A stretch of DNA of 64,000 nucleotides from Epithemia pelagica (Eukaryota > Protista > Bacillariophyta). The stretch lies in the NCBI GenBank assembly GCA_946965045.2, contig OX337236.1:2604001-2668000 (forward strand). The letters are read 5' to 3'. Numbering within the stretch: position 1 is the stretch's first letter; every line of letters starts with the position of its first letter. The position numbers and the translations under genes were made by a program. The notes beneath the pieces were generated by a model. The model did not search any database. It saw only the letters and a program-made list of their open reading frames with translations, and was not told the DNA's origin. This document shows, in pieces, positions 1 through 64,000 of the stretch.

Positions 1-287
1 ACATTTCGTGAAAGTCTACATATTAGAATGAGTAGTTTGTGTTTTGTCTTTCACATGATACGGATAGGAGAAATGAATTCTTCTTGGTCAGAGGAGGAAG
101 GACACATACTCTTGCAAGACAAAGCGTTAGCTAATCCTGGTCAATGCAGTCAATAGGGTGATAGCTCTCATTCTCATAGCTGATAGAGTCGCTTGAAAAT
201 CTCATCTTTCAAAATCGTGATCGCGCGCCAGGCATCCGATATAGTTACTATTTACAACAGTGAATCTGAGTTTGATTTTAAGTAATA

Positions 288-323
288 GCACGCATGCGGA
301 CGCAATGGCACGCATGCGGACGC
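288..323. repeat. Direct repeat GCACGCATGCGGACGC x2 (20-bp period) in the putative promoter of paralogue A
   Basis: Copies at 288-303 and 308-323, each containing the palindrome GCATGC. Confidence 0.8.
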
Positions 324-604
324 GTGGAGGATATGGCGATGGATTCAGACCTCCACAATTTCGGCAAATCCTCACGAACGCACACAAGAAAGAGACGAGA
401 CATCAGCTCTTTGCCGCGATGCTCTTTTCGTTTACTCTCACATATTGCTTGTTTGGAGTCTCCACTTTCAAAGACCAGACAAGATTTGACAGTTTTGCAA
501 AGAGATCCCCTGGTGTTTCCACATGCATTTTTTGTCAGCTTTGTTGAGACAACACTGCTATTCAAACCTACAAAAAAGTGTCTCTGGAAAAATTAGAACC
601 CACC

Positions 605-1504
605 ATGTCGACAACCAGCGCCCATTCCTCGTCTGGTTCTACCAACGTGGCGACTCCAGAAATGGTCGTTGTTGTGACCGATCCCTCCGAAACGAGTAGT
701 GTTCCGACCATCACCACCACCACTCCCACTGGGACGTTCCTTCCCTCCTCCTTTTCCAGTTCTGGCTCAGTGCTTTCGCCGTCCGAAACGTCAGTATCAT
801 CATCATCGTCGTCGTCATCCTCATCTTCTGTGTCAATGACCATGCCAACCGTTTCCAACGTCAACAACAAGCGACAATGGCAAGAAAAGTTTCAGGGATG
901 GTCTTCTTCCTCAACCTTGCGTTCCTGGGTTGGTACTACCGGTAGTGAGATATCACCAACTCACTCGAGTACAACCTCGCCGACTGCAGCCTCAGTGTCG
1001 TCGTCATCGTCGTCCAGTTCACCAACGTCGAGTAGTACTTCCCCGGTGTCGACCAATGCAACGTCCCCCACTTCGTTGGCATCGACTCCTACTTCTGTGG
1101 CATCGACGACGACAACGACACGTACTAGCTTTTACAAGTATTCTTCCATGACAACGGCATGGTTGCGCGCTCAGGCCAAACAACGTCACTCCCACTCTCG
1201 CGAGAAGGAGAACGAGCAGGAGCGCCAACACCAACACTTGATGCATCAAGTCCAGCAAGTGGTAGTAGACCATGTCGTGTTGCAAGAATTGCAAGCGTGC
1301 TTGCGTCACGAACACGCCGTGACCAATGCCCGATTGCAGTGTACCGTGCCGCACAAATTGGTGGAAATTTATCAGCGACGACAACAAGAGGCGGCACTGT
1401 CTTCAACACGACAAGACGAAAAAGAAGAACTCATCACATTCAACAGCGGTAACCTTGCTCCATCGGCCCTGGACTCCCACCGGTCCATTGCCGTGGCTCC
1501 TTAA
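605..1504 (+). CDS. Hypothetical Ser/Thr-rich protein with a conserved C-terminal AVTNxRLQxTxPxKL motif (paralogue A)
   Basis: The ORF track starts at GTG 578; the first ATG is at 605. Long S/T tracts, then a 45-aa segment (1238-1372) with 21/45 ungapped identities to the convergent gene at 1745-2605. Confidence 0.75.
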   Translation: MSTTSAHSSSGSTNVATPEMVVVVTDPSETSSVPTITTTTPTGTFLPSSFSSSGSVLSPSETSVSSSSSSSSSSSVSMTMPTVSNVNNKRQWQEKFQGWSSSSTLRSWVGTTGSEISPTHSSTTSPTAASVSSSSSSSSPTSSSTSPVSTNATSPTSLASTPTSVASTTTTTRTSFYKYSSMTTAWLRAQAKQRHSHSREKENEQERQHQHLMHQVQQVVVDHVVLQELQACLRHEHAVTNARLQCTVPHKLVEIYQRRQQEAALSSTRQDEKEELITFNSGNLAPSALDSHRSIAVAP

Positions 1505-1744
1505 GTGGAGTGTGTGCAGTGGAGCGCTTCCTTCCGAAAGACAACACGTCTGTTTGAAACAGCACGCGTATGTTACTTTTTGGACCGCGTTTCCAAGTGA
1601 CGGTAGAGTTTGCTTTTTTCTAAAAAAACTAGTTTAGCAGACATGTTTTCCATTGCCGGTTGCGTCCAGTGTATCATTGAGAAACGGGAGTCCTGATGAG
1701 GCCACCCGAGTCAAGTCCAATTCACGCCGGTGCAGGCTGTAGTA

Positions 1745-2605
1745 TTACACGGTCACTAGCATCACTTTGGATGACGAAGTGTCTGCTGTGTTGCCTGGAT
1801 CCGTCTCTTGGAACGAGGAGGACGCTGTGTAAGATGGCGACACGGTCACAGAAGGAGGGCGAGTTGTAGACGTTTCCTTAAGGAGAGTCATGGATTCTCG
1901 ACCTTCTTGTTTGGATGCTCTCTTTTGTTGTTGTTGATTCGATTGATTCAGATCCGAAAGGCGTTGGGCCAAGGCTTGTTGTTGTGCAATTTGATGGCGA
2001 TAGATTGTAATCAATTTGGTGGGCAATGTCATTTGCAATCGTGTATTGGTCACAGCCTGTTCCCGACGCATTTCGTCTTGCAATTGATGAAACATGTCAT
2101 CAGTCAGGGCCACTTGATGCATTTGACGAGACAGTTCCTGTACGGCACGTCCATAGCGCTTTTGGGTCCAGCGTCGGTGCCTGGTGGACATGGAGGACGA
2201 CGATAAGGCCCTGGAAGAGGACGAGATTGTTCTTGTCGAGGAAGAGGAGGATGTGGTGGCCGGTCGGGTCGAGTTTCCACGAGGCAATCGAAGAGAAGCC
2301 AAGACGGATGATGGTTGCGACACAGCCGACGATTGTTCCTTCGATTGTTGTTGTTGTTGTTGTTGTTGGCTAGATTTGGGTTGTTGCGGTTGCTGTGCCT
2401 TGAATGATACGGAAGTCACGGTCTTGGTCTTGGGACTTTTCTCGGTAGATTCACGGACCGGATCCGAAAGACATGGCTGTTTGCTGCTTTTGCTTTTGCT
2501 TTTGTGGGATTTGAGGAGAACAGTTTCTTGCCATTCTTGCTGCAATTGGTCAATCGTTGCCTGCGCCGATGTGGTGTTGGCCGTTGTCACCTCCTTTCGG
2601 TCCAT
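1745..2605 (-). CDS. Hypothetical Ser/Thr/Gln-rich protein with the same motif (paralogue B)
   Basis: The ORF track starts at GTG 2659; the first in-frame ATG is at 2605 (MDRKEV). Motif segment at 2000-2134. An upstream spliced exon cannot be excluded. Confidence 0.75.
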   Translation of the reverse strand: MDRKEVTTANTTSAQATIDQLQQEWQETVLLKSHKSKSKSSKQPCLSDPVRESTEKSPKTKTVTSVSFKAQQPQQPKSSQQQQQQQQSKEQSSAVSQPSSVLASLRLPRGNSTRPATTSSSSSTRTISSSSRALSSSSMSTRHRRWTQKRYGRAVQELSRQMHQVALTDDMFHQLQDEMRREQAVTNTRLQMTLPTKLITIYRHQIAQQQALAQRLSDLNQSNQQQQKRASKQEGRESMTLLKETSTTRPPSVTVSPSYTASSSFQETDPGNTADTSSSKVMLVTV

Positions 2606-4628
2606 GTCAGTTTTGCTGGTTGTGGGATACTTGTAGGAATCACCGGTACGAGATGCCACTTCTTGATTACGCTTACCAGGAGCAGCCTTGACGTTTTATG
2701 ATTTCATAATGTGTTGACAGGCAGTGTGGCACGGAGGAATGAGCAAGATACCAAATGTTTTTATCCCAACGGAAGCCCAAAAGCCTCTCAAGATTGGACC
2801 GACACGACCAAGACAAGCGATCATTGTCTTTTCAGAAAAGACGGTTGATGGCACAGCAGAATACAGACAGATTCCTTTTCGTCGACTCATGGGCTCTGGA
2901 ATCACACCATGTCATCAGGTAGGAGTGAAGTAACTCACCCAAGGTTGCGATTTACGATGTGCAAAATGCCTTTCATGCATGACAGGTAGTTTTCACATAT
3001 TTCAGATTGTGAGAGAGAAGGTCGAAGTCGGCATCCTCGATAGGTACGGGCTTACATCATACTTTCTACATTACATAACAATTTTTGGAAAATTCAACGG
3101 CCATCTCATTTTTACTATACTATAGCCTCGGTTCCTTTTCTTAATGGATAATACTGTGGGCTTAAATCAGGGACCACACATATAAGCCCTTAGCCACGGT
3201 CACTTCGGTCTCGTCCGATCTACTATGGAGTGTCCTGAAACCTGAACCATGGCGGCTTCACACAACAAACAATTCCTTAATAGATATCAGCCTTGCTGCT
3301 TATGCGTTCAACTTCAGTGCGCTTGCAAATGTGGCTCTTGTGACCTTCCGATGTTGATGGATCCTGTCTTGGGTCCTCGAATCTCTTTTCTTCCCCCCTA
3401 GATTTCAGTTTTGTTTGCAAGATATAGAAACCTTTCAAAGATCGATGTGCCTCATTCATGAGTCAGTTTCGTTGCACTCCGACAGAGATCGACTGAATCC
3501 AGACTGGACGGTGTTGGTAAGCCAACCACAAAGGACATCTACTTCATCAAGCATGATGTACCTTTAGTGCTTGACTGAGCTTGCGCCAGAGATGCACCCT
3601 TGACTTTGGCCTGCTACAATGTGGGATTCCTTCTACAACTTTGAACCCTTCTGGAGTTTTCCATGTAGCAGGTCAGTGAGCAATGTCTATCGATGGACAG
3701 TGGGAGGGTCCATTCCGTGAAATGCTTGGACGACGCTGTCCTCCGTCATAGAATAGGCCGTTATGCTGTTGTTCCAGAGAATGCGAGAGAGGAACAAAAT
3801 CACGCGGTGAGTACAATGCACAACTCTAGAGACGCATTGAGCGACTTGTGACGTGCGTTTCGTACTTGATCTGGTTGTTTGTGTAGCTGCGATGGAATAC
3901 TCTGCTGCTCGTCACTGGAAGCGCACAAATACAAAGCAATGTTGAAATATAACAAAGTAGCTTTGCCATGACTAGACCACCACTGCCGTTGCACACTGAT
4001 CAGCAGACGAAACGTAGAATGATATTCCAGATCAGGAACAACAAGCCCACCATCATTCTTCAGGTAATGGTGCACTGCACGGACAAGACAGTACAAGGTC
4101 CATGCAGTGTTGGGACGCATACGCATGGTGCACTGCACCTGGTACTGGAAACATTCTCATCATACTGATGCACTTCAGACAGTCTTATGACGGTGCACGC
4201 AATCACGATTACTCCTAGTTGGTTCTCCTAAGGTAATATTCGTAGTTGTAGGTGCACCTGGGTGGCGCATGATAGTCTATGTACGCGCACCTTGGCTTTG
4301 TCCCTGTCCCGCGGGAGAGGACTTGAAAAAAACGCGACTCAACGCTTTGCGAGAGAGAAAATTTGATCCCGCATAATGTAAGGTACCAAGTTGTCACGAG
4401 GACTCTCTTGGGTGTTTTCGTGAGACAGCCCATGTCCACGATGAGAGCAAGACAATAACGCACCGTACTGGAGCATTCACGGTTATTGTCTCCTGGACTC
4501 TCTCGAATCCAAAGATCAAGACTCTGCCCATAGAGGCGCACAGATCGCTTCAGGAAGAGTCCAGGGAAACAAGAAAAAGAATCGATTGGAATCACTCACA
4601 GTTGATTTGAGAACAGAGAACAGAGAGA

Positions 4629-5954
4629 ATGGCGAAATTGGAAGTAAGATCAGGGTCTGTTCCACCACGTTCACGACCAGATTTGGGGCACGCACGAAAT
4701 ACCGAACGGATTGTGCCATCTGGAAGGACACTAGTACTGATTGCTCTATTCATCTTTTTGGTCTTCCAGTTGTCAACCATTCCAAAGTCGAGTATGGAAC
4801 TCTCGGTACTCACCATGGTTGGTGACGAACCCGTACAGCAGGACCATGAACAGAAACTACAGCCGTCAAAGGAACGTGAACCGCCTGGACCAGCTGAAGT
4901 ACAATCAAGAGTAAGACGTCGGAATGAATCGTCTTCTTCTTCTGTTGATGAAACTACCTTGAAAGAAACTTTGTCCAAGAAGGATGCCGCGAGTATTTGG
5001 AGAGCCTTGGTTCGTCATGGAGAAAGCCTATTGAAGAAGGATCTGCGTCATGGAGACGCAAAGAATAGTCAACCAATTCGTGTCATGGAAGTTGGAATGC
5101 ATCGTGCCAATCAATGTGTTTACGCCGCCACCCACGGATTGGAAGCACATTGTGTTGAACCATCCCCTACATCGTTTGAAAGCATTCGAAACTCCGTTTC
5201 AAAACAAGATGTCACGGTTCGAGACAAGATACACTTGTACCAAAAGGTGGCGGGCTCGACCAGTCGCGAACATGTTTCCTTTCAAGCTGCGGGTGGAACG
5301 GGGGATCACGTGACTTCCAGGAGTAGTGGTGGCGTGGATGTTTGGAACATGAAGATTGGTGCCCCTCCCGATCCAGCATTGGTCCACAAGCAAGGAAAAA
5401 CAGTTTCAGTCGAAACCATGCGACTCGATGATCTTGTCATGCCGTCACCTCGTCAACAACCATTGGATCCAGAATCTTCTACTCCACGACGCTTCCATGC
5501 CATAAAGATTGATACACAGGGCTACGAACCTGCTGTATTTCGTGGATTGGATCGTAGCTTGTCGAATCATTGGGTCGATTATATCTTGTTTGAGTTTTGG
5601 CCTAAGGGTATGGATCTGATTGTCAATGCCACTTCTTCTTCGTCGTTATCCTTTGAGAAATGTCGTGCAGCCACCAACATTTTGGAATCCTTGGCCGGTC
5701 GTCAATACCAGTTGTATCCCTTGTCCATTCAAGCCCATCCTCGAGCACCACGGGGTGGAGTCCCTCGCAAACGTCAAGTCGATCCTCGTCCCTTCGTTGT
5801 TGATACAGGAAAACGACGAAATGTCCTATTGGATCATTGCTTGTGGTATTATCAACGCGAAGACGAAATTCCATCCAACCAAACCTATCACATGGGATAT
5901 TGGTCCGATATCTTGGCGGTGTCCCCTCATGCCACATGGATTCCATCGACATAA
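4629..5954 (+). CDS. FkbM-family (Methyltransf_21-like) SAM-dependent methyltransferase with N-terminal membrane anchor
   Basis: Motifs VMEVGM, AHCVEPSP, ETMRLDDL, IKIDTQGYEPAVFRG, YILFEFWP. Hydrophobic stretch TLVLIALFIFLVFQL near the N-terminus. Confidence 0.85.
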   Translation: MAKLEVRSGSVPPRSRPDLGHARNTERIVPSGRTLVLIALFIFLVFQLSTIPKSSMELSVLTMVGDEPVQQDHEQKLQPSKEREPPGPAEVQSRVRRRNESSSSSVDETTLKETLSKKDAASIWRALVRHGESLLKKDLRHGDAKNSQPIRVMEVGMHRANQCVYAATHGLEAHCVEPSPTSFESIRNSVSKQDVTVRDKIHLYQKVAGSTSREHVSFQAAGGTGDHVTSRSSGGVDVWNMKIGAPPDPALVHKQGKTVSVETMRLDDLVMPSPRQQPLDPESSTPRRFHAIKIDTQGYEPAVFRGLDRSLSNHWVDYILFEFWPKGMDLIVNATSSSSLSFEKCRAATNILESLAGRQYQLYPLSIQAHPRAPRGGVPRKRQVDPRPFVVDTGKRRNVLLDHCLWYYQREDEIPSNQTYHMGYWSDILAVSPHATWIPST

Positions 5955-6437
5955 TCCCAACAGGAGACGTGAAGAAAAGAAGAACCAACACCGACACGCA
6001 GAAGTGCTTTTCGTTTCTTCTAGTCTACAAACTCTCCCTGTGCCTCGAGTCATTGGGTTCACAAGATTGATAACACACCTCCTCAAGGTTCCTCGTGGGA
6101 ACTGTTGGCGTGAACGAAGTTTGGGTCATTCCGTCCAGTTGTCAAACTGCGACCTAAGTTGCCATTTCGTCGATTGCTCAACAATAGGGTTTTACATCAA
6201 GCGGAGACAACATTTTTACTGGTTAAACTCGTCCGTTCTTGGATCTGTACGACTTGTCCTGTGTTCATCAAATTCTCGTTATTTGATTCATCATCTCTGC
6301 AACAGTAACCTATTCCTTGTGACGGTACTGAGGGTTGATCAAAATCTGACGCATCGGAACAAGGAACATGATATGAACTTAGTTGCTACGTATACTAAAT
6401 ATTAAGGCCGATAGTGACACTGCGTCTGAGTTGTCAA

Positions 6438-9039
6438 TCAGACACCCACGATACCCGAAACGAGTAGGCATAGATTGGCAATGACACCAAGAATAGTTGA
6501 GGGTTTCAAAGTGAGCGGGAGGTGGCTGGGAAATCCTGCCGAGGTATTAGCTCTGGCTTGAGTAGAAAATGATGATGGTTCTATTTGGCTGCATGTGCCA
6601 TCGATGTTCACTTGATTTGACAATCCGTTGTCACTGGAAACGAAACCTTCGTTGCATTCACACGTAGGAATGATGACTGTTTCAGTGGGAGAAATCGTTG
6701 ATGAATTCTCAGGACATCCATGAAAACTCAACGAGAAATCTGTAAAGCCCGTCACCGAGTCGAGCGATCCCCACTCCACTGTGGAGCAGTATTGTTCGAT
6801 CGCAAGCAATGGGTAGTCACTGTCTCCCCCAGTCGTGGTGCTGCTTCCACTCGAGTCTATCGAAATGGTCGTTTGTTGCCTTGGCATTGCTTGGCAAGTT
6901 CCCAAGAAACAGACCTTGGTCAGACAGTCAATTCCATCCAGCGTGAGAATTGGAAAATATTTAAACGACAATTGTAGGGCAAAACCATGATCCAGAATGG
7001 GTTGTAAGGGTTGTAAATTGTAGAGTATGTTGGATTGACTTCCATATACCAAGAGAGCGTTGTTGCTGAGAACAAAATACTTGCCAGGTTGACGACTGAG
7101 TCGTCGGGGATAAAGTGTCTGTAGACCCTTCCCTGTTTGTACTGGAACCACTCCAGGAACAAACCGAAATTTAATGTCCGTGACGGATGACGAAGTTTCG
7201 ATTGCCATATCCAAATATTGTTTCGGGCGTTTGTAGGGGGCACATACGGCTATGCTAGTGTCGTTATTAGTCGACGGCAATGCCACATCGTACCAGAGCC
7301 CGCTTGGAGAACGCAATTCTATTCGATCTTCTACACCTCCTTCGTTGTTGGGCTCTGGCGGAGTTGATGTTGTTGCCCAATTGGTGTAGTCACCAAATAT
7401 TGTTTCATCCAACCACTCAAAATCGTCGAGTCTGTCGCCAACGCGCTTGCCACCCAACAACATGGATGGGTTTGCCTCGTCGTCCTCTGTTGAGCGAGCA
7501 CATGGCCGGTCAATTTGACACACGCATTGTAATGGCTTGTTGCACTCTGTCACGTTCCAAAATGAAACTGTTGTTTCCTCGTCCGTCTCAATGGCCGCGC
7601 AGTCGACAGCGTCACGGTTGTCCATGGGAAACGAGTTGCCGTTGGGCCAGTTGGTAAAGTCCGAGAAACATGCAGCATTTGTCCATCTAAAGGCACCTTC
7701 AAAGTTTTGGTCGGTGTAGCCCACCCACATGGGTCCTTGCGATCCAAACAAGGAAACCAAAAAGTCATTTTCTTCTTGACTGGAAATACATGGCTGCTGT
7801 GCACTGTGTTGGTAACAAGCATGTTCACATTCCGTTTGTGTCATGAGCATTGCCATGGGCTCCTCTGCAGCTACCATGGAGGGTTCATCAATGCGAAAGA
7901 AAATCTTATCCTGATAGGCACCTACGGCCGTCAACAATTCGTTTTCCTCCATCGAATGGACCGACGCTACATGGCAATTAAAGGACAAGGCCACGTCCTC
8001 ATGGGCCTCCAGAGTATCAAGGACGGGCAATTGAAGATAATTATTGCCCTCGACATCGTCGTCTCCCATGTAATATTCTTGGTCCATTTGAAAGGTGTGT
8101 GGTGCTTGGAATTGGCTTCCCCAGCATGCAGCGTTCTCAAACGGTCGTTCTGCGACTTGCCGCGCGGAGCACTCGTCGAGATCGGAATCTGTTGTTGTGG
8201 ATACTTGTGGAAAGCACCAGTCGGGATGGTCGACACAGGGCCCACGGGGTACAATGACGGTTGGATGAGGCTTTTGACAAACGCATTGCCGTTCGGCACG
8301 ACAACTCACATCGTTCCATTCGGCGATAAAAAAGGGCGGAGGATTGACGACATTGACACCCTTTTGAATTTCAATACATTCCGATCGTCTCGACAAGACA
8401 TTATTGGGTTGATCGGCTCGAAAAAAGTATTCACCGCCTTGTTCGGCAGCGGCACACCGGGGATCCTGCCATCGAAAAAAGCCATTGACTTCCCTCATTC
8501 CAATCCAAACTCGATTGTTGTTGTCGCTGCCAAATTCGACGAATTGAGCGACAAATTCATTCATGGCGGCATTGTAAATACAGGGCATGGTGGCACCCAG
8601 GGAATCGCAATGCGTTTGACAGTCGTCATAGATTTTGCCACGATCCGTCGTGGCATTGGGAAAGAAAAAGCATTGATCTTGAAAGGCTGTCCAGCCATCT
8701 TCGCACTCACCACTTTCCTCTTCGAGACTTCGAGCAGCAGGGATAGTGTGGGTTGGGCGTCGTTGGTCCTTCTGTTGAGAAAGAGAAGGCAAACTTTATC
8801 AGCATTGTGTTTGGTGGTTGCCGGAGTCAGTGAAAGCGCCACATATGACTTACCACCGCCGTACGTAAATTCGAGGGCTTTGTAGTCTGTTCAGAGGTAT
8901 GGTCGTTGGGATTCGACAATGACTTTCCCATTGACCCTTGAGGCAAGTATATTGTGCTACTGGTGGCCGAGACCACCAGGGTACCAACTAGCACCGTTCC
9001 CGCTCGGATGACGGTTCTTCTTCTTGTTCTTTCCATCAT
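6438..9039 (-). CDS. Secreted/surface multi C-type lectin domain protein; join(complement 8854..9039, 6438..8771), about 839 aa
   Basis: Phase-0 GTAAGT...TTTCTCAACAG intron at 8772-8853 joins an N-terminal exon with a hydrophobic leader to the 784-aa ORF. CTLD hallmarks: CEDGWTAFQDQCFFF, VWIGM, WNDVSC...CVCQ; a second domain MWVGYTD..FEGAFRW..WNVTEC..CVCQ; a third partial domain with EPN. EGF-like CECNEGF and a hydrophobic C-terminus. Confidence 0.85.
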
Positions 9040-9999
9040 GGTATCTTATGAATGGAATGGAGTTGCAAGGTTCAACGCTTCTCCAGAGTCGAGTTTGGAA
9101 ATAAATGAAAGGTTCTCTTGGTCCTGGAACAGGAAAACCTGTTGTGGGAACATTGGGAATCTCTGTGAAAGTTGCTTGTCGTGGGTTCGTACAGCAACGT
9201 AAATAGCAACGGACACGAACGTGTCGTTCCTTCAACGACCGACCGAACGGATACAAACAACGATTTGTTGGATCTGTTGCAAAACGCAACAACGGACCAA
9301 ACCATGATGGGTTTGATTTACTTCACGAAGCCGAACGCTTCTCTACAATTTTCATTTTGTTTTGTGTTTCGGTCGAGCGGTCCATGAATTTGTGAGAGAC
9401 CCGTGCCAATCCGCGCGCCATCTGGAACGACGCTTGCATGTCCGCCACGCTCGATGCAACGGACTCGGAGTCACAACGGACATTTTAAATTTTAAATACT
9501 CGTTGTGTCAACGGAGACCACCCCATTTCTGCGCGCCAGTCCATCACGGCACATTTTTGGATCGTCCGAGTTCTCACTTTTTGTGTGTTTTGAGAATTCC
9601 GAAATTCTCTATCGGCGCCCTGTTGTATCTTTCGTTCTCGCGCTGTTGTACAAGGCACGAAGTACGAATAAGCTGCCCCCACGCCGTGGCATGGATTGTT
9701 GTTTGGTTCAATACTCGTACTCATGCAAGTATGGCATTGTGTAGTCGCTTCTATATCGCGAACTGTAGTAAGATGGAGGAGGGACCACATCCTATCGAAA
9801 CTTGGTGATTGGACCTTCACCACACATACCACCTTCTTGTCGTGTCCACAGAATGGCAGCAGTTGGGCAAACGATACTTTAATCTGCCTCAAGCACAATG
9901 GAAAATGCCGCACAACCTGTTCCAAGATGAAGCTGGGTCTATTTACAACGAGAACGCCCTCTACAAGGCTCTCTCACCGTTTCAATAATTCCAGGCTAC

Positions 10000-10053
10000 A
10001 GGTCCAGAATTCCCTGCTCAGTGTGCTAGGTCCAGAATTCCCTACTCAGTGTG
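10000..10053. repeat. 28-bp tandem duplication (AGGTCCAGAATTCCCTRCTCAGTGTG x2)
   Basis: Copies at 10000-10025 and 10028-10053 with one mismatch. Confidence 0.85.
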
Positions 10054-10671
10054 TTGTTGTCTGGAGTAACTGATTCAGATTCAACCGATCCCGTAGGACA
10101 TGGAGGAACCATCTATTGGGAGGATAAGAAAAAGGGATCCTGTCGTGAATAGTTAATTTGCGGGGGGACGCCACACACTGTTGCGGCTTTTTTGTCGGTC
10201 AAAGAATGACCGTCGCAACTCTTGTGTGGAAGAGAGCACATTACGAATCATCAAAAGAAGCACCAATACGGGTTGAGACTGGCACGGTTTCAAAACGTTT
10301 GAGTCAAGAGACGGGTCTCTTCAGCTCTTCATCTCGCGCACGATCGCAGGCTGCGGCCCATTCATTTACGGTAGAACGACAAACGACCAAGCGCTTTTTT
10401 CTCGCAAGACAGACAATCATCTTAGAAACCACCAAACTAAGTACAGGCTGCCGGTTCTGTGCCAATCATGGAACAGAATATCCAGGTGGTGGAGTTCTGT
10501 AATTTTTTATGTCAAGCTCTGATTGGTTGTCTACCTTGGTGGAGATTTTCGTGTGAACATGGTACACACGCGAACAAACACTGGAAAAGCAAGGCTCATA
10601 TACAAGTGAATTGACCAAAGAGGGAAGGAACCAGACGGTAAGAGCAATATCCTCCTATCCATCTCAACCCC

Positions 10672-13630
10672 ATGATGGACGACGAGGAGAAGAACGACTG
10701 GGAAGACGACGAGGAGAAGAACGACCGGGCAGGCAAGGACGAAGATAGCATGGCTCTATCTTCTGGTGCTCTAAAACCAAAGGAAACTGAATCGACATTG
10801 TCACTGGTTACTTTCCACCGTGAAGGTCCAGACACGGCCGAGAACGAGCAAGAAGGACTACCGGAACCAACCCAGCAAAAGATCCATGTAACGTTACGAG
10901 AAGCTCGGCGATATGGTATCAAGGAGCGACAAGGTGGTAAGCAATCGTCGATTTTCAAGTATTACTACGCGGGCCACGTCTTTGTTCATGACGAGGCGCG
11001 GCAGCGTACTTTGAAACGCTTCACCTATGATCGACTCTGTGATTTGTTTCTACCCCCGGTCAACAAGAACAAGGCAAAAACGAAACAGACCTCGCAACGT
11101 CCTTCGCGTTCGACGATTCAATCAGGAACTCGCTTCACCCAACCCTTGCTGGTGCGCCTTAGCAAGGACCACACGAGTTCGGGTATGGTAGTGGCCCATG
11201 ACATGGCCACAGACTATCTCCAAAAGAACCATCAGTTATGGACGAGTCATACAGTGATTGTTGTGGACATGTCGGGGTCCATGCGAGAAGATGATGTCAA
11301 TGGTGCGCGTTGTCGCGCCGATGGAGTATGGACGACATTGGCCCGCAATTTTTGTCGCAGTCAATTGGAATCTCAGTCCAATAGCCTCTACGATGTAGTG
11401 AGTGTCATTGCAATGCGCAAAACTGCCAAGGTCCTGATTTCCTGCGAGCCCCTGACGTGGGTTCTTTACAACAAATTTGTCGATTTTCGGGAGGTAAGTA
11501 CATTCAATAGACCTACATCATATCACCGCAGAAAATGCTCAAGGCACAGACTTTATCTGAACTATCGTTCATTACTGTTGTTTCTTCAAGTGGGACAACA
11601 TAAAACCCCATGGTCACGGGTTTTACAAGCCCGCACTTCAGAAAGCAGAAGAACTTCTTACTGTCAATAATCACGGTTTTTGTGCTCTATCACTTATGTT
11701 TTTCAGTGACGGTAAGCCATCCGACTTTTGCAAGGAGCTCGATTTCAGTCGCTATCACTACCAAGAAGTAGAAAAGGAGCCAATCAGTCAGTGCGGTCAA
11801 CTAGCATCCAAGTTTGGACGGAGACTTTCCATGACCTTTGTTGGCATGGCCAACAACAACGAACCATATGCGGCCCTTCGTCGTATGGCCAAGGAAGCCA
11901 AACAATTTGGAGCAATGGCTGAGTTTCATCAACCAACTCTAACTACAGACTCGTTGTCACAGGTGATTTCCAGTTCTGTTGCCACTTCACTGTCCACCAA
12001 GACTGAGCTGTCAAGACAGGGAGTTGGCAGTGGTGCGGCCCGATCGGTTCGAATGGACGTACAACGAGAGAAACAAAATGAGCCAGATAGCAAAAAACCG
12101 AACCCTGCGGAATGGCGCATCTTTTGTGACAGTCGGCGGGGGTACAATGTACGCCGTATTTGGACATGGAGTGACCAACGTCACGAGTTTGTTACTCTTG
12201 TCGATACGCGATGCCAAAGTTGCACCAAGCCCGTGGCCGATGCCGATTATCAGTCAATCGCAGAAGGAGGTATGAAATGTCCCACCTGCGAAGCATGCTT
12301 CTTTTGTGAGCGATGCGTTTCCGCTGGAACAATGCGCAATCATCAGGAGAACGAAGAATGCACCAAATGCCTTCAAGATCACCAAGATGGTGTCTTGATA
12401 ATGGGCCATCCAGTTCTTCCATACATGTCGTACAATGTTGCTTGGAAGCGTAAAGCATTCGGGGAGGGAGCGGAACGGCTGGCGTACAAGTTTCGTTTCA
12501 CAGACCCCAAGGGTAGGAAATTCGTTGGACCGTTGATGGTGGCTAAAGAATCACGATTTGTGGAGGATCTCGAAGAAAACCAGCGATCACAACAAACACA
12601 CAACGAAGAAGAGACGGAGAAGGATAAGTATCGTACCAGTCAACGACACTCTTATCACAAAACTTTTATGCGAACACAATCAATTGCATCTCAATATGCC
12701 TCACGATTCAATGAACGATTGGAGAAAAGACTCTCTTCTGATCAGATAAGTTATGTTCCTCGAATTGTGTTTGTCAAGCCGCTTGTGTTTGAACTTGAAG
12801 CATACGTGCCATACGAACCAAATGTGCCGTGGAAAGATGACGTGGACAGCAACCGTAATGAAATGCCAATGGACGGTTCTTTGGAAAAGGAAGAACAGAC
12901 ATCCAAAACGTACAATGTATTGGTGGAACCGTTCATTGAAGGGCACTACCGAAAATTTGTTGACAATCACGGGGGTGATAGGCAAGGGGTGGCAACTATC
13001 GGAACTCAGAATCAAGGCATCGACTCCGTTGGCACAGCACTACTGTTGGGAAGACGTCTTGGGGACAAGAAAGACTCCATGGGCAGTCTTAGCTTTGACG
13101 AGGAGGCGACTGATCAAGAAGACCAAGATGACGGGAAAGAGAATGATTTGTGTATCATTGAGGAAGGTGAAGAAGATGAGGAAGAATACGAAAGTGACGA
13201 AGAACAAGAGTCCGAGAATGATCAAACATTGGATGTTTGCCTGGATGTTTCGACGATTCGTGATTCTGATTATTTGAAGGCATTTAGTCATTTTTCTCAT
13301 GTCAACAGTCGAGGTTCCTTAATGGTAGTAGATCTCCAAGGCACATTGCAACGAACTGTAGCCGCCCCACGCAAAACCTATGTCTTGACTGATCCTGCCA
13401 TTCATCAGCGATTCCGCAAGAAAAAGAAAAGACAATTTGGTCGCACTGATTTGGGTTTCGAAGGCATCAAGGCATTTTTTGCTACCCATGAATGCAACGA
13501 CGTCTGTCGTTTCTTGGGTCTACGTGACAGAAAGAAGCCGGACGAACAACAGCAACCACAACAGGAGACGAAACCAGAAGTGGAGAAAACACCCAGACAA
13601 GGTCAGATATGTTCCTCAGAAGAGATGTAG
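10672..13630 (+). CDS. VWA domain + Cys-rich Zn finger + alpha-kinase (eEF2K/MHCK-type); join(10672..11493,11591..13630), about 953 aa
   Basis: MIDAS motif VVDMSGSM and later FFSDG. Phase-0 intron GAG|GTAAGT...TTCTTCAAG|TGG (11494-11590) joins the two ORFs in frame (FRE|WDNIKPHGHG). Alpha-kinase motifs FGEGAERLAYK, VAKES, VLVEPFIEGHYRKF, AFSHFS, LMVVDLQG, LTDPAIH, GRTDLG..GIKAFF.TH.CN..C..LGL. Confidence 0.9.
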
Positions 13631-14353
13631 GTCTAGGTAAAATCTGTCAATGGTGTAGAAAGAATGGTAAAGAATAACACGTTGAACTAACTTGTACAAG
13701 GAGATTATGACGCTGTTTAATAGGATGGAAGACGACATTGACTTGTGCTATCTTGACTGGCCATCGACAAAGGAAGGAGATCAAGAAGTTAACTTTCCAT
13801 ATAGTCACTTCGAGGAAAGGAGTCCCTCCTCTGTGCCTTCTCAGGAACTATAGTATGAGATGGCGAAGTTTTCGTGGTATAGCAGAGCTGTGGATCGTTC
13901 CCAGTACTTGCAACATGTCTCACCTTCATGTCCTTACAGGACCATCAGCAGTTGTGCAGATTTCCCTGTTGAGTTCGCCATCATTATACCAGTTCATCAA
14001 GTCCCAGAGGAAGCTATTGTAGCAAAATGCCTCCTGGTGCACTACCTACCTCTAGGTAGATATTCTCTCTAGTGTGTATCCCGTATTGTGGCGGGACCAA
14101 ACCATTACATTCTATCGAGAGTAGATCACATTCATAAATTTTAAGTTTGTCTTGTAATGAATTCGTACGCTAGAGAGTTGGAGAACACATCAAGACCAAG
14201 AAGAGAATGAGAAGCTTCTCATACCACGAAAATTCTACGAAAAGCGAACCCATGTGGTTGTGGTCACATTATTGTAGGAGCATCCATATTTTAGGCTCAA
14301 TAATAAAAGACACAACACAACGAGAAGGAATTTGATGCGAAGAACGAAGCGGT

Positions 14354-15673
14354 ATGGAACTCCAAGCTCCAAACAACAACAAGAAAAAGATACTGCTGTG
14401 TGGAGGTGGCAATGCCATTCATGTACTGTCTAGTTACATTAGCGCCCAAACGAAGGACTTTGAAGTACAGATATTGTCTCTGTTTCCAGGAGAAGCCAAA
14501 CGGTTGCGTGAGTCTGCGAAATGCGATGGTATTCGCTGCATGAATGACCGTGGCAAGGACGTCCAGGGCATCATTCCGACCGTCATTACCGACCAAGCAA
14601 GCGAGGTGGCGGACGATTTGAGTGTCGTGATTTTGGCTCTTCCCTCCTTTACGCATGAACAATATCTGTCAGCTTTGAAGCCACGCCTGGTTCCTGGCGT
14701 AATTATTGGTGCCATGCCTGGAGAGGGGGCGTTTGATGTTTGTGCTCGCCACGTCTTGGGACGAGACTTTTGTGACAAGTCGTACTTGTTTGCCACGGAA
14801 ACCTTGCCCTGGGCATGCCGCATAGTCGATTATGGTCAATCGGTACAAGTCTTGGGAACGAAAAAGGAAATTGATATTGTACTGGCACCATACAGTAGCC
14901 AAGTCATGGCTTTGGTGCAAAAAATGATTGGAAGTTTGCCCAAACTTGTGCGGGTAAACAACTTTTTGACGGTGACACTCATGAATATCAATTCTATTGG
15001 TCACCCCGCCATTTCTTATGCATTTTACTGCCAGAAGGATTTAACCATCCCCTTCGACGAACCTCCTCTCTTCTATCAAGGTGCTAATGAATATACCGGC
15101 CAAGTCTTGTCCCAACTGTCCGATGAAGTTTTGGCCTTGGGTCGAGCCTTGCAAGAAAGATATCCGGGCTTGGACATGAGCTCGTTGCATCATGTTCACG
15201 ATTGGCTGCTCAAGTCGTATGGTCCCGATATTGCCGATACGACCAATATTTACACCATGCTGCTCACAAATAAGGGCTTTCGAGGTCTTACGCATCCCAT
15301 GATTCCCATGGAAGTACCGGAAGAGGAGGTCAAAGGTGATGCAACAAACCATGTTGGTACAGTAGCAGCAACCACTGCTACTACCACCACCACCACCACC
15401 ACCAAGTATTTGCCCAATTTTCAAAGTCGCTACTTTATTGAAGACGTACCCTGTGGACTGGTGGTAACTCGAGGTATTGCCGAATTGGCAAACTTTCCCA
15501 CGCCCTTCATTGACCGAGTACTTCTCTGGTGTCAGGAATGTATGGGTAGAGAATACTTGGTCGATGGAAAGTTGCTGGGAAAGGATGTGCCGCAGACAAG
15601 GTGTCCGCAGCGCTACGGGTTCAACGATTTGGACACGTTCATGACTCAAAATGGCTACTATACATTGGGCTAG
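14354..15673 (+). CDS. NAD-dependent opine dehydrogenase (octopine/tauropine dehydrogenase family)
   Basis: Rossmann motif ILLCGGGNAIH; LALPSF.HE.YL; ETLPWACRI; HP..SY; PPLFYQG; SRYFIEDVPCGLV..RGIAELA..PTP.ID.VL.WCQ. These match my recollection of the Octopine_DH family. Confidence 0.9.
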   Translation: MELQAPNNNKKKILLCGGGNAIHVLSSYISAQTKDFEVQILSLFPGEAKRLRESAKCDGIRCMNDRGKDVQGIIPTVITDQASEVADDLSVVILALPSFTHEQYLSALKPRLVPGVIIGAMPGEGAFDVCARHVLGRDFCDKSYLFATETLPWACRIVDYGQSVQVLGTKKEIDIVLAPYSSQVMALVQKMIGSLPKLVRVNNFLTVTLMNINSIGHPAISYAFYCQKDLTIPFDEPPLFYQGANEYTGQVLSQLSDEVLALGRALQERYPGLDMSSLHHVHDWLLKSYGPDIADTTNIYTMLLTNKGFRGLTHPMIPMEVPEEEVKGDATNHVGTVAATTATTTTTTTTKYLPNFQSRYFIEDVPCGLVVTRGIAELANFPTPFIDRVLLWCQECMGREYLVDGKLLGKDVPQTRCPQRYGFNDLDTFMTQNGYYTLG

Positions 15674-16902
15674 GCTACTTTGGGCTAGGCTCCAAACGAC
15701 AAGACCCTTCAAAAAACCTGTTGAGCAACAGGATTTTGGAAGATGCATTGTAGCTCCGCATAACCAATAGTAAAGGTATAAAACTTAGCAAAGGTATAAA
15801 GCTTACCCATAACTCATTAAGACCACGATGAGGGTCTTACTACAGCTCTATGTTCTCTTCAAGTCAAAGACTCCTCCTCGTCCTCAGGTTTCTTTATTTT
15901 CGAATCATCACTGCCGTGACGGCTGCAGAAGTACGCATGCGAATGATCGCCATACAATAATGATGTCATCAAAAGCAGCATCCATTCGCACGTTTTCACG
16001 CCATTGCTTGTGTTTCGTATGCTCCTTACTGTTGGTCCACATCATTCTCATCCAAACAATGCCGAACACAGTCAACCCAGTAAATGAAGAGAGAACCATG
16101 TAGAGCGAATTCAAATTTTCACTTGGACATCCTTCCATTAGAACTTACCCCCAAGCAGGGGTGAGTGAGTCCCGCGTGATCGAATACGCTGCGCTTGTAT
16201 TCCCTTACTCACCCCCAAGGCGCGTCGGCTGCTCCCAACTTTGAAACAAACTCAGAACAACCACAACGCAAACACCACGAGGCCCATCTGGCTGTGGATG
16301 TAACAACACCCATGGACCCTCCCAAGTCCAACCGTGTTGTCCATGCTGTCTCTAACAACCCAAGGGACACTCCTGGCGCTGCAATTGCTGGTGCGCACAC
16401 TTTCATTCCAAACACAATGCTACCGCGACAAATCCTCCAAACGTACAACAATCAACGATACCAACGCATCCTTGCGAATGACAATGCACTACACGACACA
16501 AACAAACGATCCTACAAAGGAGGCGGTGCCGACAACAACACAGCCATCGTCTCCCAAGAAAATGTCCGTCCAACGATGTGCTCACTTGTACTTGGCCGCA
16601 GCAGCCCAACGGAACAACAAAGGAGGGGGGTACCAAACAAACCCAAAACGAAATAGAACCCATCCAAATGCATAGATTTTAGAGTGGGTATCACCAAACT
16701 TGCTGTAGAACCACGATCAAACGTTCAGGCTGAAAAAATAGTGGATTCTCTCATGAGCTTGCGCTCATGCATGACCGTGAGCCGTGAGACTTGACGAGAC
16801 ATGGACAAAGAAATCTACAAGTCCATTTTGTACTCAATAGTCTATACTGTTTCAGAAGCGAGTACTCTTTACGTAGTAGTGGATCTAGCTTCACGGAATC
16901 AT

Positions 16903-16926
16903 CACACACACACACACACACACACA
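16903..16926. repeat. (CA)12 microsatellite
   Basis: Directly visible. Confidence 0.95.
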
Positions 16927-17349
16927 CCAAACCATGAAATACACACACATGGTGCAATGCACCTCTAGAGGAGTATCAAAACAAGCTCCTGGCACTTTGT
17001 CTATGGGAAAGATAAAAGCATAGTCCACTACTAGTTTAGGCTTCCTGCTTCCTGGGCTTACATACCCCATGATGACGCTGTCAACCAGTGCACTAGTTGA
17101 TTGTTCATTGCACTGGTTGATTGTCATGTTTCATGTTGTCATCCTTCCTTTGATGCATTCCACCTTCACTTGTGATCTAGGTGGATGGTTTTGACCATAA
17201 AGTTGTCACTTTGGTCGTTCGTCCGGCTGGGTGGTTTTCTTTTGGTTTTTCGTGTGCTCATGGTCGTCTTTTGTGGTGTTGGTCGAAAAGTGAGATGATT
17301 CTTGGCCCATGTGCCAGCAATACAAGGCGTGACCGGCGCGTCGATTTGG

Positions 17350-19181
17350 AACGATCGAAGGGAGGCTGGCGATGTCACCCGGCTGGCGCTTTGGGAAAGA
17401 CAATTTTTTCCATTCGGATGACGGACGAACAAAGGTACCCCCCCCCCAATCGCACCCAATAAAATCGTGGAAACAAGTATCAACACCAGATCCCGGACTG
17501 AAGGTCGTAAAAAAGATCATGGACAAAAATGGTGCTACAGAAAAAACCTGATCAGTGATCAGATCCAAACGCGAGTATATTCCCAACAACACAGCGCCGA
17601 TCGCCAGAGATAGCGTTTCTGTAGCAATGCCCAGCCACACCGTGAAATTCGACAGTGTACCAAAATCGGTAACAACGTTGATGAACAAAAATTCAACCGA
17701 AAGACCATGATAATAAGCAATATTGCCATCAATGCTTTGAGGACTCTGCTCAGCTTCAGAGATGTATGTAGCAGTGCTTCCGCTTCTTCCTTGATGGCAA
17801 ATCGCCAGTCTGCCAACGACAAGAGAAAGGGCTGGACGCAGAAAAAGGCAAGCACACCAGCGGCGACCAAAACCAACGCCGAAAGTTCCTCTGTCGAATC
17901 CCAAAATCCAACAATGAACAAACCATAGACCAAGGAAGTAAACACTGTGGTTCCGACAAGTGTCGGGTTGGACATAACTTCCACTTCAAAAAAGAATTTC
18001 CAGTCAGACCATTTGTATCAATGACTTTGGTTTGCCCTACCGCCAGAGCATAGAGAACCTTGTCTCGGTCGACCTGTGCCAGATTATTAACCCTAACGGT
18101 ATTGCGATGCAAGGATGAGACAGTAATCTTGTTGTCCGCTTATCGTGAGAGCTTGGGAATGTGATCATTGGTGACCAGTAAAATGTGATGCTTTTCACGC
18201 ATTTTCTCCAAACGCTTGGAAAAAAAGACTACAAAGTCATGAGTAACTCCAGCAAACGGTTCATCTAGAATGATGAGAAGTCCCGACTGGTTGACTGTGC
18301 GTTGAAAGAGCAACTCAAATAGTAACAATTTCCGTTGCCCTCCGGATAAACCCGGTATGAATTCTCCTGCCATGGTTCCACCGACTTTGATCGTGAAGGC
18401 TGTTTCTTCCTTGGCGTAGAGTTCCCAAAAGGGCAACGTGGTTGGATCAAAGTTGGGTATTTTGCGAACTGGAACATAGGGCCGCATGGTATGGTGTTGT
18501 CGAATATAAATGCATGGATGTCTTTGATACAGATCATTCACCAATGTGGTTTTGCCCGATCCAGAACGTCCAACTATGACCGTAATGGTTCCAGAAGTAG
18601 ATGAACAAGTGGACTCGTCTTGATGTCGCTCTCTAGGTCCAGACGACAGCAGCTGTGGCTGGACTAGCGGCATTGCGGATGAGTCTGAATTATCGCCTCC
18701 ACATTCCTCCTCGTCAGTGCGTCTTTTTCTTTCATACAATTCACGCCGAAGCTCTTCGAGCAGTTCAATATTCTCATTTTTTATTCCTGTTGTGGTCTTC
18801 CCTCCTGTAGGTCCTTCACCCCTAACAACTCGTTCTTCTTGCTTGTTCTTGCCACGGATCTTACGGGTAACTTCCGGCAAGGGATTCATAAACAAGATCA
18901 CAATCAGGCCAATCACCGATGATAGAAACATCAATGGAATAATCCAATCATCTGTCCACTTGAATGGTCAAATCTTTTTCCTCATCCACATTTGTGTTCC
19001 AGTATGGCAATTCCGTTGGATCAAATTTGGGAATTTTTGAAACTGGAATATAAGGTCTGATGGAATGGAATTGCCGAATGTAAATACATTGCCTTCGGTG
19101 TCGTTCACGTCGTTCATGGACGTGATTCAAAAAGGTTGTCTTGCCCGATCCTGAGCTGCCAATCACAACTGTCAATGTCAT
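17350..19181 (-). pseudogene. Decayed compact (NBD-TMD)x2 ABC-type gene, paralogue of 37235-40402
   Basis: Starts MTLTVVIGSSGSGKTTF like the + copy. Unit 1 jumps from IQV (about 18955) to its last TM helix. Unit 2 keeps GRSGSGKTT, LSGGQ and ILDEPF but is split over several frames (18140, 17756, 17559 and 17206 ORFs) and lacks the ELRYLF..EGCP segment. The 3' boundary is approximate. Confidence 0.8.
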
Positions 19182-19266
19182 CGTGTTGCGTTACGCAAAC
19201 ATTTGTTTGTCCAAGATGCTTTGTATTTTTTTTTGTGTGCTAGAATAGGTTATGGGTGTGACTAAA

Positions 19267-20251
19267 CTAGAACTTGGGTGGGGTGATCATGGGTGGAGTG
19301 TAGGCGGTGTGTGGGTTGTAGGGGTGGGGGAAGTATCGGGTAGCTGGACAGACGGTGAAAACAGAAGATTTTTGGATTCGGCAAAGTTGTCGTTGGTTGG
19401 AGAGGTGCAAGTCGGTGGTTGCTAAAGCATCGAGGACATGTTGGGCCAAGGCCGTGGTGATTGCGTGTCCGAGAGTAAGCGTCGCGTGTCGTCGGAGGGA
19501 CATTTGGAAGGGTTGTGGGCGTGGGTTGGTGCGAAGCTGGGCGGTGTGGATGAGGTTGGAGGGTGCAAACTCCGTCAAATTATTGAAAGCCAAAAAACCA
19601 TCGGGGTGTGGGAGGCAGCGGTCGGAACGTCCGAGTTGCGGTGTTGTCCATGGTGGGGGATTGGATGGGGAGAGGGAATACCAGGGAGGGGGACCAAAGA
19701 AGAAAGTGTGGGCGAAGTTACCGAGGCCACCTAAGTGGTCGATGGAAAAAGGCAAAAGGAGTAAATTGTTGCTGTTGATGAGTGCAGTGGTGGTTGTGTC
19801 ATGTGTGAATTTGTGGCGAGCGGCCGCGTGGTGAATCAGGGAGGCGTCGTTGGCAATGTTGTCGAATGATTGGCCAGGGCGGTGCTGCTCAGTGGAGATG
19901 GGGGTGGGAGGCAAGTGTGGGTGGGCGGGGGGAATCGTGATATCGATTGCAACATAGTGGAAGCGATCGGCGGGGAGTGGTGGATGGAGAGCAATTCCAA
20001 TGTCCGCGGGACGGATGTTTCTGGGGTGGTGGGGGAGGAGATTTGTTGGCTCGAGGTGTACGTTGTATTGTGTGCGAGTCCATTGTGCTCTGGGAGCAAG
20101 TTCTTGGACGAGAAAGAAGACGGCATCTCGAAGTTTGTTGGATAGTTTGGTTTTATGGTGTTTTGAGCATGAAAAGAGGTGATCACCGTATGGATCAAGC
20201 CGGTGGTGGTTGGAGCAAAAACAAGAAGAGGGAAAATGAGCGGGGAGGAAG
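19267..20251 (-). pseudogene. C-terminal part of non-LTR ORF2: Zn knuckle + restriction-like endonuclease
   Basis: CFCSNHHRLDPYGDHLFSC, RPADIG, VAIDITI, ARHKF, LLPFSIDHLGGLG. In frame with 27009-28050 once the LTR element and one TSD copy are removed. Confidence 0.85.
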
Positions 20252-21016
20252 TAGTACAGATTCATCAATACACGCTCTAGAAGAGCCACAATCGATTACC
20301 AACTGATACCAAGGTTCTCCACGGGTCAGAGAACAAAGGAAACCCAAGGGTTCTATCGTAGGGATAGTCAGGACACTGAAGACGTGATGATATGGTAATG
20401 TTAATGATTGTGAGCTTACTACTAGGTTTGGTGTGTGAGGTTTCCATTCTTGTTGTCGATCGTGTGAAATAGGTTCTTGGCGGTGATAGGACTGGAATGG
20501 TTGGAGTTGATGTATGTGAGGTATATGACATGTATATGTGCTTGTATAACATATACAGCCTCAACAATTCTTGGCTAAAGTTGGTATATGAAGTTTTGTT
20601 GGCGCGTCCTTGTTTGCAATCTTGAAATAGTGGGAACGATGATATGGTCTCGCGTGATCGTGATTCGTGCCTTGGGTACTTAGACCGTTGGGTCGGATAC
20701 ATGCTCGCCACGCTCGGATAGTTCTTGCGCGCGTCTTGACGAATTTGGGCGCGCTCGCTTAGGACAAAGGTCAGGCTTGAATGTTCAACGGATGATCGTC
20801 CGTTGATAGGATATCAAGACCAAAGTTGAGTCTTGATAGCACGTTCGTCAATCTGTTCTCACTTTTTGTATATGCGACCGAAATATAGGTTGAGCTAGCA
20901 CGAAGCTAGGTATGTAGTGTGGATGTAGGTGGTGTAGGTGATGTTTGAAGCCACGGGACTCGACTAACCGATGAGGTGCCGAACCTTACCGATGATTTTC
21001 GGTGAGAGTTCTACTA
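20252..21016 (-). repeat. 3' LTR (765 bp), ends TAGTAGA...TGTACTA in element orientation
   Basis: Near-identical to 26244-27008; I see two substitutions (20257 vs 26249, 20270 vs 26262). Confidence 0.95.
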
Positions 21017-24000
21017 CTCCCCACAGCTCGTTGGTTCAGCCTTGTCATCGCTGGATTCGTGGAGATCTTGAACTTCTCCTCTCCAAAACAGAGTAGAGGC
21101 CAAATAGTTGCAAACTCCCAATGCTTGCTGAGGATGTCGGCAGGGTTGGTCTCCCCATCCTTCCAATAGAATGCAATGTATTGCGCTGCTATCGCTTCTC
21201 GTACCCGGTGATATGAAAGGAGATGATGTCTCTTGGACAAGATAGAATGAGTCATTGTTGTGTTAATAACCACAGATCGATTGTCTCCAAATAGATAGCT
21301 GCGATCCCTGATTGGTACTCCAAGGTAACGGAGTGAATGCCGTAATTCAGTGATTTGGTCGACTGCTGTCCTTGCTGCCACAAATTCTGATCCATACGTT
21401 GCCGTTTCCACAGTGCTCTGTCGTTTGCTGTACCAATCAATTGGCGTCCCATTTGAGAGATGCAAGATGGCTGTTACAGACTTTCCTGTGATCATGTCGT
21501 GCATGAGGTTAGCATCAACATCGTGCGTTGTCGTCACATATCGTCCAAGTGGTTCTGGGCAATCATGAGGGACGTATTCCTTGGCATCTGAATAGACCGT
21601 ACGACTCCAATCAAAGTCTTGACTTGGAATGCTTGAGAAATTGGGCTCTCCAATTTGGAATCTGATTGCACCATCAGAAAGATTGAAAAGGTATCCGTAG
21701 ATGCGTTTAGCTCCGTCGAGATGTCCCTGTCTTGGAGCTGCGCGGAACCTGGAAAGGGTCATCGTAGCGGTAAAGACATCAAAGTGACCAATTGTAATCA
21801 CCCACTGGAGTTGTCCAATCAAGGTCTGGAAGTGCTGTGTACCTTCTTCATCAAGGAGTTCGGTGTCGTCCAATTCCGGGTGATCACCAGCAGTGAGAGG
21901 GGTTTTAGCCTTCTTGGGTTTCTCCTTGAAGATACGTTCGAAGGTGTCCATCATTTTGCTAATGTATCGGTGTGGATCAGAGACTGGGGTTCCGTCTGGG
22001 TCCTTGGTGTATCGGCATCCCAGGTGGTAGTCAATAGGTCCATCTCCCTTAAGCTTGAAGTTGTACTTTTCCTTGAAGACTTTGCAAATGTCTCCAGGGT
22101 CAGTAGCTATGATGGCTAAGTCATCCACATACACGGCGATGTATTCGTAGCAATCCTCCCCAGGTGCCTTTCTCATCCAAATGTCAGGATCTGCCTTGCT
22201 TGGTGAGAAACCCATATCGGTGAGGACGTCAAAAAGGACATCATGCCATCGTGCACCTGACGATTTGAGACCGTAGAGGGCCTTGTAGATGATGAGGATG
22301 TGACCTTCTAGCTCCTTGAACTCGGGTCCTGCCACAATATATAACTTCTCCCCAGTCAATGCTTCAAGATACGCATTCCCAATGTCTGCTCCCCATACTT
22401 CTAGATCGTTCAGAGATCCAAGGAATAAAGCAATTCGTAGGTTGCGAATAGAAACAACTCCAGAGTAGATCGTTTCCACAGGTTCCTTCGTCAAGTGTCC
22501 ATCTGCAGCAAGTCGTGCCTTGTGCCTACCATCATGTTTCACATCAAAAACGAGATGCACTCGAATCTTTTGATATCCTTCAGGTGCATTTGATACCTTG
22601 CCGTTTTTGAAGATGGCCTTTCCATGGTCCTTGAAAGTCTTGTATGACTGTATCTGAGACAGCTCCAATTCAGTTGCGTCTTGCCACTTTGTTGTACCAT
22701 TTTGCTTGTCGAGAGCTACAGCTTCTGCATAATCACGTGGGACTTGGAATCCAAATTTGTACTTGACTGAGCAAGGTACTTGCTTGATTCTTGACTGTTT
22801 TGCTTCACGTATTAGGCGTTTGCTCGTCTTGACATATCGTTTCAGGTGTTTCCATCCTGGCTCATCAAGAAGACCATGCTTCTTCCCATATATTGCGACA
22901 GTGACAGGATCATCATTGGCAATGAGAGAAAGTGGTTCATATGTCGTCTCCCCAGTCTCCCAATCAACAAGCAAGTTATAGTTGCTCCCTTTGTAGTCTG
23001 GGTCACTTGTAGACAATGGGCCTTGATGTGCGATAACGTCTCTGAAGCGGAATAGGTTATTCCCTGATGTCTGTGCTTGATTGTCTCTTTCGATGTACTC
23101 CATCAACTGATTGTAGGAGATCATTTCGTCGACATCAGAGTTGGTCTTGCGGTAGATGTACTTGATGCGTTCCTCTTGTTGGAGTGATTCTTCATTAAGG
23201 TCTACAACTCGTTTAATGATACGTACTCGATGGCGCTCCCCATTTTCTTCTGTGTCACACAAGAAGGTGCGTCCTATCATATCGTCGCAATTGATAGTGG
23301 GCATTGGTTTGGATGGATCTTCACTTTTACTGCAAATGAAGACAGTGTCAGCCAGCTTATCATTGTCGTCGTTTGAAGGTACGTCCTCCCCTGAAGGTCG
23401 ATCCACACGGAGGTTGGGTGTAGTGGAAGCAACGCGGCAAACAGCAGAACGGTAAAGGATGTGATTGTTGGCAGACAAGATGTTCCACGTAAAAGCATCA
23501 CCAATATGGCGGGCAAAACCAACCCAATGGCCAAGTTGCGCATCGGTCAAAGAAGGGTAGGGACCAGACGGCGGTGCGGAGGAGTCGACACGGTAACGAC
23601 GCTGGTGAAGGGTGGGGCTATCATCATTGGCATCGGAAAAGCAAGAGAAGAAGGATGTGGTGTCGGGGCCATGATCATAAGGGAGGTCAAGGAGAAGGGT
23701 GAGGTTACAGACAACACGGTTAGTAGACTCCCCATAATTGTCATACGGATATCGTGGCAGACTACCATCGGTATTCACTTGGTGCCATGTCGAAGATGCA
23801 TCATGTTGTGATTTAGAATGACGATCATGATCAAGAACAGAGGGGTCCCAAGTAGATGACGAAGTGAAGATGATCTGAGGCAATCTGTTCATGTCATCAT
23901 CGGAAGGAACACCCAAAGAATGAATATAGGTAAGGCCATCCTTGACACAAAGGGGTAAAGTACGTCCATCAAGAGTGGTGATACGCTGTTTTCCATCCAC

Positions 24001-25682
24001 TTTGACAGAACGTTCATCCACAGAGAGCCCATAGTGTTCCAGTTGGCCAGGTGCATGAATAGATAGTCCTTTTCCATAGTATGCATATTCGTTGAAGATG
24101 CCGACGATGGGACCATCATTAGTTTCAAACTTGGCAGCACAGGTGACAACAGGGAGACCAGGGAGCTCATGGTTGTCAATTCCCACAATCGTGATGTTGC
24201 GTCCTGTCTTCGAAAGAATGCGCATATCAGTTCCGGCTAGGCCGCCATTGGCACCTCGGTCAATCAATTGGTTCCCAGTATAAGTGGACTTTCTAGAGAA
24301 CATATACTGAGCCATATGAACCTTCTGCTTGTGCTCGTTTTGTTTGAAGCTAACCTTCTTGCTCCTCTTGGATGCAGCATTGGATAGAACATTGGACAGA
24401 TCAGAAGCTGGGTGGTTAAGATCAGTAGACGTCATGGCTTGATAGATGAGATGGGTAGCTGGATCAGAATCATCTTGCAAATATGTTGATTCATCATGGA
24501 CAATATCATCAGGAGCATCTTGACCAGGGTCAGGGTCTGGTTCAGGATCAATGTCGAGGGAATGTTGTTGTACCTTCCTGGGACTTGTAGGAGAAGCTTG
24601 AACATTCTTGTTGTATTCCACAATCACCTTGCGAGCTTCTTCAGGGAGTTTGAACCATAAGTCACGAGAAAGACTGGCTTTTGTCGATGCCGTGCTATCA
24701 TCTTGGACATTGGTATTGTGTATCTGATGCTCATCATCTTTCTGAGGAGATCTGTCTGTATCATACTGCAATTCATGTTGTTTGATGTTACAGCGATGAC
24801 CAGTTGCAGAGGATTGTGTGACCTGATCGTGATCGTATGCTGCATCCATCAATATAGAAAAGTATGATTGGTAACATAAGGACCTCACTCCTGACTTCGT
24901 GTTGACTACATTGTCCAGAATCTTGACTCTGCGAAGATCGGGTACCTTTTCGACCGCTTGCATAAGAAACGTCATCCTGGTATGATCAGGTATACGATCA
25001 GAAAGGTCAACAAGGTTATCGAGTAAACGTAGTTTGTCTTGGAAATGGAGCAAGAATTGTCGCGCTGATCCACGCCATGTGTCGTCAAGACGAAGGTTGG
25101 AGATGTAGTTGGTTAGCCGAAGAACTTCTCGCTTTGCCAAATCTGATTTTGTATGCAACGTATGGAGCTTCTCTAATACGGCACGTGCGTCTTCATCATG
25201 CTCATGTTCGCGAACATGAGCCCTTCCTTGGTCGGTCTGAATGATGCGCACGAGAACGGAGTACAAGAAGATCTGTTGTTCTTGGAATAACTCTTGTGCA
25301 TATGTATCGTTGATCGGTGGCTTGTACTTGAAGTCAAGGACATTGGATAAACCTTGGGCTTTTGCTGTGGTCTTGAATGTTCTCCAGAATGTGTCGTAGT
25401 ACCGCTCATCCTTGAAAGTTTCGTATTGGCATGTAGTTCGTGCATTTGTTCTCCTGACTTGTATTTAGTCATACTATCCATGTTCTTATCAGGATCAATC
25501 GCCATATGTTCAATGATACTGAGGATATTGTCAAAAGCATGATGGTGCATCCACTTCAGGAGTACATCGACCCTTTCCTTGGAAAAGTTGAATAGCACTT
25601 GAGTAATATGATCAAAGACCTCTTGTTCAGATATACTCTGACTGGGATTAAACTCAGGTGTCGTCCGTGTAGTCGGTTCCAT
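20986..25682 (-). pseudogene. Defective gag-pol polyprotein of the copia element
   Basis: Gag ATG at 25682, frameshift near 25430 into ...QYETFKDERYYDTFWRTF. Protease LIDRGANGGLAG. No integrase DDE core. Chromo-like LLVDWETGETTYEPL. RT HLVFDVKHDGRHKARL, ADIGNAYLEA, YVDDL. RNase H DANL..D..TGKS, WYSKRQSTVETATYGSEF, NPADILSK. A terminal frameshift carries the ORF into the 3' LTR. Confidence 0.9.
21017..21027 (-). promoter_or_regulatory. Polypurine tract (GCTGTGGGGAG) abutting the 3' LTR
   Basis: GGGGAG directly precedes TAGTAGAAC on the minus strand. Confidence 0.75.
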
Positions 25683-26224
25683 GATTGCTTGACTTGCTGA
25701 TAAGATATGTAAGTATGTGTCCTGTGATGTCTTGAAAACTTAATTTATGTCTCGTGTTTCGTGATAAGAACCCGGATGTCCCACGTATATCCACGTGTGC
25801 CACGTATGTAAATACCCGGATGTGTGTCCTGATGTCCAAAAGGTAACCCGGATGTGCGGAACTCGGTTTTGTCTCTGGTTTGGTGTGAAAACCACTTAAA
25901 GTTACTTATACTTGGTCAGTTCCGGACTCGTTACGGTAATCGAGTTGAACCGGGGAGTCAGGAACAATGGTAGCTTCCTCTTCTTGCTCGTAGTCCTCAA
26001 CAAAGTGGTTCACTGGTTGGGGTGAGCGGGTAGGTAGTTGCACAGAGTCCTGGTGCAGCTTGAGGTCCTGGAATAGGAGAGGGTTGGTGACCCTAGCCTT
26101 AGCCAGACTGGCCCTGTTGTTGGGTTGGGTAGCTTTGTCCTCTTTCTCTTGTTTGTTGGGGTTTCTCAATCTGTAATGGGTGTTGATGGGTAAGTAATGT
26201 TCCAAATGCAACTGCAGGGAAATA

Positions 26225-26243
26225 AGCAGTGAGACTGTTAATC
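26225..26243 (-). promoter_or_regulatory. Primer-binding site, apparently complementary to the anticodon arm of tRNA-Asn(GUU)
   Basis: GATTAACAGTCTCACTGCT immediately follows the 5' LTR. Its complement reads ...AGA-CT-GTT-AA-TC, an anticodon loop CUGUUAA closed by A31-U39 and G30-C40. There is no TGG (CCA-end) PBS. Confidence 0.65.
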
Positions 26244-27008
26244 TAGTAGAGATTCATCAATGCACGCTCTAGAAGAGCCACAATCGATTACCAACTGATA
26301 CCAAGGTTCTCCACGGGTCAGAGAACAAAGGAAACCCAAGGGTTCTATCGTAGGGATAGTCAGGACACTGAAGACGTGATGATATGGTAATGTTAATGAT
26401 TGTGAGCTTACTACTAGGTTTGGTGTGTGAGGTTTCCATTCTTGTTGTCGATCGTGTGAAATAGGTTCTTGGCGGTGATAGGACTGGAATGGTTGGAGTT
26501 GATGTATGTGAGGTATATGACATGTATATGTGCTTGTATAACATATACAGCCTCAACAATTCTTGGCTAAAGTTGGTATATGAAGTTTTGTTGGCGCGTC
26601 CTTGTTTGCAATCTTGAAATAGTGGGAACGATGATATGGTCTCGCGTGATCGTGATTCGTGCCTTGGGTACTTAGACCGTTGGGTCGGATACATGCTCGC
26701 CACGCTCGGATAGTTCTTGCGCGCGTCTTGACGAATTTGGGCGCGCTCGCTTAGGACAAAGGTCAGGCTTGAATGTTCAACGGATGATCGTCCGTTGATA
26801 GGATATCAAGACCAAAGTTGAGTCTTGATAGCACGTTCGTCAATCTGTTCTCACTTTTTGTATATGCGACCGAAATATAGGTTGAGCTAGCACGAAGCTA
26901 GGTATGTAGTGTGGATGTAGGTGGTGTAGGTGATGTTTGAAGCCACGGGACTCGACTAACCGATGAGGTGCCGAACCTTACCGATGATTTTCGGTGAGAG
27001 TTCTACTA
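26244..27008 (-). repeat. 5' LTR (765 bp), ends TAGTAGA...TCTACTA (7-bp perfect terminal inverted repeat)
   Basis: Boundaries are fixed by the TSD on the outside and the PBS on the inside. Confidence 0.95.
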
Positions 27009-29884
27009 GGAAGGGAAGTTGGATTTTTCGTGACATGGCGATTTCAAATAACGCATTTGAGATACGGAAGTGGTTGAGGACGCGGGGTTGATGTAGCGTA
27101 CAGGATGTGAGTCGTGAGAGGGCGGAGGGGAGGGAGCGGTGGAGTGTTGATGGGGTAGAATCAACAATCAACGGGAGTAGATGTGACTCCTGGTTGTGGA
27201 TTGTGAGTTGTCGTTGGGCATCGGCCGGGTAGACAGTCGGGTCGGCGACATCGAAAGGGAGGTCGTTGGTGAAAAAGGAGGCAAAATGTTGGTGGATTTC
27301 CGTGAAGGAACGTGGAGTCGGGAAAGTGGCGGGGTTGGTGCTGTTGGAGAGAGAAAAAATGTGGGTGTGAGCCTGGGGATACGTGGTTGATGTTGCTAGG
27401 CGAAGGGACCGGCTGATGGAGTTGAGCAGGGATGGCACGGCGGTGGTACGGTGGCAGGGGTACCCGAGTCCTCCTAGGGCCGTGGAGAGATGGGCGAGGT
27501 AAAGCGAATGGGACGGGATGTTGGGAGTGTGGGTGAGTTGTTTCAGGAAGGTGGTGACAATTTTGTCCAGCCGTGGGGAAAGAAAGTTTGTCCAGAGGGT
27601 CGTAGTGGGCAGTGGATTGGAGCGGTGTCGGAGGCGTAGTAATATGTCTGCCGATAGGAGATGGGTGATTTTGGGTAGGACGCTCGATCGGAAGAGAATG
27701 GATTTGGTCTGGGAGTTGCGGTAGGACTGGATGGCGGTTGCTGAGAGTTCGATGTTGTCGAGTTTGGTGGTAAGGAATTGTTGGATGAAGCTGTCGCTGC
27801 CGACTGGATGTCCCAAAAAGCGCGTTCCCGTGGTGATTTCTGCGTCGGAGGGGTGAGAAGGGTTGAGGAAGGAGAGAGCCTGTTCGAGGTGTTGTTTGTT
27901 TGACGGGGTGAGGGTGTGGATGGGACTGTTGCCGTTGGTAGAAGTTAAGATTTTGGTTTTAGCCTTGTTGAGGTGGATACCGAAAGGCTGCCCAAGTTTT
28001 TCGAAGCTTTGAAGAAAGGGAAGGAGATCTTCGTGGAGTAAACATATGGATATCCATGACACTTGCGGTGTGGCTGATGCCACCCATGTTGTCGTCGCAG
28101 AGAAGGTGGTGTTTGATTCTTTCAAGGGCACGGGTGGACAGGTTTTTGTTGATGGTGGCGGTGAGTGCGGCAAGGACAAGGCAGGCGAAAAGGGGGCTGA
28201 GGGGGCTGAGGGGGCAGCCTTGGCTGAACCCTTCGGGTTGGTTGAGGGTGTGATTTTCTCCATGGTGGTCTTGGTACCAGTTTGCTGTGTCGGTTGCATA
28301 CAAGAGGTCGAAAAGCGCGACCAGTGGCCTGGTGGCGGTGTGGGATTGAAGGATTTCGCGGCAGCGTGTGCGTGAACATGCGTTGAACATGTTCGTAAGG
28401 TCGAGAAGAATGAGGGCTCGTGTGGGTGGAGTGCTGTGGGTGGCGTCGGTGGTGATGTACCGGTCTATCTGTTGCTGGGTGATGTGGGCTGTGAAATCGA
28501 CACCGCCACTTGTGTTAATTCCGTATTGTCCTTGGGTGGTCAGGATGGGTTCAATGTCATCGGCTGTGGTTGTAAGGGCAATGGTTGCGGCCGCGCGGCA
28601 AAGGGCGGTGCCAATGCCGATGGGTCGTAATTTTTGGAGATTGCCCATGTCTTTGTGTAGGGCAAAGAAGTGGATAGACGAGAAGTACGTGCGGACAGGA
28701 GAAGGCATTTGGTTGTTGAGGATGTGTTCGAAGAGGTGTTTAAGGTTGTGAAAGTACGGCCGGTCGGCGGATGGATGGGTGGTTGAACGGTGGAGTCCCA
28801 GCGCTCGGATTGTATCGATAGAGGCGGAAAAAGGACCAGGGGCGGTTCCTTGACTGAGGCGGTGGAGGGCCTGTTCGAAGGTCGCATCTGTGATTGTGTT
28901 GTTGTGTTCTGGTGTGTACTGTTGGTTTCGGAGGTGATGTGGGGGGTCGAGCCTGGGTGGGTAGAGGGATGTTTCGACAATTTTGATCCTGTCTGGAGTA
29001 AGTGTGGCGATGGGCATTGTTGCTGTGAGTCTGTTGTGTGCTGCCCTAATATTTCTGAGGTCTGCGGCTTGTTGGGCGAAGGTGGCCATCGATTCTGGGG
29101 TTGGTTTGTGGGGTGTTTGGTTTTGTTTGTGTTTATTGGTGCGATGGTGTCTTTGTGGCGTGGTGGTTGTGTTGTCGGGGTGCCAGATGTTGTTGAACAG
29201 GAGGATTAGGTCTCCTTGTTTGAGTTGGGCTACTCTGTGTTTTAGGGCGTTGTGGTGGGTTCTGTGCTGGGATTGTTGGATGGGGGCGAGGAGGAGGGCT
29301 TCGATGATGAATAACAATTTCCAGAAGGGGGTACTATCGGTGTTGTGTTTGGGTTGTGTGGTTGGAGGGTTGGTCGTGGCGAAGGGAAAGGAGGCTTGGT
29401 TGGTCCAGTCAATGATCATGTTAAACGTTTGAAGAAATAGACGCCTGGCTTGTGGTTTGAGTTTGGTGAATGATGATCGGTGAAAGGGTGGTGGAGTGAG
29501 AGGGAGATTGTGGAGGAAGGCGAGTTGGTCTAGCCATTGTTGTGATTGTGTTGATGAGAGGTGTCGGAGGCTCTTCTTGATGATGTCTAGGTTTGTTGTT
29601 TGGCGGCAGTGGCTTTTGTTGGTGTGGGTTTGGAGGTGTCGTGGGGTGGTGAAGATTGCTGTTGGTTCATTGCATAGACGGCAGGGGTGGAGGTTGTGTC
29701 GGTGACAAAAACGGTCGGTGAGGTGGGTGGTGGATTCGTCGGGGTGGGCTTGTTGGAGGTGGAGGCGGATTTGGTCTGTGGTTTGGCGATTGGTGGAGGC
29801 GGGGGTGGAATGCCATGAGCAATTTGGGTAGGGGCAGGGGGTGTGGGAGGGTGGTGTTTTTGAGTTGTGGTTGGGGCTACTCAT
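27009..29884 (-). pseudogene. Non-LTR ORF2, N-terminal and central part: C2H2 Zn fingers + reverse transcriptase
   Basis: CPYPNC..HLQQAH and CRLC..HLQTH fingers. RT motifs KLRPIGIG, QYG..TSGG, LDLTNMFN, GFSQGCPLSP, GIHLNKAKTKIL, RFLGHPVG, LGGLG. Frameshift at the (V)MDD motif near 28050; 9-bp duplication at 28192-28209. Confidence 0.9.
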
Positions 29885-32800
29885 GATTTGTTTGCCCCTC
29901 TGTGGGGTTGATTGTGTTTGTGGGGTGATCGTCGATTTCCATGTCGATGGTAGTGTTGTTGTTGGGGTTGTGGTTGGATTCGGGTTGGAAGATGGTGTTT
30001 GGGTCTTGGATTAAGTCATGTGCAAACTGCCAGATTGTTTTGGCGTCGGTGTCGTTGAAAGAGGAGAGTTTGTCGACTAGTTGGTCTGTGAATGTGGTGA
30101 GCAGGGCGGGGTCATTGCTCCTGAGGTAGTCATCGAGCAATTCCAGCTCGTGTGTGGTGTCTTGGGAGAAGTGGTTCGACGGAATACGGTATAGGAGGTG
30201 GTCTGGGGGTCGGTTGTTGGTGTCGGGTTCGTCGTCTTGGGAGGAGAAGAGGTTGGAGTCGGGTGGTGGCGTGGATGGTGTGGTGGTGGGTCCTTTGGGT
30301 CCTTTGGTTGGTGTTGAGGTGGGGTTGTCGATTGGGTTGGGTTCTTCGTCGTCGGAGTCGCCTGCAAGTACATGGTAGGGGTTATTTGAGGTGTTGGTTT
30401 TGTTGGTGGTGGTTGTGGACGGTGTGGTTGTGGCTGAGGTGTCGTTGGTGTTCTCTGTTGGTGTATTGGGGTTGTCGTTTGGTGAGGCGGGGCGTTTGCG
30501 TGTGGGTGTTTCTGTGATCGGGTCGGAATTGGGGTGGGATGGTTGGTGGTTGTTTGCAGGTGCAGGTTTGTTGAATTGGTTGGCGAGGGCGGCCAATCGC
30601 TTGGTGCGATTGGCGGCTGATGGGCGGTGAATCTTCGAGGAAGGGGTGGTTTTTGCTGTGATGGCTGCCATGGTTTGGTTGAGGAGGTGGGGGGGGGGGG
30701 GGGGGGGGGAAATCCTGCCAGTTTCTCACGTATGTTGGTGGGGTTAATGTGCATGGTTCCTATATTACAGTGTAGGAAGAGATTGTAACTCTCTGGCGAT
30801 GGGTTGTGGGCCGAGAATTGGGGGAACAGTCCACGGTAATCGGTCAAATGGAAGAGTGCGTCCCAGTCGTCGGGAGATGCGTCAGGGTTGATGTTGTGGA
30901 GGCGGACGATGTGACATTCCGCAAAGTTGGTGTCTATTGTGCGTAGTGAGTCGATATATTCTGATCTTTCGGATGGGTTGTCGGGGAATGGGAGGAGGTG
31001 AAAAGGGACCTTGTGGTAGGTGAGGTCGTGTTGGTTGGCTTGAGTGAACGCTTCTGCTGCGTCTAAGAGGATTTCAAATTTTTCTTGGGATGAAGAGGAG
31101 ATGATGGCGGTGGGGAGAGTGAGTTTTGGTCCTTTGTTCGTTGTGTGGCCGGTGATAGATCCGTCGCGGAGGCCGTAGTGCGTGGAGAAAGCTGCCATGG
31201 AGTGCAGGTCAGGTGGGAGATGGGGGAACAGTTGGTCTCGGATGGCGGTGAGCACGTGGAGGAAGGCTCGTTTGTGGAAGATGGTTTTGGGTGGTAGGCC
31301 CGCGAGGAGGCCGAAGCCGCGGCAGTCCGGGTGGTTGCAGGCCGGAGCATACAGTTTGAGTTGGGGGGCGCGTTCGTTGGTGGTTGGGTTGGAGTCAGGG
31401 GTGGCTGGTTGCAGGATGTCTTGGAGGCCGGTGGTGGGGTCGTGGGTAAAGTCTTGGTGGTGGTGGTGGTTCCAACGTTGTAGGATGAATTTGAGCGCTT
31501 GCTCGTGGTACAATTCTGAGTCAAATTGGTCTTGTGTGGCGGCGGGTTTCAGCACGACCTGGAATGTGGAGACGTGTCCCCGTGGAGTGGTGTTGGGGCG
31601 ACGGGAGGGGGTCGGGATCTTGGTGGTGAGGTAGTTGATTTCGTGGATGGCCAGAAGGATGGGTTGTTCACGTGTGCGGTGGTGGTCCAGTGTGGCTTGA
31701 ATTATATTTTTGATGGTGGTTCCGGAGAGCGGGGGGAGACGCTGTTCTCGAGTGGGGTCGGCCTCGTGGTGCACGTAGGCGTTCCAATAGATGTAGTTTG
31801 TGGTTATGGAGTCTTCGGTATCGTCGTTGTTGTGGTAGGAGTAGGGACTGGGTGGTGTGGTGGGAGGGTTCTTGGGGTTGGATGCCGAGTTTTTCTGGGT
31901 TTTGTAGGGATTCTTGGTGGGGTTGGAGCTGGGTGGGGACTTGGAGGTGGGGATGCTGGGTGAGGACGTGGGTGGGGATGGAGTGGATGGTTGCTTGGTG
32001 GTGGTGGTACTGGGTGGGGTCTTGGCTGGAGTGGGGTTGGGGGAAGGAGGTGTTGTAGGGACCGAACGGTGGATGCGGGGTGGTGTGGCCAGGGACGTCT
32101 TGGAGGCCGCGAGGAGGGTTGGGTGAAGGGTAGGGACGGGAAGAGGTTTTTCTAAGATGGTTTTGGTGGTGGAGTTCTTGTTTTTCTGTGTTTTTTTGGT
32201 TTTGTATTTGTTAGGGAGTGGGGTGAGAGTGGAGAGGGGGACCTGGTTGGTGGAGTTGGTGAGGTGGTTCTGACGGGCAAGGGGAGGCGCCATGGTTGGA
32301 GGGAGGGAGCGTTGGGGAAACGGCGTGTAGATCGAGTTGAGGACGACGGCGATAAGGGGACAAAATGAAATTTGTGAGCAAGGAAAGGCGGGTGAGATGG
32401 GTGGTGGTTGAGGGATGAGGTGGATCTGGTTGGGTGTCAGAATTTTCGGTGAGTGTGGTCGGGAGTGTACTGGTGGTGGGATGGTGTCGACTGGCAGCTG
32501 GTAGGGAACGACGTGGAGTGTGGGGAGCGATTCGTTGGTGTCATTGGATGAGTGTCGGCGGCTGGTTGGGGGCATGGGGCATCTGGTTGGGGTCTGGTGA
32601 AGGTGATGTGGCGGAGTTTTGGTGTCAGTTGGGGGGCATGGGCATCTGGTTGGGGTTCTACGGCATCTGGTTTGGGTCAGGGGAAAGTGATGTGGTGGGG
32701 TGGAGGTTCTGATTGGGTTCGGGTGGTGTCTGTTTGTGGCTGGTTGGGGTGGTTGTGATTGGTTGGTGTTGGGTTGGGTGTTTGGTTGGGGTGTGTGGAA

Positions 32801-33133
32801 GGGCTGGGTTTGTTGGGGTGTGTGTGTGGTGGATGGTGGGAGGTTGGTTGGGTACGGATGGGGTCTGGGGGTTGGGGGATGAGGACGGTTGGGTGTTTGG
32901 CATGGTGGGTGGCCAAGGGAATGTTCGTCTTGGAACGTGGGTGTGCTCGATAAAGTGAGGAGCAGCTTGTGGATGGTGTGGGTTGGACCTCCGGTGGTGG
33001 CGGTGGCGGTTGGGAGGAGTACTGGTGGTTTGGTGGAGGTGGAGGGTGCCGTGCGGCCGTAGCGGGGCGGAGATGGTCTCGTCGCTGGCGGGGGAAGCAA
33101 AAACGGCGGTTTCCGCGGCCGGGATGTCTTCAT
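29877..33133 (-). CDS. Non-LTR ORF1 (Pro/Thr/His/Asn-rich with a central globular region), frame break at a G21 run (30689-30709)
   Basis: The 1018-aa and 264-aa ORFs join if the homopolymer is 22 (or 19) nt. The stop overlaps the ORF2 start (ATGAGTAG). The start could be 33133 or 32293 (MAPPLARQ). No known ORF1 domain recognised. Confidence 0.55.
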
Positions 33134-34206
33134 GGTGGCGACCAGGGACTCCGACAGTACCGGTATGGGTTGGAATAAGGTCTCAGTTCTATGTTAATGC
33201 TGTATCTCCAAGTCTCTTCTTTTCGTTTGTTTTTTCGCCTCGCGTTGCGGGGAGTTGGGGTCGGTTGTCGTGTGTGTAACCTTACGAGCACACTTACTTG
33301 TACTCCTTTTTGTTTTATCGCTTTTATCGATATAGTCGTCTTTGGATTTGGACTTCCGAGTAGAATACCAATACCGAGAAGTAGAAGTGCTTATCTGTTA
33401 AGGTACACAATACTCGTATACAAGTTATGGTAAGACAATTGCCCATGAAATTTAGCGAGCAAGCATGATTTTCTTTTAAGGACTACACGAGGCCAAGGCC
33501 AAACGTCTACGGTTATTGAAACAAGAAAAAGAACAAGCCCAACGTCCACGATGAGTCGAGTCGAGCACTCCCTCCAGAGGCCATGTGACCTTTATCCAAC
33601 CGACTAAACACCAGCTGTCCTTTGTTAGAGAGGAATGGGTCATTTGGATCCACGCTGGTTGTAAATGTTGCTTGACGCGGGTTCTGTACATCATGGTATA
33701 CGCCCGACACATGGAGGAAGAGTCGTGTTGGATAAGTTTGTCAAGACGAAATTGAAAGAACATTGGCTGTCTTTTACTCCTTCAAAACTCTTCCTTCCAG
33801 GTAAACTTAGAAGCGTCTAATCGTACTCCCACGTTATTGGCCATTGCCTCCTTTTCCTAATCCTATTCTCTAGTGGCACTAGAGAGAGAGAGACAGAGAG
33901 TAGGGTAGAGCTCCTAGCTTTTTCGGAGTCTATCCGTCGCCAGGCAAGGATGACGACATTGATACGACTCCTTCGACCAATGGGGTGGCGCATTCTACGT
34001 GACACAGTCCAAGACCGAAATCCTTCTCGAACGATACGGAACAACGATGGTAAACATACGACCGACATGACGAAATACTCAACAACATATCTCGATCTCA
34101 TACCATAACACAACCACCAAACCACAAGGAAAGCCAGCGAGAATAAGAGCTACGTCCCTTTCTGCTTTATCGAATCCACTTTTTCAAACAAAACAACTTG
34201 AAGAAA

Positions 34207-35019
34207 ATGTCCAACACGTCGTCGTCCAACTATTATCGTTGCGTGCATGCCCTTCTCATCGACCGAATTCCTGAATTGAATTCTTCGTTTACTCCGACAC
34301 CAATGGCGTACGATCGATGGCGCTTGCCCCACGAAACAGTCGACAATGGACAAGCGTGCTTTGTGCCACTGGGGGACGATGACCGTGGCTTGCCCGTGCT
34401 TGTGGAGGAACAAGATGCACAAACAGCGGACACTGTAAATACTCAAAACAAGAGCCGAACGAAAAAGTTTCCATCAGCACCACCACTCAAGATGGATTAT
34501 ATATATGTGGCCAAACCCACTAAATCCAAAGAAAAGTTGCAACCTGGATACTATCATATGCGAACAGAGGAAGCGCATAACGAAGTCTATCGGCGATTCT
34601 TGGCCTTGCCAAAACCCTCGCGACGTCCGAAACAAGCCTCGAAACAGCAACAACAACGTGGGCGCACCAAATCCAAGTCCATCGATGATGACGATGATAC
34701 TCAAAGCATTCGTACCACCACGACATCCATTTTCAGACCCGACGAAGACGAAGAATCCATTGTTTTGGAAGCAGACAACAGCGACAAAAAGAGCAGCAAC
34801 GCGGAAAGCGATTATCATATCAATGAATTATATTATTACAAAGAAGCAAAGAGAATCTTGTACAATCGCACATGGACGGAAGAACCGGACGATGTCCTGG
34901 CACAACGCATGGCCCTACTAAATTCCCAAAGTCAAGGATCGGCAACAAAGAAATGGACACATGCCACGTACATGCCTGTAATAGTTGGTTCTGTTCTCGT
35001 ATCCTTGGGTGGGCGTTAA
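34207..35019 (+). CDS. Hypothetical protein (about 270 aa)
   Basis: Long ORF with protein-like composition (CFVPLGDDD..., YYYKEAKRILY...W). First ATG at 34207. No family recognised. Confidence 0.65.
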   Translation: MSNTSSSNYYRCVHALLIDRIPELNSSFTPTPMAYDRWRLPHETVDNGQACFVPLGDDDRGLPVLVEEQDAQTADTVNTQNKSRTKKFPSAPPLKMDYIYVAKPTKSKEKLQPGYYHMRTEEAHNEVYRRFLALPKPSRRPKQASKQQQQRGRTKSKSIDDDDDTQSIRTTTTSIFRPDEDEESIVLEADNSDKKSSNAESDYHINELYYYKEAKRILYNRTWTEEPDDVLAQRMALLNSQSQGSATKKWTHATYMPVIVGSVLVSLGGR

Positions 35020-35397
35020 CCGTTTACAAATGAGGACAGAACCAACAATATATCGGTCACTGATGGACTACTGGTGGTCGTCAAGAAGTTTTGAACCAAA
35101 ATTCTTGTACACCTTTCCCTGTAAATTAAATAGTGGACGATTTACTCTAGATTGTATCGTTGTTGAGCATATATAGGATTGTTGGTCAAAGTAAAACTTG
35201 TTTTGAGAGTTTGTCTCTGTGCCAGTCGTGGAGTTTTGAGGCCATTCTACGTGGGTTCGTTCGATGCATACTATTCGGAAAATGTTGCAAGCACGCATTC
35301 AATGGAGCCTTGGGTCTTGGGTCAATGCATCCATTCATGGATCCAAAGGTTGTCCATTGCTCCTCCATCTCTTGTCCGTATCCACGTCCTCCTAATT

Positions 35398-35439
35398 CCT
35401 AATACTTCTAGTTCTAGACCTAATACTTCTAGTTCTAGA
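35398..35439. repeat. 21-bp perfect tandem duplication CCTAATACTTCTAGTTCTAGA x2
   Basis: Directly visible. Confidence 0.9.
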
Positions 35440-35771
35440 GGACAAGGAAAAGTCTACCTTCCTGCAGACGATACGCGGTGGCAGTAGATGAGTCCCGCAA
35501 AGTCATTTTTTTAGACCACCACGTCAGACTTGGAGTCACACCTCCGACACAAGTGGTCAAGACCATGACCAAGATGAGAGGTGCGGAAGGCGACAACGCA
35601 CAACACGGACAATGAGGTGAGCAAACGACCAGACGACCAGATCCGAACCTCTTCCACTTCCACTTCGATCAGACAACCGAAGGGAACTGTTCCTTCATGA
35701 ATCGGCTGTAAACAAAGACAACGACTGGCTAAGCAGGAGAAAATACCAACAACGAAACCTGCAACAAGAGG

Positions 35772-36731
35772 ATGATTGCACCAGGTCCAGCTTCCAGTTT
35801 GCACTTGACCAGATCCGTATTTGTGAGAAGGTCACAGTGCTCGTCGTCTTCTTTGTCACACACTGTTGTTCGTCGTGCATCTCGGTGCCAGAATCCCTAC
35901 ACCTGGGAGAACAATGGCCGCCGATTGTTTGCCACTACAACCTCCACTTCCACTTATCAAAGTGCACACCCCGAAAAGTCATGGTGGATTCGTTTCATGG
36001 AATGGTATTCTCATCAGCTGGATGTCAATCCCATCCCAACCAAATGCATTACGTGTGGTTTGATTGCCGGAACCGGAGACTTTATGTGTCAATCACTCAC
36101 GGCACCATCCGACAGAGACAACGAGAGCGTACATGACAGGAGGATTAACACGGAATCACCACTTTCATTGTTCTCCTGGTGGGATCCTCTTCGAACGGCG
36201 CGCTTTGTGTGTGTCGGTATCGTCTACGTTGGACCAACCACTCATGTTTGGTTCAACTGGCTGGCCCGAACCTTTCCTGGTTCCCATCCCGCCCAAGTCG
36301 CTAAACGGGTTGTGATTGACCAAGCCCTTTTCTCGCCCGTATTCATGGCAGTATGGTTGCCGGTTATGTGGACCTTGGAATCCTTTTCAGAATCCATTCA
36401 GGGCAAAAGAACAGCTCCTGAATCGTCTCCCATTTCCATCTCGTTGTTTGCCAAACGCTTGCAACAAGAATTATTTCCTGTCGTTGTCGCCAATTGGATA
36501 CTGTGGATTCCAGCTCAGGCCATCAATTTTCGCTTTGTACCCATCAAATTTCAAGTTTTGTTTAGCAATGTTGTGGATCTACTGTGGAATGCCTATTTGA
36601 GCTTTTACAATTCATCGTCGCAACAAGAAGCAAAAGATGACATGACTAATGATCAGGACATACGCACGACACAAGCTCTGACAACAGGTGACTCTCGTCC
36701 CCTTATGGTTCGCAACGAAGCTGCCACATGA
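35772..36731 (+). CDS. Mpv17/PMP22 family membrane protein with a probable mitochondrial transit peptide
   Basis: WYSHQLDVNPIPTKCITCGLIAGTGDFMCQ, DPLRTARF, P..HVWFNWL, KRVVIDQALFSP, NWILWIPAQAINFRFVP..FQVLFSNVV.LLWNAYLS. R/S-rich N-terminus. Confidence 0.9.
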   Translation: MIAPGPASSLHLTRSVFVRRSQCSSSSLSHTVVRRASRCQNPYTWENNGRRLFATTTSTSTYQSAHPEKSWWIRFMEWYSHQLDVNPIPTKCITCGLIAGTGDFMCQSLTAPSDRDNESVHDRRINTESPLSLFSWWDPLRTARFVCVGIVYVGPTTHVWFNWLARTFPGSHPAQVAKRVVIDQALFSPVFMAVWLPVMWTLESFSESIQGKRTAPESSPISISLFAKRLQQELFPVVVANWILWIPAQAINFRFVPIKFQVLFSNVVDLLWNAYLSFYNSSSQQEAKDDMTNDQDIRTTQALTTGDSRPLMVRNEAAT

Positions 36732-37234
36732 CTTGGAATTAAGCTACCATACAACTATATGACGATGTTGATTGGTCTAGGACAAGTAGGGAGGAAGAAG
36801 GCTTTGGGCCAAGTCGCATGGGATGCTATGGATGCTTCCTCTACTAGGAGTACCATTTGCAGGGGTCGCTAGGTTTGGCCATCTCTAGTATCTCTAGGGT
36901 AGGCCAACCTTTTCACAGGCACGACCAAGTCGGGCTATAAAAGCTTCCTGACACGCCGGGGGACCCATTCATCGCTACTTCTCTCCTCAATCAGTCCACT
37001 TGTCGTGCAATCTTTCTTCGGGGTTCGGCCAAAGTAAGTGAGTGCATCGAAACCCAGGTTCTGCTGCTGTCTTGGCAACAGAGAAGACCGCAACCCACAG
37101 CGCGAAGAGAGAATCTTTTTTTGGACACTATCTATAAAAACATTGAACAACGCAAGATTGCAAATCGCTGCACTCTGCGGTCATTCACAGTCACCAATAC
37201 ACACCGTCTATCTGTAACTCAAACGTCCGATTCC

Positions 37235-40200
37235 ATGACGTTGACGGTCGTTGTGGGGAGTTCCGGTTCGGGGAAAACGACATTTCTCAATGATCTCTAC
37301 CAAAAACGTACTCGATTCAGCAATGCCCACAACAAGGACCATCATGGCGTTTCAAAGCAAATGATTTATATTCGGCAATTTCATAATCTGCGACCTTACC
37401 TGGTCGTTTCTCAAATCCCCAATTTCGATCCAACTCAGCTGCCCTATTGGAACATTTATGTGGATGAGGAAAAAGATTTGACCATTCAAGTAGGAGGAAC
37501 GCTGGCAGGAGAATACACAGCTGGTTTATCCGGTGGTCAACGAAAACTCTTCTTGTTCGAATTGATTTGCCAACGAACAAGGGATCAATCCAATTTGTTG
37601 ATTGCCTTGGACGAACCTTTTCTGGGCGTCACGACCGACTTTGTGCCCTTTTTGATCAAACGCTTGGTCGGACTAAGCAAGCAGCACAATGTGGTTTTGG
37701 TAACCAATGACAATGTGGCGGAACTGACTGGAATTGCGGACAATGTAATTCAAATTTCTACGTTGGATCGTTCCATTGTCCACATTATCAAGAACAACAA
37801 GGAGCAACCGAAAAAGGAGAACGAAGAGGAGGAAAGTCAGGTCATTGTGGCAGAGCGTGAACTAGTACTCTTTGTCCTTTCGTCAAGTCAAGGAGAAGCC
37901 TTTCAAATGGGAATGTCCAACCACGAAGATTTTATGTTTTCTGTCAAAACAATTCTCAATAGTCAAGCCTTGATTGTCTGCGCTGTGTTGTCGGCCTTGT
38001 CATTCGGGATTATTCTGGTCACCTTTTGGAATTCACAACCTGACTTGGCTGCCTTGGTATTGATTGCGAGTGGTCTGATTAGCTTGCTGGTGATCACGCC
38101 CTATATCCTGTCCCTTGTGGATTGGCGAATAGCTATGGAAGAAGAAGCCGAGGCCTTGATCCATTCTTCCAAGACCATGAACTGAATTCTCAAGGCCGCG
38201 TTGACAGTATCTGTTGTTGTTCTGGTTTCCCTTACGCAGTTTGGCGTGGTCAATGCTGTGGTAGATGGATTGTCTAGTATCGACAATTTGATTGGGATGC
38301 TCAGCGATAGTTTTTCACTGACCATGGGAATATGGTTGGGCATTTTCACTGCTATGGATTTCGAATCAGTCCAGATTTATGGATGTATTCCCTTTGCCTT
38401 TTCGCTCTTTTTCAGTACCACGTATAGTCCAGGATCCGGCTTGGCCGTTTTGAAGGAACTTCGATTTTTGTGCACGCGCTTCTTCTTTTGGTTTCTTGTC
38501 CCAGGCGTTCAAGATACTATGGAAGGATGCCCCAACACTAAGAACAAGGCAGTTTTGTTTATGATTCTAACATCCATGATCGGGGTGGGTCTCCTTCTGG
38601 TGTGGAAGACTCTCTCCTCGTGGAGACAAAAGAGATACTACCAGAAACATGTTCAAGCCAGACGGGAAACCATCAAGATGGATCCAAGATTCATCCAGTT
38701 GCAAAGAATTTTGTTAAAGTCAGGATCATGGCTTTCGAAGCAGGTCAGTCAGCTGACAGACGAAACAGGGATTTCAATTTCAACAGATATAATTCCTTCA
38801 ACATTTACCACGGATAGGGAGGCTGCAGCAGACTTACGTGACAAAATTGACGAGGAGTATTCGTTTTCTACGGTTCCGAACACCGACAGAGCATTGCCAA
38901 TATCCGCGGGTTCCACGTATGTGCGTGATGGTGACGGTCCCAACTTTTTGACGGTAGTTGTCGGCAGCTCAGGTTCTGGGAAGACGACATTCCTCAATGA
39001 CTTGTACCATGAGCACAAATGTATTTATATTCGACAGTTCCACTCCATGCGACCATACATTCCAGTAACGAAAATTCCCAACTTCGATCCTGCCCAGTTG
39101 CCCTTCTGGAATACTTACGTCGAAGAAGGCACGGCGTCCACCATTCGGGTGGGCGGTACCATGGCAGGTGAATTCACGGCTGGCTTATCCGGGGGACAAC
39201 GAAAGCTGCTGTTGTTTGAGCTTATCTATCAGCGGACGGCAAATCAGTGCGGTTTGTTAATTCTCATGGACGAACCCTTTGCAGGAGTTACCGATGACTT
39301 TGTCGAGTTCATTGTCGGACGGATTGAAAGGATGAGCAAGCAGCACAACGTCGTTGTCGTTACGAATGATCACATACATGTCTTGACAAAAATGGCACGC
39401 AATACGATCTCCGTCTCTGCTGTTGATCGTTCCGTTGTCACGGTAAATGAGATGGAGCAAGTGAACCGACAATCGGTTTTATTGACACTGACAAAAGGCG
39501 ACGATTTTGTAGTTCAGTCGACCAATGAAGACTTCAAGTTATTTTTGGATGTTGAAATTCTGTCCAACCGGTCTCTATTGTCAGTCTGTATAGTGTCTGT
39601 CTTGTACATGGCCCTTTTCATTGTGACTTTCTGGAATTCAGAAACAAATTTGTCAGCGCTGGTTTTGATTGCGGCAACTCTGGTGTCAATCATTTCTATT
39701 AATCCTTATCTCGCGTCCCTGGTAGCGTGGCGAAACGCCATGATCGACGAAACTGAAGCTTTGATGCATTTTTCAAAACACATGAATGGAGGACTCAAAG
39801 TATCTTTGACACTCCTCCTTGTTTTAATCATCTCCTTGGCTGAATTTGGCGTCGTCAACGCGGTTCTGAAGGATGGCGTGAAAGATATCGGCATTTGTGT
39901 CGGGATCATTACGGATCTGCTCTCGATCACACTTCTGCTCATCGTACTTGCAGTCTTTACAAATTGGCAATTTCAAATGGTACAGATCTTTGGTGGGTTG
40001 CCCAATCTATTCATGATCTTTTTCAGTAGCACGTTCAGTCCGGCCTCTGGCTTTGAGGGAGTCAAGGAGTTGCGCTACCTCTTTCCACGATTTTACCTTT
40101 GGTGCATTCTCCCAGGAGTTCAACATTTTATGGAGGGATGTCCTTCCAATTCACAATGGAGTCTTTTGTACATGATCATGACCGCGTTCCTTGGTGTGTT

Positions 40201-40402
40201 TGTCTATCTTTCTTGTCGCTTTTTGGTTCTCTTGCAGCGCCACTGTGGGTGCAAGTGGCACGTCCATAATAAGCCACCAAGTCGAGGTAAGGAAATTCAA
40301 GAGAAGTCGGAACAAGAGTTGAGCTCTTTGCGAGGCTTATTCTATCGAGACCAATCACAGCGGCAGGAAATACCATCCGATCGACGAACAAGTTGTCAAT
40401 AG
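37235..40402 (+). CDS. Compact (NBD-TMD)x2 ABC-transporter-like protein, about 1055 codons, split by one in-frame TGA (38183-38185); possible pseudogene allele
   Basis: Both units have Walker A GSSGSGKTT, signature LSGGQ, Walker B (LDEPF, MDEPF) and multi-TM regions. The 37121 and 38201 ORFs are in the same frame (SKTMN*ILKAAL aligns with SKHMNGGLKVSL). Confidence 0.8.
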
Positions 40403-40716
40403 GTGAAACTCTCCATACATAGGTGTACCTTCTTAGATTCAATGTTTTGCTTCACCGAGAGTCAACGTCTTTCTAGATTGGAATATGGACGTGCTGTCGT
40501 CATAAGCGGTTCGGAAGACCCAATCCAGACAGTAGTTGTAGGCCAGTAGTCGTCGGTCGTCGGGGTGTATTGAATACAAACAGCGAAAATAGGAACGAGA
40601 CCGATCGTCCGTGTAGTCTTGAAAAGGCGAAGAGATAACCGAGGTCCCATAACATGTGGTTTGTTTGGTTTCGACTAGGAATCTCTCTCGCGTTCGCTTG
40701 CCCGTCTCGTGTTATA

Positions 40717-43614
40717 TTATTCCATTCGTTTGTGCCATCCGGTTCGGGTCCGTTCATGGCGTCGCCAGAAATGAGCCACTGTCAGGACCACCAGGGTTAC
40801 CAGGACAAGTCCCAAGGCCAATTGTCCCAACACATGCCACACGGTCATGTCGTCATTGAAACTCGTCCAATCATCGTCCTCCTCCTCCTGTTTGGGGACA
40901 TTGTGAGTGGCAAACCACAGGGGAGAATCCTTCATGGCAGTAGTCATCATTTTTCGTCGTCGGGCATCCATCTCGAACAAGGATGCTTGGTTGTTGTTCT
41001 TGTTGTTGTCCTGACGGACCGTTGGTCGCAACATGGACCGTCGGGTGGATGAGACTGCGAGTGTGGTTGTCGTATTGGGTTGGATGCTCGTTGTCGTTGT
41101 TGACCAGTACTGGTAGTGCAAATACCGATAGACGAGATCTGGATTCCACGCAATCACTTGGTCGGCTTGCCAGTTCCAACAGGCGGGACATTCCGGATAA
41201 TTGGGCCATGTCACTTGTCGCAATTGCAACTCCGTTGCCCCAACGACGTCGACTGCTTCCTTGGTCTCGCCTTGGAGTTGTTCATTTTGGTGTTCGCGAA
41301 GGGCTCGTTCTTGTCGGAGGCGTCGATTGACGGCATTGTGGGTTTCCCACAACCAGAGTGGCAATTCCTGCCAGGACTGAATCCATTCCCCTCGAAGCTT
41401 TTCTGTACCTTGATTGTAGTCGTGGACCAAATCCACCGTGGTGGCCAATCGATTGCATCGATCGAATCGACAGGCATCGTAGGCTGTGACAAAATTGTAC
41501 CGACATTCGTTGCATCCAAAAAAGGAATGGACAAAATTCCGTAAGGTATCCGCGGCATGTCCCGGTGCAATGATCAATTCGGGATGAGGGAGTGGCCAAC
41601 GTCCACGAGCATCACCATCTTCTTCGAGAGTCGAATCCAAGGTCATTGTATTCCATTCCACCACACCGACTGTCATGAAATGAAACAATTCCCATAATCC
41701 ACAGGTATATCCAGTTCCACCACCACGTCGACAGGCAGCCGTCCATCTAAATTTGCGATGCGCTTTCTTTTTTCGCTTCTTTTTCTTGTGGTTGTTGGGT
41801 GATAGCAGTGGATTGGACTGGTTCGCCGTGGTTGCCATGGTGGTGTTTGTCACATTGGAGATCTCGTCCTCATCCTCTTCTTCATGTTCCATGTGCCCAT
41901 GTTGTGGTGGTGGTGGTACCAAAAAGGGTTGCAACAGAGTTTGCAAGGCTTGCTGCGATTGCCGGACGGTATCAAAGTGTTGCAACATTGTCGACACCAA
42001 GTGATGCATGGCCGACCAGGTGGGTGGAAAGGTTCGTCTCAGTACAATCAAGAAGGAATACAATCGATTCGCTGCCGTGTCACTGAGTTGGGGACCCCGT
42101 CGTTGTGGAATGTCCGTCATGTTGGTTTCACTGGTCGTCGTCGTGGTGTTACTGATGTTGTTGGTAGCGACAGTGGTGCTTGCACTGGTACGGTTGGTTT
42201 CCGTACTGTCGTGGTTCTGGATGTCGGTTTCAGTATGGTTGCTCCCACTAGTGTGATTGCTTGCAAGGTGATGGTCAATACCAGTTTCCGTGGCGGACCG
42301 CGTGTGAGTGTTGTTCTTGTCGTCGTCGTCGGCGGCGGCCGTGGCATTGGTTGTCGTGTCATTTACAGCAGTAGGAGGAACAATCAAAGAAGGATGAAGT
42401 TGCAAATTGTCGACATCGCTGTAAATACTGGTATACAAACAATACAAGAGCGATTCGTAGGCGTCGTGTTGGCGACCTTCCAAACTGTCGTCGTCGCCGT
42501 CCTGGTTATTGTTTTGGTGGTTGGTTTGGTGGTGGTGGGAGGAGGTGGTGGTTGGGAGTGGCAGTATGTCTCGAGTTTGTCGTCGATCCATAGATTTCCC
42601 AGTGGATTCTTGGTCTTGTTCGTTTGGAAATGACGACGACGACATGGCAAACAAGCTGACGAGATCCATGGCATGGAGTCGTTGATAGTCCAACTGAATC
42701 AATCCACCATCACTGGCTGCCGTCGAAAACGTGGTCGTCCATGTCGTTCCAGGCAACAAGGCTCGAACTTGGGGATAGCCATGAATGTGAAAATCGCGAC
42801 AAATGCTGGCATGGACATTGCAGGCCACGGCATGAAATTGAACGTGGGGAGCGTGGTCATGGACTTGTTGGGCAATTCGTTGGTAGTGCGATCGAAAATG
42901 TTGACAATGGGGACACCAGGCGGCATAAAATTCCACCACACGGGCTTGTTGGTGAGGTTCCAACACACTTGTCGTGGTCGTGGTCGTGGTCGTCGTGGTG
43001 TTGGTGGTGGTACGATTCCAGGGTCCATACAAAAAGGCGGGATGTCGAGCCTCGGGTCGACTCTGGTTGGCCATTCTTGTGGGTCGATAATCTTGAATGG
43101 GCCACCATTTCTGGTCATTGTTGTTGTGGGTTTCCTCCTCGTCCTTGTGCACACTGTACAAGTATTGGGAATCATCGTCCATCCAACCATCTTCCTCGTC
43201 GTCGTCGTCCTCTTCGTCCTCTTCTTGTTCTTGGTCGACCCGTTCTTGTGGTCGTTGCGTTTGATTTCCCACCGATTCGGGCGTGGTAGCATTGGTGGTG
43301 GAAGTGTTGTTGTTGTTGTTGGTAGTACTGGTGGTGGTAGTGGCATTGTGGGTGTCGGATGGACTCGGTTCCGTTTCGTCGTGCAAAGTTGTGTTGGTAA
43401 CCGGTGGTTCCAGGAACCTTATTGGGGTGGTGCTGGTAATGGTCGGATGGGTGGTGGTGGTGGTGTTTAGAATTCCGGTAGAGTCTTGAGTTTCTTCCAG
43501 CGCCATGGCCCCTCGTCCATCCTTATCACCACCACCAAGGAATACTATTACTAGAAGGGACCACAGGAACCACCGCACCCCAATCGTCGTAGACCACATT
43601 TGGGGTTTTCTCAT
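40717..43614 (-). CDS. QSOX: Quiescin-sulfhydryl oxidase (thioredoxin + Erv/ALR), membrane-anchored, with low-complexity T/N/H insertions
   Basis: Signal-like N-terminus. VVEFYAAWCPHC; GYTCGLWELFH; FFGCNECR; LWLWETHNAVN; WP..ECPACW; C-terminal TM helix and basic tail. Confidence 0.92.
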   Translation of the reverse strand: MRKPQMWSTTIGVRWFLWSLLVIVFLGGGDKDGRGAMALEETQDSTGILNTTTTTHPTITSTTPIRFLEPPVTNTTLHDETEPSPSDTHNATTTTSTTNNNNNTSTTNATTPESVGNQTQRPQERVDQEQEEDEEDDDDEEDGWMDDDSQYLYSVHKDEEETHNNNDQKWWPIQDYRPTRMANQSRPEARHPAFLYGPWNRTTTNTTTTTTTTTTSVLEPHQQARVVEFYAAWCPHCQHFRSHYQRIAQQVHDHAPHVQFHAVACNVHASICRDFHIHGYPQVRALLPGTTWTTTFSTAASDGGLIQLDYQRLHAMDLVSLFAMSSSSFPNEQDQESTGKSMDRRQTRDILPLPTTTSSHHHQTNHQNNNQDGDDDSLEGRQHDAYESLLYCLYTSIYSDVDNLQLHPSLIVPPTAVNDTTTNATAAADDDDKNNTHTRSATETGIDHHLASNHTSGSNHTETDIQNHDSTETNRTSASTTVATNNISNTTTTTSETNMTDIPQRRGPQLSDTAANRLYSFLIVLRRTFPPTWSAMHHLVSTMLQHFDTVRQSQQALQTLLQPFLVPPPPQHGHMEHEEEDEDEISNVTNTTMATTANQSNPLLSPNNHKKKKRKKKAHRKFRWTAACRRGGGTGYTCGLWELFHFMTVGVVEWNTMTLDSTLEEDGDARGRWPLPHPELIIAPGHAADTLRNFVHSFFGCNECRYNFVTAYDACRFDRCNRLATTVDLVHDYNQGTEKLRGEWIQSWQELPLWLWETHNAVNRRLRQERALREHQNEQLQGETKEAVDVVGATELQLRQVTWPNYPECPACWNWQADQVIAWNPDLVYRYLHYQYWSTTTTSIQPNTTTTLAVSSTRRSMLRPTVRQDNNKNNNQASLFEMDARRRKMMTTAMKDSPLWFATHNVPKQEEEDDDWTSFNDDMTVWHVLGQLALGLVLVTLVVLTVAHFWRRHERTRTGWHKRME

Positions 43615-44990
43615 TCTTCGTTCTTGGGATTGGAACGATGCATTCGCCGAGCGACGACAAGGACGCCTACGAGTACTACAACTTGTGGTCGTTGAAAGTT
43701 ATTTCGCTGGTAGGATGGTTCTCTTTCTCTTAATCCATTTACTGCATGGTTCGTTCCTTCCAAACTCTGAACAGTCGTCGTTGGATGGGCTTTTTTGGTC
43801 GTCCTTGTCTCATGACAACGCCCAAGCGTGTCTTTTGGAGTCGCTCGGAGAGTGACGTTTATGGATCAATCTTCTACACAAACCCTCACCCATCGATGGA
43901 AACTATATGTATGCTAAGGCGTAATTCTCCTTTCGTTGGCGCACTGGAGTGCGTGCGCGCGGGTCGGCACGGCGGAGTTTTTCCTGTTCCGTCATCTTTT
44001 TGTGTGTGTTACAAATTACAGAACGTTGGTTCCTCTTCTTCTTCTTGGGTGATGGTGCTGGTTCCCGAACAGAGACCACGCAAACGAGAAAGGCATTGAT
44101 GCAAGACGGTGACGATTCTTGTCTCCTTATGTTTTCTCGAGCCACACAGCGATGGCGACCACACACACACACAAGACAGGCTTGTGCGTGTGTATGTCTG
44201 GAGATATGGTTTCTCTCGGACATGCTTTCAACACTGAGAATTCGTTTCGTCAGACGCACTTGGGGTGTTGTGGTGGTTGTGATAGTACTAGAGAGAGCAA
44301 TCGAGCGACCGAGAAATTGAGGGAGAGACACAAATCTCCAGGGCGACGACGACGACGACGACGACATGTGTGGTTGGTTGGTTGTTGCTACCACTACTAC
44401 TACGACTGCCTCTGGGTATGGGTGCTGCAACGCGATTGGAGCGGCGCTTGTAGTACGACGTAGTTGTCTCTTGTGTGTGTGGGTGGGTGGTCCAGCGACG
44501 TGTGTGTGTAGGGATGGGTGGGTGGCCCTCGTTTCTCCAGAGACATGTTCGACACACCAGATGCTCCAGTCTCCTCGAGTTAGGGAAGAATGCAGTCCTA
44601 CTCGAGAGCGAGCAACATACCGACTAACTATACACTTGTAGGTACTTCAAAGGAGGAGGATTGGAAAAACAACTTGATTCTTTACTAAGAATTAAATTTC
44701 TGTTTCGAAGAGCATCTCTTTATGCGGCGTTTTGGTTCGTTACTGCTTTGATTGGAGTTTGTATTTTGGTCTTTTTTGTATTTTTGGTTCAATGTTTTGG
44801 TTTGATAGTTTTTCGTTATTATTGTTCTTTTGGTTCGTTGTTGTTGGTTGTCATTGTTGGATATTTCTTTCTTTTGATGTCTTTTTTTCTTGTTGTGTAT
44901 GTTTTTGTTCTTGATTCGTTTCATTCTTGTTGTTTCTTTCCTTGGCCATGGCACAGGCCCAAAGCATTCATAGTTGTTGCGTTGGGTTCC

Positions 44991-47900
44991 TTACGACCCA
45001 TTCATGTAGATTGGGGAAACAGTAATATCCATGTTTTTCATTTCGATTGCAAAGTTCACACGACGATCGTAACTGAACGGTTCAATGTTACTGATCGTAA
45101 TCGTGAAGGACGTCTTCGTGGAGCTGGACGACGAAATAGACACGAAAACATCATTGGGTTCATAGGCGTCCATGTAATAGCTGTCATCGTCCCTCGTGCC
45201 GACACTAAAGCTGTCCAAATGCAATCGGGTGTAACCCACTGTCAACAGAAGAGTACCGGCTGGTCCACGTGACTTGTGCAAATCAAACTTGATGGTCAAC
45301 GTGGTTAACGACGGTGGGAGCACCACGGTTCGTCCGGCTTCAATGTCACGGGGAATCTTGATGAACTTCTTGCCATTCTCTTTAACGGTCTGAGCCAAGC
45401 CTAATGCGTCAATTTGGATGGGCATCCGCTCGGGTTCGGGTGTGGGACAGTACACGTCACAAGGATAGGCAAAGTCCAAACGATAACCCGATTCGTGGAA
45501 TGATTTCGGGTCAGGACATTTCATGGCCAGAGTACCTTCAATCACATCGCCGAAAAATTCATCAAAGGCATGAACGGTACCACGAGCGTAACCATCGGCA
45601 GCGCAATCAATAGTAAATTCATCCTTTAGTTCACCGTATGGGACGGCATGGTTGTCATGACAGTGCGGCGTACTCAAATAGTTGTCTGTGTAGTTCACAA
45701 GCATGCGACAGACACTGTTGGTCCACTCTTGTGCAACCTTCACCGTCACGGTAGTCGGTGTCTGTCGAATGAGTCGGACAGCACTGTGAGGAATAGGAGG
45801 TTTGGTCGTTCCCCAATCAATCTCCGCCGGACATCTACTTTCACAATTGGAACGGACTCGTACAGAATCCACATCCACAGTCAACGTTCCGACTTGCGTC
45901 TTGAATGCCAAAAAGAATACATCGGGGGTCTGGAAAAAGGACGATGGAACAGTCATTCCCACATGGCAGTGTGTAGTAGATGGATAACAGGATACGACAA
46001 CGCCGACATTTTCTGAAAATTGGCCAGAGAGATGGTCCTCTGAATCCCCGGGAGCAAAGGTGCCAATGCGGAAATCATGTTTACCCGCCATGACGATCAA
46101 ATCACCCGGCGCTTCTTTGGTAAAACTGAACTCAGCGGTAATACTCGAAGTTTTCTCGGGAAGGATGTAGGTCTGACCCACAATCTTGGTGCCGTAGTGA
46201 CTCAAGTATGTGGACCAATCACCGGCAGTCTTGGTAACCTCGGAACCACATGGTTCGTCCTCCTCAGGCTTGCAGGCCGGAGGTCCATACGAGCATGGCA
46301 AGGTAAAGACGTATTTGTGGGTATGGTCTGAATCAATCACGTGGCATTTTTCAGGGACATCAATATGATCTCCAGCCACGAGCTTCTCATCGTAAGCGAA
46401 AATGGTCACAGTCACCTTTCCATTTACGCATTGGGCTGTGTGCACTTCCGGTTCACCCGGTTCCACATTGGACGAATCAGCGCATGTTTCAACGATTCCG
46501 CCATGTTCCTTCTTATGATACAACACAGACAAGAGACAGAGAGTGTCATCCAGGAATTCTTGTTTCACCAAGAAAGTAACATCCGTGTGTCCATAGTCAA
46601 GAATGTAGATGGGAGGTTCCAAAGGATTGTGGGTGATGGAACTGGAGGGCTCCATTTGTTCCACGTACGGACATCCCTCACAGTAGGCATAGATGGACAC
46701 ATTGTCCACAACAAAATGACCGTCCTTAAACGAAAAGCCAAGGTAAAAGATATCGTCGAACATATCGGCGTCAACAAACATGGTCACATCACATTGACTT
46801 GTTGCGCTTCTGCTTCCAACAGTGCAGCTAACGCTCACTGGAACTTCATCGCCGAAAGTATATTCGAATGAGTTATCTCGTCCAATCGCGGCGAAATGAC
46901 CCATTTTCAAAGTAGGCTTTTTGCCAACTGAAACCATGAGGTCACCATCATGCTTCACGTCAAGTGTAAACTTCACACTCAAAGAGACACTGCTGGATGG
47001 TGGGATGTAAGTCCGGCTTGTGTAATTGTAGTGATTTGAAGACACAGTTGAGCTCCAATCTCGAATACTCCTTGTAACATCGTCGTCACAATCATAGTCC
47101 TCCGGCTCACAAATCGGTCGCATTTCCTCGCATGGGAACTCATAAATAAATCGCTGTATCTTATCACTCTCGGAAATGGACTTCATATCTGAACATTGGC
47201 CGTAGACATGATGATGTGTCGGGTTTTCAGGGAACATCGGTTCATACAGGAAAATTTCGATTTGAGCCATTCCTTGATAGCACTGGATCGTGTATTCAAA
47301 TGATTCGCCATGGGCCACTTCGTTTTGCTCGTCACACATGTGCTCATTCGGTTGAATCGGCTTGGTTGAATCGTATCGTTTGTAATATGCGGCGTACTTG
47401 CAAACAGGGTCATTCCACCACAATTGATCAACAGCTACAACCACAGCAGAGGAATTGTACGAAATGGCTTGAACTGGAATATCGTATTCGTGGGTCGCAA
47501 TATCAATGCTGTTATTTCCCGGAGGTGTGGCATCCTGAACGTACGGACAGACATCGGTAGGTGGCAGAGTTGGGACGGACGTTGGAACGCTGGTGGGTGT
47601 CAGTGTTGGGGCAGCTGTGGGTGCGTAACATTGGATATCCACGCTGAAATCTTTTATTCCGAGTGTTCCTTTTGGAATAACAATGAGAATACCGAATACA
47701 TCAGAAGGATAATGGTTGTGGGAAGACGAGAATACAAGAGTAAACTGGCGGATCACAACGTCAGAAATAGACTTCATATCCATCGTCTTCACATGATGAA
47801 TATGGACACCATTGTCAAGTAATTCGTTTTCTCGGTCTTCGTGATAGATTGGGATCTCAAAATTGCTTCCAGATAGTGTCATATTTGCGGGCCTTGATTC

Positions 47901-50900
47901 GTCCTTGTGTTCCAGTGTCATAAAACTGACTGTCACTTGTGCTGTATTTTTAGGAACTGATAGCGACCGATAAACGTGGATCGGCGAATTTCCAGCTATC
48001 ACCGCTGCGTCTATCTTATCGCCTTCATGCCCAAAACTTCCTGGGATCGCACCAATGTATTCTTCTACGCCATTTCCGTCTACCATGTCGTCAAACATAA
48101 TCTCGTGTACATTAACATCACTGCTTCTCGCAAGAACATCCACGCACTCTTCAAGTACTGGATACGGGCACCGTGGATTTTCAACACATTCAACCATGTA
48201 ACGGAAATGCTTGACATTGTCCGACGAGGATATCGCACACCCTTCTGGTGGATTGTGGTCGGCATCTTCACTGAATGATGAATCACGCACGTAGACATCG
48301 ATCTCGGCCATATCCTTCACACAGACAACAGTATATCTTCCCACGTGACCATACGGAGTGTCCATATTCGTACCCTTCTTCTCGTTATAACACTCACTTC
48401 CAACGCCAGATTCCTCATTACCTGGCAGGTAGGTCGCCAACTCTTCCACCGTCGGCGCCAAATACTGAAACACATCCAACATAATTTCGTTATTGCCAGC
48501 TGCCGCAATTTTGACGAGACTATACTCCTCCTCTGACGCGGATGATTCCATGTGCACCGAGTCGGGACAGAACTTGCTCGGGCTACTACTTGGCATCGAG
48601 CTGGGAGACAAACTTGGGCTAGCGCTCGGCGATGAACTTGGACTGGCACTGGGTAATGCACTCGGGGAAGTGCTCGGTGGAGAGCTTGGAGTGTAGCATT
48701 GCATTGATACATGCATAGACTCAATGCCCACAATTCCATGTGCAACGCGGAACCCGACTTTGAGGACATCATGTGGGTAATGATGAGGCTGGAAATGTAG
48801 CCAGATCTTTCGGGCGTAATAATCTTCTGTCCCCCAATGTAAGTCCTCCACCTTCAAATAAACTTTGTTCGGCAGTTCGACATCGGAGTCTCCTTGTGGA
48901 ATTTTAACACGAGAATGCTTGTCGTCCAAACTCACAATAATATGGTGTGGTCTATTTTCAATCTTTTCGACAATGACAATCTCCATTCCGACTGTTTCCG
49001 TCTTGGACGGTACCCAAATGTTCTTGAAAAGCCAATACGGTGCAGGGATCAGAACTAAATGCTTGCGATCACCAATCTCTCCAGCAACCCCGTCGAGATA
49101 GGAGTCCACATGCTCCTGTAGTTTCATGTCTTCGGACAAGATCACGCCATGGCCGTTCTCTTCATAGAACGAATCACAATCGGATGGACCCGGATGCTCG
49201 CAGAAGTCGTACAGCATACATGGTACTTTGTATGAGAACTTTTTGACCTGCTCGCCCGATGAGGGGATGATATTTTCACCGCTGCAGTCCTTAGGTATGT
49301 CATGGACAACCGAGGTATATGTCGTGTCAAAGGCATATATATCAAAGTACGCGTATCCATATTCATCACACTTTGCCGTATACCGATCAGAGCGACCATA
49401 TGGAACATTTGCACCACCGGTATGGCAGACTCTCGTCCCTCCAGAATGTTCTTCAAAGTCAATCATTAAACCGCAAAGCGAAGTTTTCTTTACATGTTGG
49501 TGGACTTCGACTGTGACAGTCTCTTTATCCCAGGCATAAATCGTAATGAGATTGTGGAATGGTGCTGCTTCAGGTTCTCCAAGGAAAATTGCACTGTATG
49601 GGCATGTGTCGAAGAAGAGTGAAGAAGGACTACTGCTCGGAGACAAGGAAGGACTGCTGCTGGGCGACGAACTCGGAGATTCACTGGGTGAATTAGATGG
49701 AGACTCGGACGGATGGACGCTATAGTCCGCAGTAGGTGCCAATGATGGATTGGAACTCGGAGAGCTACTTGGACTAGAGCTCGGACTTGAACTCGGCGAT
49801 TCACTGGGAGATTCGGAGGGAGCCTCACTGTCAGACACCGAGGGCGCAGTAGATGGCTCAGAGCTTGGAGACGAACTTGGTTCCGAACTCGGAGATGAAC
49901 TGGGAGATGCACTCGGTGACATACTCGGAGATGAACTCGGAAGAGCACTGGGTGATTCACTCGGATTAGAACTAGGAGCATAACATTGCAAGTCCATGCT
50001 GTAGCTCAAAATTCCAAATTGCCAGCCATCATGGTGAGTGAAAAACGTGATGGTTACAACATTGTGCTGGTAGAACCTGGGTGTCAAATATACTTCCAAA
50101 TGTAGGATATGATATCCCGTATGAGCGTTCTCTTCCTTGGTAAGACTTGCATGTAAACCATTCGAGTATGTCTTGGGATCGTGGAGATTCGTAATATCCC
50201 AAATTTCTTCGTCATTGGAGAAACTAAAACCAATACCTTCGTGTGCGTTAACATTCTTTACAATCAGACTGAAACGCGCGATCACAAGCTCCGTATAAGC
50301 TGGAATATGCACACTCTTGGCCACCATAGTATGGTTCTTCTTCAAAACAGCAACAGGATGAGTTCCCCACATGCCATGGTATGTGTTTACCCATGTATCC
50401 ACCTCAGCGTCACTATACATCGTACCCGAAGCAAAGGTTGTACCGTCCGAGTTGCTCGACAAGAAATCGTAACAATCCGGAACCTCCGGGTATGGACATC
50501 TGGGAGGGAGGTTACACGGAACTTTGTATGAAAACTTTTTGATCATAGACTTGTCTTTGTTCATGAACTTATCATGACAAGCTTTATGAATCGAATCGGA
50601 ATCAAGATAAAGATCTTTGAACGTAATATCCCACGCGTAAATATCAAACTTGGCAAATCCATCTTCGTCACATTTGGCTGTGTAATTGTCGTGATGACCA
50701 AAGCCAACATCCAATCCTCCATCTGCACAAACATATTGATCATCCAAGTCATGGTAATGTGTGAAAAAGGCACAAAGAGAACCCTCCTTCACATACTGGT
50801 GAACTCCTGCCGTAACACTCTGGTTGTTCCAGGCATAAATGGTGATCAAAATGTCCAACGGATAGGCATTGGAATGCTCAATAACATACTTCGCATCATA

Positions 50901-53900
50901 CGGACACTCTTCGGTAGGAGTGCTGCTCGGAGATGAACTGGGACTAGAGCTCGGAGATGTACTGGGAGAGGAGCTTGGTGAGCTGCTTGGCGAGGAACTA
51001 GGAGATGCGCTTGGTGAACTGCTTGGAGATGAGCTGGGAGATGCACTTGGTGACATACTCGGAGATGAACTCGGAAGAGCACTGGGTGATTCACTCGGAT
51101 TAGAACTAGGAGCATAACATTGCAAGTCCATGCTGTAGCTCAAAATTCCAAATTGCCAGCCATCATGGTGAGTGAAAAACGTGATGGTTACAACATTGTG
51201 CTGGTAGAACTTGGGTGTCAAATATACTTCCAAATGTAGGATATGATATCCCGTATGAGCGTTCTCTTCCTTGGTAAGACTTGCATGTAAACCATTCGAG
51301 TATGTCTTGGGATCGTGGAGATTCGTAATATCCCAAATTTCTTCGTCATTGGAGAAACTAAAACCAATACCTTCGTGTGCGTTAACATTCTTTACAATCA
51401 GACTGAAACGCGCGATCACAAGCTCCGTATAAGCTGGAATATGCACACTCTTGGCCACCATAGTATGGTTCTTCTTCAAAACAGCAACAGGATGAGTTGC
51501 CCACATGCCATGGTATGTGTTTACCCATGTATCCACCTCAGCGTCACTATACATCGTACCCGAAGCAAAGGTTGTACCGTCCGAGTTGCTCGACAAGAAA
51601 TCGTAACAATCCGGAACCTCCGGGTATGGACATCTGGGAGGGAGGTTACACGGAACTTTGTATGAAAACTTTTTGATCATAGACTTGTCTTTGTTCATGA
51701 ACTTATCATGACAAGCTTTATGAATCGAATCGGAATCAAGATAAAGATCTTTGAACGTAATATCCCACGCGTAAATATCAAACTTGGCAAATCCATCTTC
51801 GTCACATTTGGCTGTGTAATTGTCGTGATGACCAAAGCCAACATCCAATCCTCCATCTGCACAAACATATTGATCATCCAAGTCATGGTAATGTGTGAAA
51901 AAGGCACAAAGAGAACCCTCCTTCACATACTGGTGAACTCCTGCCGTAACACTCTGGTTGTTCCAGGCATAAATGGTGATCAAAATGTCCAACGGATAGG
52001 CATTGGAATGCTCAATAACATACTTCGCATCATACGGACACTCTTCGGTAGGAGTGCTGCTCGGAGATGAACTGGGACTAGAGCTCGGAGATGTACTGGG
52101 AGAGGAGCTTGGTGAGCTGCTTGGCGAGGAACTAGGAGATGCGCTTGGTGAACTGCTTGGAGATGAGCTGGGAGATGCACTTGGTGACATACTCGGAGAT
52201 GAACTCGGAAGAGCACTGGGTGATTCACTCGGATTAGAACTAGGAGCATAACATTGCAAGTCCATGCTGTAGCTCAAAATTCCAAATTGCCAGCCATCAT
52301 GGTGAGTGAAAAACGTGATGGTTACAACATTGTGCTGGTAGAACTTGGGTGTCAAATATACTTCCAAATGTAGGATATGATATCCCGTATGAGCGTTCTC
52401 TTCCTTGGTAAGACTTGCATGTAAACCATTCGAGTATGTCTTGGGATCGTGGAGATTCGTAATATCCCAAATTTCTTCGTCATTGGAGAAACTAAAACCA
52501 ATACCTTCGTGTGCGTTAACATTCTTTACAATCAGACTGAAACGCGCGATCACAAGCTCCGTATAAGCTGGAATATGCACACTCTTGGCCACCATAGTAT
52601 GGTTCTTCTTCAAAACAGCAACAGGATGAGTTGCCCACATGCCATGGTATGTGTTTACCCATGTATCCACCTCAGCGTCACTATACATCGTACCCGAAGC
52701 AAAGGTTGTACCGTCCGAGTTGCTCGACAAGAAATCGTAACAATCCGGAACCTCCGGGTATGGACATCTGGGAGGGAGGTTACACGGAACTTTGTATGAA
52801 AACTTTTTGATCATAGACTTGTCTTTGTTCATGAACTTATCATGACAAGCTTTATGAATCGAATCGGAATCAAGATAAAGATCTTTGAACGTAATATCCC
52901 ACGCGTAAATATCAAACTTGGCAAATCCATCTTCGTCACATTTGGCTGTGTAATTGTCGTGATGACCAAAGCCAACATCCAATCCTCCATCTGCACAAAC
53001 ATATTGATCATCCAAGTCATGGTAATGTGTGAAAAAGGCACAAAGAGAACCCTCCTTCACATACTGGTGAACTCCTGCCGTAACACTCTGGTTGTTCCAG
53101 GCATAAATGGTGATCAAAATGTCCAACGGATAGGCATTGGAATGCTCAATAACATACTTCGCATCATACGGACACTCTTCGGTAGGAGTGCTGCTCGGAG
53201 ATGAACTGGGACTAGAGCTCGGAGATGTACTGGGAGAGGAGCTTGGTGAGCTGCTTGGCGAGGAACTAGGAGATGCGCTTGGTGAACTGCTTGGAGATGA
53301 GCTGGGAGATGCACTTGGTGACATACTCGGAGATGAACTCGGAAGAGCACTGGGTGATTCACTCGGATTAGAACTAGGAGCATAACATTGCAAGTCCATG
53401 CTGTAGCTCAAAATTCCAAATTGCCAGCCATCATGGTGAGTGAAAAACGTGATGGTTACAACATTGTGCTGGTAGAACTTGGGTGTCAAATATACTTCCA
53501 AATGTAGGATATGATATCCCGTATGAGCGTTCTCTTCCTTGGTAAGACTTGCATGTAAACCATTCGAGTATGTCTTGGGATCGTGGAGATTCGTAATATC
53601 CCAAATTTCTTCGTCATTGGAGAAACTAAAACCAATACCTTCGTGTGCGTTAACATTCTTTACAATCAGACTGAAACGCGCGATCACAAGCTCCGTATAA
53701 GCTGGAATATGCACACTCTTGGCCACCATAGTATGATTCTTCTTCAAAACAGCAACAGGATGAGTTCCCCACATGCCATGGTATGTGTTTACCCATGTAT
53801 CCACCTCAGCGTCACTATACATCGTACCCGAAGCAAAGGTTGTACCGTCCGAGTTGCTCGACAAGAAATCGTAACAATCCGGAACCTCCGGGTATGGACA

Positions 53901-56900
53901 TCTGGGAGGGAGGTTACACGGAACTTTGTATGAAAACTTTTTGATCATAGACTTGTCTTTGTTCATGAACTTATCATGACAAGCTTTATGAATCGAATCG
54001 GAATCAAGATAAAGATCTTTGAACGTAATATCCCACGCGTAAATATCAAACTTGGCAAATCCATCTTCGTCACATTTGGCTGTGTAATTGTCGTGATGAC
54101 CAAAGCCAACATCCAATCCTCCATCTGCACAAACATATTGATCATCCAAGTCATGGTAATGTGTGAAAAAGGCACAAAGAGAACCCTCCTTCACATACTG
54201 GTGAACTCCTGCCGTAACACTCTGGTTGTTCCAGGCATAAATGGGGATCAAAATGTCCAACGGATAGGCATTGGAATGCTCAATAACATACTTCGCATCA
54301 TACGGACACTCTTCGGTAGGAGTGCTGCTCGGAGATGAACTGGGACTAGAGCTCGGCGATGTACTGGGAGAGGAGCTTGGTGAGCTGCTTGGCGAGGAAC
54401 TAGGAGATGCGCTTGGTGAACTGCTTGGAGATGAGCTGGGAGAGGAACTAGGTGAACTACTCGGAGAGGAACTCGGAGCAGAGCTGGGTGATTCACTAGG
54501 ACTTGAACTGGGTGAGGTGCTGGGTGAAGAGCTAGGATTCGCACTGGAATACGATGGTTTCCAGCTCGGCGATGAACTAGGCACAGCGCTTGGACTCTCA
54601 CTTGGCGAAGAACTAGGGCTTTCACTTGGCGAAGAACTCGGACTTTCACTCGGAGAAGAACTGGGGTTCGAACTAGGGGACGAGCTGGGAACAGCACTGG
54701 GAGAAGAGCTGGGACTCGAACTCGGATCCGAACTTGGTGCTGAAGACGGCTCACTACTTGGAGATTCAGATGGACTTTCACTTGGAGATGCCGATGGGGA
54801 TTCAGACGGATGATCACTTGCAGTGATTGTAGGTTGGTTTGATGGCGAGCTACTCGGGGACTCTGATGGATGGACACTTGCCGTGATTGTTGGTGACATC
54901 GATGGCGAACTACTGGGACTGGAACTCGGAGATGCACTTGGAGAAGAACTCGGAGATGCACTGGGAGAAGAGCTCGGAGATGCCGAAGGTGAAGAACTAG
55001 GCAACGAAGACGGACTTGCACTTGGACTGCTGCTTGGACTGCTGCTCGGTTCTGAACTCGACGTCATTGATGGAGGAGACGAAGGCTCAGAACTTGGACT
55101 GAAGCTAGGCGATGAACTAGGGTTGAAACTGGGCTCTGAGCTTGGTGATGCACTGGGACTTGCACTCGGCGACGAACTCGGTGACGAACTGGGAGAACTG
55201 CTTGGTGATGAAGATGGCTCAGAGCTTGGAGACGAACTTGGTTCCGAACTCGGAGATGAACTGGGAGATGCACTCGGTGACATACTCGGAGATGAACTCG
55301 GAAGAGCACTGGGTGATTCACTCGGATTAGAACTAGGAGCATAACATTGCAAGTCCATGCTGTAGCTCAAAATTCCAAATTGCCATCCGTCATGGTGTGC
55401 GAAAAACGTGATGGTAACAACATTCTCCTGGTAGAACTTGGGTGTCAAATATACTTCCAAATGTAGGATATGATATCCCTCAGGGACGTTCTCTTCCTTG
55501 GTAAGACTTGCATGTAAACCATTCGAGTATGTCTTGGGATCGTGGAGATTCGTAATATCCCAAATTTCTTCGTCATTGGAGAAACTAAAACCAATACCTT
55601 CGTGTGCGTTAACATTCTTTACAATCAGACTGAAACGCGCGATCACAAGCTCCGTATAAGCTGGAATATGCACACTCTTGGCCACCATAGTATGGTTCTT
55701 CTTCAAAACAGCAACAGGATAAGTTCCCCACATGCCATGGTATGTGTTTACCCATGTATCCACCTCAGCGTCACTATACATCGTACCCGAAGCAAAGGTT
55801 GTACCGTCCGAGTTGCTCGACAAGAAATCGTAACAATCCGGAACCTCCGGGTATGGACATCTGGGAGGGAGGTTACACGGAACTTTGTATGAAAACTTTT
55901 TGATCATAGACTTGTCTTTGTTCATGAACTTATCATGACAAGCTTTATGAATCGAATCGGAATCAAGATAAAGATCTTTGAACGTAATATCCCACGCGTA
56001 AATATCAAACTTGGCAAATCCATCTTCGTCACATTTGGCAGTGTAATTGTCGTGATGACCAAAGCCAACATCCAATCCTCCATCTGCACAAACATATTGA
56101 TCATCCAAGTCATGGTAATGTGTGAAAAAGGCACAAAGAGAACCCTCCTTCACATACTGGTGAACTCCTGCCGTAACACTCTGGTTGTTCCAGGCATAAA
56201 TGGTGATCAAAATGTCCAACGGATAGGCATTGGAATGCTCAATAACATACTTCGCATCATACGGACACTCTTCGGTAGGAGTGCTGCTCGGAGATGAACT
56301 GGGACTAGAGCTCGGCGATGTACTGGGAGAGGAGCTTGGTGAGCTGCTTGGCGAGGAACTAGGAGATGCGCTAGGTGAGCTGCTGGGTGAGGAACTAGGC
56401 GATTCACTTGGCGAGCTACTCGGAGAGGAACTGGGAGATGTGCTGGGCGAGCTGCTGGGAGCTGAACTGGGAGATTCACTTGGTGATGCACTTGGACTAG
56501 CACTTGGCTCCGAGCTCGGCGACTCACTAGGATTCTCACTGGAATACGACGGCTTCCAGCTTGGAGAGGAACTTGGACTCGAACTTGGTGAAGAACTTGG
56601 ACTAGCACTCGGAGAAGAACTGGGACTTTCACTCGGAGACGAGCTTGGTTCTGAGCTGGGCGACGAGCTGGGAACGGAACTCGGAGAAGCACTTGGACTA
56701 GAACTAGGACTCGAACTCGGTGCTGAAGACGGCTCACTACTTGGAGACTCAGATGGACTGGAACTCGGAGAGGCCGAAGGGGACTCAGACGGATGAACAC
56801 TTGCAGTGATTGTAGGTGACATCGATGGCGAACTACTTGGAGACTCTGATGGATGAACACTTGCAGTGATTGTAGGTGACATCGATGGCGAACTACTGGG

Positions 56901-59900
56901 ACTGGAACTCGGAGATGCACTAGGAGAAGAACTCGGAGATGCACTGGGAGAACTGCTCGGGGATGAAGATGGCTCGGAGCTTGGACCACTACTTGGAGAT
57001 GAACTTGGTGAAGCACTTGGGGACAAACTCGGGGATGAACTTGGTTCCGAACTTGGGGATGAACTGGGAGATGCACTCGGTGACATACTCGGGGATGAAC
57101 TCGGAAGAGCACTGGGTGATTCACTCGGATTAGAACTAGGAGCATAACATTGCAAGTCCATGCTGTAGCTCAAAATTCCAAATTGCCATCCGTCATGATG
57201 TGCGAAAAACGTGATGGTTACAACATTCTCCTTGTAGAACTTGGGTGTCAAATATACTTCCAAATGTAGGATATGATATCCCGTATGAGCGTTCTCTTCC
57301 TTGGTAAGACTTGCATGTAAACCATTCGAGTATGTCTTGGGATCGTGGAGATTCGTAATATCCCAAATTTCATTGAGATTGTCGTAACTAAAACCAATAC
57401 CTTCGTGTGCGTTAACATTCTTTACAATCAGACTGAAACGCGCGATCACAAGCTCCGTATAAGCTGGAATATGCACACTCTTGGCCACCATAGTATGGTT
57501 CTTCTTCAAAACAGCAACAGGATGAGTTCCCCACATGCCATGGTATGTGTTTACCCATGTATCCACCTCAGCGTCACTATACATCGTACCCGAAGCAAAG
57601 GTTGTACCGTCCGAGTTGCTCGACAAGAAATCGTAACAATCCGGAACCTCCGGGTATGGACATCTGGGAGGGAGGTTACACGGAACTTTGTATGAAAACT
57701 TTTTGATCATAGACTTGTCTTTGTTCATGAACTTATCATGACAAGCTTTATGAATCGAATCGGAATCAAGATAAAGATCTTTGAACGTAATATCCCACGC
57801 GTAAATATCAAACTTGGCAAATCCATCTTCGTCACATTTGGCTGTGTAATTGTCGTGATGACCAAAGCCAACATCCAATCCTCCATCTGCACAAACATAT
57901 TGATCATCCAAGTCATGGTAATGTGTGAAAAAGGCACAAAGAGAACCCTCCTTCACATACTGGTGAACTCCTGCCGTAACACTCTGGTTGTTCCAGGCAT
58001 AAATGGTGATCAAAATGTCCAACGGATAGGCATTGGAATGCTCAATAACATACTTCGCATCATACGGACACTCTTCGGTAGGAGTGCTGCTCGGAGATGA
58101 ACTGGGACTAGAGCTCGGCGATGTACTGGGAGAGGAGCTTGGTGAGCTGCTTGGCGAGGAACTAGGAGATGCGCTAGGTGAGCTGCTGGGTGAGGAACTA
58201 GGCGATTCACTTGGCGAGCTACTCGGAGAGGAACTGGGAGATGTGCTGGGCGAGCTGCTGGGAGCTGAACTGGGAGATGTACTTGGTGATGCACTTGGAC
58301 TAGCACTTGGCTCTGAGCTCGGAGACTCACTAGGATTCCCACTGGAATACGATGGCTTCCAGCTTGGAGAGGAACTTGGACTCGAACTTGGTGAACCACT
58401 TGGGGAGGCACTTGGAGCTGAACTTGGAGAAGAACTTGGACTAGCACTTGGCTCTGAGCTTGGAGACAAACTTGGTCTTGCACTTGGTGAAGAACTTGGA
58501 CTAGCACTCGGAGAAGAACTGGGACTTTCACTCGGAGACGAGCTCGGTTCTGAGCTGGGCGACGAGCTGGGAACGGAACTCGGAGAAGCACTTGGACTAG
58601 AACTAGGACTCGAACTCGGTGAAGAAGATGGTTCAGCACTCGGAGACTCAGATGGACTGGAACTCGGAGAGGCCGAAGGGGACTCAGACGGATGAACACT
58701 TGCAGTGATTGTAGGTGACATCGATGGCGAACTACTTGGAGACTCTGATGGATGAACACTTGCAGTGATTGTAGGTGACATCGATGGCGAACTACTTGGA
58801 CTGGAACTTGGAGATTCACTAGGAGAAGAACTCGGAGATGCACTGGGAGAACTGCTCGGAGATGAAGATGGCTCGGAGCTTGGACTACTACTTGGAGATG
58901 AACTTGGTGAAGCACTTGGGGACAAACTCGGGGATGAACTTGGTTCCGAACTTGGGGATGAACTGGGAGATGCACTCGGTGACATACTCGGAGATGAACT
59001 CGGAAGAGCACTGGGTGATTCACTCGGATTAGAACTAGGAGCATAACATTGCAAGTCCATGCTGTAGCTCAAAATTCCAAATTGCCATCCGTCATGATGT
59101 GCGAAAAACGTGATGGTTACAACATTGTGCTGGTAGAACTTGGGTGTCAAATATACTTCCAAATGTAGGATATGATATCCCGTATGAGCGTTGTCTTCCT
59201 TGGTAAGACTTGCATGTAAACCATTCGAGTATGTCTTGGGATCGTGGAGATTCGTAATATCCCAAATTTCTTCGTCATTGGAGAAACTAAAACCAATACC
59301 TTCGTGTGCGTAAACATTCTTTACAATCAGACTGAAACGCGCGATCACAAGCTCCGTATAAGCTGGAATATGCACACTCTTGGCCACCATAGTATGATTC
59401 TTCTTCAAAACAGCAACAGGATGAGTTCCCCACATGCCATGGTATGTGTTTACCCATGTATCCACCTCAGCGTCACTATACATCGTACCCGAAGCAAAGG
59501 TTGTACCGTCCGAGTTGCTCGACAAGAAATCGTAACAATCCGGAACCTCCGGGTATGGACATCTGGGAGGGAGGTTACACGGAACTTTGTATGAAAACTT
59601 TTTGATCATAGACTTGTCTTTGTTCATGAACTTATCATGACAAGCTTTATGAATCGAATCGGAATCAAGATAAAGATCTTTGAACGTAATATCCCACGCG
59701 TAAATATCAAACTTGGCAAATCCATCTTCGTCACATTTGGCTGTGTAATTGTCGTGATGACCAAAGCCAACATCCAATCCTCCATCTGCACAAACATATT
59801 GATCATCCAAGTCATGGTAATGTGTGAAAAAGGCACAAAGAGAACCCTCCTTCACATACTGGTGAACTCCTGCCGTAACACTCTGGTTGTTCCAGGCATA

Positions 59901-62900
59901 AATGGTGATCAAAATGTCCAACGGATAGGCATTGGAATGCTCAATAACATACTTCGCATCATACGGACACTCTTCGGTAGGAGTGCTGCTCGGAGATGAA
60001 CTGGGACTGGAGCTCGGCGATGTACTGGGAGAGGAGCTTGGTGAGCTGCTTGGCGAGGAACTAGGAGATGCGCTAGGTGAGCTGCTGGGTGAGGAACTAG
60101 GCGATTCACTTGGCGAGCTACTCGGAGAGGAACTGGGAGATGTGCTGGGCGAGCTGCTGGGAGCTGAACTGGGAGATTCACTTGGTGATGCACTTGGACT
60201 TGCACTTGGCTCTGAGCTCGGCGACGCACTGGGATTCTCACTGGAATACGATGGCTTCCAGCTTGGAGAGGAACTTGGACTCGAACTTGGTGAACCACTT
60301 GGGGAGGCACTTGGAGCTGAACTTGGAGAAGAACTTGGACTAGCACTTGGCTCTGAGCTTGGAGACAAACTTGGACTTGAACTTGGTGAAGAACTTGGAC
60401 TAGCACTCGGAGAAGAACTGGGACTTTCACTCGGAGACGAGCTCGGTTCTGAGCTGGGCGACGAGCTGGGAACGGAACTCGGAGAAGCACTTGGACTAGA
60501 ACTAGGACTCGAACTCGGTGAAGAAGATGGTTCAGCACTCGGAGACTCAGATGGACTGGAACTCGGAGAGGCCGAAGGGGACTCAGACGGATGAACACTT
60601 GCAGTGATTGTAGGTGACATCGATGGCGAACTACTTGGAGACTCTGATGGATGAACACTTGCAGTGATTGTGGGTGACATCGATGGCGAACTACTTGGAC
60701 TGGAACTTGGAGATTCACTAGGAGAAGAACTCGGAGATGCACTGGGAGAACTGCTCGGAGATGAAGATGGCTCGGAGCTTGGACTACTACTTGGAGATGA
60801 ACTTGGTGAAGCACTTGGGGACAAACTCGGGGATGAACTTGGTTCCGAACTTGGGGATGAACTGGGAGATGCACTCGGCGTCGATGAGGGACTTTCACTT
60901 GGACTGTTGCTGGGACTGCTGCTCGGTTCGGAACTCGCTATTACTGAAGGAGAAGAGGAAGGCTCGGAACTCGGACTTGAGCTGGGAGAAGAACTCGGGC
61001 TTGAGCTCGGCCCTGCACTTGGTGATTCGCTAGGGTTTTCACTCGGGGAAGAACTGGGGGATGAACTGGGGGTTGAACTTGGTGATTCACTTGGAGCTAA
61101 ACTGGGGGACGAGCTGGGAGAAGAACTCGGAGAAGAACTTGGCGAGTTGCTGGGTGAGGAACTAGGCGATTCACTTGGCGAGCTACTCGGAGTTGAACTG
61201 GGAGATGTGCTGGGCGAGCTGCTCGGAGCTGAACTGGGAGATGCACTTGGTGATGCACTTGGACTTGCACTTGGCTCTGAGCTCGGCGACGCACTAGGAT
61301 TCTCACTGGAATACGATGGCTTCCAGCTTGGAGAGGAACTTGGACTCGAACTTGGTGAACCACTTGGGGAGGCACTTGGAGCTGAACTTGGAGAAGAACT
61401 AGGAGAAGAACTTGGCTCTGAGCTCGGAGACAAACTTGGTCTTGCACTTGGTGAAGAACTTGGACTAGCACTCGGAGAAGAACTGGGACTTTCACTCGGA
61501 GACGAGCTCGGTTCTGAGCTGGGCGACGAGCTGGGAACGGAACTCGGAGAAGCACTTGGACTAGAACTAGGACTCGAACTCGGTGAAGAAGATGGTTCAG
61601 CACTAGGAGACTCAGATGGACTGGAACTCGGAGAGGCCGAAGGGGACTCAGACGGATGAACACTTGCAGTGATTGTAGGTGACATCGATGGCGAACTACT
61701 TGGAGACTCTGATGGATGAACACTTGCAGTGATTGTAGGTGACATCGATGGCGAACTACTTGGACTGGAACTTGGAGATTCACTAGGAAAAGAACTCGGA
61801 GATGCACTGGGAGAACTGCTCGGAGATGAAGATGGCTCGGAGCTTGGACTACTACTTGGAGATGAACTTGGTGAAGCACTTGGGGACAAACTCGGGGATG
61901 AACTTGGTTCCGAACTTGGGGATGAACTGGGAGATGCACTCGGTGACATACTCGGAGATGAACTCGGAAGAGCACTGGGTGATTCACTCGGATTAGAACT
62001 AGGAGCATAACATTGCAAGTCCATGCTGTAGCTCAAAATTCCAAATTGCCATCCGTCATGATGTGCGAAAAACGTGATGGTTACAACATTCTCCTTGTAG
62101 AACTTGGGTGTCAAATATACTTCCAAATGTAGGATATGATATCCCTCAGGGACGTTCTCTTCCTTGGTAAGACTTGCATGTAAACCATTCGAGTATGTCT
62201 TGGGATCGTGGAGATTCGTAATATCCCAAATTTCTTCGTCATTGGAGAAACTAAAACCAATACCTTCGTGTGCGTTAACATTCTTTACAATCAGACTGAA
62301 ACGCGCGATCACAAGCTCCGTATAAGCTGGAATATGCACACTCTTGGCCACCATAGTATGGTTCTTCTTCAAAACAGCAACAGGATGAGTTCCCCACATG
62401 CCATGGTATGTGTTTACCCATGTATCCACCTCAGCGTCACTATACATCGTACCCGAAGCAAAGGTTGTACCGTCCGAGTTGCTCGACAAGAAATCGTAAC
62501 AATCCGGAACCTCCGGGTATGGACATCTGGGAGGGAGGTTACACGGAACTTTGTATGAAAACTTTTTGATCATAGACTTGTCTTTGTTCATGAACTTATC
62601 ATGACAAGCTTTATGAATCGAATCGGAATCAAGATAAAGATCTTTGAACGTAATATCCCACGCGTAAATATCAAACTTGGCAAATCCATCTTCGTCACAT
62701 TTGGCTGTGTAATTGTCGTGATGACCAAAGCCAACATCCAATCCTCCATCTGCACAAACATATTGATCATCCAAGTCATGGTAATGTGTGAAAAAGGCAC
62801 AAAGAGAACCCTCCTTCACATACTGGTGAACTCCTGCCGTAACACTCTGGTTGTTCCAGGCATAAATGGTGATCAAAATGTCCAACGGATAAGCATTGGA

Positions 62901-64000
62901 ATGCTCAATAACATACTTCGCATCATACGGACACTCTTCGGTAGGAGTGCTGCTCGGAGATGAACTGGGACTAGAGCTCGGCGATGTACTGGGAGAGGAG
63001 CTTGGTGAGCTGCTTGGCGAGGAACTAGGAGATGCGCTAGGTGAGCTGCTGGGTGAGGAACTAGGCGATTCACTTGGCGAGCTACTCGGAGAGGAACTGG
63101 GAGATGTGCTGGGCGAGCTGCTAGGAGCTGAACTGGGAGATGCACTTGGTGATGCACTTGGACTTGCACTTGGCTCTGAGCTCGGCGACGCACTGGGATT
63201 CTCACTGGAATACGATGGCTTCCAGCTTGGAGAGGAACTTGGACTCGAACTTGGTGAACCACTTGGGGAGGCACTTGGAGCTGAACTTGGAGAAGAACTA
63301 GGAGAAGAACTTGGCTCTGAGCTCGGAGACAAACTTGGACTTGAACTTGGTGAAGAACTTGGACTAGCACTCGGAGAAGAACTGGGACTTTCACTCGGAG
63401 ACGAGCTCGGTTCTGAGCTGGGCGACGAGCTGGGAACGGAACTCGGAGAAGCACTTGGACTAGAACTAGGACTCGAACTCGGTGAAGAAGATGGTTCAGC
63501 ACTCGGAGACTCAGATGGACTGGAACTCGGAGAGGCCGAAGGGGACTCAGACGGATGAACACTTGCAGTGATTGTAGGTGTCATCGATGGCGAACTACTT
63601 GGAGACTCTGATGGGTGAACACTTGCAGTGATTGTAGGTGACATCGATGGCGAACTACTTGGACTGGAACTAGGAGATTCACTAGGAGAAGAACTCGGAG
63701 ATGCACTGGGAGAACTGCTCGGAGATGAAGATGGCTCGGAGCTTGGACTACTACTTGGAGATGAACTTGGTGAAGCACTTGGGGACAAACTCGGGGATGA
63801 ACTTGGTTCCGAACTTGGGGATGAACTGGGAGATGCACTCGGCGTCGATGAGGGACTTTCACTTGGACTGTTGCTGGGACTGCTGCTCGGTTCGGAACTC
63901 GCTGTTACTGAAGGAGAAGAGGAAGGCTCGGAACTCGGACTTGAGCTGGGAGAAGAACTCGGGCTTGAGCTCGGCCCTGCACTTGGTGATTCGCTAGGGT
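44991..64000 (-). CDS. Giant repetitive extracellular-type protein (over 6265 aa, 5'-truncated by the window edge): Ser-Pro linkers plus 13 Cys-rich A-B domain pairs
   Basis: Single uninterrupted frame from the window end to TAA at 44991. The track's start at 63788 is a TTG inside an open frame. Eight near-identical 311-aa modules plus five divergent C-terminal ones. Confidence 0.9.
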   Translation of the reverse strand, partial: PSESPSAGPSSSPSSSPSSSPSSEPSSSPSVTASSEPSSSPSNSPSESPSSTPSASPSSSPSSEPSSSPSLSPSASPSSSPSSSPSSEPSSSPSSSPSASPSSSPSESPSSSPSSSPSMSPTITASVHPSESPSSSPSMTPTITASVHPSESPSASPSSSPSESPSAEPSSSPSSSPSSSPSASPSSVPSSSPSSEPSSSPSESPSSSPSASPSSSPSSSPSLSPSSEPSSSPSSSPSSAPSASPSGSPSSSPSSSPSWKPSYSSENPSASPSSEPSASPSASPSASPSSAPSSSPSTSPSSSPSSSPSESPSSSPSSSPSASPSSSPSSSPSSSPSTSPSSSPSSSPSSTPTEECPYDAKYVIEHSNAYPLDILITIYAWNNQSVTAGVHQYVKEGSLCAFFTHYHDLDDQYVCADGGLDVGFGHHDNYTAKCDEDGFAKFDIYAWDITFKDLYLDSDSIHKACHDKFMNKDKSMIKKFSYKVPCNLPPRCPYPEVPDCYDFLSSNSDGTTFASGTMYSDAEVDTWVNTYHGMWGTHPVAVLKKNHTMVAKSVHIPAYTELVIARFSLIVKNVNAHEGIGFSFSNDEEIWDITNLHDPKTYSNGLHASLTKEENVPEGYHILHLEVYLTPKFYKENVVTITFFAHHDGWQFGILSYSMDLQCYAPSSNPSESPSALPSSSPSMSPSASPSSSPSSEPSSSPSLSPSASPSSSPSSSPSSEPSSSPSSSPSASPSSFPSESPSSSPSSSPSMSPTITASVHPSESPSSSPSMSPTITASVHPSESPSASPSSSPSESPSAEPSSSPSSSPSSSPSASPSSVPSSSPSSEPSSSPSESPSSSPSASPSSSPSARPSLSPSSEPSSSPSSSPSSAPSASPSGSPSSSPSSSPSWKPSYSSENPSASPSSEPSASPSASPSASPSSAPSSSPSTSPSSTPSSSPSESPSSSPSNSPSSSPSSSPSSSPSLAPSESPSSTPSSSPSSSPSENPSESPSAGPSSSPSSSPSSSPSSEPSSSPSVIASSEPSSSPSNSPSESPSSTPSASPSSSPSSEPSSSPSLSPSASPSSSPSSSPSSEPSSSPSSSPSASPSSSPSESPSSSPSSSPSMSPTITASVHPSESPSSSPSMSPTITASVHPSESPSASPSSSPSESPSAEPSSSPSSSPSSSPSASPSSVPSSSPSSEPSSSPSESPSSSPSASPSSSPSSSPSLSPSSEPSASPSSSPSSAPSASPSGSPSSSPSSSPSWKPSYSSENPSASPSSEPSASPSASPSESPSSAPSSSPSTSPSSSPSSSPSESPSSSPSSSPSASPSSSPSSSPSSSPSTSPSSSPSSSPSSTPTEECPYDAKYVIEHSNAYPLDILITIYAWNNQSVTAGVHQYVKEGSLCAFFTHYHDLDDQYVCADGGLDVGFGHHDNYTAKCDEDGFAKFDIYAWDITFKDLYLDSDSIHKACHDKFMNKDKSMIKKFSYKVPCNLPPRCPYPEVPDCYDFLSSNSDGTTFASGTMYSDAEVDTWVNTYHGMWGTHPVAVLKKNHTMVAKSVHIPAYTELVIARFSLIVKNVYAHEGIGFSFSNDEEIWDITNLHDPKTYSNGLHASLTKEDNAHTGYHILHLEVYLTPKFYQHNVVTITFFAHHDGWQFGILSYSMDLQCYAPSSNPSESPSALPSSSPSMSPSASPSSSPSSEPSSSPSLSPSASPSSSPSSSPSSEPSSSPSSSPSASPSSSPSESPSSSPSSSPSMSPTITASVHPSESPSSSPSMSPTITASVHPSESPSASPSSSPSESPSAEPSSSPSSSPSSSPSASPSSVPSSSPSSEPSSSPSESPSSSPSASPSSSPSARPSLSPSSEPSASPSSSPSSAPSASPSGSPSSSPSSSPSWKPSYSSGNPSESPSSEPSASPSASPSTSPSSAPSSSPSTSPSSSPSSSPSESPSSSPSSSPSASPSSSPSSSPSSSPSTSPSSSPSSSPSSTPTEECPYDAKYVIEHSNAYPLDILITIYAWNNQSVTAGVHQYVKEGSLCAFFTHYHDLDDQYVCADGGLDVGFGHHDNYTAKCDEDGFAKFDIYAWDITFKDLYLDSDSIHKACHDKFMNKDKSMIKKFSYKVPCNLPPRCPYPEVPDCYDFLSSNSDGTTFASGTMYSDAEVDTWVNTYHGMWGTHPVAVLKKNHTMVAKSVHIPAYTELVIARFSLIVKNVNAHEGIGFSYDNLNEIWDITNLHDPKTYSNGLHASLTKEENAHTGYHILHLEVYLTPKFYKENVVTITFFAHHDGWQFGILSYSMDLQCYAPSSNPSESPSALPSSSPSMSPSASPSSSPSSEPSSSPSLSPSASPSSSPSSGPSSEPSSSPSSSPSASPSSSPSASPSSSPSSSPSMSPTITASVHPSESPSSSPSMSPTITASVHPSESPSASPSSSPSESPSSEPSSAPSSSPSSSPSASPSSVPSSSPSSEPSSSPSESPSSSPSASPSSSPSSSPSSSPSWKPSYSSENPSESPSSEPSASPSASPSESPSSAPSSSPSTSPSSSPSSSPSESPSSSPSSSPSASPSSSPSSSPSSSPSTSPSSSPSSSPSSTPTEECPYDAKYVIEHSNAYPLDILITIYAWNNQSVTAGVHQYVKEGSLCAFFTHYHDLDDQYVCADGGLDVGFGHHDNYTAKCDEDGFAKFDIYAWDITFKDLYLDSDSIHKACHDKFMNKDKSMIKKFSYKVPCNLPPRCPYPEVPDCYDFLSSNSDGTTFASGTMYSDAEVDTWVNTYHGMWGTYPVAVLKKNHTMVAKSVHIPAYTELVIARFSLIVKNVNAHEGIGFSFSNDEEIWDITNLHDPKTYSNGLHASLTKEENVPEGYHILHLEVYLTPKFYQENVVTITFFAHHDGWQFGILSYSMDLQCYAPSSNPSESPSALPSSSPSMSPSASPSSSPSSEPSSSPSSEPSSSPSSSPSSSPSSSPSASPSASPSSEPSFNPSSSPSFSPSSEPSSPPSMTSSSEPSSSPSSSPSASPSSLPSSSPSASPSSSPSASPSSSPSASPSSSPSSSPSMSPTITASVHPSESPSSSPSNQPTITASDHPSESPSASPSESPSESPSSEPSSAPSSDPSSSPSSSPSAVPSSSPSSNPSSSPSESPSSSPSESPSSSPSESPSAVPSSSPSWKPSYSSANPSSSPSTSPSSSPSESPSSAPSSSPSSSPSSSPSSSPSSSPSASPSSSPSSSPSSSPSTSPSSSPSSSPSSTPTEECPYDAKYVIEHSNAYPLDILIPIYAWNNQSVTAGVHQYVKEGSLCAFFTHYHDLDDQYVCADGGLDVGFGHHDNYTAKCDEDGFAKFDIYAWDITFKDLYLDSDSIHKACHDKFMNKDKSMIKKFSYKVPCNLPPRCPYPEVPDCYDFLSSNSDGTTFASGTMYSDAEVDTWVNTYHGMWGTHPVAVLKKNHTMVAKSVHIPAYTELVIARFSLIVKNVNAHEGIGFSFSNDEEIWDITNLHDPKTYSNGLHASLTKEENAHTGYHILHLEVYLTPKFYQHNVVTITFFTHHDGWQFGILSYSMDLQCYAPSSNPSESPSALPSSSPSMSPSASPSSSPSSSPSASPSSSPSSSPSSSPSTSPSSSPSSSPSSTPTEECPYDAKYVIEHSNAYPLDILITIYAWNNQSVTAGVHQYVKEGSLCAFFTHYHDLDDQYVCADGGLDVGFGHHDNYTAKCDEDGFAKFDIYAWDITFKDLYLDSDSIHKACHDKFMNKDKSMIKKFSYKVPCNLPPRCPYPEVPDCYDFLSSNSDGTTFASGTMYSDAEVDTWVNTYHGMWATHPVAVLKKNHTMVAKSVHIPAYTELVIARFSLIVKNVNAHEGIGFSFSNDEEIWDITNLHDPKTYSNGLHASLTKEENAHTGYHILHLEVYLTPKFYQHNVVTITFFTHHDGWQFGILSYSMDLQCYAPSSNPSESPSALPSSSPSMSPSASPSSSPSSSPSASPSSSPSSSPSSSPSTSPSSSPSSSPSSTPTEECPYDAKYVIEHSNAYPLDILITIYAWNNQSVTAGVHQYVKEGSLCAFFTHYHDLDDQYVCADGGLDVGFGHHDNYTAKCDEDGFAKFDIYAWDITFKDLYLDSDSIHKACHDKFMNKDKSMIKKFSYKVPCNLPPRCPYPEVPDCYDFLSSNSDGTTFASGTMYSDAEVDTWVNTYHGMWATHPVAVLKKNHTMVAKSVHIPAYTELVIARFSLIVKNVNAHEGIGFSFSNDEEIWDITNLHDPKTYSNGLHASLTKEENAHTGYHILHLEVYLTPKFYQHNVVTITFFTHHDGWQFGILSYSMDLQCYAPSSNPSESPSALPSSSPSMSPSASPSSSPSSSPSASPSSSPSSSPSSSPSTSPSSSPSSSPSSTPTEECPYDAKYVIEHSNAYPLDILITIYAWNNQSVTAGVHQYVKEGSLCAFFTHYHDLDDQYVCADGGLDVGFGHHDNYTAKCDEDGFAKFDIYAWDITFKDLYLDSDSIHKACHDKFMNKDKSMIKKFSYKVPCNLPPRCPYPEVPDCYDFLSSNSDGTTFASGTMYSDAEVDTWVNTYHGMWGTHPVAVLKKNHTMVAKSVHIPAYTELVIARFSLIVKNVNAHEGIGFSFSNDEEIWDITNLHDPKTYSNGLHASLTKEENAHTGYHILHLEVYLTPRFYQHNVVTITFFTHHDGWQFGILSYSMDLQCYAPSSNPSESPSALPSSSPSMSPSASPSSSPSSEPSSSPSSEPSTAPSVSDSEAPSESPSESPSSSPSSSPSSSPSSNPSLAPTADYSVHPSESPSNSPSESPSSSPSSSPSLSPSSSPSSLFFDTCPYSAIFLGEPEAAPFHNLITIYAWDKETVTVEVHQHVKKTSLCGLMIDFEEHSGGTRVCHTGGANVPYGRSDRYTAKCDEYGYAYFDIYAFDTTYTSVVHDIPKDCSGENIIPSSGEQVKKFSYKVPCMLYDFCEHPGPSDCDSFYEENGHGVILSEDMKLQEHVDSYLDGVAGEIGDRKHLVLIPAPYWLFKNIWVPSKTETVGMEIVIVEKIENRPHHIIVSLDDKHSRVKIPQGDSDVELPNKVYLKVEDLHWGTEDYYARKIWLHFQPHHYPHDVLKVGFRVAHGIVGIESMHVSMQCYTPSSPPSTSPSALPSASPSSSPSASPSLSPSSMPSSSPSKFCPDSVHMESSASEEEYSLVKIAAAGNNEIMLDVFQYLAPTVEELATYLPGNEESGVGSECYNEKKGTNMDTPYGHVGRYTVVCVKDMAEIDVYVRDSSFSEDADHNPPEGCAISSSDNVKHFRYMVECVENPRCPYPVLEECVDVLARSSDVNVHEIMFDDMVDGNGVEEYIGAIPGSFGHEGDKIDAAVIAGNSPIHVYRSLSVPKNTAQVTVSFMTLEHKDESRPANMTLSGSNFEIPIYHEDRENELLDNGVHIHHVKTMDMKSISDVVIRQFTLVFSSSHNHYPSDVFGILIVIPKGTLGIKDFSVDIQCYAPTAAPTLTPTSVPTSVPTLPPTDVCPYVQDATPPGNNSIDIATHEYDIPVQAISYNSSAVVVAVDQLWWNDPVCKYAAYYKRYDSTKPIQPNEHMCDEQNEVAHGESFEYTIQCYQGMAQIEIFLYEPMFPENPTHHHVYGQCSDMKSISESDKIQRFIYEFPCEEMRPICEPEDYDCDDDVTRSIRDWSSTVSSNHYNYTSRTYIPPSSSVSLSVKFTLDVKHDGDLMVSVGKKPTLKMGHFAAIGRDNSFEYTFGDEVPVSVSCTVGSRSATSQCDVTMFVDADMFDDIFYLGFSFKDGHFVVDNVSIYAYCEGCPYVEQMEPSSSITHNPLEPPIYILDYGHTDVTFLVKQEFLDDTLCLLSVLYHKKEHGGIVETCADSSNVEPGEPEVHTAQCVNGKVTVTIFAYDEKLVAGDHIDVPEKCHVIDSDHTHKYVFTLPCSYGPPACKPEEDEPCGSEVTKTAGDWSTYLSHYGTKIVGQTYILPEKTSSITAEFSFTKEAPGDLIVMAGKHDFRIGTFAPGDSEDHLSGQFSENVGVVVSCYPSTTHCHVGMTVPSSFFQTPDVFFLAFKTQVGTLTVDVDSVRVRSNCESRCPAEIDWGTTKPPIPHSAVRLIRQTPTTVTVKVAQEWTNSVCRMLVNYTDNYLSTPHCHDNHAVPYGELKDEFTIDCAADGYARGTVHAFDEFFGDVIEGTLAMKCPDPKSFHESGYRLDFAYPCDVYCPTPEPERMPIQIDALGLAQTVKENGKKFIKIPRDIEAGRTVVLPPSLTTLTIKFDLHKSRGPAGTLLLTVGYTRLHLDSFSVGTRDDDSYYMDAYEPNDVFVSISSSSSTKTSFTITISNIEPFSYDRRVNFAIEMKNMDITVSPIYMNGS
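49974..62933 (-). repeat. Eight near-identical 933-bp coding modules (49974-50906, 51108-52040, 52242-53174, 53376-54308, 55335-56267, 57138-58070, 59037-59969, 62001-62933)
   Basis: CPYDAK...LQCYAP module. Periods 1134, 1134, 1134, 1959, 1803, 1899 and 2964 bp, read from the repeated antisense ORFs in the track. Confidence 0.95.

Follow-up and report, generated by a model that had tools for sequence, protein, structure and literature searches.

A giant intron-free gene with fourteen Cys-rich module pairs on P-S-x-x linkers: a candidate diatom adhesive or mucilage strand protein

Results and Discussion

The minus strand of the window (the whole stretch of DNA analysed here, 64,000 nucleotides) carries a large part of a giant gene whose product is, by analogy with the giant proteins of diatom adhesive trails, probably a secreted and heavily O-glycosylated adhesive or mucilage strand of their kind. 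The protein alternates Cys-rich A-B modules with long runs of a P-S-x-x tetrapeptide and begins with a segment that resembles a signal peptide.

Structure of the gene and of its product

Open-frame analysis indicated that the stop-free frame covers positions 44994 to 64000 of the window on the minus strand and runs on 5.1 kb past the window edge, up to G000:C9:2673167, which gives 8,058 open codons in the whole frame and a gene of about 24 kb without introns; together with its stop codon the frame occupies C9:2648991-2673167. Counted from the first Met (L011:6108-6110, minus strand) the protein has 8,039 amino acids and starts with MLKVAAAILMSLGGAAAAAG/HADHH. A signal-peptide-like segment lies directly at this Met, with a hydrophobic stretch and small residues at positions -3 and -1. 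It holds the only 19-residue window with a mean Kyte-Doolittle value above 1.6 in the whole protein, and the hydropathy scan over the same length found no TM or GPI-like hydrophobic segment besides it. The polypeptide alone has a mass of about 835 kDa and a pI of 4.7. The initial annotation had described more than 19 kb of unbroken coding sequence at 44991-64000, with no TM or GPI tail, and both statements are confirmed; it left out the strand, the gene is longer than the stretch it gave, and the signal peptide on which its proposal depended has a likely counterpart at the N-terminus 5.1 kb beyond the window. The features are listed below from the N-terminal to the C-terminal side.

L011:1001-6110, minus strand: remaining 5' part with the ATG and the signal peptide, beyond the window (open frame)
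44994-64000, minus strand: C-terminal 6,335 codons of the 8,039-codon single-exon CDS (open frame)
62940-64000, minus strand: in-window part of the 1,502-aa m1-m2 linker
62001-62939, minus strand: m2, first homogenised A-B pair and the one modelled (A about 62505-62939, B about 62001-62504)
59976-62000, minus strand: 675-aa linker with two cassettes, each with one WKPSYSS and two PTITASVHPS
59037-59975, minus strand: m3, homogenised A-B
58077-59036, minus strand: 320-aa P-S-x-x linker
57138-58076, minus strand: m4, homogenised A-B
56274-57137, minus strand: 288-aa P-S-x-x linker
55335-56273, minus strand: m5, homogenised A-B
54315-55334, minus strand: 340-aa P-S-x-x linker
53376-54314, minus strand: m6, homogenised A-B
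53181-53375, minus strand: 65-aa P-S-x-x linker
52242-53180, minus strand: m7, homogenised A-B, DNA identical to m8
52047-52241 and 50913-51107, minus strand: short linkers equivalent to the 65-aa one
51108-52046, minus strand: m8, homogenised A-B
49974-50912, minus strand: m9, homogenised A-B
49611-49973, minus strand: 121-aa P-S-x-x linker, m9-m10
48687-49610, minus strand: m10, divergent A-B, 32% identity to m2; DUF7633 at 15.4 bits, under the cut-off
48576-48686, minus strand: 37-aa linker
47619-48575, minus strand: m11, divergent A-B, without the second conserved Cys
47556-47618, minus strand: 21-aa linker
46674-47555, minus strand: m12, divergent A-B, B short, 11 Cys
45834-46679, minus strand: m13, divergent A-B, nearest to a module of the contig-10 paralog (33%)
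44994-45839, minus strand: m14, C-terminal A-B, with an A domain above the Pfam DUF7633 cut-off (29.1-30.2 bits vs 27)
44991-44993, minus strand: stop codon (open frame)

Modules and linkers

The protein contains 14 A-B modules, since to the 13 alternating modules already recognised in the window a further one (m1) is added upstream. Modules m2 to m9 share 97-100% protein identity and differ at 0 to 17 of 939 nucleotides, and the other six (m1, m10-m14) show 16-32% identity to them and among themselves; the module alignment indicates that the Cys positions are conserved across the 14 modules. Among the eight homogenised copies 23 of the 30 variable sites change the amino acid, and these copies by themselves carry no purifying signal. 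TRF detected no repeat array, because the repeat periods of 1.1-1.9 kb exceed its limit of a 500-base period.

The linkers, described earlier as Ser-Pro rich with punctuation motifs, proved to be a strict P-S-x-x tetrapeptide of period 4 that makes up 47% of the protein, with about 940 repeats in total. The next proline stands at +4 for 822 of the 895 linker prolines, Ser follows Pro directly in 825 of 831 cases, and the punctuation motifs WKPSYSS and PTITASVHPS occur 10 and 15 times in the full protein. The longest linker, 1,502 aa between m1 and m2, lies near the N-terminus, and linker length decreases from there to zero at the C-terminus, where m12, m13 and m14 adjoin without linker. Lys and Arg are nearly missing from the linkers, which would hide these regions in proteomics. 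All six Ser and all four Pro codons are used in the linkers, and therefore the repeat is kept at the protein level; an origin of the linkers as a DNA microsatellite is ruled out by the use of all six Ser codons.

Relatives of the giant protein

A profile search recovered 606 relatives, many of them multi-module with period-4 Pro linkers and almost none with a TM segment. The named ones all belong to raphid pennate diatoms (Mayamaea, Seminavis, Pseudo-nitzschia), and the host is probably a raphid pennate diatom as well. Word-index protein searches picked up no more than two near-self gene models, which come from another assembly, and two unnamed JGI proteins, because the family is too divergent for this kind of search. 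The same genome has a tandem paralog of 4,716 codons and a third family member on contig 10; one B domain of the latter has a His-rich insert of about 40 aa.

Domain families and predicted folds

The initial annotation recognised no named Pfam domain, which holds for module B and has to be corrected for module A. The A domain of m14 matches Pfam DUF7633 (PF24636; gathering cut-off 27 bits) with 29.1 bits, or 30.2 bits in a six-frame search, a paralog copy reaches 28.7 bits, and several relatives also exceed the cut-off, among them P0019 with 46.5 bits. Modules m2 to m9 gave no match to the Pfam DUF7633 model and m10 just 15.4 bits, and what ties them to the family is their place in the module alignment together with the profile search; the Pfam model overlooks most copies of module A, all eight homogenised ones included. 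DUF7633 is a family without known function, and we found no paper that mentions it.

Module B matched no Pfam family at E values up to 10 and no CBM, and in a PDB sequence search no match fell below E 0.69. An AF2 model of m2 was built from an alignment of 35 sequences (pLDDT 87.7, pTM 0.84) and supersedes an earlier one from 10 sequences (pLDDT 66) together with its Foldseek matches; matches of the whole module in the ESM Atlas, with scores of at most 0.81 and to unnamed bacterial clusters only, were treated as noise. In this model module A is predicted to be a beta-rich domain, the fold class being taken from the DSSP strand pattern only, and module B is predicted to be a beta jelly-roll sandwich of the galactose-binding-domain-like or carbohydrate-binding-module type. 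The structure matches of B are spread over many jelly-roll families at 4-12% identity, none of which stands out, and B has no conserved sugar-binding residues, so that glycan binding by this domain is a guess at the level of the fold. Module B fits the named CBM and lectin families in fold, not in sequence membership (no Pfam family and no PDB sequence match): CBM22, CBM35, CBM6, CBM4, CBM27 and the porphyran- and alginate-binding CBMs are beta-sandwiches with no sequence similarity to B. Eph ligand-binding domains, reelin repeats and toxin receptor-binding domains match B almost as well as the CBMs do, and therefore only the fold is common to B and CBMs. Unlike CBMs, B never stands without a preceding A domain, and Cys residues close to its two ends clamp it.

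Comparison with trail proteins and mucins

One of the closest known counterparts is Ca5609, a secreted protein of more than 8,655 aa from Craspedostauros australis trails, about 50% of which is PTS-rich, with the PTS regions broken by eleven identical copies of DUF2, a 206-aa repeat with six Cys (Zackova Suchanova et al. 2023, 10.1101/2023.03.06.531300). The giant gene agrees with this description in its signal peptide, in a product that is about half PTS-rich with interspersed identical Cys repeats, and in having no introns, and both proteins are giant, secreted and without a CAA domain. By eye, module A appears to resemble parts of two Craspedostauros adhesive-trail proteins, namely the DUF2 repeat in Ca5609 and the N-terminal region in Ca5255 (10.1101/2023.03.06.531300); DUF2 and module A seem to have the same order of conserved Cys and the same closing motif, aromatic-x-V-P-C, followed by Cys a few residues on. 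The two proteins differ in that the linkers of Ca5609 are PTGD-rich, no B-type jelly-roll domain has been described in it, and it has been detected in trails by proteomics whereas the giant protein is known here from the gene alone. The Ca5609 gene model is still split, and giant trail genes are hard to assemble.

In the same species CaTrailin4, encoded by an intron-free gene of 28,951 bp, exceeds 1 MDa, has about 70% PTS and six-Cys DUF1 repeats, and has been put forward as an elastic strand with a high degree of O-glycosylation; the C. australis adhesive, with 17% dihydroxyproline and a carbohydrate share of about 70%, has to span at least 1 micrometre (10.1101/2023.03.06.531300). Trailins are defined by the choice-of-anchor-A domain, PF20597 (10.1101/2023.03.06.531300). 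No PF20597 match turned up when the modules and the C-terminus of the giant protein were scanned with Pfam, and the three matches in the genome lie on contigs 3 and 13 only, so that membership in the Trailins is ruled out by the lack of this domain.

Another reading, which we regard as unlikely, is a mucin-like coat of the cell surface or frustule that lubricates or protects the wall and is sloughed off, and that bears no load. CaFAP1 is a cell-surface glycoprotein with the same alternation of PTS-rich and Cys-rich domains (10.1101/2023.03.06.531300), and the giant protein has neither a CAA domain nor any other recognised adhesion domain. On the other hand, no wall-anchoring or silica-associated motif is seen in it, and micrometre rods with repeated identical beads are closer to Ca5609 and CaTrailin4 than to CaFAP1, which has only 23% PTS. 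Like the giant protein, CaFAP1 and the animal gel-forming mucins are secreted and alternate Cys-rich domains with O-glycosylatable Pro/Ser/Thr regions, but their PTS tracts are irregular whereas the tetrapeptide of the giant protein is strict. Pfam scans found no vWD, C8, TIL or cystine-knot domains in the giant protein, and an animal-type mucin is ruled out by the lack of vWD and cystine-knot domains. A coat role and an adhesive-strand role are not mutually exclusive and can coexist. The adhesive or mucilage part of the earlier proposal (an adhesive-trail, mucilage or frustule scaffold) is plausible by analogy with the Craspedostauros trail proteins and with repeats of the TLP-4 type.

Comparison with glycofibrils

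In the cryo-EM glycofibril TLP-4 each P-S/T-x-x repeat of the chain spans 12.4 A and bears three glycans, with two of them on 3,4-dihydroxyproline and the Ser/Thr glycosylated as well; diatoms commonly have PSxx proteins, such as KAG7367681.1 of Nitzschia inconspicua (Wang et al. 2024, PMC11725842). Long linear P-S/T-x-x runs are shared by TLP-4 and the giant protein, which has about 940 repeats compared with 667 in the longest protein listed in PMC11725842. The TLP-4 chain, whose protein identity is unassigned, is continuous, whereas the rods of the giant protein would be segmented by beads and by the register-shifting WKPSYSS. Saw-tooth AFM curves of diatom adhesive were put down to modular proteins (PMC3821603). 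A bolder and rather doubtful version of the strand model takes the P-S-x-x segments as true TLP-4-class glycofibrils and lets B bind the glycan shell of neighbouring rods, which would yield self-assembled 'adhesive modular protein' nanofibres. The rods would then have a set length, with cassettes of about 110 nm, one register-shifting WKPSYSS in each, and would be joined by lectin-like beads.

His/Asp clusters and metal binding

Each homogenised module of 313 aa contains 19 His and 27 Asp, in clusters such as THYHDLDD, GHHDNY and HHDGW (eight copies each in the full protein). Together with the His-rich insert of the contig-10 paralog, they could point to a scaffold whose beads chelate metal for cross-linking or sequestration, a role that we consider improbable. 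Modules m1 and m10-m14 and those of the paralogs lack the clusters at the corresponding positions of the alignment, and none of the invariant alignment columns is His, Asp or Glu. Since they are confined to the homogenised copies, they are a trait of one young module lineage and not of the family, and the metal binding suggested earlier is not upheld as a family trait.

Selection and integrity of the locus

The comparison of the giant gene with its tandem paralog gave a pN/pS of 0.32 over 1,539 codons, and the divergent C-terminal modules are under purifying selection. The start and the signal peptide are conserved in both tandem paralogs, and an independent public assembly contains two gene models 96-98% identical to C-terminal parts of the protein. 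Modules and linker cassettes with 98-100% identical DNA are prone to assembly error, and therefore the module copy number could be off, but an artefact of collapsed or expanded tandem repeats, or a dead gene or non-functional repeat array, is hardly credible in view of these data, of 24 kb without a stop, which is not attainable by chance, and of the location on a 3.6 Mb contig in an assembly of 23 contigs.

A model for the strand and its significance

In the adhesive-strand model that we favour, the P-S-x-x runs would carry dense O-glycosylation, probably on serine and hydroxylated proline, and would form stiff rods like the TLP-4 glycofibril, with a summed length of about 1.0-1.2 micrometres at 1.24 nm per repeat. 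The beads would be nodes stabilised by disulfides, and their lectin-like B domains may bind polysaccharide in the mucilage, on neighbouring strands or on the substratum. Within adhesive trails, pads or surface mucilage the giant molecule would serve both as a long tether and as a cross-linker, and its eight identical beads might produce the regular saw-tooth pattern known from force measurements on diatom 'adhesive modular proteins'.

Diatoms adhere under water and glide by means of secreted strands, the protein parts of which are, to our knowledge, known from only two species. The locus described here would provide a complete contiguous model of such a strand protein, with start, signal peptide and stop, and the tandem paralog and the contig-10 gene add two further members of the family. 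Two Craspedostauros trail proteins may contain DUF7633 as their repeat, the CBM-type fold predicted for the frequent partner of module A suggests protein-glycan cross-linking, and the linkers are of the exact tetrapeptide class of the TLP-4 glycofibril. These three leads connect the separate fields of trail proteomics, CryoSeek glycofibrils and AFM 'modular proteins'. If the segments were indeed true glycofibrils, the giant gene would be the first complete genetic blueprint of one of the TLP-4 class, and it would explain the saw-tooth force curves that have been without an explanation at the gene level since 2005.

Structure of the giant gene and its product

One minus-strand reading frame runs without interruption from window position 64000 to a stop at 44991-44993. 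A six-frame search of the assembly that contains the window (60.5 Mb, 23 contigs; window at C9:2604001-2668000, C9 being contig OX337236.1) gave an open frame of 8,058 codons, and the adjoining 10 kb past the window end (stretch L011) was examined to complete the gene. Upstream, the frame is closed by a stop at extended-window position 69168-69170. Its first Met occupies codon 20 (L011:6108-6110, minus strand), which gives a protein of 8,039 aa. The initial annotation had proposed extending the assembly in search of a start and signal peptide, and both an ATG and a signal-peptide-like N-terminus were found in L011. The Met is followed by MLKVAAAILMSLGGAAAAAG and then HADHH. This N-terminus combines a basic residue with a hydrophobic core some 15 residues long, and positions -3 and -1 are occupied by small residues; these classical features suggest a signal peptide. 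This segment is the only 19-residue window in the whole protein with a mean Kyte-Doolittle hydropathy above 1.6, which extends to the complete chain the earlier observation that no TM or GPI tail is visible. The mature chain has about 8,019 aa, 835 kDa, a pI of 4.7 and 128 Cys.

The product of the gene directly downstream on the same strand (window 40717-43614, minus) is 965 aa long and combines a thioredoxin domain (E 4.5e-14) with an Erv1/ALR domain (32.3 bits, cut-off 27.6); it is a predicted QSOX-like secretory sulfhydryl oxidase. The position of this gene next to a secreted giant with 128 Cys may be coincidence. Elsewhere, window 26001-34000 shows a strong GC skew (0.41-0.54) and a G+C content raised to 0.50-0.56.

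Modules A and B

Segmentation by Ser+Pro content and Cys positions gave the 13 A-B modules originally counted within the window and 14 in the full protein (m1 to m14, N- to C-terminal). Modules m2-m9 are homogenised, with 97-100% protein identity and 0-17 differences per 939 nucleotides, and m1 and m10-m14 show 16-32% identity to them and to one another. Among m2-m9, 23 of the 30 variable sites are amino-acid-changing, a pattern expected from gene conversion or from duplication in the very recent past. The alignment of giant and paralog modules revealed invariant columns at Cys3, Pro4, Val37, Gln39, Cys62, Gly72, Cys81, Cys112, Cys133, Cys139 and Pro204. Nine Cys is the usual count per module; being odd, it suggests that one cysteine may be free or form an intermolecular bond. 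The His/Asp clusters described initially were each present eight times, but the divergent modules do not conserve them, and a metal-binding scaffold, the function to which they had pointed, is very improbable.

Module A of m14 belongs to Pfam DUF7633 (cut-off 27; 29.1 bits in the Pfam scan, 30.2 bits when the genome was searched), a family for which the literature search found no mention. The score on m10 was 15.4 bits, below this cut-off, and the Pfam model did not detect m2-m9; module B matched no Pfam family in the scans. In an AlphaFold2 model of m2 built with 35 sequences (mean pLDDT 87.7, pTM 0.84), module A (residues ~20-135) has seven strands and one helix, and module B (residues ~150-313) is a beta sandwich. 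Since structural comparison of module B gave no stand-out match, with identities of 4-12%, the model establishes it as a CBM-fold domain at the level of fold class only.

Linkers

The linkers total 3,748 aa (47% of the protein). The next Pro falls exactly four residues on for 822 of 895 linker prolines, and 825 of the 831 repeats have Ser directly after Pro; S, A or E predominate at the third position and S at the fourth. Since the full sets of six Ser and four Pro codons occur, the period is maintained at the protein level. The linkers also form higher-order cassettes, each with one WKPSYSS and two PTITASVHPS, whose aligned 283-aa stretches share about 99% DNA identity. PTITASVHPS preserves the P-S-x-x register (Pro spacing 8), and WKPSYSS, present in 10 copies, moves it by one residue (Pro spacing 7). 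The latter is the sole recurrent linker element that shifts register, exactly once per ~355-aa cassette (for example window 59976-62000, minus). Linker lengths fall along the chain (1,502, 675, 320, 288, 340, 65, 65, 65, 121, 37 and 21 aa), and no linker separates the last three modules. The protein consists of modules made of a DUF7633 domain and a modelled CBM-fold domain, on strictly tetrapeptide linkers.

Paralogs and selection

The family in this genome is limited to three genes, plus short broken fragments on contigs 3 and 13.

Members and fragments of the family outside the giant gene
C9:2675209-2689356 (L011/L012/L015), minus: tandem paralog, 4,716 open codons, ~2 kb upstream of the giant-gene start
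C10:1153100-1163743 (L016/L017), minus: third member, 3,548 open codons
C3:54067-55317 and C13:170703-171890: fragments with 46-63% identity to a homogenised module, some with internal stop codons, probably pseudogene debris

The tandem paralog shares the giant gene's putative signal peptide and N-terminal module; it also carries three homogenised modules and an additional module resembling m12. The contig-10 member has P-T-x-x (GPT/SPT) tetrapeptide linkers, three A-only and four A-B modules, and in one B domain (L016:6502-7533) a ~40-aa His-rich insert of the H-x-N-H-G-D type; the 5' end of its open frame showed neither a clear start nor a clear signal peptide. The last modules retain position-specific identity across paralogs, m13 being most similar to one contig-10 module (33%) and m14 to the last one there (29%). 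Over the C-terminal 1,539 codons, comparison of the giant gene with the tandem paralog gave pS 0.041, pN 0.013 and pN/pS 0.32, revealing purifying selection on both. The giant gene is intact and under selection, its product having an export-type N-terminus and no anchor, and we give hardly any credence to an artefact.

Distribution of the family

A profile from ten diverse modules, run against 1.84 billion representative proteins, recovered 606 relatives at E<=1e-3 (255 at E<=1e-10). Among the best 150 of the 606, about 90 are A-only arrays (A-A, A-A-A or longer) and about 45 include one or more A-B pairs; period-4 proline linkers occur in many of the 150, and only three have a TM-like segment. 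Thirty were looked up, and those with a named organism come from Mayamaea pseudoterrestris (3), Seminavis robusta (1) and Pseudo-nitzschia multiseries (1), so far all raphid pennate diatoms, a small sample that is silent on centric diatoms. The S. robusta protein (CAB9511440.1), with four A domains, is publicly annotated as 'AHNAK nucleoprotein', probably a mis-annotation driven by its repetitive sequence.

Comparison with known diatom proteins and proposed function

In Craspedostauros australis, whose adhesive contains about 70% carbohydrate and 17% dihydroxyproline, eight proteins were identified in the adhesive trails (Zackova Suchanova et al., 10.1101/2023.03.06.531300). CaTrailin4 and Ca5609, two of the eight, exceed 1 MDa, are 70% and 50% PTS-rich, respectively, and contain identical six-Cys repeats (DUF1, DUF2); one is encoded by a 29-kb gene without introns, and the authors proposed that both form glycosylated elastic strands of at least 1 micrometre from plasma membrane to substratum (10.1101/2023.03.06.531300). 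Lacking a CAA (choice-of-anchor-A) domain, the Trailin hallmark, the giant gene was rejected as a Trailin; the genome's three CAA matches lie elsewhere. By eye only, the Ca5609 DUF2 repeat and the Ca5255 N-terminus resemble module A in cysteine order, in the strands '...V-x-F-x-V...W' and '...T-A-Q-C' and in a closing aromatic-x-V-(P/E)-C.

The solved TLP-4 glycofibril is a linear P-S/T-x-x chain with a 12.4 A rise per repeat, in which dihydroxyproline bears two glycans and the neighbouring Ser/Thr one; diatom PSxx proteins were catalogued in the same study, the longest with 667 repeats (Wang et al., PMC11725842). By this rise, the linkers of the giant protein would span about 1.0-1.2 micrometres. 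Saw-tooth AFM curves of diatom adhesives have been ascribed to modular proteins (review PMC3821603).

We consider it probable, with some reserve, that the giant protein is a secreted adhesive or mucilage strand. Its P-S-x-x rods would be densely O-glycosylated, its beads stabilised by disulfides and its B domains able to bind glycan, and within trails or mucilage the molecule would act as a tether or cross-linker. A secreted product of this kind could instead form a CaFAP1-like surface coat, which we think unlikely.

Both giant PTS-rich modular ECM proteins of diatoms and candidate PSxx glycofibrils are already published kinds, and module A is already in Pfam as a DUF with hundreds of uncharacterised relatives. 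The new elements are a full-length model for an 8,039-aa member together with its paralogs, a predicted CBM-like fold for a partner domain B that itself has no family, and a candidate identity, proposed by eye, of DUF7633 with repeats of two trail proteins known from proteomics.
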